From an uncultured Actinomycetota bacterium (lineage in GTDB: Bacteria > Actinomycetota > Actinomycetes > Prado026): DNA of 64,000 bases. How positions within the stretch are numbered: position 1 is the first letter of the stretch; each line of letters begins with the position of its first letter. Made by a program: the position numbers and the translations under genes. Under the pieces are notes generated by a model. The model was not told the DNA's origin. It did no database searches and worked only from the letters and a program-made list of their open reading frames with translations. The DNA lies in contig CAVQCJ010000003.1 in the NCBI GenBank assembly GCA_963711005.1, positions 160,119 through 224,118 of the forward strand. The letters run 5' to 3'. This document shows positions 1 to 64,000 of this stretch, one piece after another.

Positions 1-105
1 ACCCGCACCCTTGCCACGGCGAGCACGGAGCAGTTCTCAGATCGTGGACCATTCCAGTTGAAGGGCATCGACGGTCCACGAACCCTGTACGCGTACGCCA
101 GCTGA
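1..105 (+). CDS. 3' end of a gene cut by the window edge (34 codons); ending resembles the C-terminal strand of a class III nucleotidyl-cyclase domain
   Basis: Frame 1 is open from base 1 to TGA 103-105: TRTLATASTEQFSDRGPFQLKGIDGPRTLYAYAS*. F-x-LKG-x3-P-x3-Y is how cyclase homology domains typically end. Absent from the ORF track because no start codon lies in the window. Confidence 0.3.
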   Translation, partial: TRTLATASTEQFSDRGPFQLKGIDGPRTLYAYAS

Positions 106-185
106 CGACTGACCTGCACGAGACCGCCGTCGTCAGACTCCGAACCGCACATACCGCAGGGTCAAGCGCCCCGGGCGGGCGAACA

Positions 186-204
186 AACGGCACTTCGGGG
201 GTGG
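186..204 (+). repeat. hairpin-repeat copy (family consensus GAACGGCAC-TTCG-GTGCG)
   Basis: AACGGCACTTCGGGGGTGG, 105 nt upstream of the SnoaL-like ATG. Confidence 0.55.
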
Positions 205-308
205 ACTGGCTTGCGCAGCCGTCTACGCGCGAGCATGCTCACGTCGCCGCACGCGGGCAACCCGGAGCCGTCGACGCTTGCCGGGTACCCAGCAAGGGAG
301 CCGCACCA

Positions 309-701
309 ATGAGTCTTTCGGCGCAAGAGTTGGCGGGGATGTACTCGAAGGCATGGGCCACTCACGATGTAGACGCGATCGTCGCCCTTCATACACCCGA
401 CTCGGTCTTTCACGTCCATGGTCTGACGGACCCGGCGGCTGGACGCGAAGCCATAGGAAAGGCTGTTGCCGCGATGTTTGGGCTGGCACCAGATCTTCGG
501 TTCGAGAGCAACAGGGGTTACCTCGGAACGGACCACATCGTGTCGGAGTACGTGATGTCGGGCACCTCCAGTGGATCGCCATTCGCCTGCGATGGGGTCG
601 ACGTGATCGCCATCGACGACGGCCTGGTCCGGCGAAAGGACACCTACCTCGACTTGGCGGCCTACCAACGCCAGGGACTTCCTGTCCTCAAGCCGGAGTG
701 A
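309..701 (+). CDS. SnoaL-like / NTF2-fold protein
   Basis: ORF 201..701 trimmed to ATG 309 (MSLSAQELAGMYSKAWATHDVDAIVALHTPDSVFH...DGLVRRKDTYLD). The ~130-aa length and these strings are typical of SnoaL-like polyketide-cyclase-fold proteins. Confidence 0.75.
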   Translation: MSLSAQELAGMYSKAWATHDVDAIVALHTPDSVFHVHGLTDPAAGREAIGKAVAAMFGLAPDLRFESNRGYLGTDHIVSEYVMSGTSSGSPFACDGVDVIAIDDGLVRRKDTYLDLAAYQRQGLPVLKPE

Positions 702-752
702 CGACTGCGGCAACCAAGAGCCGCACGAAATGCCAGATCTGGGACAGCCCGC

Positions 753-770
753 TAACGGCACTCGCTTCGC
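753..770 (+). repeat. hairpin-repeat copy (degenerate)
   Basis: TAACGGCACTCGCTTCGC, 52 nt after the SnoaL-like stop. Same orientation as the copy at 186. Confidence 0.4.
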
Positions 771-838
771 CAAGGGAGCTTGAGGCAGGTCACTCACTCA
801 CGTTGCCTCGCCGAAGATCCGCGATGAACCGGTCCTGA

Positions 839-1173
839 TCATTGATCAGCGAACCCGTTGATCACGCGGAGACGATTCTCGAACTGGCTCTGGTCGAGGT
901 TGTTCGCTAGCCCTTCGCGGTAGGCCAACTCCAGCAGGCGGACTCCAATGTCCAGGTCATGAATCGCCTGGTTGAACTCAGCACCCACAGCCTTGGATTA
1001 GGACCAACAAGGTAGACCGGACCGACAGCTACACCCGCTGCTACCAGCCGCGACTTGCCAATACCAGCGTCGCCGACCACGAGCATCGCGGCCGCATCCG
1101 TCCCGCCCATGAGCAGGGACGCAATCAACCCCAACTCATCGCGCCGACCCGCCAGCGCTGCGGTGGATGCCAC
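839..1173 (-). pseudogene. remnant: N-terminal Walker-A fragment of an AAA/STAND ATPase joined out of frame to an unrelated tail
   Basis: ORF 907..1173 reads GRRDELGLIASLL..AMLVVGDAGIGKSRL and then decays. A second frame runs on to TGA 839-841 (..FNQAIHDLDIGVRLLELAYREGLANNLDQSQFENRLRVINGFADQ*) through a visibly AT-richer patch. Confidence 0.4.
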
Positions 1174-1395
1174 GGCACAAGGTCACCAGTCAAACCCCCG
1201 CCGTCAACGAGGGGGCTGTCTCGCTGGTGTGCCCAGGCCACCGCGCCGCCTCGACAACCGGAGGCAAAGGCGCACCGTCTCGCAAACTCGCCCGGCGTTG
1301 CGCACGAACGGCATGGGGGGAAAGCGCTGTTGCGAGGGGCCGCGTAGCGGACCCGGACCCGGTGGCGCAGTCGGGGCGCGCGTACCCTCGAATGT

Positions 1396-1986
1396 GTGGC
1401 GAACGAGGGCGGGCGCAACGGCGCCGGCCGGGCGTGGGCCGCTGCTGAAACGGAGCCGCTGGAGCTAGTCGCTGCCGAACCGGCTGCCCGGCCCTGGCTG
1501 CGGCTTGTCGCCGCCTTCGTCGTGGGTGTGGCCTCTGGGGCACTGGGGATGCAGTGGCTCGATGACCGTCCCCGGGCGCAGCCCACATCAGTCGATGTAC
1601 GGGTGTCCCTGGCGGCGCAGGCGGGGACTATGAGTGCCGGTGTCGGCGATCCAGTGGTGTCGGTCCCGTTGGTGGTCGTCAACGCCGGTCACCAGCCGGT
1701 CACACTGACGGCGATACGGATCAGCGGTCCTGGGGCGTCCCTGGTCGGCGACCCGCAAGGTCGACCGACTCAACCTCTCCCCGCTGCTCTCATCCCGGGT
1801 CGACCCGTGTACGTGCGGATCGGCATCCGTTCGGACTGCTTGGTGACCGTCAGACCCGTCCCGCACGTGACACTCGTGGTCGACGTCGACCACCACGTCC
1901 ACGACGTGAACGTGACCGTCGCGGACCTCGACTCGATCTGGGGCCAGACGCTCCTGCCCGGAGTGTGCGCGCCGACGGCTGGCTGA
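1396..1986 (+). CDS. hypothetical single-pass membrane protein
   Basis: ORF 1396..1986. TM helix WLRLVAAFVVGVASGALGMQW followed by a beta-rich domain. Start codon uncertain. No family recognised. Confidence 0.4.
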   Translation: MANEGGRNGAGRAWAAAETEPLELVAAEPAARPWLRLVAAFVVGVASGALGMQWLDDRPRAQPTSVDVRVSLAAQAGTMSAGVGDPVVSVPLVVVNAGHQPVTLTAIRISGPGASLVGDPQGRPTQPLPAALIPGRPVYVRIGIRSDCLVTVRPVPHVTLVVDVDHHVHDVNVTVADLDSIWGQTLLPGVCAPTAG

Positions 1987-2248
1987 TCGCCGAAGCAGCG
2001 CTGGAGTCCGCCATTCCTCCCCGCAGCGGACGACCAAGATCCACACCGAATCCGAGACTCGGTCGGCTCCGTCCCGCACACAGCGGCACGGCGGTGCAGC
2101 CTCAGGCCGGGGTGTTGGCCGATCCGTACTCAAGTCCCCACCAACGACCACGGTCGACTCCATGGGCGTGACTGGCGCTGCCACGTCGCAGAGTGGAGCG
2201 CGAACCCCCGGCATTGGTCCCCCGATCAAGCTGCCCCCAGCCGCGCGC

Positions 2249-3466
2249 CTATTCGCCGACGTCGAGCCGGGAGAAGAAGGCGGCGATGTCCCGGGCGAGC
2301 AGATCGGGTACCTCGGCCGCGGCGAAGTGGCCCCCGCGAGGCATCGGTGTCCAGCGGACGACCTCGCACAGGCGCTGCGCCCACTCACGTGGCGGGACCC
2401 CGTCGTCGACGAACTGGTGGAAGACCGCGATCGCGGTGGGGACCGTGACGAAGTCGTCGGGTCCCAGTTGACCCATCGTCCGGTTGTCCGCGTAGTCCCG
2501 CATCGACGTGGTGATCGTCTGCGTGACCCAGTACAACATGACCACGGTGAGCAGGAAGTCGCGGGTGAAGACGTTATCCGGGTCGCCACCCGAGTCCGCC
2601 CAGGACCGCCACTTCTCCAGCACCCACGCCGCCAGCCCGGCGGGTGAGTCGTTCAGCCCGTAGCCGACGGTCTGCGGCCTCGTGGACTGGATCGCGCCGT
2701 AGCCGCGGTCGGTGGCGTTCCACCAGGCGTACTGAGCCAGGTAGGCGTGCTCGGCGTCCGACAATGGCCGCGACCCGGGGCCGGTGTACGGCATCAGATC
2801 CAGGTTGCTCAGGTGCAGACCCAACAGGGGCGTCGGGTTGTCCAGGGCCATGAACGTGGACACGCCGGATCCCCAGTCGGTGCCGTGCGCGCCATATCGC
2901 TCGTAACCCAGGCCCTGCATGAGCTGGTGCCACAGCCCGGCGGTGTACCGAGTGGTGACGCCGGTGCGGGTGGGACGGGTGGAGAAGCCGTACCCGGGCA
3001 ACGACGGGATGACGACGTCGAAACCGGGCCCGTCGATCCCGTGGGCGCCGGGGTCCGTCAACAACGGGACGAGCGGCAGGTACTCGACGAAGCAGCTCGG
3101 CCAGCCGTGAGTCAGGATCAGCGGGATGCCGCGACCTGAGCGGGCGCGCTGATGGACGAAGTGGATCCGAGAGTCGTCCAGCTCCGTGCAGAACTGGTCG
3201 AACGCGTTCAACCAGGCTTCCTGGGCCCGCCAGTCGAAACCGTCGGCCCAGTACGCCACCAGGTTCTGGAGGTAGGCAAGGTCGGTCCCCTGCTCCCACC
3301 GCGGGCCCGGGGCGGGCGGCGGCCAGCGCGTGCCCCTGACGCGGCTACGCAGGTCGGTCAGGACTTCCTCGGCCACCCCTATGGTGAACGGGGTCACCGT
3401 GAGCCCGCCAGGGGCTCGCAGCGTCACGGTCGCCCTCGCGTCCGAGTCACCCGAGAATGCTCCCAT
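2249..3466 (-). CDS. epoxide hydrolase (N-terminal EHN domain + alpha/beta hydrolase)
   Basis: ORF 2249..3505 trimmed to ATG 3466. PFTIGVAEEVLTDLRSRVRGTRWP, IHFVHQRA, PLILTHGWPSCFVEY and VVIPSLPGYGFS are hallmark strings of microsomal-type epoxide hydrolases. Confidence 0.85.
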   Translation of the reverse strand: MGAFSGDSDARATVTLRAPGGLTVTPFTIGVAEEVLTDLRSRVRGTRWPPPAPGPRWEQGTDLAYLQNLVAYWADGFDWRAQEAWLNAFDQFCTELDDSRIHFVHQRARSGRGIPLILTHGWPSCFVEYLPLVPLLTDPGAHGIDGPGFDVVIPSLPGYGFSTRPTRTGVTTRYTAGLWHQLMQGLGYERYGAHGTDWGSGVSTFMALDNPTPLLGLHLSNLDLMPYTGPGSRPLSDAEHAYLAQYAWWNATDRGYGAIQSTRPQTVGYGLNDSPAGLAAWVLEKWRSWADSGGDPDNVFTRDFLLTVVMLYWVTQTITTSMRDYADNRTMGQLGPDDFVTVPTAIAVFHQFVDDGVPPREWAQRLCEVVRWTPMPRGGHFAAAEVPDLLARDIAAFFSRLDVGE

Positions 3467-3605
3467 AGCTCGCCCACACGAGCCTGGGGACTCGGGGAGC
3501 TGCACCGTGCCGGGCCTGACGCGAGCCGGGAACGGTGGCGATCAGCTTCTTGGCGGCGGCCGCGCTCAGATCCTTGCGTGCGCAAGAGATCTTGTACTCG
3601 GCTGG

Positions 3606-4759
3606 TCACCCACGACGTGTGAGCGTCACGACTGAGGCCTGCTGATCGGTCGAGTACATAGCTCCGTCGGCCCCGACTGCAATCCGGTACAGATGCCCGG
3701 GGAGCGACCCGGCGGCGAAGCTGACCGGGCTGACAGTCCCATCGGCGGCCACGGCGTGTACTCCGTCCGTGTCCAACACCAAGAGGACCGAGTCGAAAGG
3801 ATCGAATGCGAGACTCATCCGGCTGAAGAGAACGTTGGGGGGTCCCGCCGCCAGTTCACTGACCTTCCCATCCGGAGTGATCGTGCGGATGCGATAGTCG
3901 TCCGACCCGATGTAGATCGTGCCTGAAGGACCGACGGCGATCGCGCCGGGCCATCCGAGACAGTCACCGGCGCCCGCAGTGGTCGTCGGCGGATATGCGC
4001 ACGCTGGAAGCGTGTCGACCTTGCCCTCAGGGTGACCTTGCGCACCACGCCGGCGCCCGCGACGTACAGGTCTCCGGTGGGGGAGATGGCCATACCGAGG
4101 ATGCCGTCGAACCTGGCTTTGCTCCCGATTCCGTCCACCGTTCCTGGGGTGGCGCCCCCGGCCAGCGTCGACATCTGGCCGTCCGGACCGATCTTGCGTA
4201 TCGCATGGCCGGCGGCCACGTAGACGTTCCCGGAGCCGTCGACGGCGACGGCCCCGAACCCTGCATCCCACCGGGTCGCGGGTTGGCCGGCGATGGTGGT
4301 GACGTGACCGGCCGGGGTGATCGCACGGATTACGGACCGATGGAGGGTGGAACTGAAGTCAGACACGTAGACAGTGCCGGTCGGACCTACCGCGAGCCCT
4401 CCGATTGAGTCGAAGCTGCCTGCGAGTAGGTGGACCGATAGCACGGCCGCAAAGGACTCTGACGGGGAGGGTTTTGAGCTGGTCGGCGGCGGTGCTGGAG
4501 TGGATGTCGGGGGCGGCTCGATCAGCTGGATCGGGGTTGCGTGATCCGTCGCACGCCCGGCCAGCGCGGCCACGCTGATCAGCGCGGCGGCAGCCCCGAC
4601 CGCGACCACACCGACCCAGATCCGGCGGCGCCGGGCCCGGTCGACCCGGTCCAGCCCGGACTCCAGCCGTTGGGCGGCGCGAATGCCATCTACGCAGGCG
4701 GCGGCCTCCTCGACCTCGGCGCGCAGCGCGGAGGTAAGGCTGGACTCGAAGTCGTTCAC
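3606..4759 (-). pseudogene. anti-sigma-factor-like membrane protein with NHL-repeat beta-propeller; frame broken by a 1-nt frameshift near 4030 (or a sequencing error)
   Basis: GTG 4759 overlaps the sigma-factor stop (GTGA). ORF 3815..4843 gives an N-terminal helix, a TM helix (IWVGVVAVGAAAALISVAALAG) and NHL repeats up to ..DLYVAGAGVVRKVT. The repeats continue in the ORF 3606..4271 frame from PEGKVDTLPA..IYIGSDDYRIRTITPDGKV. The two frames join if the GGG run at 4030-4032 were GGGG. Confidence 0.7.
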
Positions 4760-5229
4760 GCCCACGCCTCCATCTGTTCCTTCAAGGCGGCGGTGGCCCG
4801 GAAGGCGTGCCGCCTGACCGAGCCCGTGCTGACCCCGAGCCAATCGGCGATCTGCTGCTCGGACAGGTCCAGGAAGTACCGCAGCACCACAACCTCGCGC
4901 TGCCTACCAGGCAGGTCACGCACCGCGGCGACCAGCTCACGATGTTCGCCCTGGTCCACCCCGCTGGTCTCAGCCGAAGGGACCTGGCCGGCCTCGGGCA
5001 GCACGTACCCCCGCTCGGTGACCCGACGCCGCAACTTCGAACGCGACCCGTTCACCACGCGGCGGTTGAGGTAGGTCACGGCCGCCTGCTGGTCACGCAA
5101 CCGGCCCCAATGGCGGTACAGCGACTCGAAGGCATCCTGAACGACGTCCTCGGCGGTCCCCCGGTCCCCGACCAGCAGCACAGCCAGCCCCACCAGGCGC
5201 CGGTGATGGTGGTGGAACAGCCCAGTCAC
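4756..5229 (-). CDS. ECF-type RNA polymerase sigma factor (sigma-70 regions 2 and 4)
   Basis: ORF 4756..5478. Region 2 is LLVGDRGTAEDVVQDAFESLYRHW. The region 4 HTH is REVVVLRYFLDLSEQQIADWLGVSTGSVRRH. Start set at in-frame GTG 5229 because the upstream part is unlike sigma N-termini. Confidence 0.85.
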   Translation of the reverse strand: MTGLFHHHHRRLVGLAVLLVGDRGTAEDVVQDAFESLYRHWGRLRDQQAAVTYLNRRVVNGSRSKLRRRVTERGYVLPEAGQVPSAETSGVDQGEHRELVAAVRDLPGRQREVVVLRYFLDLSEQQIADWLGVSTGSVRRHAFRATAALKEQMEAWA

Positions 5230-5362
5230 CGCTCTAAGGATCAGACGCGCGGGCCGCCCGCCGGTTGACCAGCATCCACCCACAATCTCCAGCCAGCCCT
5301 GAGCTGGCGAACCCGGCCACGGCGGGATGCACGTCGGCGCGTCCGAGCGGCTCGTGCTTCCG

Positions 5363-6445
5363 TCACCCGCGCCGCTGGACCATCGGGCGGGCGGGCAGCC
5401 CCAGGAAGCGCAGCACGTCGCTCGCCTCCGCGTCGAGCGATGGTCGGGCCGAGGGCGGCACCTCACCCAGCACGTCAACGGTCACCGTGCCGCCGGGCAG
5501 CCCCCAGGTCGCGACGGCCCGTCCGTCGACCAGCACGACCGGGCGGAACACGCCGTTGGTGGTGACCACATGACGGTGCGCTCCGAGCACGCCGTCTCGG
5601 TCTGCCCAGCCCAGCAGCAGCGGGTCGAACGCGCCCAGCATCCGCACCACCGGTGCGCGCGGGGCATGGTCGCGGTCAGCCAGGTCGACGAGCCCTTCCG
5701 GTGTGGTCGACGTCTGCGCGCCGACCGCGTCCAGGCCGCGGCGTGCGTCGCCGACCGGGATGCCCGCCCACTTGGCGAGGTCGGCGGCGGTCGCCGGTCC
5801 GTGTCCCTCCAGATATCGCAGGGCCAGCCGGGCCAACGCGTCGTCGCGGTCCAGCGGCGCAGGGGACCGGCCCAGCCAGTGCGCCGGGTCGACGAACGCC
5901 TGCTCAGCGCCGACCACGGGTCCGCGGACGACCAACCCTTCCAGGGTGGCCGCGAGCAGGACGTGGACCAGCGCCTGCCCTTTGGTCGGCACTCCGTCCT
6001 CGTCCAGCAGATCCCTGAGCTGCCCGCGCGTCCGTCTCTGCCCCCCGGACACGGCCTCGCGCACCACGTCGATGCCGCGCGCCGCCTGGGCCGCGCTTAC
6101 CCCCTCCTGCCGAAGACGCCGGCGGTTCCCGGTGGCCAGCTGTGGGGTGGTGAGCGCGTGCAGCCACCAGTAGTCCGACCCCGTTACCAACTGCAGCGTG
6201 CCGCGGTTGAGCCAGCTGACCACCAGGGACCGGCGCTCGGTGAGCGCGGCGTCCACGTCCGCCGCGCGCACACCCGCCGCACGGGAACGGATCGCGAGTC
6301 GGAATCCGCGTGAGTCCTGGGCCTGAACCGCGAGCAAGTGCCGCGTCACATCCTCGGGACCCACCAGCGCCGGACGACTCAACCACTGCGCGCCCAGGCG
6401 CGCCCGCCACAGCTCGGACACTGTGGCCGGCGCACTCTTCGTCAC
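5363..6445 (-). CDS. winged-helix DNA-binding protein of the YcaQ/AlkZ-like (HTH_42) family
   Basis: ORF 5363..6517. LLAVQAQDSRGFRLAIRSR, VVSWLNRGTLQLV, LRYLEGHGPATAADLAKWAG, FDPLLLGW and VFRPVVLVDGRAVATW match my memory of this family. Start is GTG 6445 or ATG 6517. Confidence 0.75.
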   Translation of the reverse strand: MTKSAPATVSELWRARLGAQWLSRPALVGPEDVTRHLLAVQAQDSRGFRLAIRSRAAGVRAADVDAALTERRSLVVSWLNRGTLQLVTGSDYWWLHALTTPQLATGNRRRLRQEGVSAAQAARGIDVVREAVSGGQRRTRGQLRDLLDEDGVPTKGQALVHVLLAATLEGLVVRGPVVGAEQAFVDPAHWLGRSPAPLDRDDALARLALRYLEGHGPATAADLAKWAGIPVGDARRGLDAVGAQTSTTPEGLVDLADRDHAPRAPVVRMLGAFDPLLLGWADRDGVLGAHRHVVTTNGVFRPVVLVDGRAVATWGLPGGTVTVDVLGEVPPSARPSLDAEASDVLRFLGLPARPMVQRRG

Positions 6446-6510
6446 CCGCCCAGGGTACGAGCGACCAGGGCCAGCTGCACCGACGGACCGAGACCGGCCA
6501 CCGGGAGAAC
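5876..6510. repeat. 635-bp direct repeat, copy 1 (first 190 codons plus 65 nt upstream of the ycaQ-like gene)
   Basis: Colinear with 31142..31776 at a constant offset of 25266. I count 6 substitutions (6003, 6068, 6098, 6390, 6465, 6498) and no indels. Confidence 0.9.
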
Positions 6511-6549
6511 TGGCCATAGCGTCAGGTCGGCTGCTCTAGCGTCTGCAGG

Positions 6550-6795
6550 ATGGTGGACACGCGCCGCAACGCTCCCCGATGGGTCACCTGGTTGCTGATT
6601 GCCCTCGGTGCGCTTGTGCTGCTGGCGGCGGCCATGTATGCGGCGTTGCCGAGCCACGACCTCCCGACCTTCGTCCCCGGGTACAAGGTTGGTGCCGAAC
6701 GACATCACCGCGGTCACGCTCTCCTACTCCTTGGGTTCGCGGTCGTGACCTTCATAGGCGCGTGGCAGAGCGCCGGCCACCAAAGACGCGCCTGA
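6550..6795 (+). CDS. small two-TM membrane protein (paralog of 37811..38059)
   Basis: ORF 6550..6795. Helices PRWVTWLLIALGALVLLAAAMYA and ALLLLGFAVVTFIGAWQS flank a conserved PGYK.G....HHGHA. Roughly half the residues are shared with the ORF at 37811. Confidence 0.6.
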   Translation: MVDTRRNAPRWVTWLLIALGALVLLAAAMYAALPSHDLPTFVPGYKVGAERHHRGHALLLLGFAVVTFIGAWQSAGHQRRA

Positions 6796-6813
6796 ACGAC
6801 ACGTCGGTGCGGC
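6794..6813 (+). repeat. hairpin-repeat copy
   Basis: GAACGACACGTCGGTGCGGC. Overlaps the TGA stop (6793-6795) of the small membrane gene. Confidence 0.55.
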
Positions 6814-7031
6814 CGCGGTTGGGACCGTCCTCGGTGCGCTCTACCTGCGCGCGGCTCTTCCATTTGATTCGGCAAGGGTGTATACCGACGCCGTTCGGAC
6901 GCGGCGCAGTGCGCCTGCCCCCGCGCAGACAAGTGCGGCGGAGGGGGGTCCAGCCGCGGAAGGAGCTCGCCTGACGCCCCGCACCGCTACCTGGACTTTC
7001 CGCCTGGGGCAGCCCTTCAAGGAGGTCCGTC

Positions 7032-8345
7032 ATGATGGTGCGTCTCCCTGCACGTGCGTTTGCCCGGCTCGTCGTCGTCGGCGGCGCCGCCACGCTCGGG
7101 CTCACGTCCTTCGCCGGCCTGCCGGCCGCAGCGTCCAGCCAGGGGCATGGACACCACGGCGGCCTGCCCGACGGTTCGTCCGTGGTCGCGTGGAACGCCA
7201 CCGCTGTCGCCGCGGTCGTGACCGACGGCGCGCAGGGTGCGCCCACGGCGGTCCCAGCTGTCGCGTACGTCCAGGCGGCCGTGTACAACGCCGTCGTCGG
7301 GATCGAAGGTGGCTTCCGGCAGTACGCCTGGCACCAACGCGGACCCCGCGGTGCGTCGGTGGAGGCTGCGGTCGCGGCGGCCGCGCGGGGTGTGCTGCTG
7401 CACTACTTCCCGGTCTCCCAGCCGCGCGTGGACGCGGCCTACGCCGCAGCGCTGGTGGCCATCCCGGACGGGTGGGCGAAGGATGCCGGCGTGCACTACG
7501 GCGAGCAGGCTGCCGCCGCCCTCGTCGCGGCCCGCGCCAGCGACGGCTGGTACGGCTCGACGACCTTCACCATGCCGGCGGCGCCCGGGATCTGGCGGCC
7601 GACGCCGCCCGCGTTCGCGCCGTTCGCCACTGCCTGGCTGGGCGAGATGACACCGTTCCTGCTCAAGGCTCACGACCAGTACCGGCCATGCGGCCCGCCC
7701 GCCCTGACGTCGGCCCGCTACGCCGCCGACCTCAACGAGGTGAAGTCCATCGGGTCGGCGGCGAGCACGACCCGAACCGCGCACCAGACCGACGTCGCCC
7801 TGTTCTTCGGCCTCAACAACTACGCGGTGCTCACGAACGGCGCCTTCCGCGACCACGTCACCCGGCACGGCCTCGACATCGTCCAGGCGGCTCGCTACCT
7901 CGCCGTCGCCGACCTGGCGGCTGCTGACGGTGTGATCACCTCGTGGGACTCCAAGTCCCAGTTCGGCCAATGGCGCCCGATCACGGCGATCCAGCTCGCC
8001 GACACCGACGGGAACCCCGCGACCGATCCCGACCCGACGTGGACCCCGCTGGTGGTCACGCCACCATTCCCGGACTACCTGAGCGGGCACACAACCGTGA
8101 CCGGGGCGTTCACCACGGCGCTGACCTTGCTCGGGCACAGCGACCAGATCGACCTGACCATGACGGCGCCGGCGACGGGCGAGACGATGCACTGGAACAC
8201 CGCTGCGGAGCTCAACTCCGACTCGATCGGTGCCCGGATCTGGGCCGGCATCCACGTCCGGACTTCCGACGAGGTCGGCAACACCGTCGGCAAGCGGGTC
8301 GGAGCCTGGGACTTCCGGCACGGCCTGCAACCCCTCGACGACTGA
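7032..8345 (+). CDS. secreted PAP2-superfamily protein, vanadium-haloperoxidase-like
   Basis: ORF 7032..8345 preceded by AAGGAGG (7017-7023). Signal peptide RLVVVGGAATLGLTSFAGLPAAAS. C-terminal PDYLSGHTTVTGA and RIWAGIHVRTSD resemble PAP2/haloperoxidase active-site motifs. Confidence 0.7.
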   Translation: MMVRLPARAFARLVVVGGAATLGLTSFAGLPAAASSQGHGHHGGLPDGSSVVAWNATAVAAVVTDGAQGAPTAVPAVAYVQAAVYNAVVGIEGGFRQYAWHQRGPRGASVEAAVAAAARGVLLHYFPVSQPRVDAAYAAALVAIPDGWAKDAGVHYGEQAAAALVAARASDGWYGSTTFTMPAAPGIWRPTPPAFAPFATAWLGEMTPFLLKAHDQYRPCGPPALTSARYAADLNEVKSIGSAASTTRTAHQTDVALFFGLNNYAVLTNGAFRDHVTRHGLDIVQAARYLAVADLAAADGVITSWDSKSQFGQWRPITAIQLADTDGNPATDPDPTWTPLVVTPPFPDYLSGHTTVTGAFTTALTLLGHSDQIDLTMTAPATGETMHWNTAAELNSDSIGARIWAGIHVRTSDEVGNTVGKRVGAWDFRHGLQPLDD

Positions 8346-8432
8346 GGGAGGTCGCCCAGCCCACTGGGAGCGGCGGAGATACCAACCAGGGTCCCGCCGC
8401 CCCCAGCGTTCCATCCGCCGACGAACAGAATG

Positions 8433-8474
8433 CGGTTCTTGTGCTGTGGACAACCCCGGATCCTGAGGTCCTGG
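8433..8474 (+). repeat. 42-nt direct repeat, copy 1
   Basis: CGGTTCTTGTGCTGTGGACAACCCCGGATCCTGAGGTCCTGG. Identical to 22165..22205 except for one extra C. Confidence 0.9.
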
Positions 8475-8520
8475 CGGCCCCGTTCAGTGGGCTGGGGCTT
8501 CTCGCCGACCAGGGGGGCTG

Positions 8521-9201
8521 CTAGTACGCATCGTGGTAGTTCCACCACCGGTACGGCGGTGTCTGGGGGTAGCCCTCCGGCGAGTCCTCCCACTCCTCCT
8601 GGCGACCCAGCGCCGTGATGTCGAGGTAGCTCCAAGTGCTGCCCATCGCCTCGTCACCGCGGCTGTTGAGGAAGTAGGTGCGGAATACTCGCTCGCCGTC
8701 GCGGATGAAGGCGTTGGAGCCGTGCCACTCGTCGACGCCGAAGTCGGCGTCGAAGTCGTCCGTGAGCGTGTACCAGGGGATCGCGTCCCAGCCCATCCGC
8801 GCTTTCAGGCTCGCGATGTCCGCTTGCGGTGCGCGCGAGACGAACGCCAGCGATGTGTCGCGGGCGTTCAGGTGTGCCGGGTGCGCCACCTGGTCGGCGA
8901 CCATCGAGCAGCCCACGCAGGCCCGCTCCGGGTACGAACCGCCCTCGGCGAAGGTGGTGATGTCCGGCGCGTAGAAGGCGCGGTAGACGATCAGCTGACG
9001 TCGGCCGTCGAACAGGTCGAGCAGGCGTGCCGGACCGTTCCGACCTTCGAAGCGGTAGTCCTTCTCGACGGCCATCCACGGCATCCGCCGGCGTGCTGCT
9101 GCCATGGCGTCACGCGCCCGCGTGAGCTCCTTCTCCTTGACGAGCAGGCGCTCGCGCGCCCCTTCCCACTCCCGTCGCGAAACGATCGGAGGTGTGTCCA
9201 T
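8521..9201 (-). CDS. DUF899 thioredoxin-like family protein
   Basis: ORF 8521..9315 trimmed to ATG 9201 (MDTPPIVSRREWEGARERLLVKEKELTRARD...). CVGCSMVADQ, IPWYT and FIRDGERVFRTY are typical DUF899 strings. Confidence 0.85.
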   Translation of the reverse strand: MDTPPIVSRREWEGARERLLVKEKELTRARDAMAAARRRMPWMAVEKDYRFEGRNGPARLLDLFDGRRQLIVYRAFYAPDITTFAEGGSYPERACVGCSMVADQVAHPAHLNARDTSLAFVSRAPQADIASLKARMGWDAIPWYTLTDDFDADFGVDEWHGSNAFIRDGERVFRTYFLNSRGDEAMGSTWSYLDITALGRQEEWEDSPEGYPQTPPYRWWNYHDAY

Positions 9202-9548
9202 GTGCTGTCTCCTCCCTGGGACGCCCGTCGACCCCGCCTCGAATCTCGCACCTGCCGGACCAGGCTGCCAAGACGCGCTCCTCGGCGGCCACGAGCAGCC
9301 AGGGCTGACTAGCATTTCCCCGACATGGCGCGGCTCTCATGCGTGCGCAGGTGCCGGTGTGGGGCGACTTGACCGTCCACAGGGGAACGCCCGAACGGCC
9401 CGTCGGGGCGTTGTCATGTCCCAGAGCAGTTGGCCCGACCCGAGGTCCAGCCCATGACCCGTTTGGCCATGTCCGGCGTCGGCGTCCTTCCTCGCCATCG
9501 CGGCCGAATAGACCGGTCTACGCAGACGTGACGAGGGACGGGTCTCGA

Positions 9549-11021
9549 CTAGGGCGCATAGAGCGGCTCGCGCAGTCGTTGGTATCGGGGCCGCCCGAGG
9601 GCGATGAACAACGCGATGCCCGCGCACAGGGCGAGGGCTGCGGACGGGCCCTCCTTGATGGCGACGGAGGTCACGGCAGTGGCGTTGGTGTTGACGACGC
9701 TGTACAGAACGAGTGCCGCGGTCGCCGCGATCGCGACACGCGCCTCCACGGGACGCAGGCCAGACCCGGCCAGAAGGACCAACGCCCACAGCAGGTACCA
9801 CGGCTGCAACACCGGTGCCAGCAGAGCGACGGTTAGCAGCGCCAGCCCGAGTCCTCGGGCTGACGTCCTGCTTCGCGCGGTGATCAGCAACCACAGCACA
9901 ATGAGAACCATCGCTACCGCCGCGACGACACGGGCCGCCCCGATGGTGACGTTCGACCGATCGCCCATCCCGAGCAGCATCGCCGGTTGAGCCAGGATGC
10001 GCCCGATCGTGGTGGTGGGTGTCAGCCAGATCCGCACTCTTTCCGCGGCATTGAGGTTGGCCACCCATCCCCACCCGACACCGGCGACCAGATTCGCTGC
10101 GGCGAAGACCGCGTACGGGGTAAGCATCCCGATGGCCAGCAGCCTGGGCCATGAGGGTCTGGCGTTCGGCCGGGTCGTGACGGCCACGACCGCGAACGGG
10201 ATGCCGAGGAGGGCCGGGGCCTTGATGGCGCCGGCCAATGAGATCACTACGACGGCGGGCAGGAACCTGCCCTCCATGGCCCAGGTGATGCCCGCCAGAA
10301 GAAGGCCCAGCATGAGTGCGTCGTTGTGCGCGGCGGCGAGCAGGTGCATCAGCACCAGCGGGTTCAAGACGGCCACCCAGGTGGCTGCTGCCGGGTTGGT
10401 CCCGCACAGGCGTGCAAGCCGCGGTACGTACACCGCTACGAGCGCGACGCCGGCTATTGCGAGGATTCTGAAACCGAGCAGCGCCAGGACAGGCTGTGCT
10501 CTGCTGACCCGGTACACGGATGACTCCAGGCCCATCCAGGCGGGGCCGTAGGGCGCCGGAACGGTTCCCCAGAGATGGTCGGCGCCGTCCCCGAGGTAGC
10601 CGGGCAGGACGCTGGGCCCATAACGGTACGGGTCGATTCCGGCGCCCAGCAGCCGACTTTGCGCGATGTAGCTGAACACGTCCCGGCTGAAGAGCACCGG
10701 CGCCAGAACAAGTGGCGTGCCCCACCACCAGCACAGCTTGGTGAGCTGCTTGGCGCTGAAGCCACTGTCACGAACGTGTCGTCCCAGGGCCAGCCAAGTT
10801 GCCAGGAGCAACAGGACGCCTAGGAGCACCGTCAGCGCACCGACGGTCATCGGGCCCGCCTGCGACCGCAGCCGCTGCAGGAGCGGCCAGGTGTCGACAT
10901 CGGTGGCGGGGGAGACCCATCCGGCCAGGTAGGCGCCGGCCATGACCAGCGACGAGGACGCACACCCTGACCAGGCGAAGATCCGCAGCCTCGCAGCCCT
11001 CACGGGGGAACGACTACGCAT
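9549..11021 (-). CDS. polytopic GT-C glycosyltransferase, MptB/DUF2029-like alpha-1,6-mannosyltransferase
   Basis: ORF 9549..11480 trimmed to ATG 11021. More than 10 hydrophobic helices. The loop LFSRDVFSYIAQSRLLGAGIDPYRYGP is as in polyprenol-phosphomannose-dependent mannosyltransferases. Confidence 0.65.
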   Translation of the reverse strand: MRSRSPVRAARLRIFAWSGCASSSLVMAGAYLAGWVSPATDVDTWPLLQRLRSQAGPMTVGALTVLLGVLLLLATWLALGRHVRDSGFSAKQLTKLCWWWGTPLVLAPVLFSRDVFSYIAQSRLLGAGIDPYRYGPSVLPGYLGDGADHLWGTVPAPYGPAWMGLESSVYRVSRAQPVLALLGFRILAIAGVALVAVYVPRLARLCGTNPAAATWVAVLNPLVLMHLLAAAHNDALMLGLLLAGITWAMEGRFLPAVVVISLAGAIKAPALLGIPFAVVAVTTRPNARPSWPRLLAIGMLTPYAVFAAANLVAGVGWGWVANLNAAERVRIWLTPTTTIGRILAQPAMLLGMGDRSNVTIGAARVVAAVAMVLIVLWLLITARSRTSARGLGLALLTVALLAPVLQPWYLLWALVLLAGSGLRPVEARVAIAATAALVLYSVVNTNATAVTSVAIKEGPSAALALCAGIALFIALGRPRYQRLREPLYAP

Positions 11022-11035
11022 GCGCGCAGCCACCC

Positions 11036-11431
11036 CTACGTCACGGTGAAGGTGATCGTTGTCGTGCTGGGCGCGTCGGTGCCGCTGCCCGTGTAGGCGG
11101 CCGTCGCCGTGTGCTTCCCCGGCTTGTAGTGGTGCGTGTACGAGGTGCGGCCGGTGCTCCTCAACGTCAGGGTGACCGGAGCGAACGCGTCGACCGTCAG
11201 CGAGACCATGCCCTGCGGAGGCAGCCCGGATGCTGCCACGACGTGCACCCCGAAGATCACCTTGCCCGGTGTGTGCCCGACGACCTGGCTGGCCTTCAGC
11301 CCGGGCGAAGTGGCGATCGTTGCGGCATGGGAGCCGGTCGCCCCTGTGCTGGCGGTCGCCGATGATGCGAGCAGAACTGGGGCGAGCACCGTAAGTGCGG
11401 CCGCGGCCACGATGCCCCGAGGTGTTCGCAT
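11036..11431 (-). CDS. small secreted Ig-like-fold protein
   Basis: ORF 11036..11746 trimmed to ATG 11431, with GGAGG upstream. Signal peptide AAAALTVLAPVLLASSATAS, then ~100 beta-rich residues (VSLTVDAFAPVTLTLRSTGRTSYTHHYKPGKHTATAAYTGSG). Confidence 0.5.
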   Translation of the reverse strand: MRTPRGIVAAAALTVLAPVLLASSATASTGATGSHAATIATSPGLKASQVVGHTPGKVIFGVHVVAASGLPPQGMVSLTVDAFAPVTLTLRSTGRTSYTHHYKPGKHTATAAYTGSGTDAPSTTTITFTVT

Positions 11432-11684
11432 GGGAGCCTCCACCGGCCGACGTTGCGCGAGGTGAGGCCCCCCTCCACATCCTCGCGACGAACCGGGCAG
11501 GCGCGAAGTTCCCGAACCCGGCGGTCGGTGCTCATGAGGGGCGGCGTCCGGAGGCTGCGTTGGGCAGCCGATCGAGAGGGCAGGCGGATCCGCGTTGAGC
11601 CCGTGTTGCCCGTCCGCGAGCGGTCCTCGAGCTGAGTCCGGCCTCGAACTGCCGGCGCCGCGGGGACGGACCGAGCTCGTCAGC

Positions 11685-12659
11685 TCAGCTGGTGATGTCC
11701 TTGCTGGTGAACCGGGCCCAGGCCAACGCGCCGAACACGAGTACATATGGCAGTTGCAGGAGTGAGTTGCTAACCAGGGTGCCGATGTCGACGTACCCGC
11801 GCAACAGGTCGCCGAAGCCGAGCCAGTGGTGGGTGAACAGCAGGGTCCGCAGCGACCCGATCTGCGGAACCTGGTCGAGCACCTCCACCATGATGGTTAC
11901 CGCGACCGTCGCGGCCATAGCCGCGATGGGCACCTCGGTCAGGGTGGAGATGAACAGGCCGATGGCGACGATCCCCAGCAGCGCCACGGTCACGTAGGCC
12001 GCGATCCCGACCGCGCGCAGTAACCCGTTCGCGAGCGACACGGTGTCCCCGGACAGCAGAGTCAGGTCGTGCAGTCCGAACAGGATCGCCCCGGTGACCA
12101 GCCCGGAGACAGCCACCATGAGCACCGCAGCCGAGGTGAACGTCACGATCCCGATGGCCTTGGCTACGAGCAGAAGGCTGCGGCCGACCGGGATGGTCAG
12201 CAGGTAGCGCAAGGTTCCTGACCCGGCCTCACCGGCCACGCTGTCCCCGGACACCACCCCCACCGCCAGCGGCAGGAACAGCGGCAGGCAGACCGTCAGC
12301 GCGGTGAAGACCAGAAACAGCCCGTTGCCGCTGATCTGCCCGAGGAAGGCGGGTCCCTCACCGCGGCGCGGGGTGGCCGAGCGCACCGCGATCCCGATCA
12401 GGACCGGGGGACCGGCGAGCACGGCCAGCAGGGCGAGGTTGCGCTTGCGCCGGAACACCAGGCCGATCTCACTGAGAGCCAGGCGACGGAACCCCCCGCG
12501 GCGCGCGCGACCTTCTTGCGACGGCGTCACGGCCGCCGGCGCCACGGGCGATGTCGGGTAGTCCGCGTCGATGACCCGGCCGGGCCGGGAGCGGTCGGCC
12601 GTTGCGGTGTCCGGGGTCGCCAGGACCGGTACGCCGGGCCGCGGGTCACTGGGCGACAT
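11685..12659 (-). CDS. ABC-2 type transporter permease
   Basis: ORF 11685..12659. Six hydrophobic segments follow a Pro/Arg-rich N-terminus. ATG 12659 overlaps the ATPase gene end by 14 nt. Confidence 0.7.
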   Translation of the reverse strand: MSPSDPRPGVPVLATPDTATADRSRPGRVIDADYPTSPVAPAAVTPSQEGRARRGGFRRLALSEIGLVFRRKRNLALLAVLAGPPVLIGIAVRSATPRRGEGPAFLGQISGNGLFLVFTALTVCLPLFLPLAVGVVSGDSVAGEAGSGTLRYLLTIPVGRSLLLVAKAIGIVTFTSAAVLMVAVSGLVTGAILFGLHDLTLLSGDTVSLANGLLRAVGIAAYVTVALLGIVAIGLFISTLTEVPIAAMAATVAVTIMVEVLDQVPQIGSLRTLLFTHHWLGFGDLLRGYVDIGTLVSNSLLQLPYVLVFGALAWARFTSKDITS

Positions 12660-13593
12660 CGAAGCCCTCCCCGGTCAGACTGACGAACAGGTCCTCGAGG
12701 GTCGGCTGCGCGACGGCCAGGCCGGCGACCGGCACGCCGGCGAGCACCAGCTCGCGGTTGATGTCCTCGGGGTCGCGGTCGCCCAGAGCGGCACTGACGA
12801 TGCCGTGGGAGTCCGCGGGGGCGGGTCCTGCGCTGACCGAGTCAAGGCCGAGCCGGGTCAGCAGCTCGGCGGCCCGCGCAGGGTCGCTGGTACGGACGAC
12901 GACGGTCGTGGCGGACCCGCCGAGCACCTCGGTCAGCGGGCCCTGGGTCAGCAGTCGGCCGGCGCTCATGATCCCGACGTGGGTGGCGACCTGCTCGACC
13001 TCGGCGAGCAGATGGCTGGAGACCAGGACGGTGGTGCCGTCGGCGGCGAGCGAGCGGACCAGGCTGCGGACCTCGCGGGTGCCTTGCGGGTCCAGGCCGT
13101 TGGTGGGCTCGTCGAGGATCAGGAGATCCCGCGGCTGCAGGAGTGCGGCCGCCAGCCCGAGCCGCTGCTTCATCCCGAGCGAGTACTGGCGGTACTTCTT
13201 GCGGGCTGCCGCGCTGAGCCCGACCCGGTGCAGCGCGTCGTCGATGCGCTGGTTGCGCGTGGCCGGCTCAGCCGTCGCGTCGCAGGAGTCCAAGCGACGG
13301 AGGTTGTCGATCCCCGACAGGTACGGGTGGAACGCCGGCCCTTCGATCAGGGCGCCGACGCGCGGCAGGACACGCCGCGCCGCGGACGGCATCGCCTGGC
13401 CCAGCAGCTCCACCCGGCCGCTGTGCGGGGACACCAGCCCCAGCAGCATCCGGATCGTCGTCGTCTTCCCGGAGCCGTTGGGCCCCAGGAACCCGTAGAC
13501 CGCGCCTTGCGGGACGTCCAGGCTGAGGGAGTCGACCGCGGTCACCCGACCGAAGCGCCGGGTCAGGTCGACCGTGGCGACGCCAGCACTCAC
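12646..13593 (-). CDS. ABC transporter ATP-binding protein
   Basis: Walker A GPNGSGKTT, signature YSLGMKQRL, Walker B LLILDEPTNGLD. GTG 13593 overlaps the upstream stop (GTGA). Confidence 0.9.
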   Translation of the reverse strand: MSAGVATVDLTRRFGRVTAVDSLSLDVPQGAVYGFLGPNGSGKTTTIRMLLGLVSPHSGRVELLGQAMPSAARRVLPRVGALIEGPAFHPYLSGIDNLRRLDSCDATAEPATRNQRIDDALHRVGLSAAARKKYRQYSLGMKQRLGLAAALLQPRDLLILDEPTNGLDPQGTREVRSLVRSLAADGTTVLVSSHLLAEVEQVATHVGIMSAGRLLTQGPLTEVLGGSATTVVVRTSDPARAAELLTRLGLDSVSAGPAPADSHGIVSAALGDRDPEDINRELVLAGVPVAGLAVAQPTLEDLFVSLTGEGFDVAQ

Positions 13594-14768
13594 AGCGGAC
13601 GGCCGGTGGCGGCCACCCGCTGCAGCGATGCGCCGTCCACCGCGCCCACGAACAGCCGGCCGTCGTCGGTGAGCAGGATCGAGACCAGGGCGGTGGTGAG
13701 CAACCGGCCGCCGGGCACCTTCCGCGCCGCCCCGAGCAGGAGCGACTGCACCTGGCTGACGCTGCCCCCGTTCCCGTCCGGGCTCAGCGCGGACCCGTCC
13801 AGGACCAGTACTGCGGTCCAGCCGGCGCCGATCGTGCGAGTCCGCTGGTCGGTCCTGGTAGCCGCGGTTCGCAGTTGCGGGAGCCGGCTACCGCTGCCCG
13901 ACGCCGGCCCCTTGTATCGCCGGACCGCGCCGTCCCCCGCGCGCTGACCGGTGAGGACCTCACCGGCCGACGCGGTCGTCACCTTCGCCCCGGTCGGCGG
14001 GATGAAGGCGAACACGCTCGCCGGGGGAGCCGAGAAGGTGACATCGGTGAACCCGGTCTCGAACGCCGGCGTGCTGCGGTCCTGTCCGAAGACCTGGACC
14101 CGCAGCGGCGTCGACGTCTCGCTGTCGACGGCGATCTTCACCGCCGAGACCAGAGAGCGGGAGTCCTTGGGTTGCAGGACGAGCTGGTAGGCGGGACGGC
14201 CGGCGATGCGGGCCGTGTCGTCGACGCTGATCTTCGTCGTCGGCGTGATCGCGGCGATCGCCTCCGCCGCCGCCTGCTGAGGCGTCGGCAGCTGTGACTG
14301 GAGCTTGTTCTCGGTCAACTGGCCGGCGTCGGCCGGGACCGTGATCTTGGTGGCCTGGTTGGCGCGGGAGGAGTACAGCCACAGCAGCTGGCCGTTGTGC
14401 ACGACGTCGCTCTCGGCGAGATCCCCGACCAGGGCGACGCGCTGCTTCTCCGGGCCGTCCAGCCAGACCCGCAGCGTGTGCGACCCGGTGATCAGGTTCG
14501 GCAGCGACAGGTCGGCCGACCCGGCCGCCGCGGTCGGCAGCTCGGGAAGCCCGAGGCGGGCCGTCTCGACGACAGTCCCGGACAGAGCCGGCGGCTGGGC
14601 GGCCAGGAGGCTGGCCAGGAGCTGCTGGGCGGTGCGCGCCGGCAGTACCGGGTGGTCAGAGCCGGACGCGACGCCGGGCAGGATCGCCGCTGCGGCGACG
14701 GCTGCGCCGGCGACGAAAGGCGCGGCCCAGCGCAGTCTGCGCGTGGTCGTTGGCTGCATGCGGTCCAT
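13590..14768 (-). CDS. secreted LolA-like / DUF2092-type protein (tentative)
   Basis: ORF 13590..15026 trimmed to ATG 14768. Signal peptide WAAPFVAGAAVAAAAILPGVASG. First gene of the ABC operon. The fold assignment rests only on my memory of similar actinobacterial operons. Confidence 0.5.
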   Translation of the reverse strand: MDRMQPTTTRRLRWAAPFVAGAAVAAAAILPGVASGSDHPVLPARTAQQLLASLLAAQPPALSGTVVETARLGLPELPTAAAGSADLSLPNLITGSHTLRVWLDGPEKQRVALVGDLAESDVVHNGQLLWLYSSRANQATKITVPADAGQLTENKLQSQLPTPQQAAAEAIAAITPTTKISVDDTARIAGRPAYQLVLQPKDSRSLVSAVKIAVDSETSTPLRVQVFGQDRSTPAFETGFTDVTFSAPPASVFAFIPPTGAKVTTASAGEVLTGQRAGDGAVRRYKGPASGSGSRLPQLRTAATRTDQRTRTIGAGWTAVLVLDGSALSPDGNGGSVSQVQSLLLGAARKVPGGRLLTTALVSILLTDDGRLFVGAVDGASLQRVAATGRPL

Positions 14769-14844
14769 GCTGCGACGGGGAGGCTGAGAGGACAGTGTGA
14801 GGCGCATCGGCGGAGATATTGGCCGTTGCCAGGGCGGCCACCCG

Positions 14845-15540
14845 ATGATGGCAGCCCCACGAGTCGATCCGGACGGAGGCGCAGTGCGACTGCTGGTCGT
14901 CGACGACGAGCAGCACCTAGCCGAGGTGCTGCGGCGCGGGCTGACGCACGAGGGGTTCGCGGTCGACGTAGCGCACGACGGCCCCCGAGCGCTCGAGCTT
15001 GCCGCCGACAGCGAGTACGACGTCATCGTGCTCGACCTGCGGCTGCCCGGCTTGTCCGGCTACGAGGTCGCCAGGCAGCTGCGCGCCCGCGACGACTGGA
15101 CCCCCATCCTGGTCCTGTCGGCCAAGGACGGCGAGTACGACGAGGCCGACGCGCTCGACTTCGGCGCCGATGACTTCCTCGCCAAGCCCTTCTCGTTCGT
15201 CGTCCTTCAGGCCAGGTTGCGGGCTCTGGTCCGCCGGGGCCGCACTCCGCGCCCCAGTACGCTCGTTGCAGGAACGGTCAGCCTCGACCCCGCCGCCCAC
15301 GCGGTCACTCTCGCCGGCGTTCCCGTCGACCTGACGCGGCGGGAGTTTCGTCTCCTGGAGTACCTCATGACCCACGCTGACCGGACCGTCAGCAAGTCCG
15401 AGCTGCTCGAGCACGTCTGGGACATCGGCCCTGACGCAGACCCGAACGTCGTGCAGGTCTACGTGGGCTACCTGCGGCGCAAGCTCGGGACAGACTTCGT
15501 CCGGACCGTGCGCGGCAGCGGCTTCCAGGTAACCTCGTGA
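14845..15540 (+). CDS. OmpR-family response regulator
   Basis: Receiver domain LLVVDDE..DVIVLDLRLPGLSGYEV..ILVLSAKD and winged helix LTRREFRLLEYLMTHADRTVSKSELLEHVW. Start is ATG 14845 or a nearby GTG. Confidence 0.9.
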   Translation: MMAAPRVDPDGGAVRLLVVDDEQHLAEVLRRGLTHEGFAVDVAHDGPRALELAADSEYDVIVLDLRLPGLSGYEVARQLRARDDWTPILVLSAKDGEYDEADALDFGADDFLAKPFSFVVLQARLRALVRRGRTPRPSTLVAGTVSLDPAAHAVTLAGVPVDLTRREFRLLEYLMTHADRTVSKSELLEHVWDIGPDADPNVVQVYVGYLRRKLGTDFVRTVRGSGFQVTS

Positions 15541-15550
15541 GACACGACCG

Positions 15551-16990
15551 ATGAGTCGTTGGTGGCGGCGGCGCTCGCTCCGCTTCCGGTTGACGATCCT
15601 CACCTCCCTCGTCCTGGCACTGGGCCTGTCTGTCGGGGTCCTCGGTCTGGGTGCGCTGTTCGCGCACGCCAGGACTGCCGAGCTCGACGATCGGCTGACC
15701 GTGCAGATGTCCACGCTGCAGACCTTGGTCGGCTCCGACCAGCTCACCCAACCGTTGCCCGTTCCGCCAGGCAGCCCTGTCCTCGCCCAGGTCATCGACA
15801 GCGCCGGCACGGTGCTCGCCTCAAGCCAGTCCGCCGGCCGAGTCCTGCCGCTCCTGCCGCCCGCGTCGATCGGCTCGATGTCGGGGGCTGGGCCGCTGAG
15901 CACGGACGAGACCGGCTTCGGAGCGGGCCGGCTCCGGGTGCTCGTACAGCCTGCACAGCTTCGGGGTACGCCGGTCAGCATCGTCGCCGCCGCGTCGCTG
16001 GCCGACCTGACCTCCACGCTCGACCAGCTCCGCCGCGTCCTGTTCCTCGTCGCGCCGCTGACCGTCGTCGCGGCCGGTCTCGCGTCCTGGGCCGCGCTGG
16101 GCGCCGCGCTGCGACCGGTCGACGAAATGCGCGCGGCCGCCGACACCATCGGCGGCTCCGTTGATCCGGAGCTGGCGCAGGCCAAACTGCCCGTCCCTCC
16201 CAGTCACGACGAGATCGGCCGGCTGGCTGTCACCCTCAACCTCATGCTCGAACGGCTCCAGGCGTCCTCAAGGCAGCAACGGGACTTCGCCGCCGACGCC
16301 GCGCACGAGCTGCGGACCCCGCTTGCCACCTTGCTGGCCGAGCTCGAGGTGGCACGAGCTGGCGATGACGCGGCGGCCTGGGACGGCGTGGCCGACCACG
16401 TCATCGCTCAAGCCAGGCGGATGTCCTCGCTCATCGACGACCTCCTGCTGCTGGCTCGCGCGGACGCCGACCGCCTAGGCCCGCGGGAAGCGATCGACAT
16501 GGCCGCGGTCGTGGTGTCGACGCTCGAGTCGGACCGGTGGGCGTCCGGCACTGGCCCGGTGCACGTCGTCGGCAGCGTTGCCGGGTCGCCCTTGACGGTC
16601 CGGGGGGACCAGGCCGCGCTGGAGCGGGTGCTGACGAACCTTCTCGACAACGCCGTCCGGCACGCCCGGACCACGGTGGCCGTCTCGCTCCGGGCCGACG
16701 GCCCGGAGACCGAGCTCGTGATCTGCGACGACGGGCCGGGAGTGCCCAGTGAGCAGCTCGACCTGATCTTCGACCGGTTCTACCGTGCGGACCCGAGCCG
16801 GTCGCGCGGCGCGGCCGGAGACGGCGGGGCCGGCCTTGGCCTGGCGATCGCACGGAGCGTGGTACGCGCGCACGGGGGTGAGGTGAGTGCTGCTGAACGT
16901 CCTGGCGGCGGGCTGTGCGTACGCGTCACGCTCCCGACCGGCAGCAGCGCGGCCGGCGCCGGAGAGTCGCCAGCCCGGTCGCAGGTGTGA
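15551..16990 (+). CDS. sensor histidine kinase (TM, HAMP, HisKA, HATPase_c)
   Basis: H-box FAADAAHELRTPLA, N-box LLDNAVRHA, G-boxes DDGPGVP and GAGLGLAIARSV. Confidence 0.9.
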   Translation: MSRWWRRRSLRFRLTILTSLVLALGLSVGVLGLGALFAHARTAELDDRLTVQMSTLQTLVGSDQLTQPLPVPPGSPVLAQVIDSAGTVLASSQSAGRVLPLLPPASIGSMSGAGPLSTDETGFGAGRLRVLVQPAQLRGTPVSIVAAASLADLTSTLDQLRRVLFLVAPLTVVAAGLASWAALGAALRPVDEMRAAADTIGGSVDPELAQAKLPVPPSHDEIGRLAVTLNLMLERLQASSRQQRDFAADAAHELRTPLATLLAELEVARAGDDAAAWDGVADHVIAQARRMSSLIDDLLLLARADADRLGPREAIDMAAVVVSTLESDRWASGTGPVHVVGSVAGSPLTVRGDQAALERVLTNLLDNAVRHARTTVAVSLRADGPETELVICDDGPGVPSEQLDLIFDRFYRADPSRSRGAAGDGGAGLGLAIARSVVRAHGGEVSAAERPGGGLCVRVTLPTGSSAAGAGESPARSQV

Positions 16991-17065
16991 CCGACCACAC
17001 GCCGGCCGCGACCCGATCCGGGATCCTTCTGGTGTCCCTAAACGCTCTAAGACCGTGAAGACTCG

Positions 17066-18118
17066 ATGATCAGCTGGCTCCGGCACCGTGCTCGCAGCCC
17101 ATACGTCCGGTTGGCGGTGTTGTCGGCCGGCGCAGCGGCCGTGGCCTACGGCGTAGGCGCCTTAGCGCCCGAGGTGTCGCCGGTCGTTGCGGGCGTCACC
17201 GCGCTGGTCACCGTCCGTCCGACCTTCCACGGCTCGGCGCAGGAGGCACTCCGCCAGGTTCTCGGTGTCGTCCTCGGTGCGGTCCTGGCATTCGCGGCCC
17301 TGCAGTCAATGGGGTTCTCTGCGGTGGCTCTATTCGTGACGATCCTCGGGTGCTTTCTCGTCGCGCGCGGCCTGCGGCTGGGGGAGGAGGGAGCCACCGC
17401 CCTAGCCGTAACCGTGGTCCTCGTCGTGGGGCCCCAGTTCAGGACCGAGGCGGTCGAGACCCGGCTGCTTGGCGCGCTGGTCGGGTCCCTGGTCGCACTG
17501 GGTGCCTCGGCGCTCATGCGGCCTGGGTCCCCGCACGGTCGTGCGCTGGCCGGCGCACTCGACCAAGGTGTGCGGGCGGCGGCCCTGCTCACCGCCGTCG
17601 GTCAGTCCCTCGCCGACGGGCCGCTCGTACCGCCAGGCATGCCCAGACACTGGCTCGACGAGGCCGAGGAGATCCTCGCCGACACGGTCGAGTCCAGGCA
17701 GGCCGCCCAGGACGCCGTGGCTGGTGCCCGATGGTCGCCGATGATCGACGTCGCCGACGCGGAGGCCGTACTGGCCCAGGTGCGGATCACCGAGAGAACT
17801 GCGATCACCGTGGTGAGCATCTGCCGCGACCTGCTGACAGCCAGCGACTGTGACCCGCCCATCTCGTCTCCGCTGGCGAGGTCCCTGTCACATGTCCTGC
17901 TGGCGACGGCGGACGCCATCAGCACCCAGTCGGAAGCGGCCCGCGAGAGCCCGGCCCGGATCCTCGACGACCACACCGGACCTGTGCGAATCGTCGCGCG
18001 CTCGCGCAGCGAGGCTGCCACCCACGTCCGCAGTCTGGACGACACCCGGCCGCTTCTGCTCGGCGGGTCGCTCCTGCGTGAAACCGAGAAGATCACCGAA
18101 ACGCTGACCGGCCACTGA
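17066..18118 (+). CDS. FUSC/aromatic-acid-exporter-like membrane protein (tentative)
   Basis: ORF 17066..18118. Four to five N-terminal TM helices, then an Ala/Arg-rich helical cytoplasmic half, which is the FUSC-family layout. No motif-level proof. Confidence 0.5.
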   Translation: MISWLRHRARSPYVRLAVLSAGAAAVAYGVGALAPEVSPVVAGVTALVTVRPTFHGSAQEALRQVLGVVLGAVLAFAALQSMGFSAVALFVTILGCFLVARGLRLGEEGATALAVTVVLVVGPQFRTEAVETRLLGALVGSLVALGASALMRPGSPHGRALAGALDQGVRAAALLTAVGQSLADGPLVPPGMPRHWLDEAEEILADTVESRQAAQDAVAGARWSPMIDVADAEAVLAQVRITERTAITVVSICRDLLTASDCDPPISSPLARSLSHVLLATADAISTQSEAARESPARILDDHTGPVRIVARSRSEAATHVRSLDDTRPLLLGGSLLRETEKITETLTGH

Positions 18119-18199
18119 TCAGTGAGGTCCCAGGCCAGCGCCGAGTGGTTGCGGAAACCGTCCGCAGCACTTCCTCGCTCCCGAGCACTGCCCGCCCTG

Positions 18200-18335
18200 C
18201 GTCCCGACCTGTCCGAACCAGGTGTTCATGTGGGTGGCTTGTCGACCGTCAAGGTCTGCTTCTGCGACCCACGCGCCCCTGGCAGCGCGGCAGCAACGAG
18301 AACACCAACGGGCTGCTGCGCCAGTACTTCCCGGC
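18200..18335 (+). pseudogene. IS30-family transposase remnant (extreme C-terminal part, frameshifted)
   Basis: ..VKVCFCDPRAP (frame of ORF 18122) continues as WQRGSNENTNGLLRQYFP (frame of ORF 18145). FCDP..PWQRGSNENTNGLLRQYFPKG is the conserved IS30 C-terminal block. No upstream catalytic region is present. Confidence 0.6.
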
Positions 18336-18646
18336 ACTAGGGCCAGTCGGTGTCGCCGGACCGTCCCTACCGTCAGGAGCCAGAGCGACACACCGCCCAT
18401 TCTTCTACGCTTCGATCACCCGAAACCGGCTGATGATCAGCATGGGCCGCACTCCGGTCCACGCGGCTTCCCCTTCGCCGTATTTGTCGATGACGCCCCG
18501 CCCCAGAACGGCACGTCTGTTCGGGTGCGCTGGGCTGTGACTTCGCGTGGCGGGTTTCTCCAAACGGGTGGATGGCCTGCCTGCGCAGTGAGGCCGAGCG
18601 ACTTGGCGGTTGGCGGACCGCGGCCTGGTGCTGGCTCGTGAGCCAC

Positions 18647-19195
18647 TCATCCGAAGGGGGAGTTCAGCCCGTACTTGTCCATGAGCTCGGGAACCCAGGT
18701 GGGGTCGAAGAACAAGCCGTAGGAGGCTGCCAGGGACTCCAGCGAGGTCGGGTCGGGCGGTCCACACTCAAACACCTCGGCCAGTTCTCGAAAGAAGCGC
18801 TCGAATCCGGAAGGCGTGATTACTTCGATCATGCGGGCTTCGTCTGGTCCTGCGTTCCACATGGTGTGCAACTCGCCACGCGGCTTGCTGATGTAGCCAC
18901 CGGCTTCGAGGACCACCTCGTCCGATCCGGAGCGGAACCCGATGGCGCCGGCCGTCACGATGGAGAACTCGTCTTCACGGGTATGAACGTGCGGAGGCAC
19001 CAAGGCACCTGGTGGGAAGGGATGCTCCACGATGGCGACCTGGCCGCCGGTCTGATCGCCATTGAGGCGGAAGCCGACACCGATGGATCCGATCGTCCGG
19101 TCCGGGCCGTGAGGCGCAGTCAGCACAGTCAGCGGAAGGGATCGACCGAACGTGGTCGCCTCAGCGAGGGTGGTCGGAAGGATGATAGTCATCAT
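18647..19195 (-). CDS. cupin-domain protein
   Basis: ORF 18647..19195. GGQVAIVEHPFPPGALVPPHVHTREDE ... GGYISKPRGELHTMWN fits the two cupin motifs. Confidence 0.75.
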   Translation of the reverse strand: MMTIILPTTLAEATTFGRSLPLTVLTAPHGPDRTIGSIGVGFRLNGDQTGGQVAIVEHPFPPGALVPPHVHTREDEFSIVTAGAIGFRSGSDEVVLEAGGYISKPRGELHTMWNAGPDEARMIEVITPSGFERFFRELAEVFECGPPDPTSLESLAASYGLFFDPTWVPELMDKYGLNSPFG

Positions 19196-19276
19196 GGCTC
19201 CAGCCGGTTAGACAATTCGGATGAACACATCTGTATAGTCAAAGGACTCTCCTCTTCGGGAACGGAGGCGTCAAGG

Positions 19277-19900
19277 GTGGCGTCACGGAAGCAGCCCTCG
19301 ACGGCGCGGGCCTACACGATGGGGGCACGACAGGAAGCCGTCGACGAAACGCGCCTGCGAATCACTGAGGCGACCATGTACCTGCACGAGAGGGTTGGGC
19401 CGCGCGCCACTACTGTGTCCGCAATCGCCGTGGAAGCGTCAGTCACACGGCTCACGGTCTACCGACATTTCCCGGACGAAGAGTCGCTGGTCAGTGCCTG
19501 CTCCGCTCACTGGCGGCAGCTGCACCCACGACCCGACCCCGAGTCGTGGTCGAAGATCGAAGACCCCGTGGAGCGACTTCACACGGCACTGGCAGAAACC
19601 TACGCGTGGGCGCGGCCAGCGGCACCGATGATGACCATGATTCACCGGGACCTCGAAACGATGCCTGACTTCGTGGGCCAGTTCTTGGCTGCTGACGAGA
19701 AGGCACGCGTGACCGCTCTCAGCCGGGGGTTTCGCGCCCGGGGCCGCGCCGCCACCCGGTTGGCAGCTGCCCTGGCGCACGCCCTACGAGTGGGTACATG
19801 GGAATCGCTCTGCCTAGACGCGGGTCTCACTGACCAAGAAGCAATCGACATCATGGTCGGCGCCGTTCTCGCCGCCATCCCCGCCAAGATCCGCACATAG
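19277..19900 (+). CDS. TetR-family transcriptional regulator
   Basis: 3' part of ORF 18572..19900. HTH TTVSAIAVEASVTRLTVYRHFPDEESL. Start is GTG 19277 or ATG 19319. Divergent from the cupin gene across an AT-richer 81-nt spacer. Confidence 0.8.
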   Translation: MASRKQPSTARAYTMGARQEAVDETRLRITEATMYLHERVGPRATTVSAIAVEASVTRLTVYRHFPDEESLVSACSAHWRQLHPRPDPESWSKIEDPVERLHTALAETYAWARPAAPMMTMIHRDLETMPDFVGQFLAADEKARVTALSRGFRARGRAATRLAAALAHALRVGTWESLCLDAGLTDQEAIDIMVGAVLAAIPAKIRT

Positions 19901-20199
19901 TGCCGGATCGGCGCCCGCTCACGGCAGGGAGGTTGGGCCCATTGCTTCTGGCAGCCGCGATTGCGACGTTCGCGCTTCCGCTGCTCGCGGCCTGGCTGGC
20001 TGCGTCCCGCGCCCCCTAACGGCATCACATCTGTGCGCAATGGTGTCTGCGGCCAGGTCCAACGGGCCGCCCCCGACGAGCCCGGGCTTGCTTGCGCGCG
20101 TGAGGAGAGGAGATGTTCCCCATCCGAGCATCGCCCTGCAGGGTGGACACGTACTCTGCCGCAATCGCGATAACTGACGATCAGAGCACGGGAGGGATC

Positions 20200-20649
20200 A
20201 TGCGACGCCGGCGACAGTCCGGCTCGGGTGAGACGACCGAGCAGACGCTGGCGCGCCTGCAGGCGTCCACACCGCCGCCCCCCTCCAACGAGGCCCGCGA
20301 TTCTAGGCCTACGCCCTCCGGGCCATCAGGCGCAATGTTCCCGACGGTGCGGCTTCAAGAAGGCTATGAGATCACCGAGGTCGAGGCCTTCTTCGCCACC
20401 ATCGAGACCGCCACCGCCGACGAGATCCGCGACAAGCAGTTCAGCACCGTACGACTGCGCACCGGCTATGACATGGACGCTGTCGACCACGCACTGGATG
20501 GATGGCAGAAACGTGCCGGTCCAACTACTACAGCCCCCAAGATCCCTCAAAGCACGCGGGCCCCGTGGTGGGCATGGCTGATCGGCGCCCTCGTTGTGGC
20601 GGCGATTATCTGGATGGGGATCCGATCGGGCTGGAATATCGACTCGTGA
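20200..20649 (+). CDS. DivIVA-domain protein with two short DivIVA-like repeats and a C-terminal TM helix
   Basis: ATG 20200 preceded by GGAGGG. Repeats FPTVRLQEGYEITEVEAFF and FSTVRLRTGYDMDAVDHAL. C-terminal WWAWLIGALVVAAIIWMGI. Confidence 0.65.
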   Translation: MRRRRQSGSGETTEQTLARLQASTPPPPSNEARDSRPTPSGPSGAMFPTVRLQEGYEITEVEAFFATIETATADEIRDKQFSTVRLRTGYDMDAVDHALDGWQKRAGPTTTAPKIPQSTRAPWWAWLIGALVVAAIIWMGIRSGWNIDS

Positions 20650-20712
20650 CCTCACGCACAGAACTGCCGGGTCTGGGGCGCACAGAACGGCGGTGCGGCT
20701 CTGAGTCGGGTC

Positions 20713-20730
20713 GCCGGCACTTCGGTGCGC
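20713..20730 (+). repeat. hairpin-repeat copy (two loop-less or degenerate relatives lie at 20656 and 20682)
   Basis: GCCGGCACTTCGGTGCGC, between the convergent DivIVA-like and ClC genes. GCACAGAACGGCGGTGCGGC at 20681-20700 matches the flanks of the copy at 42175. Confidence 0.6.
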
Positions 20731-20754
20731 TCGACCGCGGTGGATCTCAGGACG

Positions 20755-22107
20755 CTATGCCGGTCCGATGCGAGGGCTGCGTGCGGAGATCAGCAAGGTG
20801 GCGATGTAGGCGACGACGACACCGACGATGACTAGCGGCGCAACTCCGGCCCCGGCCTGAGTGATGAGCAACGCCAGCACGATCGCCGACAACGGCAACC
20901 TGAGGACGCAGACCACGACGGCACCGATGAGGACGCCGACGGCAGGGGTCTCTGCCAGGCCGGGCAGATGCGCGGCCAGCAGGCCACCGATAAGTCCGAG
21001 GAAGATCGCTGGGAAGGTCGGTCCGCCTCGGGCGAAAGCCATCGACAACCCCCACGCGAGTGCCTTGCAAACCAACAGCAGCGCAAGCGTGCCGACGGAC
21101 AGTGTCGCAGCCTGTTGAACGATCTGGCTCATCGCGTCCTGGCCCGAGAAGAGCACCGCGTCAGCAGGCTGCCCGCTGATCTGCGAGAACGCGATGGCCA
21201 GCAAGCCCACCAGCAGGGCGGCCGCCGGGGCCAGGATGAACTCGCGCCGGGCAATCAGAGGCTGGGTCAGCTGGGAACCACGCACAACCACGAACGCGAC
21301 GACGGCTGCCACTAGAGCCAGCCCGATGGTCCACAGGAAGTCAGTGAACTGTGGTGTCGGGTAGGCCGGCAACCCTAGGGGCGGCAGCGCGTACGCGTTC
21401 GAGCTGAGCCCGGTCACTGAGCCCATCCCGACGAAGACGAGCGAACCGATGCCCGCCGCGAGCAGTCCGGGCAGCAGGATCAGGGGCAGCGTGGGGCCGC
21501 CCAGCCCGGCCGCCTCGATGATGATGACGGCACCGATGACCGGCGAGCCGAAGATCGTCGCCAGTGCCGCGAAGCTGGCCGCCGCCGCGATGACCAAGCG
21601 GGCTTGGTTCGGGACCGGCCGCCTGGCTCGGCCAACCACGAACAGCGCCACTCCCGTCCCCAACGCGATCAGCGGCGCCTCCGGTCCGAGCACCAGTCCG
21701 AGACCGATCGTCGCGAGTGCGGCGAGGAGAACGCCTGGCAGCTCGACCGGTGTCGTTGGTGGGCCCGTCTTCAGCCCTTGGGACGGTTCGTGCCCGCCGC
21801 GACCGGGAAGCCGAGCCACAGCGAAGGCGACGAGCAGGCCAGCCAACGCAAGGGGCGGGAGCGGCCACCACCACGGAACCGACTCGAAGCCGAGCCCATC
21901 AGGTAGGTCGACGTAGACCCACTGCTGCAGATAGTGCGTCAACTCGAGGAAGCACCAGGACGCCAGCGAGACGATTACCCCCAGCAGGGCGGACACCACG
22001 AGCAAGCCGCGGTACTGGCGAGTACGCATGAGCGCCATTGGGTCGACAGTGGGCGCGGGAGCACCCGCGGGCTGCACCTCACCGACCGGCTCACTGACAT
22101 CGCTCAT
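20755..22107 (-). CDS. ClC-family chloride channel/antiporter
   Basis: ORF 20755..22209 trimmed to ATG 22107. More than 10 TM helices. GLVLGPEAP (GxEGP-like) and FGSPVIGAVIIIE (GxFxP-like) selectivity-filter strings. Confidence 0.8.
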   Translation of the reverse strand: MSDVSEPVGEVQPAGAPAPTVDPMALMRTRQYRGLLVVSALLGVIVSLASWCFLELTHYLQQWVYVDLPDGLGFESVPWWWPLPPLALAGLLVAFAVARLPGRGGHEPSQGLKTGPPTTPVELPGVLLAALATIGLGLVLGPEAPLIALGTGVALFVVGRARRPVPNQARLVIAAAASFAALATIFGSPVIGAVIIIEAAGLGGPTLPLILLPGLLAAGIGSLVFVGMGSVTGLSSNAYALPPLGLPAYPTPQFTDFLWTIGLALVAAVVAFVVVRGSQLTQPLIARREFILAPAAALLVGLLAIAFSQISGQPADAVLFSGQDAMSQIVQQAATLSVGTLALLLVCKALAWGLSMAFARGGPTFPAIFLGLIGGLLAAHLPGLAETPAVGVLIGAVVVCVLRLPLSAIVLALLITQAGAGVAPLVIVGVVVAYIATLLISARSPRIGPA

Positions 22108-22164
22108 CGGCGCACCCTCCTGCCACAGATACCGCAGCTGTCGCCGCGATGCCGCACATACTGC

Positions 22165-22205
22165 CGGTTCTTGTGCTGTGGACAACCCGGATCCTGAGGT
22201 CCTGG
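22165..22205 (+). repeat. 42-nt direct repeat, copy 2
   Basis: CGGTTCTTGTGCTGTGGACAACCCGGATCCTGAGGTCCTGG. Ends 23 nt upstream of the integrase-remnant start. Confidence 0.9.
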
Positions 22206-22227
22206 TCATCGTCCGGGGAGGTCCGCC

Positions 22228-22869
22228 GTGTCCGATCAGTTCACCCTCGTCCGTTCTGAGCCGTTCGACCGGTTCTCCGGGGGCGTACCTGGCCGCGGCC
22301 GGGTTCTTGGCCCGCTACTTCGGACGGACCCGGGATGCCCACGCCGCGGACCTGCGCACCTACCTGGCCTGGTGCACCGGCGAGCCGAACGTGGCCACCG
22401 CACCCTGCACATCATCGGCAAGGGCGGCAAGCCCGCCCTCATCCCGCTGCCGCCACCGGTGGCCCGAGCCTTGGACCTGGCCGCCGACCAGCGCAGCACC
22501 GGACCCCTGCTACTGACCCGGACCGGGGCCCGGATGGACCGCTACGCGGCCTCCCGGATCGTGCACCGCCTGGCCAAGAAGGCCGGGATCGAGCACCGGG
22601 TCGGCTGCCACTCCTTGCGCCACTCCTCCATCACCGCCGCCCTGGACGCCGGCGTCACCCTGCGCGACGTCCAGATCGCCGCCCGGCATGCCGACCCCCG
22701 CACCACCACCCGGTATGACCGGGCCCGCGGCAACCTGGACCGGCACGCCAACTCCATCGTCGCCGCCTTCATCGCCGGAGCCGCCTGGCAGCACGAGAAC
22801 CGGCATTCGGTGCGCTCCTGTCCAGGGGCCTCGCGCGGCGCGTGTGCCCCATGTCGCAACGGGACTTAG
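22228..22869 (+). pseudogene. tyrosine recombinase (phage-integrase family) remnant with internal deletion/frameshift
   Basis: The catalytic half is intact in ORF 22228..22869 (LHIIGKGGKPALIPLP..HSLRHSSITAALDAGVTLRDVQIAARHADPRTTTRYD). The N-terminal core-binding string AYLAAAGFLARYFGRTRDAHAADLRTYLAWC is in another frame (ORF 22028..22516). It abuts the catalytic half with roughly 100 codons missing. Confidence 0.7.
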
Positions 22870-22911
22870 GGCCCTTGGGAGCCGGGCGGCCGGTACGGAA
22901 GGGTTGCGCCT

Positions 22912-24225
22912 GTGACGACCTCCCATGTGGCCGATTCCGGCCCGGAACCCACTCAGACCGAAGCCGTAGCGCCGGCGCAGCAGAGCTCCAGGTGGCGGTC
23001 CGTCGTTGCCGTGGTGTGCGTCGTGCTGGCGGCGCTGCTCACGGTGCCGGCGGCGATCGCGTACTGGGGGCAGCGAACGATCAACGACACCCAGCGTTAC
23101 GTCGCCACCGTCGGCCCCCTGGTGCACTCGCCCCAGGTCCAGGACGCCATCGCCACGAAGGTCATCGACACGATCCAGAAGCAGGTCGACGTCGAGGCGG
23201 TCCTCAACGACGTCTTCGCCGGGGTCATCACCGACCGGCCGCGTCTGCAGGAGCTGGTCGGCCCGATGGCGGGTGCCATCGACGGGCTGATCGACAGCGA
23301 GGTCCGGCAGTTCGTGGCGTCGGACACCTTCGCGGACCTGTGGGTGACGGTCAACACCAAGGCGCAGGAGACAGTCGTGCGCCTGCTCAAGGGCGACAAC
23401 AGCGGCGCAATCTCGCTCCAGGGCGACCAGGTCGTGCTCGACCTCGGTGACGTGATCGACCAGGTCAAGCAGCGGCTGGTGGCCCGCGGCCTAACCATCG
23501 TCCAGAACGTCCCCACCGCCTCCCTGGACAAGCAGATCGTCCTTCTCGACGCACCGCAGGTGAAGCAGCTCCGCACGATCTACGCGTTCACCAACCCGGT
23601 CGCCACCTGGCTCATCTGGGTGGTCGTGCTGCTCTACCTCGCCGCGTTCATGCTCGCGCGCAGGCGCCCGCGGATGACGGTCACGATCGGAGCGCTGCTC
23701 GCGGCGAACGCCCTCTTGGTCGCGCTCGTGCTGTCGATCGGTCGGCAGCTGTTCATCAACCAGCTGGCCGGCACGGTATTCGGCCCGGCCAGCTCGGTCT
23801 TCTATGACCAGCTGCTGTCCTACCTGGTGCGCGGCTGGCACGTGTTCCTCTGGCTGGGACTGGTGCTCGTCGCCACCGGCTGGTTCACCGGCTCGAACGC
23901 TCCCGGCACTGCCGCCCGCACCACGATCGCCCATGGTCTGGAGTCCGTCGGCGCGTCGATGTCCCACGGACCGGTGGGGGAGGCAGGGCGGCAGGTAGCA
24001 GCCAACGCACGCTGGCTGCGTCCGGTGGTGGGCGTGCTCGGCGCCGTCGTGCTGCTGTGGGGCAACGACGTCTCCCCAACCCGGCTGTTCTGGAGCGTGG
24101 TGCTTGTCGTCGTGCTGCTGTCCCTCGTCCAGGTCCTCGTGGGCGCGGCACCCACGACCCGGTCGTCGAGCCCGGCCCCTGGCCTCGACGGGCACGAGGC
24201 CACCCCGACCGCCACTCCCGCATGA
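22912..24225 (+). CDS. hypothetical integral membrane protein
   Basis: ORF 22912..24225 (GTG start). An N-terminal TM helix, a ~200-aa extracytoplasmic segment, then at least five TM helices. No family recognised. Confidence 0.55.
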   Translation: MTTSHVADSGPEPTQTEAVAPAQQSSRWRSVVAVVCVVLAALLTVPAAIAYWGQRTINDTQRYVATVGPLVHSPQVQDAIATKVIDTIQKQVDVEAVLNDVFAGVITDRPRLQELVGPMAGAIDGLIDSEVRQFVASDTFADLWVTVNTKAQETVVRLLKGDNSGAISLQGDQVVLDLGDVIDQVKQRLVARGLTIVQNVPTASLDKQIVLLDAPQVKQLRTIYAFTNPVATWLIWVVVLLYLAAFMLARRRPRMTVTIGALLAANALLVALVLSIGRQLFINQLAGTVFGPASSVFYDQLLSYLVRGWHVFLWLGLVLVATGWFTGSNAPGTAARTTIAHGLESVGASMSHGPVGEAGRQVAANARWLRPVVGVLGAVVLLWGNDVSPTRLFWSVVLVVVLLSLVQVLVGAAPTTRSSSPAPGLDGHEATPTATPA

Positions 24226-24501
24226 CCCGGAGCGACACGGGCAGGACCTGCAGGCTCAGCACGAAAACCCAGCCAGGGAAGAGTAGAACCAGCCACTGTT
24301 CTCTTCCGACGCGGCGCACGCAGCAACGTCAGAGCAGTGCCGTCGTCTCGGTGTTCATCCTGCTTTGGCTGGTCCGGACGTTCGTCCTCTGATCCGCCCC
24401 CGAAGTGCCGCTATGTGCGGGACGGAGCCACCCGAGTCCCGGCCTTCGGTGCACGCTTTCGCATCCTGGGTCGGCGCTTGTACCGGGTCGATCTCGTGGG
24501 C

Positions 24502-24550
24502 TTGACATGTCTAAGGTGGTTAGTTATCGTCTGTCTACGATACTTAGACA
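24502..24550 (+). promoter_or_regulatory. candidate promoter with nested operator palindromes upstream of the SRPBCC-TetR operon
   Basis: TTGACA (24502-07), a 17-nt spacer, then TATCGT (24525-30). Inverted repeats are TGTCTAAG (24508-15)/CTTAGACA (24543-50) and TATCGT (24525-30)/ACGATA (24537-42). AT-rich patch ending 16 nt before ATG 24566. Confidence 0.45.
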
Positions 24551-24565
24551 GAACGGGAGACAGCC

Positions 24566-25018
24566 ATGAAGCACATGGACAGCGAGATCATCATCAACGC
24601 CACCCCAGAGGAGGTCTGGACCGTGCTCGTCGACCTGGACCGCTACCAGGAGTGGAACCCGTACCTCGTCAAGGTGGTCGGGACCGCGACCGAGGGCAGC
24701 CGGCTTACCGTGACCTTCTCCCCTCCGGGAAGCCGGGGCGCGACCCTCAAGGCGACCGTGACCGAGTCCCGCAGCGGGGAGGTCCTCGAATGGTGGGGCC
24801 ACGTCGGCTTCCGCGGGATCTTCGACGGCCGCCACCGCTTCGAGCTGCGGCCCGACGCCGGCGGCACGCGGCTGACCCAGAGCGAAACGTTCACCGGGGT
24901 GCTGGTTCCGCTGATGGCCCGCAGCCTGGACCGTGGCACCGCCGCGGGCTTCGCGGTCATGAACGAGGCGCTCAAGGCCCGCGCCGAGCAGCAGCACGCC
25001 GTCAACAACCAGGGCTGA
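24566..25018 (+). CDS. SRPBCC-superfamily (polyketide cyclase/dehydrase-like) protein
   Basis: ORF 24566..25018. The opening IIINATPEEVWTVLVDLDRYQEWNP is typical of SRPBCC ligand-binding proteins. Confidence 0.8.
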   Translation: MKHMDSEIIINATPEEVWTVLVDLDRYQEWNPYLVKVVGTATEGSRLTVTFSPPGSRGATLKATVTESRSGEVLEWWGHVGFRGIFDGRHRFELRPDAGGTRLTQSETFTGVLVPLMARSLDRGTAAGFAVMNEALKARAEQQHAVNNQG

Positions 25019-25638
25019 TGGCCCGCAAGCGAGGCATCGAGTCAGGGCAGGTGGTGGCGGCCGCGGCCGCGGTCGCCGATGCCGAAGGGCTAGCGGCGGT
25101 GACCCTGGCGCGGGTCGCCGCCGTCCTCGACGTGGCGTCACCATCCCTGTACAGCCACGTCGAGGGAGTGGCCGGACTCCGCAGGGCGCTTGCTCTGAGG
25201 GCAGCCGCCGGCCTCGCTGCCGCGTTGAGCACGGCGATCGAGGGCCGGGCCGGAGTCGATGCACTCCGAGCGCTGGCACAGGCGTACCGAGCCTTCGCAA
25301 ATCAGCACCCGGGGCAGTACGCCGCCATCGACAGGACTCCGTCGCAGGCCGACGATGACGAGCTCTTCGCTGCGCTCGCCGCCCCCGTGCCGGCCATCAC
25401 CAGCGTGCTGACAGGGCTCGCAGTTCCAGCATCCGATGCCGTTCCCGTCATCCGTACACTGCGCAGCGCCCTACACGGGTTCGTCCTGCTCGAAGCCTCC
25501 GGTGGGTTCGGCCTGACCGACGACGTCGACGAGTCCTTCGACGTCCTCGTCGACACCGTCATCGCAGGCATCACCGCCCGAGCCGCAGGGCGGGTCACGA
25601 CACGTGCACGGCGAAGGTCGGCGCCACTGACTTCCTAG
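25018..25638 (+). CDS. TetR/AcrR-family transcriptional regulator
   Basis: 3' part of ORF 24337..25638. ATG 25018 overlaps the upstream stop (TGATG). HTH VTLARVAAVLDVASPSLYSHVEG. Confidence 0.8.
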   Translation: MARKRGIESGQVVAAAAAVADAEGLAAVTLARVAAVLDVASPSLYSHVEGVAGLRRALALRAAAGLAAALSTAIEGRAGVDALRALAQAYRAFANQHPGQYAAIDRTPSQADDDELFAALAAPVPAITSVLTGLAVPASDAVPVIRTLRSALHGFVLLEASGGFGLTDDVDESFDVLVDTVIAGITARAAGRVTTRARRRSAPLTS

Positions 25639-25984
25639 GTGACCCGTCTCCTAGGCCTGGGGCTCCCGCCCAAGGGTCCTCCGACGTGCTGTCATGAGCG
25701 CGGCCCAGCCGGGCGGGGGTGGTCGCGATTCCGCTGATACCTCCGGTACAGAGCGAGGCCAGCGATGAGCGAGATCAGCGCCAGGCCAACGACGAGGATG
25801 GGCGTCCAGAAGGTGATCCAGCCGTCGACCGGTGCGGCTGGTTGCAGTCAGGCGACCCCGGTGGGCAACCAGCGATGACGGCAGCGTGGAAGGCCGCGAA
25901 GGAAGGCTAGGCCGCAGCCACCCGCACTGACGTGCCGAGCTGTTCGCCCAGCCCAGCGCTTGATCCGGCATTGGGTGCGGCAAG

Positions 25985-26170
25985 GTGCCACCGAAGCTGT
26001 CGACGCGGGCCGAGCCATCGACACCGGCCACGGGCGCAAGAACGACCCGGCCGATGCGCACGCCGTCGCCGTGGTCGGACTGCGCACCCCTGGGTTTGCG
26101 GCGGTCGTGCCCGATGACCAGACGGTCGCGTTGCTGCTGGTGGTCGAGCCCTGGCCACCAACCAGTGGTG
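25985..26170 (+). pseudogene. IS110-family transposase remnant (N-terminal fragment, frameshifted)
   Basis: VPPKLSTR (frame of ORF 25985) is followed by IDTGHGRKNDPADAHAVAVVGLRTPGFAAVVPDDQTVALLLVV (frame of ORF 25960). This resembles the conserved KL..R....G.GRKTD..DA..IA..ALR.P.L..V..D....LR.L block of IS110 transposases. The rest of the gene is absent. Confidence 0.45.
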
Positions 26171-26383
26171 CGACTCCCGCAGAACGACCGTGATCACATG
26201 CGTGGCTGCACAGGGTGCTGCACGGATCGCAGAAGGTGCGTAGTGGGCGGCGGACGGTCTCACAGCCCTCGCGACGTCGCACGCCGAGGCGTCTGCACGT
26301 GTGCGCTGGTCAAGATCGACTTGCGGGCCGCTGGGGTGCTGCGACGCTGGGACGCACCACAACCGGGAGGGAAGGAACAGAAC

Positions 26384-27031
26384 GTGAAGCTTCCACGACG
26401 ACTCGCAGCTCTCGTGGCCGCGGGGGCCACCATCACGGCGATCGGCGTCGGCACTGCTCCGGCAGCCGGCGCGTCGACATCAGCAACGGGAACGAAGCCT
26501 CTGGCAGCGGTTCTGCTCGCCGACAAGAACGGCTTCGACCACAACCCTTACGACTACGACATCGTGACCGCGGCAGTCCTCGCCGTGCTGAAGGCCAAGC
26601 CCGCATCCCCGGTGAAGATCCTCACCGACGGCGCCGTCCCGCTCACCGCGTTCCTGCCCAATGACCGCGCGTTCAAGCTGCTCGTGCACCAGCTCACAGG
26701 CAGGTGGGTCGCCGATGAGAAGGACGTGTTCGCTGCTGTCGCGGGGCTCGGCATCGACACGGTCGAGCAGGTCCTGCTCTACCACGTGGTGGTGGGCGCC
26801 ACCATCACGGCGGCGGACGCGGTGAAGGCGAACGGCGCTGTGCTGACGGCAGCTCAGGGCGGAACGCTGACCGTGCACGTGTACCACTGGCGAAGCGGGC
26901 CGAGCGTGCGCATCTTTGACACGACGGTCGGGAACTGGGATCCACGGGTCGTGAGGTACGACATCAACGCAGGAAACCTGCAGATCGCGCATGGCATCAA
27001 CCGCGTCTTGCTGCCCCGGTCTGCGTCCTAG
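26384..27031 (+). CDS. secreted fasciclin (FAS1) domain protein
   Basis: 3' part of ORF 25985..27031. GTG 26384 follows GGGAGGGAAGG. Signal peptide LAALVAAGATITAIGVGTAPAAGAS. LTAFLPNDRAF, VLLYHVV and AHGINRVLLP are FAS1-like motifs. Confidence 0.8.
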   Translation: MKLPRRLAALVAAGATITAIGVGTAPAAGASTSATGTKPLAAVLLADKNGFDHNPYDYDIVTAAVLAVLKAKPASPVKILTDGAVPLTAFLPNDRAFKLLVHQLTGRWVADEKDVFAAVAGLGIDTVEQVLLYHVVVGATITAADAVKANGAVLTAAQGGTLTVHVYHWRSGPSVRIFDTTVGNWDPRVVRYDINAGNLQIAHGINRVLLPRSAS

Positions 27032-27043
27032 GAGTCTTGTTGC

Positions 27044-27083
27044 GCGAGGTCGGGCATCCGTCACTGCGTATGCCCGACCTCGC
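27044..27083 (+). terminator. stem-loop 13 nt after the fasciclin stop
   Basis: GCGAGGTCGGGCAT (27044-57) pairs perfectly with ATGCCCGACCTCGC (27070-83), with a 12-nt loop. No U-tract. Confidence 0.5.
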
Positions 27084-27277
27084 AAGCGACAGGCCGAACG
27101 TCCGCATCCAGTGAGTGTCACCCTCGTAGTCGGCCGACTTCGATCCGCCGGAAGCATCCGATGCCGTCGGTTGGGGGCAGCTCGCCGCCGCTAGTCAGCG
27201 CATCGGTTTCTAGGGCTGATCCGATCCGGCAGTATGCGTGTTCGGTCGAGCCGGCAGCCGGCCACCGGACGGAAGGC

Positions 27278-27841
27278 CTATTGTCGAGGGGAGAGGTCGA
27301 GTATCAGGCGCACCTGCTGGCCCGAGTGCCGCACCTCGCGCAGGGTCAGGCGGTTGGTGGTGATTCGACGGGGCAACAGCGGCGCGCCCGCGCCCAGGAA
27401 CACCGGGCGCATCCCCAGCCAGATCTCATCGAGCAAGCCGGCGTCGTCGAACTGACCCACCAGGTCTCCGCCGCCAACGATCCAGATGTTCTTGCCGGGC
27501 AGGGCGGCTGCCATCTCGTCATAGACCGGGTGCACATCCCCCGAGACGACGCGGATATCCGCCGTCGGGATCAGCGGTGGTTCGCGGTGCGAGAAGACCC
27601 AACACGGGCGGTCGCCGTACCAGTCATGCCACTGCTGAGGATTCGACAGCAGGTCGTACTTCCCGAGCACCCACTCGTACGTCGTCGCCCCCATGACGAA
27701 CGACCCAACGCCGCCGATGAACTCATGCCATTCACCGTCGTCCTCGCCTTTCGGGGCCTCTAAGAGCCAGTCAAGGGAATGGTTCACGTCCGCGATGAAG
27801 CCATCGAGGCTACATGCGGCGAAATACTGCACCCGGGTCAT
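27278..27841 (-). CDS. dihydrofolate-reductase-like (RibD C-terminal domain) family protein
   Basis: ORF 27278..27865 trimmed to ATG 27841. YFAACSLDGFIA, GSFVMGATTYEW, IWIVGGGDLVGQF..GLLDEIWLGMRPVFLGAG. Confidence 0.8.
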   Translation of the reverse strand: MTRVQYFAACSLDGFIADVNHSLDWLLEAPKGEDDGEWHEFIGGVGSFVMGATTYEWVLGKYDLLSNPQQWHDWYGDRPCWVFSHREPPLIPTADIRVVSGDVHPVYDEMAAALPGKNIWIVGGGDLVGQFDDAGLLDEIWLGMRPVFLGAGAPLLPRRITTNRLTLREVRHSGQQVRLILDLSPRQ

Positions 27842-28074
27842 CCAACGAACGCTAGTCGAAACCATCCGTCCAAAGGCCTACTCAAGCTTGCAGGCACCGG
27901 ATCGACCCGGGCGCGGCAGCGACCGCCACGGCAACAGTCCCTGTGGACCATCGTCATCGCCGGCATAGCCACCCAGCCAGCCACCCGCGCCTCCATCGAA
28001 CGACGCACGCAGCTTGCCGCCCGTGAACGGCACCAATGTTCGACGCCGCCGGCGTGCTTCGCTGTTCGGTTTGC

Positions 28075-37190: not shown

Positions 37191-37552
37191 GTGCGCGACC
37201 CTGGTTACCATCCGGGATTGGATGGCGTCCGTGGAGTGGCAATTCTTCTGGTTCTCGGCCAGCACGCCCCGACCAAGCCACTCACTCCCTGGTGATCGTC
37301 GCAGGAACCGGACTGACGCTCGTGACACAGATCGGCGTCGTGACTTCGCCACGATCTGCAGTTGGATCGCTGTTGGCAAGCGGCCCATTGAGGTGGCTGG
37401 GCGAGCGGTCATACTCGATCTATCTCTGGTCCTCGCGCGCATCGCGATACTAGCTTCGCTCGGACATACGATAGTCGGTGATATCGCCTGGATTGCCATG
37501 TTCGTCGTGCTGGCCGAGGCGAGCTTCCGGTTCGTCGAGCGTCCGATGCGGG
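37191..37552 (+). pseudogene. acyltransferase-3 (OafA-like) gene remnant with a large internal deletion and frameshifts
   Basis: GTG 37191 opens VRDPGYHPGLDGVRGVAILLVLGQHA (the family N-terminus), which stops at about 37293. The ORF 37163..37453 frame gives GPLRWLGERSYSIYLWS. A third frame gives IAWIAMFVVLAEASFRFVERPMR (the family C-terminus). The roughly 250 codons normally in between are missing. Confidence 0.55.
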
Positions 37553-37810
37553 GCTCATTTCGCGCGTGGGTCTGGTATATCCGACCGCCACATTTCCGAT
37601 CCGGTTCGTCTGAGAGTGCCGCGCTTGCTCTGACCCGTGTGTTGGAGCCCTGGCTGCCCGTATGGGTCTCGGCGCCGAGGTGGCTCACGATCCTGCGCGT
37701 TGCCCGAACCCGGACATAGGTGGTGACGTTCGATAGGGCGCAAGACTTGGTGCAGCGCCGACCACCGTCGTTCCAAAACCGCTAGTGATCTTCGGCGTAC
37801 GCTCGCGGCC

Positions 37811-38059
37811 ATGGACCAGCCGAGGCGCGCCGCACCCAAGTGGGTCACGTGGACGCTAGTGGTCATCGGCGTAGTCCTGGTAGCGGTGGCGGTCATGTAC
37901 GCGTTCGTACCCTCGCACTCGCTGCCCAAGTTGATGCCCGGCTACAAGGCGGGCAGTTCCCGGCTGCACCACGGCCACGCGCTCTTGTTGGCCGGAATGG
38001 CATCTGTCGTCTTCGTTGGGGCGTGGCAGTCGACTTGGTGGCGAGTCCCGAATCCCTGA
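37811..38059 (+). CDS. small two-TM membrane protein (paralog of 6550..6795)
   Basis: ORF 37811..38059: PKWVTWTLVVIGVVLVAVAVMYAFVPSHSLPKLMPGYKAGSSRLHHGHALLLAGMASVVFVGAWQS aligns colinearly with the 6550 product. Confidence 0.6.
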   Translation: MDQPRRAAPKWVTWTLVVIGVVLVAVAVMYAFVPSHSLPKLMPGYKAGSSRLHHGHALLLAGMASVVFVGAWQSTWWRVPNP

Positions 38060-38106
38060 TGTCCTCGCGGATCGACAAGACCTTCACGGCGTCGCGTGCC
38101 GCTTCG

Positions 38107-38130
38107 CCCGTGGAAGTGCCGTTCTGTAGC
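38107..38130 (-). repeat. hairpin-repeat copy
   Basis: Plus strand CCCGTGGAAGTGCCGTTCTGTAGC, 48 nt after the stop at 38059. Confidence 0.5.
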
Positions 38131-38163
38131 GCCTACCCCAGCTTGGGTGGAAGCCCAGGGCCG

Positions 38164-38802
38164 TCACTTGAGGTCGTGTTCGTGAGCGTAGGTGATCGCC
38201 TGTGCGCGGTCTCGGCTGCGGGTCTTGGCGAAGATTCTGTTGACGTGGGTCTTCACTGTCGCCTCACTGAGGTACAGCGTTGCGGCGATCTCCTGGTTGG
38301 AGAGTCCGCGTCCGATGTGGGCGAGGACTTCGGTCTCGCGGACCGTCAGACCGTCCGGGAGCGCACCAGACCCGGGGTGAGGCGGGCGCATCTGAGCCAG
38401 CTGGACTATGCGGGCGTGCACGGCGGGGTCAAGGAGTGCCTGGCCATGGCCGGCGGACTCGATCGCGCGCCGGATGTCGTCTCGCCCGGCGTCCTTGGTG
38501 AGGTAGCCGAGGGCGCCGGCGGCCAGCGCGTTGGTGATGGACTCGTCGTCGCTGAACGTGGTGAGGACCACTACCTGCGTGCCGGGGTGGCGGTTGCGGA
38601 TCAGGCGGGTGGCTGCGATTCCGTCCATGCGCGGCATGCGCAGGTCCATGAGGACGACATCTGGTTTGTGCTCGGCGACCAGCGCCAGGGCTTCCTCGCC
38701 GTCTGCGGCGTAGCCGACGATCTCGACGTCGGGGATGCGTTCGCAGATCGTGCCCAGACCGTCCCTGATGACGGTCTGGTCGTCCACGATGATCAGCCTC
38801 AT
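38164..38802 (-). CDS. NarL/LuxR-family response regulator
   Basis: Receiver MRLIIVDDQTVIRDGL..DVVLMDLRMPRMDG and HTH LTVRETEVLAHIGRGLSNQEIAATLYLSEATVKTHV. ATG 38802 overlaps the kinase stop (ATGA). Confidence 0.9.
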   Translation of the reverse strand: MRLIIVDDQTVIRDGLGTICERIPDVEIVGYAADGEEALALVAEHKPDVVLMDLRMPRMDGIAATRLIRNRHPGTQVVVLTTFSDDESITNALAAGALGYLTKDAGRDDIRRAIESAGHGQALLDPAVHARIVQLAQMRPPHPGSGALPDGLTVRETEVLAHIGRGLSNQEIAATLYLSEATVKTHVNRIFAKTRSRDRAQAITYAHEHDLK

Positions 38803-39950
38803 GCCGGGACTTCCGCGTGCACTTGCCAAGCGTGCTCGTGGGGACCGGCGGTGAGGGTGCCGCCGAGAAGCTCGACCCGCTCGCGCATCCCCTGCAGGCC
38901 GTATCCAGCACCAGTGGCCGCGAGAGGAGAGGGCCCTGTGAGGGCGTTGTCCACGGTAAGCTCCGCCCCCGCGCTCGTGAATGCGATGGTGATGGTCACG
39001 GCAGAGCCCGCTGCGTGCTTGCGCGCATTGGTGACTGACTCTTGGGCCACCCTGACCAGTGCGAGGCCGGCGGCGGGCGGGAGCGGCCGCGGGTCACCCT
39101 GGACGCGAATGGTGACGTCCGAGTCGCGGGCCAGCACCGAAATCTGGTCGAGGACTGCCACCGGCTCGTCCCTGAGCACCCGCACCGCTCGTTGCGTCTC
39201 CGTCAGACCTTCCTTCACCAGACGGCTCGATCTGGCGGCGGCCGCCCTCAGCACGTCTGTGGTGGCCACGTCGTCGATGAGGCCACCGAGAGCCTCCAAC
39301 TGCACACTCAAGGCGCTCAGAGTGTGTCCGAGCACATCGTGCACCTCGCGCGCGATCCGGTTTCGTTCCTCGAGCACCTCGGCTCGCTCGTGCTCGACCT
39401 CGGTGCGTTGTTGCGCCAGAGCCAACTCGGCTTCTTGCCGCACGCGTTGGGCGCTCTGACGGCGACCCATTCCCACCACCAGGCCGGCGGCGCCACCGCT
39501 GGCAGCGCCCCAGATGACTCCTGCTGGATGGCCGCTGACCGCCACCGCGCATGCGGCGGCCAGGACGCCTGGGGCGGTCATCAGCGCCGCCGGGACGACG
39601 TCGAACAGGCTGGCGGCGCACAGCCCGGCGACGCCGACGACGACGACTCCGATCGGATGCAGGACGACGAGGACCCCGCCGCTGGCAGCGATGGCCACGA
39701 CGCCGGCGATGCTCCACGGCACGTTCCGGTAGTGCCGTGCACTCATCCATGCTGCCCAGCCCAGGGCCGTGCTGCCGGTCAGGATCGTCGCGACAAGGTG
39801 CCGTCCCGTCGTGCCGGGCTGCGTGGCGGCGGCCACTGCATAGACCAGACCAGCCAGCCACACCAGCCGCAGGGATGTGCGCACGGGCGGCTCGGCCGCT
39901 GCGTCGCGCGTCGGCTCAGCGTCCATCACGGTCCGCCACGTGCTCATCAT
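38799..39950 (-). CDS. sensor histidine kinase, HisKA_3 (NarX/DesK-type)
   Basis: ORF 38799..39974. N-terminal TM bundle, H-box IAREVHDVLGHTLSAL, HATPase_c strings VTNARKHA and GYGLQGMRERV. ATG 39950 preferred over TTG 39974. Confidence 0.85.
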   Translation of the reverse strand: MMSTWRTVMDAEPTRDAAAEPPVRTSLRLVWLAGLVYAVAAATQPGTTGRHLVATILTGSTALGWAAWMSARHYRNVPWSIAGVVAIAASGGVLVVLHPIGVVVVGVAGLCAASLFDVVPAALMTAPGVLAAACAVAVSGHPAGVIWGAASGGAAGLVVGMGRRQSAQRVRQEAELALAQQRTEVEHERAEVLEERNRIAREVHDVLGHTLSALSVQLEALGGLIDDVATTDVLRAAAARSSRLVKEGLTETQRAVRVLRDEPVAVLDQISVLARDSDVTIRVQGDPRPLPPAAGLALVRVAQESVTNARKHAAGSAVTITIAFTSAGAELTVDNALTGPSPLAATGAGYGLQGMRERVELLGGTLTAGPHEHAWQVHAEVPA

Positions 39951-39966
39951 CCGCTGTCGGGTGAGG

Positions 39967-40482
39967 TCAGCCAACCGCGACTGCGGCCCGCTGGCCGACC
40001 GACAGGGACCGTGACCGCGCCCAGAGCAGGAGAGTCCGGCTGACGACCTCGACGAACGCCATCAGCACCATCGCGGTCACCCAGCCTGCGCCGGTCAGCT
40101 GGTGCGCCTGGCTGAACCGCACCACGGTCGGACCTCCGCCGTGCTCCATGAACAACGAGAAGCTCATGCGAGCACCGATACCCACGACCCACAGCGCGGC
40201 CGCGCCGAGCGTGGCCCTTGCCACCGCAACGCCGTCGCGGTCCAGCTCCAGTCGGGTCAGCAGAGCCGACGCGGATCCGAGGGTCAGGCCGGCAACCACT
40301 CCGGTCACGACCAGGACGGCGTCGTTCCCTACGGTCGGGATGCCGTGCAGGTAGTGGGATGCCGCCCACGCGACCAGCGCCAACGGGAGCACCAGTCCGC
40401 GACGGTCCAGCCGGCGCCCGCGCATCTGCAAGACCACGAGCGCGACGAGAACGATGTTGAGGATGTAGTCGAAGATCGTCAT
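39967..40482 (-). CDS. hypothetical multi-TM membrane protein, first gene of the three-gene sensor operon
   Basis: ORF 39967..40800 trimmed to ATG 40482 (MTIFDYILNIVLVALVVLQMRGRR...). Hydrophobic throughout. Confidence 0.5.
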   Translation of the reverse strand: MTIFDYILNIVLVALVVLQMRGRRLDRRGLVLPLALVAWAASHYLHGIPTVGNDAVLVVTGVVAGLTLGSASALLTRLELDRDGVAVARATLGAAALWVVGIGARMSFSLFMEHGGGPTVVRFSQAHQLTGAGWVTAMVLMAFVEVVSRTLLLWARSRSLSVGQRAAVAVG

Positions 40483-40746
40483 GACCACCAGGCTGCCCTC
40501 GCGGCCGCCTCGTGGCGTCCACCCCAGGATGGACCTCGGGTTGATCTTCGCCTCCACCCGGCCTATCACCCGGACGCTGCCTGAGTCCCGCAAGACCGGG
40601 CCGGCCGACGAAACGAGAACGGCGAGCCACGGGCGGCGGCGCACGCCTGCCGAGAAGCTAACCGGCGCAGCACCCGGCTCGGCGGACCCCCCTGCCGATC
40701 CCCCTCGACGGATCGAGAACTCATGCGGTGCGCGCCGAAGTGATGC

Positions 40747-40781
40747 TATGGAGCTGGGAGCGCCTGCTCGGCCGGCATCGC
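40747..40781. repeat. inverted-repeat arm A (pairs with 59068..59102)
   Basis: TATGGAGCTGGGAGCGCCTGCTCGGCCGGC is the exact reverse complement of 59073..59102. Four of the next five nt also match. Directly preceded by a hairpin-repeat copy (40727-40748). Confidence 0.9.
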
Positions 40782-40793
40782 CAGCGTGAGGGC

Positions 40794-41015
40794 ATGACAA
40801 AGAAGCGCTGGAGCGACTTTACGACTGGACAGCAGCGGGCGATCATCGTCGGCGGTGCCGTCGAGGTTGTGGTTACTGCCCTCGCGTTGAGAGATCTCGC
40901 CCGGCGGCCCAGCTCGCAGGTGCGCGGACCAAAGGCGGTCTGGGTGTTGTCCTTCGTAGTGCAGCCGTTTGGCCCTTTGGCGTACTTCGCTAGAGGCCGC
41001 CAACCGGCCGACTGA
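40794..41015 (+). CDS. PLD-nuclease N-terminal (PLDc_N) domain small membrane protein
   Basis: ATG 40794 inside ORF 40728..41015: MTKKRWSDFTTGQQRAIIVGGAVEVVVTALALRDLARRP..VRGPKAVWVLSFVVQPFGPLAYF matches the family pattern (two TM helices, L.RRP, K..W......P.GP.AYF). Confidence 0.7.
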   Translation: MTKKRWSDFTTGQQRAIIVGGAVEVVVTALALRDLARRPSSQVRGPKAVWVLSFVVQPFGPLAYFARGRQPAD

Positions 41016-41213
41016 CACCCTGTATCGGCGCACGGAAGTGCGGTGGTGCCAACCGGTCGATGCAACAACCTGCTGTCGTGAGGGGGTCGTCCGACGGAGG
41101 AGGGAAGGGGACTGCCCCGGGGGCGGCGCGGTTTCCATCGGGCGTCGAGGGTGTGGGGCTTGGGGGCCGAACGGCTTAGTAACCGCGGGGGCTGGCGACG
41201 GGCAGGCTGCTCG

Positions 41214-41927
41214 TCACCTGGTGGAGATCTGGACGTAGTCGATCTGGCCGGTGAAGTAGTCGCACAGGTGCGCCGCCGTGGCGTTGCAGTTGGCTTTGCC
41301 GCCGATGGTCAGCGGCACGTTGTTGACGATCGCGCCGGTCGGGTGGTTGGCCTGCATGGTGACGTGACCGTCGACCGTGGTGGACACGAAGCCCGGCCCG
41401 CGTTCGCAGGTCACGATGTGCCAGGCGTTGTCCGCGACCAGGATCGGGCTGCGGATGCCGCCGTTGGTGGTCACGCCGTTCACGACGGAGCGGAAGCCGC
41501 AGAACACCCGGCCGTTGCCGCCGTCGAGTTCGATCTTCCAGAAGCCGGTCGGGCTGCCGGACTGGGCCTTCTGCATGACGTTGCCGAACGACGCGGCGAT
41601 GGAGGGGATACGCAGCCGCACGGTGACGACGAAGTCGGCGGTGCCTGGGTTGAGCAGCGCGGAGTTGACCACGTCCAGGTGCTGGGGGTCGACCGTGCCG
41701 CCGACGCCGCGCTTGACCGCAGGGTAGGAGTGCACCCCGCCGCCGACCGTGACGGTCTTGCCGATACTGCCATTGAGGTGGTTCGGGCCGGAGTCCACCA
41801 GCACGGTCGAGCCCTTCACCTCGTTCATCTGCCAGGACGCGACCAGTCCCGCCGCGTGTGCGCTCGGCGCGAGAAGGGTGGTACCGGCTACGACCGCGAC
41901 CATGATCGCGAGCGGTGACTTCCGCAT
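41214..41927 (-). CDS. secreted LamG-like (concanavalin A-like lectin/glucanase fold) protein
   Basis: ORF 41214..41927 with GGAGGAGGG upstream. Signal peptide LAIMVAVVAGTTLLAPSAHA. LVASWQMNE..GSTVLVDSGPNHLNGSIG, DNAWHIVTCER and PLTIGGK are typical of Laminin_G_3 domains. Confidence 0.65.
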   Translation of the reverse strand: MRKSPLAIMVAVVAGTTLLAPSAHAAGLVASWQMNEVKGSTVLVDSGPNHLNGSIGKTVTVGGGVHSYPAVKRGVGGTVDPQHLDVVNSALLNPGTADFVVTVRLRIPSIAASFGNVMQKAQSGSPTGFWKIELDGGNGRVFCGFRSVVNGVTTNGGIRSPILVADNAWHIVTCERGPGFVSTTVDGHVTMQANHPTGAIVNNVPLTIGGKANCNATAAHLCDYFTGQIDYVQISTR

Positions 41928-42174
41928 GAGGGCCCTCCTCCGTTGGGGGACCCGAACCTACCGCCGGCCAGTCCGAAAATCTCTCCCGGGAAAGAGGGGG
42001 GACCTGGAACCGTCGTTCTGCGGGTACCAGCAAGATCCAGGCTCGCTGGACAGGTTGGCGTCGGCCACGCCGCGCCCTTGATCAAACTCGGCCCCTCGAT
42101 AGGCGCCTGGCTGGCCGGTCTGTGGTCACCCCGCTCTTCTCCGTCTTGACCCCGTCCCCCCGCTTGGGCAGCCC

Positions 42175-42200
42175 CAGAACTGGCATTCGGTGCGGCTCGG
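42175..42200 (+). repeat. hairpin-repeat copy (GGCATTCGGTGCG subtype, as at 22798)
   Basis: CAGAACTGGCATTCGGTGCGGCTCGG, in the divergent spacer between the LamG-like and nucleotidyltransferase-like genes. Confidence 0.55.
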
Positions 42201-42415
42201 CCGAGCCCGCAGTGTCCGCTGTTCAGCCCGAGTCAGGGTGAGAAGCCGCTGCGCGAATCTGATCGCGCTGTCGGTCGTTGTCGTGGTGCTGGCGCACGTG
42301 ATCAGCGTCCCTCGGAGCTCGTGATAGCCGGGTCCTGGACCCGCCACACGTCCAACGGCGCGGGCGAGTTCGCGATGCTTGTACGCCGGCGCGAAAGTCC
42401 CGGCAAGATTGGCCC

Positions 42416-43447
42416 GTGGACGTACACCCACCCGTCGTCGGAGTGATCATGACCGGCGCGGCGGCTGAGCACGCGCCCGGTGCGGGCCAGAGCGCACCGG
42501 GGCCGATGGGCCGCGTGCTGGGTGTTCCCCTCATCGAGCGCAACCTGTTGGCCCTGCTCAAGGCCGGCGTGAGCGAGATCGCGGTCCTGGTCGCCGGGTC
42601 GGCGGCGCCGGCCGGGCCGGTGCGGGCCTGGGCGCAGGGTCGAGGACGGTCGCTGGCCGAGGCCGCCGGCTCCCGGCTCGACGTGGTCGAGGAACCGCAG
42701 GGGCGGGGGGAGGCGGGCGCCCTCACCCTCGTCCCGGGCTCGGACCGGCCCCTCCTGCAGGTCCGTGCGGACAATCTGACCTCGCTGGACCTCGCCGGCC
42801 TCCTCGAAGCGCATGAGCGGGCCTGGGCCGACCTCACCCTCGCGGTGCACGACCAGGCGTTCCGGCTCCCCTACGCCGTCGTGCAGCACGACAAGGGGGT
42901 CGTCACCGGCTATCAGGAAGCGCCCCTGGCAGCGGTCCCGGTCGCCAGCGGCGTCATCGTCGTCGGACCGCGGGCGCTGGCGATCCTGGCCAGTCGCTCA
43001 TCGCCACGCGGGATCGCCGACCTGGTGCGACGGGCCGTCGACGCGGAACTCGCGGTCCGGGCGGTGACGCACGCAAAGGCCTGGGTCAACGTCAACGACG
43101 CCGGTTCGCTGGACCAGGCCACCGCCCTCGTGCGCGCGGACCCGGACGCGTTCGAGCTGTGCTGGCCCGATCCGGTGCCACAGACGGTCCTTCCCGGCAC
43201 CGGCGGGACGCGGGTGCGGATCGACGACCTCGACGGCAACGGTCGACCGTTCCGCATCGAGGTCCCACAAGAACCAGGCCCCGGCGCCATGGCGGCCGTC
43301 GACGACCTCGGTGGGGAGGTGGCGGCCCGCGTCCGCGCCTGGCTCGCGGATGCGCCCAAGGCAGGTCCTCCCGGACGTCACTCCAGTCAGATCAACGGGC
43401 AGACAGCGCCGGTCCCACTTCCGCATTCGCTCGGTGACACCTCGTAG
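42416..43447 (+). CDS. nucleotidyltransferase-fold (sugar-phosphate NTP-transferase-like) protein with a ~100-aa C-terminal extension
   Basis: ORF 42416..43447 (GTG). VGVIMTGAAAEH..GVPLIERNLLALLKAGVSEIAVLV and later VASGVIVVGPRAL follow the GlmU/RmlA-type layout. The G-x-G-T-R-L loop is not canonical. Confidence 0.45.
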   Translation: MDVHPPVVGVIMTGAAAEHAPGAGQSAPGPMGRVLGVPLIERNLLALLKAGVSEIAVLVAGSAAPAGPVRAWAQGRGRSLAEAAGSRLDVVEEPQGRGEAGALTLVPGSDRPLLQVRADNLTSLDLAGLLEAHERAWADLTLAVHDQAFRLPYAVVQHDKGVVTGYQEAPLAAVPVASGVIVVGPRALAILASRSSPRGIADLVRRAVDAELAVRAVTHAKAWVNVNDAGSLDQATALVRADPDAFELCWPDPVPQTVLPGTGGTRVRIDDLDGNGRPFRIEVPQEPGPGAMAAVDDLGGEVAARVRAWLADAPKAGPPGRHSSQINGQTAPVPLPHSLGDTS

Positions 43448-43504
43448 CCGTTTGCTCCGAACCGGTGAACGGCCAGGTGGCAAGCGGTCAGGTCGCGGTT
43501 CGCT

Positions 43505-46500
43505 TCACGCGTGTCTCCCTGCGTGCTCCGCTAGGCCTGACGAGATGAACGAGTCGAGCCGCCGGAGCCAACCAGTCGCACCGATCTGCGCGTACGTGGC
43601 CCGCGCGTGCTCCAGGTGCGGAGCAGCGTCGAAGGCACGGCCCTGGCTGGCCAGCCAACGAGCGAGGTCCTCCTCGGCCCGCGCGCTCCAACCCAGGGCA
43701 CCGAAGTCGGCGAGAGCCGCGACACCGGCGCGCAGGTCGGCCTCGACCGTGCGCGGCTCGTCGCCGCGGGCGGCTCCGACCAGGCCCTGCAGGTGGCGCA
43801 GGTGGGCCGCGACCGCCGTGGACAGCAACCCGGGCGCGGCACCGGCCACCGGCTCGAGCAGCCGTTCGGCGAGCGGCACGTCTGCGGCCGCGACGGCGGC
43901 GCGAACCAGCGGCGGCCAGAAGTGCATGAAGTCGTCCTCGAGACCGGACGCGCTGAGCTGGTGAGACAGCGTGGCCTCCGCAAGGGCGGCGGCGCCCTGC
44001 ACGTCGCCCTCGGTCTGCAGTCGCAACGCGTCGAGGGAGCCGCGGGCAGCCAGGTCCCAGGCGCTCAGCGCGGTCTCGATGTCGGGAAGCGGTGGCAATG
44101 GCTCGCCCTGCGCGTCGGCCAGGTAGGCATCGACCACGGCGAGTCCCCATCGCACGGTCGGCGTCGTCGCGGTCTCCACGGCCTCCTGGACCACCTGGCG
44201 CGACTCCGCCAGCCGGCCCGCGGACCACAGCGCCGAGGAGCAGTTGCCGGCCGCGTAGTCGGCCATGCCGGACACGCCGGCGCGTCGGGCCATGTCCCGA
44301 GCCTCGAAGAGAGCGTCGATCGCCGCCGGCAGGTCCCGGCTCATCAGGACGGTGCTCAGGTTGATCAGCGCGTGGGCAAGCGCGCCGGGAAGGTCGTGCG
44401 TCCGCGCGACGTCGGCGGCTCCCTCGTACAAGGCCCGGCTGATCCTGGGGCCACCCGTCGACTGGTAGCGACCACCCATGTTGATCATGGCCTTGGCCAG
44501 CTGCTCCGGATCGCCGACGGCTTCGGCCAGGAAGACCCGTCGCTCGACGTACCTGCCCGCCGCAGCCAGGTCCTCGAGCTCGAAGTATGAGTTGGCCAGC
44601 GGGCCGGCGAGGCGTAGCAAGGCCCGTTCGGAGTCGCGGATCCCCTCGAGCGCCTGCCAGCGCGGCTCGGCGAGCGCGATCACCCCAGCGAAGTCCGAGA
44701 GGATCTGCAGGGACAGGGCGGCGCTGCCCGCTGCGGCGCCCGCGTCGATCGGCCGCTCCAGCTCGTCGTACAGCTCCATGGCCGTACGGGCGTGAGCTGC
44801 GCCGCCGTCGTAGTCGCCGGCATCCTGGGCCGCCTCCCCGCAGGCGAAGTGCAGCCGCGCCCGGTCCTCGATGCCGGTGCTGCGGGCGAGCGCTGCCTCA
44901 AACCGGCGGCGTGCCTCGGCCGGCGATCCGAGCGCCTTCGCGCGGTTGCCGGCCCGCTCGAGCAACGCGCAGGCCCTCGGGACGAGGTCGCCCACGTCGG
45001 CGTCCGTGCTGCCCCCGGCATCGACGGCGTCGAGCAGGTGCTGCGCGATCACGACGGCAAGGTCGTCGCCCGGGTCCGGCTGTGTGGCCAGGAAGTCGGC
45101 TGCAGCGAGGTGCCGCTGCTTGCGATCACGCCGGGAAAGCGTGCCGTACGCGACCTGTCGCACCACGGCCTGCACGAACCTGAACTGCCCGCGCTCGGCC
45201 GAGAACCGGTCCTGCTGGACGGCGATGATCTCCTTACGCTGCAACGCGGACAGGGCTTCGTCGATGCCGGCCGGGTCGGAGCTGACTGCGGCGAGACCCG
45301 CCTTCGTGAACGACGAGCCGAGCACGCTGGCGTCGGCGACGACCGCTCGCTCGCTCGGCGACAGGGCGTCGAGCCGGGCGGCGACCAGCGCCTGCAACGA
45401 CGCGGGTGCACCGATCGCGGCAAGGTCGAGCTCGACGCCGTCAGCCGGTACGTAGTGCCCCTCGCGGGGTACCACCGCGTCCCGGTCGATCAGCGCCCGA
45501 ACGGTCTCGATGGCGAACAGCGGCACGCCCTCGGCGCGCGCGACGAGGGCGGTCCTGACCTGCGCCGGCAGCCCCACCACGAGCCCGTCGACCAGTGTCG
45601 CCATCGCCGCGTCGTCGAGCGGGTCCAGGCGGACCACGCTGGCCCGACGGCCCCCGAGCTCTGGTCGCCGCATCAACAGCTCGGGCCGGGCCAGGACGAG
45701 TACGAAGATCGGTGCGCGTGCCGTGGCCAGCATGGAGTCGAAGAAGTCCAGCAGCCCGTCGTCGGCGAACTGGGCGTCGTCGATCACGAGGACGACCGCG
45801 TTGCCGGCTTCGCTGAGCCGCTCGAGGAACGCCGTCCACGCCGAGAACAGGTCCTCGCGGGCGAAGCCGGCGCCCTGGCTCGCGCCCACGAGGGCGGCCA
45901 GCCGTGGCCGCAGCCAGTCGCGTTCCTCGGGTACCGGCACGAACGTCGCGAGGCCAGCCTCGAGGCCAGCGGTCACGGCCTCCCCCGAGTCGGCCTCCGT
46001 CAGCCCGAGGCGGGGCCGCAGCGCCTCGGCCAGCGCCCAGAACGCCACCCCGTCCCCGTACGACAGGCAGCGCCCACGATGCCAGCGCACCGTGGCCGTC
46101 AGCCCGTCGACGTACTTCTCGAACTCCCACGCCAGCCGGGACTTGCCCACGCCCGGCTCGCCGTCGACCACGACGAGGCGCGGGCGCGCGGACTCCTGCG
46201 TCGAGTGGAACAGCTCCTTGATCACCCGTACCTCACGGTCGCGCCCGGCCAGCGGTGCCTCGAGCCCGTCGACTCGCTGCCCGCCGCCCACCTCCGCGAC
46301 CACCGCTCGCGCCTGCCAGAGCCGGACCGACCCGGCCTTGCCCTTGAGCATGTGTTCGCCGGCATCCGCGTACGAGATCGCCGCGGCGGTCAGCGAGCGG
46401 GTGCCCTCGTCGACCCATACCGACCCGGCTTCGGCCACGGACTGGACCCGGGACGCCGTGTTCACCGCGTCGCCGGCCACCATGCCTTCCGCGGTGGCGC

Positions 46501-47047
46501 CGACCGTGACGGCTACCTCGCCCGTGACGACGCCGACCCGTACTGCCAGGTCGCGGGCGCCGAGGTCCTCGCCCATCGCCGAGATCGCCTGGACGAGCTC
46601 GAGACCGGCTCGTACCGCACGCTCGGCGTCGTCCTCGTGGCTGATCGGTACGCCCCACACGGCCATGACGGCGTCACCGATGAACTTCTCGACCGTCCCG
46701 CCGTACCGGCCGATGACCGTACGACACTCCGCGAAGTACCGGGACAGCAGCTCTCGGACCTCCTCAGCGTCGCGGGCCTCGGCCAGCGGCGTGAACCCGA
46801 CCAGGTCGGCGAACAGGACGGACGTGACTCGACGCTCGGCTACCGGCCGGTCGGGTGTGCGGCCCACTCCAGGTGCGCTTGGCGGGTCCCGGTCGAGCAC
46901 GGTGCCGCAGTGGCCGCAGAACCGCCCGCCCTCGTCGGCCGCCCCGCAGGACGGGCACGAGCGGACCAGCGCCATCGACGCGCCGCACTCGCGGCAGAAC
47001 CTGGTGCCGTCCGGCATGTCGGCGGCGCACTGGGGACAGGCTGTCAC
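43505..47047 (-). CDS. multidomain signalling protein: double zinc ribbon + class III adenylate/guanylate cyclase + AAA/STAND ATPase + TPR-like repeats
   Basis: ORF 43505..47428 trimmed to GTG 47047. Zinc ribbons CPQCAADMPDGTRFCRECG..CPSCGAADEGGRFCGHCG. Cyclase core VTSVLFADLVGFTPLAE..KFIGDAVMAVWG..TASRVQS. Walker A VVVDGEPGVGKSRLAWEF, Walker B VVLVIDDAQFAD. About 550 aa of Ala/Leu-rich helical repeats run to the C-terminus. Confidence 0.85.
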   Translation of the reverse strand: MTACPQCAADMPDGTRFCRECGASMALVRSCPSCGAADEGGRFCGHCGTVLDRDPPSAPGVGRTPDRPVAERRVTSVLFADLVGFTPLAEARDAEEVRELLSRYFAECRTVIGRYGGTVEKFIGDAVMAVWGVPISHEDDAERAVRAGLELVQAISAMGEDLGARDLAVRVGVVTGEVAVTVGATAEGMVAGDAVNTASRVQSVAEAGSVWVDEGTRSLTAAAISYADAGEHMLKGKAGSVRLWQARAVVAEVGGGQRVDGLEAPLAGRDREVRVIKELFHSTQESARPRLVVVDGEPGVGKSRLAWEFEKYVDGLTATVRWHRGRCLSYGDGVAFWALAEALRPRLGLTEADSGEAVTAGLEAGLATFVPVPEERDWLRPRLAALVGASQGAGFAREDLFSAWTAFLERLSEAGNAVVLVIDDAQFADDGLLDFFDSMLATARAPIFVLVLARPELLMRRPELGGRRASVVRLDPLDDAAMATLVDGLVVGLPAQVRTALVARAEGVPLFAIETVRALIDRDAVVPREGHYVPADGVELDLAAIGAPASLQALVAARLDALSPSERAVVADASVLGSSFTKAGLAAVSSDPAGIDEALSALQRKEIIAVQQDRFSAERGQFRFVQAVVRQVAYGTLSRRDRKQRHLAAADFLATQPDPGDDLAVVIAQHLLDAVDAGGSTDADVGDLVPRACALLERAGNRAKALGSPAEARRRFEAALARSTGIEDRARLHFACGEAAQDAGDYDGGAAHARTAMELYDELERPIDAGAAAGSAALSLQILSDFAGVIALAEPRWQALEGIRDSERALLRLAGPLANSYFELEDLAAAGRYVERRVFLAEAVGDPEQLAKAMINMGGRYQSTGGPRISRALYEGAADVARTHDLPGALAHALINLSTVLMSRDLPAAIDALFEARDMARRAGVSGMADYAAGNCSSALWSAGRLAESRQVVQEAVETATTPTVRWGLAVVDAYLADAQGEPLPPLPDIETALSAWDLAARGSLDALRLQTEGDVQGAAALAEATLSHQLSASGLEDDFMHFWPPLVRAAVAAADVPLAERLLEPVAGAAPGLLSTAVAAHLRHLQGLVGAARGDEPRTVEADLRAGVAALADFGALGWSARAEEDLARWLASQGRAFDAAPHLEHARATYAQIGATGWLRRLDSFISSGLAEHAGRHA

Positions 47048-47575
47048 TCGCTCGCCTTCCAGCTGGGTGGGCCGACCGACCCTGGCGGACCTGCCGGCCG
47101 ACGGGACCGTCACCGAAAGATATCGACCCGGTACCCCGCGGTGGCCCCTTTCCCCGACCCGCCCTGCCGGTGCGCAGCCCGCTCGGTCGTGATACCACGG
47201 CGGAGGCTGGAGTTGTTGAGCCTCGCGGATGGCGTGGGCGGCCGGGTCTTCTCCGACCTCGCGACGTGTGCGGTCTTCGTCGGCAGTGGCGTCAGAACCG
47301 CCATCCGTACGTACGCACTGGCTGGCAACCGGAGCGACGATCACCCTCATGACCGAACCGGCCTGGGTCTGACGAAGACTCGCGGGGCGACGGGGGCTTC
47401 GCCCATCGCTGACAGCGGCGAGCAGCATAGGCCCGGCCTCGCGCGAGGTCGGACCCGCGTGCTTTCGTCCGACGTCGCAGCGGCACCGGCGTCGAGGCGC
47501 TTTGAACCGTCCGCCGTCGCCGCCCGTTTCCAGGGCGACCAGGCATCACAGGCCTAAACGACCCGCGGAGGCGCC

Positions 47576-47782
47576 ATGCCGCGCAAGATCGCCCCAGGCC
47601 TGCACGTGTCGGGCCGTCAGCGCGAGAGACTCATGACCGAGCTGAAGGCCAAGTACGAAAGCGGCTCATCGGTTCGGGCCCTCGCGCGAGAGACCGGCCG
47701 CTCGTACGGATTCGTGCACGGGCTCCTGCAAGAGGGCGGAGCCCATCTGCGCAGCCGCGGCGCCCCGCAACGGGCTGGCTGA
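47576..47782 (+). CDS. small helix-turn-helix DNA-binding protein
   Basis: ORF 47576..47782 with GGAGG upstream. KAKYESGSSVRALARETGRSYGFVHGLLQEGGAHLRSRG is an HTH string seen in many ~70-aa actinobacterial proteins. Confidence 0.6.
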   Translation: MPRKIAPGLHVSGRQRERLMTELKAKYESGSSVRALARETGRSYGFVHGLLQEGGAHLRSRGAPQRAG

Positions 47783-47958
47783 GCGGCACGCCGCCGTCGG
47801 AGTGGACCCAACCGACCCCGCACGCCGACATCATGAGCTGGATCTGGTTGAACATCCCCGCCTGCGTCGTCGCGATCGCCGTCACCGTGGGCATCCCGAT
47901 GCGGGTGATCATGAAACCGCCGGAGAAGCCAGCGAGTCCGCTCTCGCCGCACTGGGCT

Positions 47959-48867
47959 TCAGTCGAGGGCTGACTGGGTGCGGTGTCCGCTGCCCACGCG
48001 CACCGCCGCGGAGATGGACCGCTGCTCGGTGTCGTCCAGCCACCGCGCCACCGTGTAGAGGATCGCCGGCAGGAAGCTGACCTCGCCGCACACCCACAGA
48101 ATAGCGCCGGCGAGCTGCTGGTCGGCTTCCTGGGTCGACGCCGACACCAGCGATGTGTAGTAGGGGTACAGGTCGCGGCTGAACATGACCATGGTCATCG
48201 CGAGCACCACCATGACGGCATTGGTGGACACCAGCGCCAGCAGGCGGCCAGGAGGCTGCAGGACGGGACGGAAGGGGTAGGACCCGAACACCTGCAGCCA
48301 CAGGGCCACACCCAGCCCGACGAACGCTCCGTGCACCAGCCAGATGTGCACGAACTCGTTCCGCTCGGCCACGTCGAACGGACCTGGCAGGTGCCAGAAG
48401 ACCATGGCGATGTTGAAGGCAACGACGGACGTCCACGGCCTGCCCCAGAATTCCACCACGGCCGACGCGGCACCCCAACCGCCACCGACGGCTCGACCCG
48501 AACGGATCCGTTGGAGCAGCCGCCCGTATCTATGGGCCAGCGGGTCCGGGATCCCACGCAGCAGCGGGAGCCAGGGGGCACCCAGCACGATCAGCACCGG
48601 AGCGATGAAGGCGAGCAAGATGTGCTGGACGACGTGAGCCGTCAGGTAGGTGCCGGACCAGTAGTCCACCGGCGAGACGACGGCCAGCACCAGCACCAGC
48701 AGCCCGGCCCACCACAGCACCGCCTGACCCACCCAGGGGCGCAGCGGCCGACCCGCGCGTGCGATCGCCCGCAGCCGCCGCCGCAGCCCGCGGCCGTGCA
48801 CGGCCAGCACGATCGCGACCCCGATCAAGAACGGGTCGTAGGACCAGTGCTCGAAGGTGGCACGCAT
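47959..48867 (-). CDS. ctaG: cytochrome c oxidase assembly protein, Caa3_CtaG family
   Basis: ORF 47959..49026 trimmed to ATG 48867. Seven TM helices. HVVQHILLAFIAPVLIVLGAPW and HIWLVHGAF are as in Bacillus-type CtaG. Confidence 0.75.
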   Translation of the reverse strand: MRATFEHWSYDPFLIGVAIVLAVHGRGLRRRLRAIARAGRPLRPWVGQAVLWWAGLLVLVLAVVSPVDYWSGTYLTAHVVQHILLAFIAPVLIVLGAPWLPLLRGIPDPLAHRYGRLLQRIRSGRAVGGGWGAASAVVEFWGRPWTSVVAFNIAMVFWHLPGPFDVAERNEFVHIWLVHGAFVGLGVALWLQVFGSYPFRPVLQPPGRLLALVSTNAVMVVLAMTMVMFSRDLYPYYTSLVSASTQEADQQLAGAILWVCGEVSFLPAILYTVARWLDDTEQRSISAAVRVGSGHRTQSALD

Positions 48868-48935
48868 CAGCGTCGCCTCCGCACTCGGCTGCGCCGTCCA
48901 AGCCTTGCTCGGCGTCCCTCGGCGGTAGTCTGCCC

Positions 48936-49607
48936 ATGCCGCTGCGCCGTCGTCGGGCAGTCGGCTCGGCACGGCCCTCGACGGAAGGCGACTCGAGGTT
49001 GGCGAGCAACGGGCAGTGGTTCGCACGGCACCGCAAGGCGACGGTCGTCGCGGCAGCCATCGTCGTGCTGGCCCTCGCGGCTATAGTCGACTGGCCCCAC
49101 CGAGCAACGGCCGGGGACCTGCGCAGCGACTTCGCCACCTATGCGACGCAGGTATACGGCGACGTCCAGTCCTGCAGCCTCGAGGTCGAGCAGACGATCA
49201 GCGCGTACAACCAGATCACTGCAGGGGTCTCCACCCAGCGCGAGACCGCGTCGGCGATAGCCGCCCAGACCGCCCTGGACTGCACCCCGATGGGGAACAG
49301 CGCCATCCAGGACCTCGGCACGCTCGAGCCACCGCGGTCGCTGGCTCGATTCCATCTGGACGCCGGGGCGCAGCGTCTGTACGCCTGGTGCTTCTCCGAC
49401 GGCGTCGACGTCGCCCAGGAGATCGAGCACCTGCTCGCCAGGCCTGGCGACGCCGCGCTGCTCGCGCGGCTGCACGCGGAGCTGTCCGACATGCAGATCC
49501 AGGGCACCTCTGCGCAGCAGTCGTTCGACCGTGCCGCGGCGAGCCTGGGCGCTGCACCCGTCTCGTTCGCTCTCGACGCCGTCCGGCCGAGCGTCCTGGT
49601 CGGGTGA
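48936..49607 (+). CDS. hypothetical membrane-anchored protein
   Basis: ATG 48936 inside ORF 48759..49607. TM anchor VVAAAIVVLALAAIV, then ~180 helical residues. Divergent from ctaG. Confidence 0.4.
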   Translation: MPLRRRRAVGSARPSTEGDSRLASNGQWFARHRKATVVAAAIVVLALAAIVDWPHRATAGDLRSDFATYATQVYGDVQSCSLEVEQTISAYNQITAGVSTQRETASAIAAQTALDCTPMGNSAIQDLGTLEPPRSLARFHLDAGAQRLYAWCFSDGVDVAQEIEHLLARPGDAALLARLHAELSDMQIQGTSAQQSFDRAAASLGAAPVSFALDAVRPSVLVG

Positions 49608-49630
49608 GCCGCGCGCTACGGGCGGCTCAC
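49604..49630. terminator. stem-loop between convergent genes
   Basis: GTGAGCCGC (49604-12) / GCGGCTCAC (49622-30), 9-nt loop. Overlaps the TGA of 48936..49607. Confidence 0.45.
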
Positions 49631-49633
49631 CGT

Positions 49634-49747
49634 TCATTTGCCCTTGCGGCTGAAGAAGCCCCACAGCAGGACGGCCAGGAACATCGTGACGAGGAAGGTG
49701 TAGGTGAGGACGTCGCCGGCAGGATTCGCGGCGGCCAATTCAACCAT
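49634..49747 (-). CDS. unlisted 37-aa single-TM peptide downstream of the CoxIII-like gene
   Basis: ATG 49747 to TGA 49634-36: MVELAAANPAGDVLTYTFLVTMFLAVLLWGFFSRKGK. GAAGGA lies about 9 nt upstream. The ATG is 12 nt after the upstream stop. Below the ORF-track length cut-off. Confidence 0.4.
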   Translation of the reverse strand: MVELAAANPAGDVLTYTFLVTMFLAVLLWGFFSRKGK

Positions 49748-49759
49748 GTCCGATATCCT

Positions 49760-50431
49760 TCACGACAGAACCGAGAACAGGACAAACACCACGACGGACA
49801 CCAGAGCGACGAAGGCGACGAACACCTTGGCCCCCAGAGCGGAACCGACGAACATGGTCCGCTCCGGCGAGTCAACACCCGGTCCTTCGGCCGAGACGAC
49901 CCAGCGCACTCGCAAGGACCGTGCGAGGAGCGTCTCCAGCCAGTAGGCGGTGCCCAGGCAGTAGACGGCGAAGACGGGCATGATCGCGACGTAGCACGAG
50001 GCGAACCCCGACGACCCGGGATAGAACCCGGTCCGCGTCATCCCCCAGAGCTGGAGTCCAGCGGCCAGCAAGAACGCGCCTGCAGCGACCCCGGTCGCCA
50101 CCCGCCAGTCGGCGGAGTTCGCCTGGCCCCGCATCATCAGCCGGGTGTACCACCAGAAGAGTGCGGCGCCTCCGATGGTCAGGGCCAGCACCGGGATGCT
50201 GATGAAGTCAGACGGTCGCTGTCCCGGGCTGCGCCACAGTCCCGAGGAGTTCAGTGAGTGCAGGTAGAAGTAGGCGAACGCACCGGATCCGAACATCATG
50301 GCCGACAGCGCGACGAACAGGCGCGAGCCGGACCAGTACGCGCCACGGGCCGAGGCGCGCTCGATCGCCTGGTTGTGCGTCCGGTCGTCCACGGGTCCAT
50401 CGGCCGGCGCGCCGGCCACGACCTCGGTCAT
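49760..50431 (-). CDS. polytopic membrane protein in the subunit III position of the oxidase operon (CoxIII-like, tentative)
   Basis: ORF 49760..50431. Five to six TM helices. The start is 1 nt after the subunit I stop. Confidence 0.5.
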   Translation of the reverse strand: MTEVVAGAPADGPVDDRTHNQAIERASARGAYWSGSRLFVALSAMMFGSGAFAYFYLHSLNSSGLWRSPGQRPSDFISIPVLALTIGGAALFWWYTRLMMRGQANSADWRVATGVAAGAFLLAAGLQLWGMTRTGFYPGSSGFASCYVAIMPVFAVYCLGTAYWLETLLARSLRVRWVVSAEGPGVDSPERTMFVGSALGAKVFVAFVALVSVVVFVLFSVLS

Positions 50432-50432
50432 C

Positions 50433-52379
50433 TCAGCTCACCCCTTCAGGCTGCGGGAGGGCGCCACTGCGGTAGCCGACGGCCATCGGCCCCGATCCTG
50501 TGCCGTACTCGTAGGGGCCGGAGACGACCGTGGGGATCCGGTCGAAGTTGTCCCGGGCGGGCGGGGTCGAGGTCATCCATTCCAGCCCACGCGAACCCCA
50601 CGGGTTCGTCGCCGGCGTGCTCGGTGGCGGGTCGATGACCGTGCTCTTGAGGAAGTTGAAGATGAAGACGAGCATCGACAGGCCGATCAGGTAGGCCGAG
50701 ACCGACACCCACACGTTGAGTGCCTGCAGCGACGCGGCGTACTCGAAGACACGGCGCGGCATCCCCAGCTCCCCGATCGCGAACAACGGCAGGAAGGTGG
50801 AGTTGAAGAAGACGAACAGGGTCCAGAAATGGACCTGTCCGAGCCGCTTGTTGAGCATCCGACCGGTCATCTTCGGCAGCCAGTAGTAGAGGCCGGCGAA
50901 GAAGAAGAACATGTAGCCACCCATGATCGTGTAGTGGAAGTGCGACATGACGAAGAAGCTGCCGTGCGCCACCGAGTCGGTCGGGACGTCCGACAGGAAC
51001 ACGCCGGAGATGCCGCCGATGAGGAAATTGAACAGACCGCCCAGCACGAAGAGCATGGGCACGGTCAGCCTGATCCGGGCGCGCCACAGCGTCCCGATCG
51101 CGCACAGGAAGATGATCCCGGTGGGGATCGAGATCAGCTCGGTCGTGAGCATCACCACCGGCCGCATGTCCGGGTTGATCCCGCTGACGAACAGGTGGTG
51201 CTGCCAGACGAAGAAGCTGAGCAGCCCGACCCCAACCATTCCGGCCACGAACGTCCGGTACCCGAAGGCCGGCTTGCGGGTGAACACGGGCAGCAGCTCC
51301 GCTGCGATGCCGAAGCCTGGAAGCGCGAGGATGTACACCTCGGGGTGCCCAAAGAACCAGAACAGGTTCTCCCACAGGTACGGGCTGCCGCCGTGCTCGA
51401 CGTCGAAGAGGGCGGTCTGCACCGTGCGGTCCATCAACGACAGGTAGCAGGCCAGCACGAGGATGGGTGCCGCGAGGGCCATGAGCAGCGCGGTGACCAG
51501 CATCGACCAGACGAACAGTGGGACCCGGGACCAGGTCATCCCGGGGGCTCGATAGTTGATGACGGTCACGACGATGTTGAACCCGCCGACGATCATCGAC
51601 AGGGCCATCAGCCCGAACGCGACCAGGTAGGCGTCCTGGCCCTGGGTGGCCTCGATCGACAGCGGTGCGTAGCCGGTCCAACCGGTCGGGAACCCGCCGA
51701 CGATCAGCCCGGACAGCAGGATCAGGAACGCCACGGGGGTCAACCAGAACGACAGCGCCTCCAGCCGCGGGAACGCCATCCGGCGCGAGCCGATCATCAG
51801 CGGCACGAAGTAGTTCCCGAACGGCCCGAGGATCGCCGACGTCATCATCATCATCATCATCGTGCCGTGCTCGCCGACGACCTCGAGGTACTTCCCTGGC
51901 GGGAACACATGCCGTGTCGGCGACAAGAGCTCGGTCCTGATGGCCAGCGCGAAGAGGCCGCCGACGAAGAAGTACGCGAGCATCGCGACCAGGTACTGCA
52001 CGCCAACGACCTTGTGGTCGAGGGTGTACCGGAAGTACATTCCCCGACTGCGCCTGGTCTCGTGCAGCGGCTCGGGCTGCTTGCCGATCAGCTTCTGGAC
52101 CGGGTAGGTCAAGCCACCGACGCCGGCCAGCCAGCCGACGGCGCCGAACAGGTAGCCCAGTGTCACGGCGTAGTCGTTCTGCCCCATCCCCTGGATCTGC
52201 TGGTCGTTCTGCCCGATCCAGCGACCCAGGTAGAAGCCGAGCACGTACCCGATGGCGATGCCGATCAGACCGAAGAGCACGCCGGGCTGCTGCCACCACG
52301 GGCGACCGGCCGAGTCCACGGGTGGGTGAGCCGTCCCGCCCTCGTCCAGGCCTGCGGCGGCGGTCGTGTCCGTTGCCAT
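50433..52379 (-). CDS. ctaD: heme-copper oxidase subunit I (divergent A-like) with a ~115-aa N-terminal two-TM extension
   Basis: ORF 50433..52379. WFFGHPEVYILALPGFG, VWQHHLFVSG, VMSHFHYTIMGG and GMPRR. The canonical core starts at YTLDHKVVGVQYL. Confidence 0.9.
   Translation of the reverse strand: MATDTTAAAGLDEGGTAHPPVDSAGRPWWQQPGVLFGLIGIAIGYVLGFYLGRWIGQNDQQIQGMGQNDYAVTLGYLFGAVGWLAGVGGLTYPVQKLIGKQPEPLHETRRSRGMYFRYTLDHKVVGVQYLVAMLAYFFVGGLFALAIRTELLSPTRHVFPPGKYLEVVGEHGTMMMMMMTSAILGPFGNYFVPLMIGSRRMAFPRLEALSFWLTPVAFLILLSGLIVGGFPTGWTGYAPLSIEATQGQDAYLVAFGLMALSMIVGGFNIVVTVINYRAPGMTWSRVPLFVWSMLVTALLMALAAPILVLACYLSLMDRTVQTALFDVEHGGSPYLWENLFWFFGHPEVYILALPGFGIAAELLPVFTRKPAFGYRTFVAGMVGVGLLSFFVWQHHLFVSGINPDMRPVVMLTTELISIPTGIIFLCAIGTLWRARIRLTVPMLFVLGGLFNFLIGGISGVFLSDVPTDSVAHGSFFVMSHFHYTIMGGYMFFFFAGLYYWLPKMTGRMLNKRLGQVHFWTLFVFFNSTFLPLFAIGELGMPRRVFEYAASLQALNVWVSVSAYLIGLSMLVFIFNFLKSTVIDPPPSTPATNPWGSRGLEWMTSTPPARDNFDRIPTVVSGPYEYGTGSGPMAVGYRSGALPQPEGVS
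51843..51860 (-). repeat. (ATG)6 trinucleotide repeat encoding MMMMMM inside subunit I
   Basis: Plus strand CATCATCATCATCATCAT. Confidence 0.95.
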
Positions 52380-52394
52380 GTCCGTCTGGCCTCT

Positions 52395-53360
52395 CTACGA
52401 GCCGGGTGGCGCGGGCGGGAGCCCGGAGTCGGCTGGAGGTGGCGGGTCCTCCGCTGGGTCGTAGTAGCCGCCGTCCGTCTGCGGGATGTAGAAGTCCGCG
52501 TACGGCGGGAGCTGCGGGATCAGGTCCAGATGCAGTGCCAGCTGCTGGCCGAGCCACGCGTCGAACGCCTCGTGCGTGACCACATGACCCGTGGCCGTCA
52601 TGGCCCCGTGGTACAGCCCGCACAGCTCCGCGCACCGGATGTTGATCGGCCCGATGGCTTCGGGGGTGGCGAAGGCGATGTTGTTGGCTCCCGGGTTCGC
52701 GTCGGCTTTGAGCCCGAGATTCACCGCCCAGAACGAATGGATCACATCGAGCGAGGTCACGTCGAACTGGACCGCCTGGCCGACCGGCAGCTCCAGGTCG
52801 GCAGTCTCCACGCCCGCGTACTGCGGGAACCGGTAGGTCCAGCGCCACTGCTGGCCGATCACCTGGACCACCAGCAGCTTGCTGTCCTTGGCCGTGGCCG
52901 AGAACCCGGCCGGTGTCCAGATGGGCGCCGCACCGGAGCCTGTACCGGCGCCTGCGTCCGTGACGAGTTCGAACGTCCCGAAGAAGAAGAGCGCGATGAC
53001 CGTCACCGAGGTGATCGTCAGCCACGACGCCTGGAACCCTCGGTGACCACGGATCGGCGGCCCGTCCTCGATGTCCTCGATCGGGGTGTCCGATGGGATC
53101 CGCCAGTTCTTGACGGCGTAGCCGACGTACACCCAGATGAACAGGAAGACCGGAGTAGCGACCGTCGCCAGCACCGCGTTGTCGAACTGCTGGGACTTGG
53201 CCTGGTTCGAGTCGGTCCCCGGTGGCAGGTGCGGACCCAGGACGAAGTAGACGAGCGGCATGAAGACCGCTGAGAGCACGAGCCAGATCAGACCGATCCG
53301 CATCAGGTGCTGACGGTCCGACGGCTGGGTCCGCTCCGCGGGCCGATCGGCGGCCGCCAT
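52395..53360 (-). CDS. ctaC: cytochrome c oxidase subunit II (CuA cupredoxin domain)
   Basis: ORF 52395..53549 trimmed to ATG 53360, which overlaps the upstream stop (ATGA). DVIHSFW and CAELCGLYHGAM form the CuA ligand motif. N-terminal TM helices. Confidence 0.85.
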   Translation of the reverse strand: MAAADRPAERTQPSDRQHLMRIGLIWLVLSAVFMPLVYFVLGPHLPPGTDSNQAKSQQFDNAVLATVATPVFLFIWVYVGYAVKNWRIPSDTPIEDIEDGPPIRGHRGFQASWLTITSVTVIALFFFGTFELVTDAGAGTGSGAAPIWTPAGFSATAKDSKLLVVQVIGQQWRWTYRFPQYAGVETADLELPVGQAVQFDVTSLDVIHSFWAVNLGLKADANPGANNIAFATPEAIGPINIRCAELCGLYHGAMTATGHVVTHEAFDAWLGQQLALHLDLIPQLPPYADFYIPQTDGGYYDPAEDPPPPADSGLPPAPPGS

Positions 53361-54028
53361 CACGCCACCACCTTCATGAAGCCGTTCATGTAGCCGAGCG
53401 TCGACATCGGCCCGCCGAACCCCAGCGGGAATGCCAGAGCGCACGGCACGAAGCACTGCCAGACGTAGGTTCCCGGGTCCCCAGTACGGATGGTGAAGGT
53501 GATCGTGTTGTGGTCGGCGGACAAAGGGCACGGTGCCGGGTCGGTGCACGGGTTCTTGGCGTCGGCAGACACCCCCGGGAAGACGACCGAGACACCCAGC
53601 GCCGGGATCGTGAAGCTGTGACCGATGCCGTCACCGACGTTCCCGTTGTAGATGCTGACGTCCTTGCCGTTGATGTTCTCCGTCCCGCCGACCGTCCCCG
53701 CCACCTGGTTCATGAAGGGGTTGCGCAGCGGGCTGCCCGTGTCGAACTGGTAGACGGTGAAGTGGACCAGGCTGTGCGCCGGCAGCTGGAGCATCGTCGT
53801 GTGCACCCAGGTGTCGCCCTGCTTGATCAGGTAGGACACCCAGGTGGGCTCCGGCTCACGGTTGTAGGCCGGCACCGTCTGCATGGTCACGTTGACCTGG
53901 CCGGCGCCGCTCGAAGCAGCTGCGACCGTCGGTGGATAGGCCACGAGGTAGGCGGCCACGCCGACGATGATGGCCACCGCCACGACCAGCGCGCCCAAGA
54001 CGATGGCCGTCCGTCCCGATTTCGTCAC
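53360..54028 (-). CDS. membrane-anchored cupredoxin-like protein
   Basis: ORF 53360..54028. N-terminal TM helix AIVLGALVVAVAIIVGVAAYLV. Beta-rich domain with GIGHSFTIP ... YVWQCFVPCALAFPLGFGGPMSTLGYM (H, C-x3-C, M). Confidence 0.55.
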   Translation of the reverse strand: MTKSGRTAIVLGALVVAVAIIVGVAAYLVAYPPTVAAASSGAGQVNVTMQTVPAYNREPEPTWVSYLIKQGDTWVHTTMLQLPAHSLVHFTVYQFDTGSPLRNPFMNQVAGTVGGTENINGKDVSIYNGNVGDGIGHSFTIPALGVSVVFPGVSADAKNPCTDPAPCPLSADHNTITFTIRTGDPGTYVWQCFVPCALAFPLGFGGPMSTLGYMNGFMKVVA

Positions 54029-54071
54029 CGGGCGCCTCCTGCTGCGGAGAGGATCGACATTGCCGGAGAGA

Positions 54072-55004
54072 TCAGGTCCATGGCCGGACCAGGACGTCCA
54101 GGACGATCACGAGGGAGAGCACGCTCAGATACGTGATCGACCAGTGGAACAGCCGCATCGAGGCCGGGTCGGTGCCGCGCAGCACGCGGGCCCGCAGCCT
54201 GGCCGCCTCCCGCAGGAAGACCGCCCCGAGCAGGACCGCGGCCAGGCCGTACCCCACGTCGAGCCCCGCGACGGGCCACAGCAGGAGCGACACCGCGACC
54301 ACGGCCCAGGAGTAGACCCAGATCTGGCGGGCCACGACCCGGTCCGACGCGACGACCGGGAGCATCGGGACACCCGCAGCCGCGTAGTCGTCGCGGAACC
54401 GCATGGCCAGCGCCCAGAAGTGCGGCGGCGTCCAGGCGAAGATGATGCCGAACAACACCACCGGGGTCCAGGCGAGGGAGTCGGTCACGGCCGCCCAGCC
54501 AATGAGCACCGGCATGCAGCCGGCTGCGCCCCCCCAGACGATGTTCTGCGCGGTGCGCCGCTTGAGTACCTTCGTGTACACCAGGACGTAGAAGGCGATC
54601 GCGGCCACGGTGAGCGCGGCAGCGAGCCCGTTCGTCGCTGACCACATGGCCACGGTGGCGATCAGCCCGAGGACCGACCCGAACACCAGCGCACCCGACG
54701 GGGAGACGGTGCCCGCGGTGAGGGGGCGGCCAGCCGTCCGTCTCATCAGCGCATCGATGTCACGGTCCAGGTAGCAGTTCAGCGCATTCGCGCTGGCGGC
54801 TGCGCAAGCACCGGCGAGCAGGGTGCCGAACGCCAGCCGCGGGGCTGGCACGCCTCCGGCCGCCAGCACCATGGCGGGAACCGTCGTCACCAGCAGGAGC
54901 TCGATGATCCGCGGCTTGGTCAGGGCGACGTACGCGCCGAGGACCGCCAGCGGCGGCCGGTGACCCAGAACGGTCTCGGGCGCAGCGAACGTCACGCACC
55001 TCAC
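54072..55004 (-). CDS. ctaB: protoheme IX farnesyltransferase (heme O synthase)
   Basis: ORF 54072..55004. YVALTKPRIIELLLVTT, ANALNCYLDRDIDALMRRT and WTPPHFWALA are UbiA-family CtaB/CyoE signatures. Confidence 0.9.
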   Translation of the reverse strand: MRCVTFAAPETVLGHRPPLAVLGAYVALTKPRIIELLLVTTVPAMVLAAGGVPAPRLAFGTLLAGACAAASANALNCYLDRDIDALMRRTAGRPLTAGTVSPSGALVFGSVLGLIATVAMWSATNGLAAALTVAAIAFYVLVYTKVLKRRTAQNIVWGGAAGCMPVLIGWAAVTDSLAWTPVVLFGIIFAWTPPHFWALAMRFRDDYAAAGVPMLPVVASDRVVARQIWVYSWAVVAVSLLLWPVAGLDVGYGLAAVLLGAVFLREAARLRARVLRGTDPASMRLFHWSITYLSVLSLVIVLDVLVRPWT

Positions 55005-55178
55005 CCCTGTCCCTGGCCGAGTGGACCCGGTGCCCCCAAGGATCGAGCGTCTTGTTCAGTCGCACCCGAACCATACGGCCGCGATCCCCAGGTAGTAAAG
55101 ATCAAAATGCAGAGTCAGGAAAGCGTGTTCCGGACGCCTTCTGCGACCGGGACCACGGCCAGTGACCGAGCGCTCCGG

Positions 55179-55784
55179 TCAGGACTTCGGTGCCAGCTGG
55201 GCGAGCAGCTCGGAGAGCTCAGCAGCAGTCGTCGGCCCGATGACGCGCGCGGCCACCCGGCCGGTCCGGTCGACGATCAGCGTGCTGGGGATCGCGCTCG
55301 CTGGGACCAACCGGAGACTGCCGAGAAGGGCGCCGTCGCTGTCGACCAGGCTCGGGTAGGGCACGTGGTTCGAGGCCATGAAGGTGCGCCCCGCGGAGTC
55401 GCTGTCCTGCTCATCGATCCCCACGAAGGTGACGCCTCGGTCAGCGGTCGCCCGCGACACCGCCACCAGGGCCGGGACCTCGCTGCGGCAGGGGTAGCAC
55501 CACGAGGCCCAGCTGTTCAGGACGACCACCTGGCCGCGCAGGTCCGTCATCGACAGGCGAGCCCCGGCCAGGGTCGTCCCGGACAGTTCGTTCACCGCTG
55601 GACGTGAACCGACCTTCCAGGTGGTCACCCCCACCACGGTCCCGCCGGTACCGGGTGTCGGACTCGCGTCCGGAGCGGGCGTGACGGTCGAGCATGCGGC
55701 CAGCCCGGCGAGCAGCACACCTAGGACGAGGTGACTGGCCACGCGTCGTGCGCCGGCATGTCTGCTCAGGCACGAGACTCGCAC
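55179..55784 (-). CDS. TlpA/ResA-like thiol-disulfide oxidoreductase lipoprotein
   Basis: ORF 55179..55784. Lipobox LLAGLAAC. Thioredoxin motif WASWCYPCRSE. Confidence 0.8.
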   Translation of the reverse strand: MRVSCLSRHAGARRVASHLVLGVLLAGLAACSTVTPAPDASPTPGTGGTVVGVTTWKVGSRPAVNELSGTTLAGARLSMTDLRGQVVVLNSWASWCYPCRSEVPALVAVSRATADRGVTFVGIDEQDSDSAGRTFMASNHVPYPSLVDSDGALLGSLRLVPASAIPSTLIVDRTGRVAARVIGPTTAAELSELLAQLAPKS

Positions 55785-55882
55785 CGACGCAGAGTACCTG
55801 TCGCGGCGGCCCGTGCTCGGAGGGCCGCCGAGATGGCCGGTGCACCTGTGGGTGGACAGGACTGCGCCCTACTCTCGTCTGC

Positions 55883-56569
55883 GTGACGTCAGCTGAGTCC
55901 ACCCGGAGCCCGATCAGCATCACGGTCACGGCGCTCCTGGTGATCGTCTGCTGCCTGCTGCTCGGCAGGTGGCAGCTCGGCCGGGTCGACCGTCCCGTGG
56001 ACGGGTACTCCGCCGAGCCAGCCGCGGTCACGCTGGACGCTCTGGTGCCCGCCGGTGCGTCCGTGAGTCCCGGTGACGTCGCCCGCCAGGTGACGCTGAC
56101 CGGCACCTACGACGGGCGCGCGCAGTCGACCGACCCCGGGCACACCGTGGCTGGGCTGACCGTGTACTGGGTCGTCACGCCGTTGGTGCTGCCCGACCGG
56201 AGCCGGGTACAAGTCGTCCGCGGCTGGGTGACGGCGCCCGGCCAGCCGCTCGCCCAACCCCCGGCCGGAGCCGTCACGCTCACGGCCCGGCTCGAGCAGG
56301 GACAGCTCGCAGGCGGTCAGGGTCCGTGGCGGCTGACGTCCGGCTACCTGGTGCGTACCGCCCAATCCCCTCCGGATCCGCTCTCGCTGCAGCCCGTCCC
56401 GGTGCCTCCGCCGCCGAACCAGGCCCCTGGGGAGTTCCACCTACAGAACGCGATCTATGTCACGCAGTGGTGGCTACTCGCAGTGATCATGGTGCTGTTC
56501 TGGTGGCGGCTGGTCCGTGCCCACCGCACGCAGCCGGACGACGCCGCGCCGGTTGGCGCCCGCGGCTGA
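55883..56569 (+). CDS. SURF1-family cytochrome oxidase biogenesis protein
   Basis: 3' part of ORF 55694..56569 from GTG 55883. An N-terminal TM helix with LLLGRWQLGR and a C-terminal HLQNAIYVTQWWLLAVIMVLFWW match the SURF1/Shy1 layout. Confidence 0.75.
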   Translation: MTSAESTRSPISITVTALLVIVCCLLLGRWQLGRVDRPVDGYSAEPAAVTLDALVPAGASVSPGDVARQVTLTGTYDGRAQSTDPGHTVAGLTVYWVVTPLVLPDRSRVQVVRGWVTAPGQPLAQPPAGAVTLTARLEQGQLAGGQGPWRLTSGYLVRTAQSPPDPLSLQPVPVPPPPNQAPGEFHLQNAIYVTQWWLLAVIMVLFWWRLVRAHRTQPDDAAPVGARG

Positions 56570-56573
56570 GGGT

Positions 56574-57356
56574 TCAGGAACCGAACGAGCTGGCGACCAG
56601 AGCGATGCCATGCCCCCAGGACGTCAGCGGGCCGGCCGGCAGGTAGGCCGTACCGGCGGCCGTGTGGTCGATCATCGGGATGGCGACGTAGCGTTCCCGA
56701 CCCTGCGGATCGATGAAGTAGACCACCGAGGTGTGGACGATGTCCGCGTCAGGGCTGGGAGCCGAGACAGCGACGTTGTACGCGTGCCAGACCGCCTCGA
56801 GACTTGACACGTCTCCGGTCAGGAAGTGCCAGGTCGGAACGGTGTTCAACCGCTGCGCGTTCGAATAGGCAGCCATGTCGGCGACGCTGTGGTGATAGGC
56901 GTTGACGTTGACGGCCAGGAACACCACGTCCGAGGACGGGCCGAGCTCGCGGTACGCGTCGATGAACTCTTGCGACACGATGGGACACACATCGGTGCAG
57001 TGCGGATCCATGAACTCCAGCACGACCGGATGGCCTCGGAGACCGGCCAGGGCGAGGGTGCGACCGTCCTGGTCGACGAGGGTGAAGCCGGGGGCCTGCG
57101 CTGCCGGCACGGGCGACAGCGCCATCAGGTCAGCCAGGGAGGACGGGACGTCCGCGGGTATCCCGGTGGCCCGAGGCTGGCCGGTCGCCGCGGCTTGCGA
57201 CAACGCGTCCTTGACCTGCTCCCGGTGCCGGACCGCGAGTGCGGCGAACACAACCGCGCCACACGCCGCGAGGACGACGAGAGTCACCAGGGTCTTCGAG
57301 CGAGACGCCCGTGCCGGCGTCTCGTCACGCTCCAACGTCTTGACCTCGTCTGTCAC
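56574..57356 (-). CDS. SCO1/SenC-family copper chaperone
   Basis: ORF 56574..57458 trimmed to GTG 57356. TM anchor, then FMDPHCTDVCP (CxxxC) and a downstream His (AYHHS). Confidence 0.8.
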   Translation of the reverse strand: MTDEVKTLERDETPARASRSKTLVTLVVLAACGAVVFAALAVRHREQVKDALSQAAATGQPRATGIPADVPSSLADLMALSPVPAAQAPGFTLVDQDGRTLALAGLRGHPVVLEFMDPHCTDVCPIVSQEFIDAYRELGPSSDVVFLAVNVNAYHHSVADMAAYSNAQRLNTVPTWHFLTGDVSSLEAVWHAYNVAVSAPSPDADIVHTSVVYFIDPQGRERYVAIPMIDHTAAGTAYLPAGPLTSWGHGIALVASSFGS

Positions 57357-57769
57357 GCAATCATCGTGACTGCTGCGCTGCTCGTGGGCAACCGTTCGCA
57401 GACCTCGGTCAACCGACCTCGGCCATGATCTCGTCGGAGACGTCGTAGTAGCCCACACGTTCTGAGCGTCGTCCTGTCCTCGAGCGCCTTGGCCAGGCGG
57501 AGCACCTTCGGCGCGATGCTGGCCGGACCACCTGGCGTCAGGCTCGAGCCGTCGAGCCGCCCTTGCGACGCTCGTACGACTCTCCGTGGGACAGAGCTTG
57601 CTCGCCTAGACGCCCTTCAGGCCATCGCTTGGGCTCGCGCGGTGACCGGTGACCTAGCGGCGATCGACGTCTTCCTTCGGATCGTGGACAAGCTGCCGGA
57701 CTCCTCAGGCTCAACACCTCGCCGAACACGAGCACAACCGTGCTGAGGACGGCTCGAACCAGCTTGTGG

Positions 57770-57870
57770 ATCGCGCCGCCCGCTCACGTGTCGCACGAGA
57801 CGATCTACCTGTCGCTGTTCGTGCAGGGCCGTGGCACGTTGCGCACGGAGCTGCACGCCCATCTTCCCGT
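57770..57870 (+). pseudogene. IS30-family transposase remnant (middle part)
   Basis: ORF 57740..57997: HVSHETIYLSLFVQGRGTLRTEL matches the conserved VSHETIY..LYVQ.RG.LR.EL block between the HTH and DDE regions of IS30 transposases. Nothing else of the gene remains. Confidence 0.5.
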
Positions 57871-57972
57871 GCGGAACTTCGCCCAGTGTCACCTACGCGA
57901 CAGCGTGGCCGCCGTCCGCTCGCCAGCCTTCCGGTGTGCACCGACTCCCGGTGCCGCACCAAGGAGGCCGAG

Positions 57973-58296
57973 ATGTCCGCACTCGCCCGCACCCTGACCC
58001 GCATCACCGTTGGGCTGGCTGCCCTCTTCTTCACCGGGCTCGGAACGGCTGCCTTCGCGGCGGTGCCTGTGCCCGACCCGAGCACCGCTTACAACGGCGG
58101 CTTCGACCGCGGCAACCCCACCGGGCTCGTGGTCGTCGCGCCGCCCGCGCAGCACCCGACTCAGGCGGCCGTGTCCGGGGTGAGCACACTCACCCTGCTG
58201 CTCCTGATCACCGCTGCGATCGTTGTCGCCGTGGTCGCCACGCAGGCCATCCATCGCCTGCGCACGAACAGTCCGACCCGCGCTGTCGCCGCCTGA
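57973..58296 (+). CDS. hypothetical secreted/anchored 107-aa protein
   Basis: ATG 57973 follows AAGGAGG (57961-67). Signal peptide ITVGLAALFFTGLGTAAFA and C-terminal TM helix LTLLLLITAAIVVAVVA with a basic tail. Confidence 0.5.
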   Translation: MSALARTLTRITVGLAALFFTGLGTAAFAAVPVPDPSTAYNGGFDRGNPTGLVVVAPPAQHPTQAAVSGVSTLTLLLLITAAIVVAVVATQAIHRLRTNSPTRAVAA

Positions 58297-59067
58297 GCAG
58301 GACGGGCAGGGCCGTGGTCACCGGGGCGGGCCAGTCGCCCGACCCCGGGGTCCGCGGAAGAGCGCGTCGCCGCTACCAACCCGGACCAGCCACCACCAGG
58401 TGTCTGCACCACTCGGGGAGAGGACAACATAAGCGCGGATTGGTGCTCTCGGGCCGGCCACGGCCGGCAGGCTCAGCGGACCCCCGGGGGGCTTCTCCCA
58501 TGGGCAGCCCGGGGGGTTGCACTGTTCGCTGGACGCCCGAGGGCCCGCAACTATGGGCCTACCCATCCTCGCCCGATGGGAACCGCCCCGCCCCCGGGGC
58601 AGTCCTCTTCCCCCCGTCGGCATCGGTCGCGCAAACGTCGGTCTTTACAGCACGAACCCCCCGGCCTACGAGCCTCCGGGGGGTTTCGTGGTCGTGCAAG
58701 GTCCTCGCGAGGACCTTGACCCGGCCCCTAAACCCGCCTTCGGGCAGCACGAACCCCCGGCGACGGGGGAGACACCGAGGGTCCGCTGAGAGCAACGGTA
58801 CGCCGCTACACAGCGCGCTTGACATTCTCGGCCTCGATCCGCCCGAACCGCTTTCTCGCCGACGCCGGTCCGGAAGTCCACGTACACCCGCTGGCCGCGC
58901 CAGCCGTGCGCAAACCCGGGGAAGCTGCCGACGACGGGACACCGCGGCCGGGTGATCGCGACGGTCACCTCGACCGGCTCAGGGAACGCCCGTTGGGGGG
59001 TCATTGGGTCAGTGTCTCGGTCAATGGCCGGGCTGTGACTTAGGTATCGCTTGGACAAGGTATGGCC

Positions 59068-59102
59068 GCGACGCCGGCCGAGCAGGCGCTCCCAGCTCCA
59101 TA
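59068..59102. repeat. inverted-repeat arm B (pairs with 40747..40781)
   Basis: GCCGGCCGAGCAGGCGCTCCCAGCTCCATA (59073-59102) is the exact reverse complement of 40747-40776. Directly followed by a hairpin-repeat unit. Confidence 0.9.
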
Positions 59103-59209
59103 ACGGCAGGGATGTTGGATCGGGGTGTCTCCCGCCCGGTCTGACTCGATGTAACGGCTGGCACCTCAGGTTGCCCTGTAAGTGATCCGTCGGCCGGGCG
59201 GGAGACCCC
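59101..59209 (+). other. composite structured non-coding element (two hairpin-repeat-like units enclosed by a long-range stem)
   Basis: First unit TAACGGCAGGGATGTTGGATCGGGGTGTCTCCC (59101-33; compare 30885-30913). Second unit GTAACGGCTGGCACCTCAGGTTGCC (59151-75). GGGGTGTCTCCCGCCCGG (59122-39) pairs with CCGGGCGGGAGACCCC (59194-209) apart from a 2-nt bulge. Confidence 0.5.
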
Positions 59210-59537
59210 TGGCACGGTCAAGCTCGTCGGAGTGACCTAGTAGGAGCCTGCTGGAACAGGCCCGTGCCTGTCCTGTCCGAACCGTCGGCCGCACCGTGCC
59301 CGCCCTGCCGCTGCAACCGACAAGGACGGACATGACCACGGCTTGTACGTTTTTCGCCCTTCACCTCTAGGCCGCGATCGGCTGACTCGGAGGCCGCGCG
59401 GGCGCCTGGCCGGACGTGCTGGGGGCTGCTTCAACCGGGCTTCAACCGGGCTGCGGCTGGCTAGCCACCAGCAGCAGCGAGGGTCGTCCTGCCCCACCAA
59501 GCCGGGGGCACCGGAACCCCTCGTGAAGGAGCTCGAC

Positions 59538-59918
59538 ATGGCCACCACCACCAGCCCCACCCGGACGACCCTCCCCACGACCGGCCCGACCGGGCGCCTC
59601 TCCCAGCCCGGGCGAGGGCACGCGCTGCGCTGGGTCGGCGTGGGACTGATCGTCCTCGCGGTGATCGCCGCGATCCTCGTGCTGTCCCACCGGAGCACGC
59701 CCATCCCGGCCAAGGCCGCGCCAGTCGGTGCCACGGTGGTCGGGGCCCAGGTCGGCGGGCAGCGCACCGGTGCGGACGCAGAGCGGCACTTGTACGGTGC
59801 CCGCGCCCTCGTCGACGCGCAGGGCACGCAGGTCGTGTCCGCACCGACAGGTTCCACCGCGACCAGGTCCGGCGCGGACCCGGAGCGACACTACTTCGAG
59901 TCGCGGGGCGGCCAGTGA
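59538..59918 (+). CDS. hypothetical single-TM protein with an internal GAD-x-ERH-aromatic repeat
   Basis: ATG 59538 follows GAAGGAG. TM helix WVGVGLIVLAVIAAILVL. Repeats GADAERHLYGARA and GADPERHYFESRG. Confidence 0.45.
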   Translation: MATTTSPTRTTLPTTGPTGRLSQPGRGHALRWVGVGLIVLAVIAAILVLSHRSTPIPAKAAPVGATVVGAQVGGQRTGADAERHLYGARALVDAQGTQVVSAPTGSTATRSGADPERHYFESRGGQ

Positions 59919-59937
59919 GTCCGACGACGCCAAGGGA

Positions 59938-59961
59938 AGGCCCGCGCCGAGGCGCGGGCCT
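59938..59961 (+). terminator. GC-rich stem-loop 20 nt after the stop at 59918
   Basis: AGGCCCGCGC-CGAG-GCGCGGGCCT, a 10-bp perfect stem. No U-tract. Confidence 0.45.
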
Positions 59962-60046
59962 CCCCTCGTCCGCTCGTCCTGGCGGCGGCGCCGACGTGTT
60001 CCCGTTTCCGAACCCGCCGGCGAGAACGGCTGGCTACCGTGACGGC

Positions 60047-64000: not shown

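Follow-up and report, generated by a model that had tools for sequence, protein, structure and literature searches.

What kind of element is a sequence of about 20 bases that recurs approximately 25 times between the accessory genes of an uncultured soil actinobacterium? The copies lie in a 64,000-nucleotide stretch of DNA (the window), for which a first-pass annotation had proposed either a REP/MITE-like propagating element or a hairpin with a UUCG tetraloop that serves as a specifically recognised 3'-end signal. The best explanation that we can offer, held tentatively and at somewhat less than an even chance, is that the motif is the core site of a Xer-like tyrosine recombinase system that accretes gene segments by site-specific recombination.

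Sequence, abundance and distribution of the repeat

The consensus is (A/C)GAACGGCAC-TTCG-GTGCGG, and a variant subfamily carries AGAACCGGCA-TTCGG-TGCG (Table 1). The motif is more frequent in the window than composition predicts. The exact sequence AACGGCAC occurs 10 times against 2.43 expected, a number reached by 0 of 100 shuffled sequences. When one mismatch is allowed, AACGGCACTT is found 12 times (1.82 expected) and GCACTTCGGTGC six times (0.8 expected), and the loop-centred GGCACTTCGG is not enriched by itself (10 observed, 7.9 expected). Conservation is highest in the 5' half of the motif, and nine of the 10 exact AACGGCAC cores are non-coding in a window that is 23% non-coding (p=1e-5). 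The dispersed repeat family is real, non-random and conserved in its primary sequence and not only in its structure, as the first-pass annotation had stated.

About 20 of the 25 positions listed in that annotation hold up. These comprise good canonical copies (186, 6794, 20713, 30225, 30885, 24394, 34756, 36323, 36617 and 38107), moderate copies (753, 28025, 34254, 40727, 41027 and 59101) and valid members of the AGAACCGGCA variant subfamily (22798, 42175, 19895 and 20656, together with 20682, which has lost the loop). The entries at 1987, 2201, 28051 and 59151 are weak or unconvincing, and at least eight copies had been overlooked: 9392, 18505, 31826, 25921(-), 25962(+), 22152(-), 33412(+) and 2080(+). 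An Rfam search and a literature search with the motif's sequence string returned no match, and we likewise could not match the motif to any catalogued family.

Table 1. Motif copies and the recombinase gene in the window. A slash set off by spaces between two sequence blocks marks the point of divergence or the junction.
Position	Strand	Feature	Context
184..204	+	Canonical copy CAAACGGCACTTCGGGGGTGG	106 nt upstream of SnoaL-1 gene (310-701)
752..772	+	Copy, 5' half exact (CTAACGGCAC), 3' half degenerate	51 nt past SnoaL-1 stop
2044..2105	+	54-60-nt subfamily unit, end ACAGCGGCAC / GGCGGTGCAGC	5' part common with 24389-24451 up to GGCAC, then divergent
6793..6813	+	Canonical copy TGAACGACACGTCGGTGCGGC	TGA is the stop of small membrane protein gene 6579-6795
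9392..9412	+	Copy CGAACGGCCCGTCGGGGCGTT, both dyad sides altered (GGCCC/GGGCG)	Absent from earlier list
18505..18525	+	Canonical copy AGAACGGCACGTCTGTTCGGG, GTTCG-type 3' half	Absent from earlier list
19891..19909	-	Variant copy GATCCGGCACTATGTGCGG	
20653..20731		Cluster: variant 20653-20673(-); loop-deleted 20679-20699(+), head-to-head with variant; canonical 20711-20731(+)	Convergent gap
22152..22171	-	Variant copy AGAACCGGCAGTATGTGCGG	Identical to 33412-33431; 57 nt upstream of integrase remnant start
22228..22869	+	Degraded Xer-like tyrosine recombinase gene	Frameshifted; lacks ~130 internal codons and its stop
22793..22815	+	Integrase-proximal site GAGAACCGGC / ATTCGGTGCGC	Starts 6 nt past natural stop position; junction point inferred from L250/L261/L263
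24389..24451	-	Subfamily unit, end ATAGCGGCAC / TTCGGGGGCGG	Partner of 2044-2105
25921..25981		Head-to-head doublet: AGCTCGGCACGTCAGTGCGGG (25921-25941, -) and GATCCGGCATTGGGTGCGCG (25962-25981, +)	
28024..28044	+	Copy TGAACGGCACCAATGTTCGAC	31 nt past stop of 2-hydroxyacid dehydrogenase gene (-)
30224..30244	+	Canonical copy CTAACGGCACTTTGGTGTGGC	TAA is the AAA_18 gene stop; 160 nt upstream of SnoaL-2
30884..30904	+	Canonical copy GTAACGGCACTTCTGTTCGGG	52 nt past SnoaL-2 stop
31826..31846	+	Canonical copy CTATCGGCACGTCGGTGCGGC	24 nt past DUF4389 gene (-) stop; absent from earlier list
33412..33431	+	Variant copy AGAACCGGCAGTATGTGCGG	Divergent intergenic region
34248..34269	-	Moderate copy GTAACGGCCACTTTGGTTCGGA, one base inserted	
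34757..34777	-	Canonical copy TGATTGGCACTTCGGTGCGCG	Convergent gap
36321..36341	-	Canonical copy CGAACGGCACTTTGAGTGCAC	
36618..36638	-	Sole perfect copy CGAACGGCACTTCGGTGCGTT	
38105..38125	-	Canonical copy AGAACGGCACTTCCACGGGCG	39 nt past stop of LuxR-type response regulator gene (-)
40729..40781	-	Degenerate copy ATAGCATCACTTCGGCGCGCA with 35-nt 5' extension	Extension 97% common with 59068-59102; divergent region
41027..41047	-	Moderate copy ACCACCGCACTTCCGTGCGCC	Convergent gap
42176..42195	+	Variant copy AGAACTGGCATTCGGTGCGG	89% identity over 28 nt to 22787-22814
59068..59120	+	Degenerate copy ATAACGGCAGGGATGTTGGAT with 35-nt 5' extension common with 40729..40781	

Some copies contain a GAAC…GTTC dyad, and subfamily members share flanks of 12-35 nt. 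Within the window, the members of subfamily pairs resemble each other on the 5' side only, up to or into the core; the units at 2044-2105 and 24389-24451 are identical in register as far as GGCAC and differ beyond it. Three head-to-head doublets were found (20653/20679, 25921/25962 and one in metagenome contig L054).

The repeat is lineage-specific and confined to variable DNA. Three relatives with approximately 75% amino-acid identity retain the same gene families and carry no copy in 60 kb. The previously noted absence from the ABC/two-component operon and the oxidase region is also evident, as no intergenic match occurs at 9.5-18 kb or 43.5-57 kb.

Position relative to genes and predicted RNA structure

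Within accessory DNA, gene boundaries are the preferred location of the motif. The 3' end of a curated gene is no more than 65 nt away for 10 of 18 copies, compared with 3.4 for random intergenic placement (p=0.0006), such that the earlier description of nearly all copies as lying 0-65 nt from a stop had the right direction and overstated the extent. The unit includes the stop codon at TGA 6793-6795 and TAA 30225-30227; the proposed cases at 19898 and 36617 are not tied to convincing genes. TAA is indeed rare, ending three of the 52 curated genes in the window that finish in a stop codon (a 53rd curated entry, ending ACC, was left out).

This placement, which includes several convergent gaps, would suit a sequence-conserved transcript 3'-end element whose UUCG-loop hairpin terminates or stabilises transcripts, possibly via a binding protein. 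A precedent is the Tuberculosis Rho-independent terminator (TRIT), of which 147 sequence-conserved palindromic copies occur at mycobacterial gene termini, overlapping stops (PMC3152330). Both elements are actinobacterial, sequence-conserved and gene-terminal, sometimes overlap the stop codon, and have unknown machinery (PMC3152330). However, TRIT as described is restricted to Mycobacterium and forms a stable, well-conserved palindrome with the same reading in either direction, whereas the motif studied here lacks symmetry and is a poor folder. In Term-seq data, even for TRITs the overlap with mapped termination sites is small (bioRxiv 10.1101/2022.06.01.494293).

Other features make a 3'-end function improbable. 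Among the copies within 65 nt of a stop, five have the same orientation as the nearest upstream gene and five the opposite one, and therefore half of the transcripts would carry the reverse complement of the motif. The stem has just 4 bp, and three of 17 copies ascertained by their 5' half alone preserve it in full, the break in the others often being the recurrent variant GTTCG. No copy has a U-tract, and only one of 13 copy contexts folds better than shuffled sequence. The earlier view that these are not ordinary terminators is supported. Three copies (40729, 33412 and 42176) occupy divergent, promoter-side regions. Orientation that ignores the direction of genes, together with an RNA stem that most copies have lost, fits a site that works at the DNA level.

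One such site would be a regulon operator or promoter, in which a transcription factor or alternative sigma factor recognises (A/C)GAACGGCAC…GTKCG upstream of accessory genes. Copies 184, 30224 and 40729, and the L054 copy at 2682, are situated 50-180 nt upstream of start codons, and both the well-conserved 5' half and the GAAC…GTTC dyad would be in keeping with this reading. We nevertheless consider it very unlikely, given that six copies have no gene downstream of them, being in convergent gaps, that two overlap stop codons, and that no second promoter element is conserved at a fixed distance. The common subfamily flanks are unlike independent binding sites, and relatives with the same gene families lack the motif.

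Orientation runs and a neighbouring recombinase gene

The orientations of copies are clustered along the window, in the order ++++++--++++------ (four runs, permutation p=0.003), and 11 of 13 two-copy loci in metagenome contigs are co-oriented (binomial 0.011). Two further contigs, L250 and L260, were retrieved via the integrase and its neighbour RtcB, independently of the motif. They carry at least eight copies (nine by one count), all in plus orientation, within 4.7 kb of gene-poor DNA, and none in the 6 kb of core genes beside it. This array is downstream of a tRNA-Met-adjacent integrase fragment and upstream of a second, different integrase gene.

A degraded Xer-like tyrosine recombinase gene also resides among the copies in the window. 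Integron-integrase models match it with 43-51 bits against a cut-off of 265, over the C-terminal part only. In three genomes, the conserved DNA directly 3' of the integrase gene stops inside the motif, at …CCGGC; L250 and L261 share a conserved non-coding stretch past the integrase stop, again as far as this CCGGC. The canonical motif may be equivalent to the integrase-proximal variant, as judged by sequence similarity that includes two indels.

Contigs L261 and L262/L263, which derive from sister samples and carry argS, tRNA-Arg and the integrase remnant, are 99.5-100% identical upstream and diverge exactly after GAGAAATATCCGGC. Beyond this point L261 reads TAATAGG…, whereas L262/L263 read ATTCGGTATCGG, the loop and 3' half of the variant motif; contig L264 terminates at the same base. 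The alternative segments each hold a single ORF (245 aa in L261; 159 aa in L263, matching DUF6869), and a canonical copy (reverse complement GAGCGCGAACGGCAC…) comes after each ORF. This distal site points the opposite way to the integrase-proximal site, an arrangement that fits inversion or shuffling better than simple cassette insertion.

Several observations count against recombination. All motif-adjacent integrase copies look damaged (frameshift and deletion in the window, N-terminal truncation in L261, frameshift in L250), no intact partner was found beside the motif among the loci seen, and the 120 best homologs of the recombinase are all short ORFs. Other integrase loci of the same family (L251, L252-259, L265 and a Pseudonocardia plasmid) lack the motif. 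The junction polymorphism is a single case at the population level, its distal site is inverted, and no segment was found in two different contexts. The copies flanking the integrase remnant in the window are inverted and not direct, and a 635-bp duplication in the window has ends that are not at motif copies.

Comparison with known mobile elements

The main rival, which we regard as live and somewhat less likely, is a REP-like repeat (REP/REPIN/BIME or an IS200/IS605 hairpin relic). This would be a short selfish or domesticated extragenic element that is tolerated only between genes and depends for its copying in trans on a single-strand HUH (Y1) transposase whose gene lies at another place in the genome; the integrase neighbourhood would then be a coincidence of accessory DNA. 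REP systems with their RAYT transposases resemble the present family in having short extragenic repeats with a conserved 5' block beside a small dyad, enrichment after genes, subfamilies with longer common flanks, some inverted doublets and lineage-specific amplification. Intergenic confinement, indifference to gene direction and the two units that supply a stop codon, as other small insertions do, also agree, and the co-oriented runs could also come from the replication-coupled single-strand transposition of IS200/IS605 elements. However, no Y1/RAYT or IS200-type gene was found among approximately 60 window ORFs scanned with Pfam, and the 4-bp, mostly broken palindrome is unlike typical REP stems. 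Most copies are co-oriented singletons and not inverted pairs, and they are concentrated in variable DNA, being absent from 43.5-57 kb, the relatives' 60 kb and the core part of L260. A REP-like origin also leaves unexplained the swap of whole gene segments exactly at the motif, beside the integrase gene, in two near-identical contigs. The earlier REP/MITE proposal survives as an alternative, yet the co-oriented arrays, the adjoining recombinase and the homology breaks favour recombination sites.

Recombination sites of this kind have two partial parallels. Like integrons (IntI, attI, attC), the locus combines a tyrosine recombinase gene and an adjoining primary site with short conserved sites, similar within a lineage, between unrelated accessory genes; sites within an array point the same way, one side of the crossover point is the conserved one, and strain-variable content begins exactly at the site. 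In contrast to integrons, the recombinase is generic and Xer-like, far below the integron-integrase cut-off, and the site is past the 3' end of its gene and not upstream of it. The core is approximately 20 bp, compared with 57-141 bp for folded attC, and segments carry zero to three genes that face either way, each with enough space for a promoter of its own. Integrons are reported to be missing from sequenced Actinobacteria (PMC2426708). The pdif modules (dif modules) of Acinetobacter plasmids, which are shuffled between replicons (PMC6449649, PMC13141974), likewise consist of discrete accessory-gene modules bounded by short Xer-type sites and depend on Xer-like recombinases. Yet pdif sites have a length of 28 bp (11-6-11), flank each module in alternating orientation and use the host XerC/XerD of gammaproteobacterial plasmids, whereas the sites described here are mostly co-oriented, chromosomal and beside a dedicated, non-housekeeping integrase gene.

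A possible route of segment accretion

We infer that the integrase in the window acted on the motif sites and that the segments moved as units. The recombinase gene would bear a site just past its own 3' end, and strand exchange would take place inside the motif, at or near the boundary between GGC and AC-TTCG (in the variant, between …CCGGC and ATTCGG). Segments of one to a few accessory genes would join there, each bringing or leaving a copy of the site at its boundary, in a scheme whose logic resembles that of an integron or of tandem accretion at an att site, with different components. Sites would usually be co-oriented across several kilobases, and each would have one conserved side (5' extension and left half) and one variable side. 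Repeated rounds of joining, followed by decay of the integrase genes, may thus have left accessory genes separated by sites of approximately 20 bp.

A conserved repeat in the spaces between genes

The repeat reported by the first-pass annotation is real and statistically solid, and its copy list needed correcting. The core AACGGCAC occurs exactly 10 times in the window against 2.43 expected, a count reached by none of 100 shuffles, and 9 of the 10 occurrences lie outside the curated genes, in 23% of the window (binomial p=1.3e-5). With at most one mismatch, AACGGCACTT is found 12 times (1.82 expected) and GCACTTCGGTGC 6 times (0.8 expected) in the window, and the loop-centred GGCACTTCGG alone shows no enrichment there (10 versus 7.9 expected). 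The canonical consensus is (A/C)GAACGGCAC-TTCG-GTGCGG, and a variant, AGAACCGGCA(T/G)T..GTGCGG, overlaps the same repeat families, D2 and D3. The conserved unit measures ~20 bp, is extended in subfamilies on the 5' side only and carries a conserved GAAC ahead of its dyad.

About 20 of the 25 copies first proposed are acceptable members, whereas those at 1987, 2201, 28051 and 59151 are weak, and at least eight others were absent from that list (9392, 18505, 31826, 25921, 25962, 22152, 33412 and 2080). The proposal that nearly all copies lie 0-65 nt after stop codons survives in part. Of 18 copies, 10 have a curated gene 3' end no more than 65 nt away, against 3.4 under random intergenic placement (p=0.0006), for which the distances are somewhat inflated by a large unannotated stretch at 36-38 kb; the remaining 8 lie farther away, and the distance to a stop varies from 0 nt to over 150 nt. 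Inclusion of the stop codon in the unit can be retained for two cases, in which the motif supplies TGA 6793 and TAA 30225, and TAA is indeed as rare as had been suspected (3 of 52 stops in the window).

Copies are almost exclusively intergenic, and in accessory blocks only they reach a local density of ~1 copy per 2.5-4 kb. A coding explanation was rejected, as no reading frame passes consistently through the copies. An uptake-signal reading was likewise rejected, given that uptake sequences, unlike these copies, are not confined in this way to intergenic DNA; the motif's AAGTGCCGT recalls the Haemophilus uptake signal AAGTGCGGT, presumably by coincidence. We take the resemblance of GTGCCAATC in copy 34757 to the shufflon sfx site to be coincidental also.

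Weak pairing and indifference to gene direction

The copies had originally been viewed as UUCG hairpins that might act as RNA 3'-end signals, a view that the pairing, the folding and the orientation of the copies do not support. The sole regular pairing is a 4-bp GCAC/GUGC stem, and all four pairs are kept in just 3 of 17 copies that were identified from an exact 5' half alone, the stem often being broken by a recurrent 3' variant, GTTCG. In copy 9392 both arms of the dyad are altered (GGCCC/GGGCG). Folding z-scores lie between -2.15 and +0.73, and only one of 13 contexts beats shuffled sequence (18495-18540, z=-2.15). No T-run stands behind any copy, and the near-stop copies share the orientation of the upstream gene in 5 cases and oppose it in 5. 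An intrinsic terminator was rejected on the missing T-runs, the weak folding and this even split; the motif is neither a canonical terminator nor a strand-specific RNA signal, and a role as an RNA 3'-end element is improbable overall.

A site for a regulator is also unlikely, and an operator or promoter in particular is very improbable: six copies lie in convergent gaps, pairs of copies have 12-54 nt of flank in common, and in 60 kb of three relatives with ~75% identical orthologues (L120, L248 and L249) no copy lies between genes. Informal comparison with the LexA box, with the PafBC/RecA-NDp motif, with ECF -35/-10 elements and with sigma-54 showed no fit in spacing or positions.

Copies run in series and share flanks on one side

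Along the window, the orientations of 18 canonical copies read ++++++--++++------, which amounts to 4 runs (permutation p=0.003), and these runs cut across gene orientation. Among metagenome contigs with two motif matches, 11 of 13 have them co-oriented (binomial 0.011); these are independent soil contigs found by a degenerate pattern, most matches to which are chance coding sequence. Examples are L223, in which three copies bracket ~100-aa genes, L214, L175, L199 and L228.

Similarity among copies reaches to the 5' side only and ends at or within the core. Segments 2044-2105 and 24389-24451 are alike as far as …AGCGGCAC and different beyond, 40747-40781 and 59068-59102 have 35 nt in common on the 5' side, 22787-22814 and 42167-42194 have 28 nt in common, and 20670-20695 matches metagenome contig L133. 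Copies often flank transcription units on both sides (see table), and they enclose a CPBP protease gene likewise in L054, a contig from a related metagenome-assembled genome (MAG); the two bracketed SnoaL-like proteins are only 26% identical. The units between sites comprise 0-3 genes that may point either way, with 100-180 nt ahead of the start codons. Head-to-head doublets number three (20653/20679, 25921/25962 and one in L054) versus more than 20 singletons.

Two unrelated small genes, one PLDc_N-like (40797-41015, +) and one an ORF at about 58700-59007 (-), are flanked on both sides by common non-coding blocks (40747-41151 and 58563-59102). The first block, of 35 nt, adjoins a motif copy, and the second is a G+C-rich block of 46-53 nt that contains GGGGACTGCCCCGGGGGCGG. 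These look like different genes set in one common frame of flanks.

Principal features of the window and their relation to motif copies
Feature	Position	Strand	Basis or bracketing copies
Accessory-gene blocks	0-9 kb and 18-43 kb		gene map/Pfam
ABC transporter and two-component system, core-like	11.7-17 kb		gene map/Pfam
1171-aa gene, in core-like DNA			gene map
Core-like block	48-57 kb		gene map
Variant copy, 57 nt ahead of integrase start	22152-22171	-	
SnoaL-1			bracketed by copies 184 and 752
SnoaL-2			bracketed by copies 30224 and 30884
417-aa ORF	34959-36212		bracketed by copies 36321 and 34757
Three-gene two-component operon			bracketed by copies 40729 and 38105

Genomic setting

The window DNA has a G+C content of 66-75%, and searches of it returned no tRNA genes and no Rfam matches at gathering thresholds. 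Its proteins place it in the Actinomycetota; a DUF4389 protein of the window has a 100% identical counterpart encoded on a 247-kb MAG contig, the closest named homologs are from Kribbella and Nocardioides (67-68%), and the closest unnamed ones reach 74-84%. A gene map built from codon-position G+C and a codon-usage score, with annotation by Pfam, separates two kinds of DNA, core-like operons versus blocks of unrelated small accessory genes. The latter include two SnoaL-like genes, a cupin, a CLC channel, fasciclin, RibD_C, a 2-hydroxyacid dehydrogenase, an AAA_18 kinase, AlkZ-like glycosylase copies, DUF4389, a LuxR-type two-component operon, a PLDc_N mini-protein and a LamG protein. Within an accessory block, 4756-5229 also encode a sigma factor of the ECF type (Sigma70_r2/r4).

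Several other features of this DNA were recorded. The ~2.2 kb at 35950-38160 have almost no codon-position G+C signal and hold long ORFs without a Pfam match, together with two motif copies, one of them perfect; this may be decayed or foreign DNA. A 635-bp direct duplication (99% identity; 5876-6510 and 31142-31776) takes in the 5' portion of the gene for an AlkZ-like DNA glycosylase (5363-6517, -), its second copy forming a truncated ORF (31064-31819, -), and its ends do not fall at motif copies. Self-comparison also revealed near-perfect palindromes of 33-62 nt at 36225-36257, 27044-27083, 58678-58738 and 59933-59966, which are probably ordinary stem-loops unconnected with the motif.

A viral collection of 2.9 million contigs yielded only 7 matches, on which a phage-borne motif was rejected. 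A plasmid link was rejected too, as no plasmid nearly matches the window and the best integrase homolog from a plasmid, with 55% identity, lacks the motif. An exact 17-mer scan of genome contigs is dominated, among the matches listed, by conserved Pseudomonas coding sequence; single matches in Streptomyces, Amycolatopsis, Asanoa and a palsa MAG lie within ORFs and are therefore due to chance, which leaves L054 as the only true relative among the matches listed. The seed weight matrix was used, its iterated form having drifted at low threshold into codon-periodic coding sequence. The motif string was not found in the literature searched, and no cassettes common to the window and the fetched loci were found.

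A degraded integrase gene accompanies the motif

The ORF at 22228-22869 is a degraded tyrosine recombinase (Pfam Phage_integrase, E=3e-14) with its N-terminal domain in another frame, ~130 codons deleted and its stop lost. By NCBIfam it is generic Xer-like, with best matches to XerD, XerC and XerA below their cut-offs; integron-integrase models match its C-terminal part only, at 42.9-50.9 bits (cut-off 265) and 24.6-26.4 (cut-off 435). One variant motif copy precedes the gene (see table), and a second starts 6 nt past its natural stop position (GAGAACCGGCATTCGGTGCGC).

A 42-nt repeat (97.6% identity) is present at 22165-22205, between the variant copy and the start of the integrase remnant, and at 8433-8474, where it stands alone in a convergent gap with a degenerate motif-like stretch ahead of it. 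The copy at 8433-8474 may represent the solo end of a unit that bore an integrase. The string TTGTCCACA within this repeat resembles a DnaA box.

Homologous loci were selected by integrase protein, independently of the motif. In L250/L260 (ENA ERZ25039574), where the integrase is 77% identical to that of the window, the order is tRNA-Met, a different integrase fragment, a motif array, the homologous integrase and gene fragments. The array comprises 8-9 copies in one orientation (+) over 4.7 kb of gene-poor DNA with small ORFs and RtcB, and the adjoining 6 kb of core genes contain no copy. In L260, the fragment directly after tRNA-Met is of a different phage-type integrase, and metabolic gene fragments lie farther along (Glucosamine_iso, 67 aa; TREH_N, 103 aa). 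L260 6110-6663 and 14181-14943 belong to a decaying island at a tRNA site that hosts the motif array. A tRNA-derived att site was rejected, the motif being unlike the tRNA-Met and tRNA-Arg genes that adjoin the integrases. Transposase or IS ends were rejected as well, since Pfam scans of the window ORFs revealed no transposase and the ends of the 99% duplication lie off the copies.

Every integrase copy seen beside the motif is damaged. The best 120 homologs of window 22402-22785 (P0121-P0240) are short ORFs of 105-224 aa, many of exactly 177 aa, and L250 and L251 do encode the N-terminal domain, in another frame. Such ORFs could reflect recurrent decay, long-read indel errors or a two-frame gene structure, and those in long-read MAGs may arise partly from indel errors.

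Homology breaks at one nucleotide beside the integrase

The contigs L261-L264, from JGI sister samples, carry argS, tRNA-Arg and an integrase remnant 83% identical to that of the window. They are 99.5-100% identical to one another as far as …GCGAGAAATATCCGGC and unrelated from the next base, L261 continuing with TAATAGGCATCGC… and L262 and L263 with ATTCGGTATCGG…, corresponding to the variant motif's loop and 3' half; the breakpoint base is also where L264 ends. The stretch from the integrase stop to …CCGGC is also conserved in L250, where TACTTGAGAC follows, and the base at which L261 diverges from L262 and L263 is also the limit of conservation among L250, L261 and the window. Each alternative segment contains a single ORF (245 aa without a Pfam match in L261, 159 aa with a weak DUF6869 match in L263), followed by a canonical motif copy in the opposite orientation. 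The integrase-proximal site lies 6-40 nt past the integrase stop. Such a homology break, found at the same nucleotide by a recombinase gene in one population as well as across three genomes, is the signature of a crossover site.

The best-supported of the readings is that the motif copies are a family of core sites at which a Xer-like tyrosine recombinase assembles and exchanges small accessory-gene segments, a proposal that we advance tentatively and at somewhat less than even odds. It covers most observations, namely conservation at the DNA level, independence of gene direction, one-sided flank similarity, the co-oriented arrays, the confinement to variable DNA, the integrase remnants and the polymorphism at the junction. 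It also has serious weaknesses. An intact integrase was not among the copies seen; the best 120 homologs are all short ORFs; the motif is missing from several loci of this integrase family; the polymorphic loci amount to one, with an inverted distal site; and no segment was found in two contexts.

The propagating repeat proposed by the first-pass annotation survives as a rival. A REP-like element would account for the dispersal, the subfamilies, the doublets and the tolerance of intergenic positions, but it leaves the junction, the arrays and the confinement to variable DNA unexplained, and no Y1/RAYT gene was found by Pfam among ~60 window ORFs; we regard it as possible but doubtful.

Comparison with known systems

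Integrons and Xer-dependent dif modules are closest to the motif in logic, and REP elements and TRIT closest in appearance. Like an integron, L260 has a co-oriented site array adjoining an integrase gene (8-9 copies, all +). However, the integrase is not of the IntI type, falling below the IntI model cut-offs and matching over its C-terminal part only, and the ~20-bp motif lacks the consistent outer inverted pair of attC sites (57-141 bp, R''-L''/L'-R', RYYYAAC…GTTRRRY). In addition, attI lies upstream of and divergent from intI, whereas the site here lies past the integrase stop, and integron cassettes are mostly single promoterless ORFs co-oriented with attC, whereas the segments here hold 0-3 genes in either orientation. 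Integrons have been reported absent from sequenced Actinobacteria (PMC2426708). The dif modules of Acinetobacter plasmids (PMC6449649, PMC13141974) have alternating 28-bp XerC-spacer-XerD sites, in contrast to a mostly co-oriented core of ~20 bp. Lambda-type att sites offer a further likeness, in that the integrase gene adjoins the core and homology between alternative states ends inside it, after …CCGGC.

REP elements are short imperfect palindromes outside genes, headed by a conserved tetranucleotide; they have hundreds of genome-wide copies, commonly as inverted doublets, and their genomes encode a RAYT (Y1 HUH transposase) between inverted REPs. The motif is extragenic, has a conserved GAAC ahead of a 4-bp dyad that is intact in 3 of 17 copies, and forms 3 doublets versus more than 20 singletons. 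TRIT consists of 147 sequence-conserved palindromes that overlap stop codons, with unexplained machinery (PMC3152330) and little overlap with mapped termination sites (bioRxiv 10.1101/2022.06.01.494293). By its description, TRIT is a stable palindrome near -8 of the stop and restricted to Mycobacterium, whereas the motif is asymmetric, folds poorly and resides in a host outside that genus. By the features compared, the motif is no clear member of the integrons, dif modules, REP elements or TRIT as now defined.

Implications

Actinobacteria have large, highly variable accessory genomes, and we know of no integron-type gene-capture system described for them. The best-supported view of the core-site family is that of a new variant of recombination system in a phylum without a described example. 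More specifically, and with a lower probability that makes it rather unlikely, uncultured soil Actinomycetota might possess a chromosomal integron-like platform in which a Xer-like recombinase would capture, shuffle or replace segments of one to a few genes. The primary site would lie just past the recombinase's own stop codon, each segment would be bounded by a 20-bp core site, (A/C)GAACGGCAC-TTCG-GTGCGG, and these sites would be conventional short double-stranded ones in place of folded attC.

If the repeat is instead REP-like, it would be one of very few such families described in the phylum and a counterpart of mycobacterial TRIT. If the motif serves a dedicated tyrosine recombinase as its working site, this would account for the collection and exchange of small accessory genes in these soil lineages, and would provide a simple sequence tag for such regions in metagenomes. 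A compact system of one protein and a 20-bp site would then constitute a cassette system made from different parts, in a phylum without known integrons.

Follow-up and report, generated by a model that had tools for sequence, protein, structure and literature searches.

Within the 64-kb window, i.e. the whole stretch of actinobacterial DNA analyzed here, the open reading frame at 50433..52379 on the minus strand encodes COX1, a 648-aa subunit I in which an Arg/Glu pair occupies the D-channel entrance and an Ile the position of the K-channel Lys. As judged from its residues, the gene product is most likely a functioning O2 reductase, and it is probably a working aa3-like, CuA-dependent enzyme from a deep-branching A-family clade that lacks the Lys and carries two additional transmembrane segments (2TM), with a proton supply that would have been rewired and not abolished. 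The paired Arg/Glu swap at the D-channel entrance was not found in the accessible literature.

Subunit I and its family

By employing Pfam, we found that residues 125-563 match the COX1 domain (PF00115, E 7.8e-132). Together with solved structures and an AF2 model, this identified the protein as the catalytic subunit I of an A-family heme-copper O2 reductase, with 14 predicted TM segments. Actinobacterial CtaD was the best match among the solved structures (E 4e-129); A-type chains matched at E 1e-129 to 1e-95 with HMMER, and ba3 at only about 1e-5. The AF2 model (pTM 0.80) aligned with A-family structures at Foldseek TM values of 0.83-0.87. A B-type or C-type class was ruled out by these sequence and Foldseek matches, and the B family also by the presence of D-channel residues. 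The closest solved structures, CtaD of the Mycobacterium/Corynebacterium aa3 oxidases (bcc-aa3; 6adq, 7rh5, 7q21), are about 41% identical to COX1 and have the same 12-helix core and active site, but they carry the canonical D132, N139 and K362, lack the 2-TM extension, receive their electrons from QcrC and pass the NCBIfam model for actinobacterial aa3 subunit I (NF050116). COX1 scores 479.7 against NF050116 (cut-off 880) and 573.5 against TIGR02891, CtaD_CoxA (cut-off 670.75), so that the alignment and HMM-based classification suggested with the original prediction places it in the A family, as a distinct subfamily below both cut-offs.

Columns of the homologue alignment average 72% identity, hundreds of positions are invariant, and 486 species-level genome matches were found. 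Most carriers are MAGs recovered from acid soils, peat or bogs, and one isolate, Acidiferrimicrobium sp. IK, is among them; the host of the window would be a relative of the Acidothermaceae that lives in acid soil or peat. Among sequencing runs, the gene had only weak partial matches (share at most 0.17), which came from metagenomes of soil and freshwater, and no evidence of its RNA was obtained.

All six His ligands, namely H171 and H482 for heme a, H480 for heme a3 and H345, H394 and H395 for CuB, are kept in 119-120 of the 120 homologues. The HPEVY motif (residues 345-349, 51333..51347, minus strand) combines the CuB ligand H345, the D-channel Glu E347 and the cross-link Tyr Y349, is conserved in 120/120 homologues, and would leave Y349 able to cross-link to the CuB His. 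R542/R543 are also retained. The register of the motifs is anchored by the identical flanks MAFPR and IPTG and was confirmed both by HMMER alignments to the M. smegmatis and M. tuberculosis CtaD structures and by a MAFFT alignment with bovine COX1, E. coli CyoB (sequence verified 100%) and M. smegmatis CtaD; substituted residues are given in R. sphaeroides / bovine numbering. The residue numbering of the bovine sequence was checked. Mis-registered motifs are ruled out by the identical flanks and by the agreement of three independent alignments. The by-eye alignment of the original prediction, with its retained His ligands and HPEVY Tyr and Glu, an Arg for the D-channel Asp, a changed Asn and an Ile for the K-channel Lys, thereby proved correct.

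An N-terminal extension of residues 1-117 (52029..52379, minus strand) reaches about 110 residues beyond bovine COX1 and about 92 beyond M. smegmatis CtaD. Its two extra TM helices, originally claimed for a stretch of about 115 residues, are seen both as hydropathy peaks (residues 33-51 and 72-90) and as AF2 helices at residues 34-56 (52212-52280) and 69-87 (52119-52175) with a pLDDT of 84-91. Invariant within the extension are G44, Y45, G48, G52, Y76, G82, G86 and G88.

The same architecture characterizes the K-less 2TM clade of Chloroflexi and Actinobacteria described by Degli Esposti et al. 2021 (PMC8239418, Suppl. Tables S1/S3; bioRxiv 10.1101/2020.03.01.968255), which is linked to acidophilic iron oxidizers with a very small driving force and includes the active rus-operon oxidase of iron oxidizers. 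Its members include this rus-operon aa3 oxidase, known as CoxA in Acidithiobacillus ferrooxidans, as well as the COX1 proteins from Acidithrix, Acidimicrobium and Trebonia ('Actinobacteria bacterium 15TR583'). The protein from the window shares with them the two extra TM, HPEVY in helix VI and the change of Lys-362 to I/L/V, and its locus shares the change of the COX2 Glu to Q, a caa3_CtaG gene in the cluster and a cupredoxin gene beside coxB. We assign COX1 to this clade because loss of the Lys, replacement of the COX2 Glu, two additional N-terminal TM and linkage to caa3_CtaG all agree with the published tables. In an NJ tree the COX1 family grouped with the 2TM Lys-less representatives at a bootstrap of 100, a placement that rests on these representatives. 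The suspicion of a distinct heme-copper oxidase subfamily was consequently right as far as a separate A-family clade is concerned, but the clade had already been described (Degli Esposti et al. 2020/2021).

Proton channels

The K-site in helix VIII, TTELISIPTGIIFLC (residues 412-426, 51102..51146, minus strand), has I423 at the K362/K319 position and keeps T420 (T359), with I, V or L at position 423 in 120/120 homologues. Its signature Y-A-I-T-C-E-G-F-G-S / Q differs little from Y-A-I-T-V-E-G-S-G-S / Q, as published for the 2TM clade. In subunit II the K-channel entry Glu (Glu-101) is replaced by Q110, with Q, S or A across genomes, and the canonical K pathway of Lys-362 and subunit II Glu-101 is, by these residues, evidently gone, as throughout the 2TM clade. 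Two other helix VIII residues go with the loss: E414 occurs in 82 of 159 Lys-less sequences vs none of 101 Lys-bearing ones, and S417 in 129/159 vs 1/101. A Ser/Thr/water route through S417, T420 and Y349, possibly with E414/E361, has presumably replaced the pathway and would resemble the Lys-less pathway of B-type oxidases; alternatively, all protons may travel via the D pathway. Thermus thermophilus ba3 is also without the channel Lys and uses a Ser/Thr/Tyr K-analogue pathway, but unlike COX1 it has neither a D channel nor the helix-VI Glu, and its sequence similarity is marginal. S417 and T420 presumably match the spacing of S309 and T312 in ba3. The S309 of ba3 is cited in PMC11214002.

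At the D-channel entrance, GSRRMAFPRLEA (residues 197-208, 51756..51791, minus strand), R200 stands at the D132/D91 position and E207 at the N139/N98 position. The earlier suggestion to check whether orthologs conserve the substitutions led to a clear outcome: R200 is found in 119/120 and E207 in 120/120 of the homologues with at least 59% identity, and the genome set has R at 200 in 78 of 81 and E at 207 in 81/81; in both sets the two substitutions go together. The family motif reads M-I-G-[SA]-[KR]-R-[MV]-A-[FY]-P-R-[ILM]-E-A. Further inside, N189 (N121), N268 (N207), S210 (S142), Y129 (Y33), S261 and E347 are kept; across the 120 homologues and 81 genomes neither the active site nor the inner D channel varies, apart from N/Q at position 189 among the homologues. 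The D channel is thus, as far as the residues tell, remodelled rather than lost. The original prediction had the enzyme lacking both standard proton-uptake entrances; the Asp, the Asn and the Lys are indeed absent, but the D-channel interior and Glu-286 are intact, and the carboxylate of E207 lies one turn in.

Among about 250 diverse COX1 sequences, D/N pairs number 211 and R/E pairs 11, and E at 139 never occurs together with D at 132. An NJ tree (506 columns, 100 bootstraps), a rough distance method, recovered the actinobacterial R/E family as monophyletic (bootstrap 100) and nested inside the 2TM Lys-less clade (bootstrap 100), its nearest relatives being the D/N-bearing P0122, P0123 and P0154. 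The subclade of the window thereby differs from even its nearest 2TM relatives P0122 and P0123, which keep D/N where it has Arg for Asp-132 and Glu for Asn-139. A similar motif, G-T-K-R-L-A-F-P-K-L-E-S, was found in P0220/P0391, an archaeal-type fusion of COX1 and COX3 that is nested within a group of D/N relatives, and the G-[ST]-K-R...L-E motif has, to judge from these sequences, arisen independently a second time in the archaeal-type lineage. Only R200, E207, M176 and H157 are shared by the two R/E lineages while missing from each of their sister groups. As M176 is the counterpart of a D-channel residue, I66 in the bovine and I67 in the yeast enzyme, three of these four positions lie in the D channel.

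Mechanistically, the entry carboxylate would have left the Asp-132 site in the II-III loop, where R200 now stands, for the Asn-139 site one turn further up helix III, which is now E207. E207 may thus be the proton entry, while R200 would pair with it and, together with K/R199, probably act as its counter-charge. An engineered counterpart exists in R. sphaeroides, where N139D alone uncouples, D132N nearly inactivates, and D132N/N139D restores full pumping (PMC7196763). In the double mutant, which is active, as in COX1, the loop has lost its carboxylate and the Asn-139 gate has gained one. The two differ in that the loop residue of COX1 is Arg, preceded by Lys/Arg, where the mutant has Asn, in that the new gate acid is Glu and not Asp, and in that the R/E swap arose in nature, has become fixed in hundreds of species and is set in a Lys-less background. 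By analogy with this mutant, proton pumping may have been retained in the R/E oxidase.

[quoted passage not shown] In model enzymes with Asp-132 kept, a carboxylate at position 139 uncouples, and coupling in the R/E oxidase is uncertain.

Gene cassette and the p222 cupredoxin fold

COX1 lies in a four-gene cassette, cupredoxin-fold p222, COX2, COX1 and COX3-like p223, which is conserved in 78-80 of 80 genomes, translationally coupled and intact as an operon in the window. COX2 (52395..53360, minus strand; 321 aa from the ATG at 53360; Pfam COX2 E 3.5e-14) has two TM and a CuA cupredoxin domain, whose ligands H208, C243, E245, C247, H251 and M254 show a conservation of at least 95%; these ligands rule out a quinol oxidase. 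Its start overlaps the p222 stop as TGATG. On the other side, p223 (49760..50431, minus strand) begins after a 1-nt gap from the COX1 stop and directly follows COX1 in 79/80 loci. Its position and a profile search would fit a short, divergent COX3-like subunit of about five TM: the best PDB matches were mostly COX3 chains, at a non-significant E of 0.08-0.3, and no consistent Pfam or NCBIfam match was found, also in whole-alignment scans at E up to 5.

Assembly functions surround the cassette. Heme O synthase CtaB (54072..55004, minus strand; NCBIfam NF003349, E 2e-125, above cut-off) adjoins it in 70/80 loci, and a caa3_CtaG-type CuB assembly factor with an uncertain start codon (47959..49026, minus strand; Pfam PF09678, E 2.7e-42) is present in 36/80. 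Pfam domains further identified a TlpA/ResA-like thioredoxin (AhpC-TSA/Redoxin; 55179-55784, minus strand), SURF1 (55694-56569, plus strand) and SCO1/SenC (56574-57458, minus strand). No second oxidase, CtaA, Rieske or CXXCH protein, nor a gene for a c-type cytochrome, was found elsewhere in the 64-kb window, so that the electron donor and the heme type given here are tentative.

p222 (53360..54028, minus strand) is a membrane-anchored protein of an uncharacterized family, found upstream of COX2 in 78/80 loci. Whole-alignment scans at E up to 5 gave no consistent Pfam or NCBIfam match, a profile search of PDB sequences gave nothing significant, and of 3078 homologues, the 120 listed are without functional names, save for one that JGI labels 'oxidase subunit 2'. 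Its AF2 model (pLDDT 81) was recognized by Foldseek as a Greek-key beta-sandwich closest to rusticyanin (E 1.2e-5, probability 1.00), followed by auracyanin, AcoP (E 1e-3) and CuA domains. Invariant residues are H137, C161, C167, C192-x3-C196, M208 and M214, which amounts to neither the canonical type-1 (His, Cys, His, Met) nor the CuA (His, Cys-x3-Cys-x3-His-x2-Met) ligand set. The ligand loop C-x3-C-x11-M-x5-M lacks a second His, so that any metal site would differ from the standard type-1 and CuA sites.

In architecture p222 is like AcoP, rusticyanin and SoxE, i.e. an N-terminal membrane anchor and a cupredoxin domain encoded directly upstream of coxB, but sequence homology to these is not detectable. 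AcoP is the cupredoxin partner of the A. ferrooxidans oxidase, with homologues encoded in cytochrome c oxidase gene clusters (PMC4059628), and in the archaeal-type R/E locus L081 the gene immediately upstream of COX2 encodes a sulfocyanin (SoxE); hhalign found no homology between p222 and this sulfocyanin. Nor are COX3/COX4 and the cupredoxin of the window locus sequence-homologous to their rus operon counterparts. We regard p222 as a putative partner or electron donor of the oxidase; electrons would enter via CuA, probably from this co-encoded membrane cupredoxin rather than from a soluble cytochrome c.

Alternative readings and implications

The main competitor, possible but rather unlikely in our view, is an O2 reductase without proton pumping, in which only scalar charge separation would remain, the Glu at Asn-139 uncoupling as N139D does and the loss of the K pathway lowering turnover. 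N139D/N131D/N99D are indeed 'ideal' uncoupling mutations in three model oxidases (PMC7196763), but the D132N/N139D double mutant pumps again, and Asp-132 is also absent in COX1. Such an enzyme would suit high-potential donors with a low driving force, or would serve to scavenge O2 and maintain pH homeostasis where the habitat is acidic, which agrees with the very small driving force of the iron oxidizers to which the 2TM clade is tied, the rusticyanin-like fold of p222, and the acid soil, peat and bog origin of most carriers, Acidiferrimicrobium sp. IK included. The whole inner D channel and E347 are nevertheless strictly conserved, beyond what scalar chemistry would need, and the rewired but working proton supply remains our preferred reading.

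A different chemistry, e.g. reduction of NO or peroxide, which takes fewer reductive-phase protons and could make a K pathway dispensable, had been raised by the original prediction in the form of another substrate or function. The K362M oxidase of R. sphaeroides retains peroxidase-type activity, a point in its favor. We nonetheless consider it very unlikely, because the CuB His, the Tyr and the heme ligands are invariant and the CuA ligands of subunit II are kept. NOR families lack the active-site Tyr and have altered FeB/CuB ligation (PMC11214002), and the Tyr and three His of COX1 rule out cNOR, qNOR, eNOR and the others. Moreover, the related rus-operon enzyme, itself Lys-less, has been described as a cytochrome c oxidase of the aa3 type whose activity was measured (PMC4059628), and assembly genes for CuA, CuB and heme O/A flank the cassette. 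That COX1 is a decaying or non-functional paralogue with drifted channel residues, as its scores below the curated NCBIfam cut-offs might hint, is hardly credible given the 486 genome matches, the column identity and invariant positions noted above, a GC3 of 0.93 and an intact, translationally coupled operon; R200, E207 and I423 are themselves invariant. This conservation rules out a pseudogene.

In the debate on oxidase proton gating and coupling, no residues have been studied more than Asp-132 and Asn-139, so far by means of engineered mutants. A natural R/E family in hundreds of soil actinobacterial species, together with a convergent case, offers an evolutionary test of gating models, and the existence of cultured carriers makes it a concrete target. 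The D channel of the 2TM clade, termed "essentially conserved" (PMC8239418; bioRxiv 10.1101/2020.03.01.968255), is not so in the R/E subclade, which corrects the published claim. Among the Actinomycetota of acid soils and peat, furthermore, R/E COX1 is widespread as a terminal oxidase. Should the enzyme behave as an ordinary aa3 oxidase, it would merely be a divergent member of a known clade.

A broader reading, doubtful as a whole, would join these observations into an alternative Arg-Glu D gate of single-channel A-type oxidases that has evolved at least twice, in actinobacteria and in the archaeal-type lineage, each time after loss of the K pathway and beside a membrane cupredoxin. All chemical, and perhaps pumped, protons would then enter through a charge-compensated D channel, as an adaptation to acidic habitats or to high-potential donors, e.g. 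in Fe(II)-linked chains, and p222 would bear a new Cys-x3-Cys/Met copper site.

Lastly, the cassette draws attention to two uncharacterized, strictly co-occurring subunits, the cupredoxin p222 with its unusual ligands and the divergent COX3-like p223.

Classification and residues of subunit I

The open reading frame at 50433-52379 (minus strand; GC3 0.93) encodes a full-length heme-copper oxidase subunit I of 648 aa, matching the Pfam COX1 domain over residues 125-563 (E 7.8e-132). Its best solved relatives by HMMER were CtaD of the Mycobacterium/Corynebacterium bcc-aa3 supercomplexes (E 4e-129 to 1e-123), followed by other A-type oxidases, while B-type ba3 matched at about 1e-5 only. An AlphaFold2 model with 40 homologues as input (pTM 0.80) gave target-normalised TM-scores of 0.83-0.87 against A-family structures. 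HMM classification, as proposed with the original prediction, placed the protein below both curated NCBIfam cut-offs, i.e. 573.5 versus 670.75 for CtaD_CoxA and 479.7 versus 880 for the actinobacterial aa3 subunit I, and it is therefore a divergent member of the A family.

The protein was aligned with bovine COX1 (canonical residue numbers checked), E. coli CyoB (matching its database entries at 100%) and M. smegmatis CtaD (from the HMMER alignment). As predicted, all six His ligands (H171, H482, H480, H345, H394, H395) and the Glu and Tyr of HPEVY (E347, Y349) are retained, and so are T420 (Thr-359 in R. sphaeroides numbering) and the Arg pair R542/R543. The predicted substitutions were also recovered: Asp-132 of the D channel corresponds to R200 and Asn-139 to E207, with the register pinned by the identical flank MAFPR, and Lys-362 of the K channel corresponds to I423, pinned by IPTG. 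The claim that neither standard proton entrance exists is overstated, as the D-channel lining N189 (Asn-121), N268 (Asn-207), S210 (Ser-142) and Y129 (Tyr-33) is kept together with E347. At the Mg/Mn site, Asp-412 is Gly in all family members and His-411 is retained (residues 472-473, HG). Family-specific residues also occur immediately before the heme a ligand (E170) and the CuB His pair (Q393).

Two hydrophobic segments in the N-terminal extension (residues 33-51 and 72-90) were modelled by AlphaFold2 as helices 34-56 and 69-87 (pLDDT 84-91) and contain invariant Gly/Tyr residues, in line with the two further TM helices originally proposed and giving a predicted total of 14. A basal A-family COX1 group of this kind, "2TM", has been described by Degli Esposti et al. 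(Front Microbiol 2021, PMC8239418, Supplementary Tables S1 and S3; earlier preprint 10.1101/2020.03.01.968255). Its features are an N-terminus with two further TM helices, an HPEVY motif in helix VI, a K-channel Lys replaced by I/L/V/F, a replaced subunit II entry Glu (Q in Actinobacteria) and an associated caa3_CtaG gene, and its members are "Chloroflexi, Acidimicrobia and other Actinobacteria" plus the oxidases encoded in the rus operon of iron-oxidising acidophiles (PMC8239418; 10.1101/2020.03.01.968255). The window protein fits this description throughout, with the two helices, I423, Q110 in COX2 and caa3_CtaG at 47959-49026, and the residues of its K site (Y, A, I, T, C, E, G, F, G, S; Q in COX2) are near those tabulated there for Acidithrix and "Actinobacteria bacterium 15TR583". 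The K-channel and 2-TM observations therefore amount to a rediscovery, and the protein belongs to an A-family clade that is already known, though hardly studied biochemically. Accordingly, the suggested distinct subfamily survives as membership of this clade but not as a new heme-copper oxidase family, the clade being already published. Related Lys-less enzymes are functional, e.g. that of A. ferrooxidans, which is treated as an active aa3-type cytochrome c oxidase (PMC4059628). A different substrate or function, also suggested, is very unlikely as far as new chemistry is concerned, as the active-site residues are kept and COX2 retains the CuA ligands H208, C243, E245, C247, H251 and M254, which also exclude a quinol oxidase.

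A separate Lys-less A-type lineage consists of actinobacterial COX1 of about 545 aa (sequences P0454, P0466, P0473 and similar, e.g. Nocardioidaceae), with Lys replaced by Leu, a TTELIS motif, no 2-TM extension, and Asp-132 and Asn-139 retained.

Conservation and origins of the Arg/Glu D-channel entrance

Of 120 listed homologues, each of about 650 aa and 59-100% identical, 119 have R at position 200, and all 120 have E at 207 and I/V/L at 423. With each species represented by a single genome, a scan gave 486 loci, and the genome copies at the best-matching loci had R in 78 and E in 81 out of 81. The substitutions, whose conservation in orthologs had been left to be checked, are a family trait, with the entrance motif M-I-G-[SA]-[KR]-R-[MV]-A-[FY]-P-R-[ILM]-E-A. 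Without exception, the best 80 of the 486 loci are from Actinomycetota, mostly MAGs of soil, peat and bog origin, and the carriers include Acidothermaceae, Streptosporangiaceae (e.g. Trebonia), Acidimicrobiales (e.g. the isolate Acidiferrimicrobium sp. IK) and Pseudonocardiales. The Asn-121 position, i.e. the second gate Asn, is Gln in 26 of the 81 family genome copies (e.g. locus L013), and the entire D-channel constriction is therefore variable in the clade. One MAG, MFD03323.bin.2.84, has two paralogous whole-cassette copies on separate contigs (loci L014 and L018).

The D channel of the 2TM clade has been termed "essentially conserved" (PMC8239418; 10.1101/2020.03.01.968255). Judging from the sequences, this holds for P0122 and P0123, the nearest outgroups sampled (45-47% identity, two extra TM helices, Lys-less, Asp and Asn retained), but not for the subclade of the window protein. 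The paired Asp-to-Arg and Asn-to-Glu swap was not found in the accessible literature. In a diverse set of about 250 COX1 sequences, positions 132 and 139 held D/N in 211 cases and R/E in 11, and Glu-139 never occurred with Asp-132; these counts are drawn from related sequences and do not represent independent events, making the phylogenetic pattern of two origins the stronger argument.

In a neighbour-joining tree (506 columns, 100 bootstraps), the actinobacterial R/E family was monophyletic (100) and nested inside the 2TM Lys-less group (100). The R/E pair also occurs in another lineage, found as two sequences only (P0220 and P0391), which are 818-aa COX1-COX3 fusions with the motif G-T-K-R-L-A-F-P-K-L-E-S; these two formed a clade (100) within archaeal-type D/N relatives (100), and their grouping with the actinobacterial family had bootstrap 0. 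The P0220 fusion also lacks the K-channel Lys. Given these separate placements, the paired swap arose at least twice, each time in a Lys-less background. Just four family-invariant residues are common to both R/E lineages and missing from both sister groups, namely R200, E207, M176 and H157, three of them situated in the D channel. M176 is the equivalent of a D-channel residue, I66 in the bovine and I67 in the yeast oxidase, and the yeast enzyme is crippled by the mutation I67N (PMC7196763). H157, in loop I-II, is invariant in the family and convergently shared with the archaeal-type lineage. [quoted passage not shown]

Proposed proton pathways

The D132N mutation nearly abolishes turnover, N139D increases turnover and uncouples pumping, and the D132N/N139D double mutant restores full pumping (PMC7196763), while the Asn-121/Asn-139 pair forms a constriction just above Asp-132 (PMC4321873). 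On these grounds, and as the R/E mouth mirrors the engineered double mutant, R200/E207 can be read as a naturally relocated entry, with the carboxylate of E207 at the gate position and R200 in the former Asp place. R200, with K/R199, would then act as counter-charge and keep the net charge of the mouth near wild type. We consider a working oxidase with such a relocated D entry fairly probable, and a non-pumping variant, with the uncoupling by N139D in its favour and the pumping of the double mutant against it, rather improbable.

The K pathway lacks its Lys as well as the Glu of subunit II. Two helix VIII residues (window 51102-51146, minus strand; COX1 residues 412-426) are near-exclusive to Lys-less COX1 across several unrelated lineages: E414 was found in 82 of 159 Lys-less versus 0 of 101 Lys-bearing sequences, and S417 in 129 of 159 versus 1 of 101, the sequences examined also including P0122, P0123, P0220 and the P0454 type. 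This hints at a shared substitute for the K pathway. S417 and T420 are spaced as are S309 and T312 in ba3; of these, S309 appears in PMC11214002. Protons might plausibly take a Ser/Thr/water route resembling that of B-type enzymes, or might all be delivered by the D channel.

The oxidase cassette and its partners

COX1 lies in a tight minus-strand cassette, in the order p222 (53360-54028), COX2 (52395-53360), COX1 and p223 (49760-50431). The start of COX2 overlaps the stop of p222 as TGATG, a 15-nt spacer containing AGAGG precedes COX1, and a 1-nt gap precedes p223. Among the best 80 of the 486 loci, this order is retained in 78-80 genomes and CtaB is nearby in 70. The enzyme is accompanied by two uncharacterised conserved partners, p222 and p223.

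The product of p222, translationally coupled to COX2 and present in 78 of these 80 loci, has no Pfam or NCBIfam family, and among 120 listed of its 3078 homologues only one carries a functional name, a JGI "oxidase subunit 2" label. Its model (pLDDT 81) has a cupredoxin domain behind an N-terminal TM helix, closest in fold to rusticyanin (E 1.2e-5), auracyanin, AcoP and CuA domains. The invariant residues H137, C161, C167 (C161/C167 a pair), C192-x3-C196, M208 and M214 occupy the usual cupredoxin ligand places, yet match neither the standard type-1 set nor that of CuA. As a candidate partner or electron donor of the oxidase, p222 is supported by two parallels: homologues of AcoP, the "acidophile cytochrome c oxidase partner", are encoded in cytochrome c oxidase gene clusters (PMC4059628), and in the independent R/E locus of P0220 (L081, 8001-12355; ENA ERZ1746109), with the order COX1-3, 87-aa ORF, sulfocyanin SoxE, COX2 and UbiA, the SoxE gene is directly upstream of COX2.

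The p223 product, a roughly 5-TM protein following COX1 in 79 of the 80 loci, had no Pfam match. Its profile matched mostly COX3 chains in the PDB, non-significantly (E 0.08-0.3), and its motif FAYFYL[HR]S weakly resembles FWAFYHSS of COX3.

Assembly genes identified by Pfam/NCBIfam on either side of the cassette are CtaB, caa3_CtaG, a TlpA-like thioredoxin, SURF1 and SCO1, and no second oxidase, CtaA, Rieske protein or CXXCH protein was found within the 64-kb window. As listed, the SURF1 ORF (55694-56569, plus strand) and the TlpA-like ORF (55179-55784, minus strand) share about 90 nt at the 5' end of the latter, and one or both probably start further downstream. Only 12 of the best 80 loci have SURF1 near the cassette. 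A 1307-aa protein with a double zinc ribbon, adenylate/guanylate cyclase, AAA ATPase and TPR adjoins the cluster (43505-47428, minus strand) and was a cassette neighbor in none of the best 80 related loci. A phage-integrase-family ORF of 213 aa, possibly a fragment, is found at 22228-22869 (plus strand), within a stretch where coding density is lower (18-37 kb).
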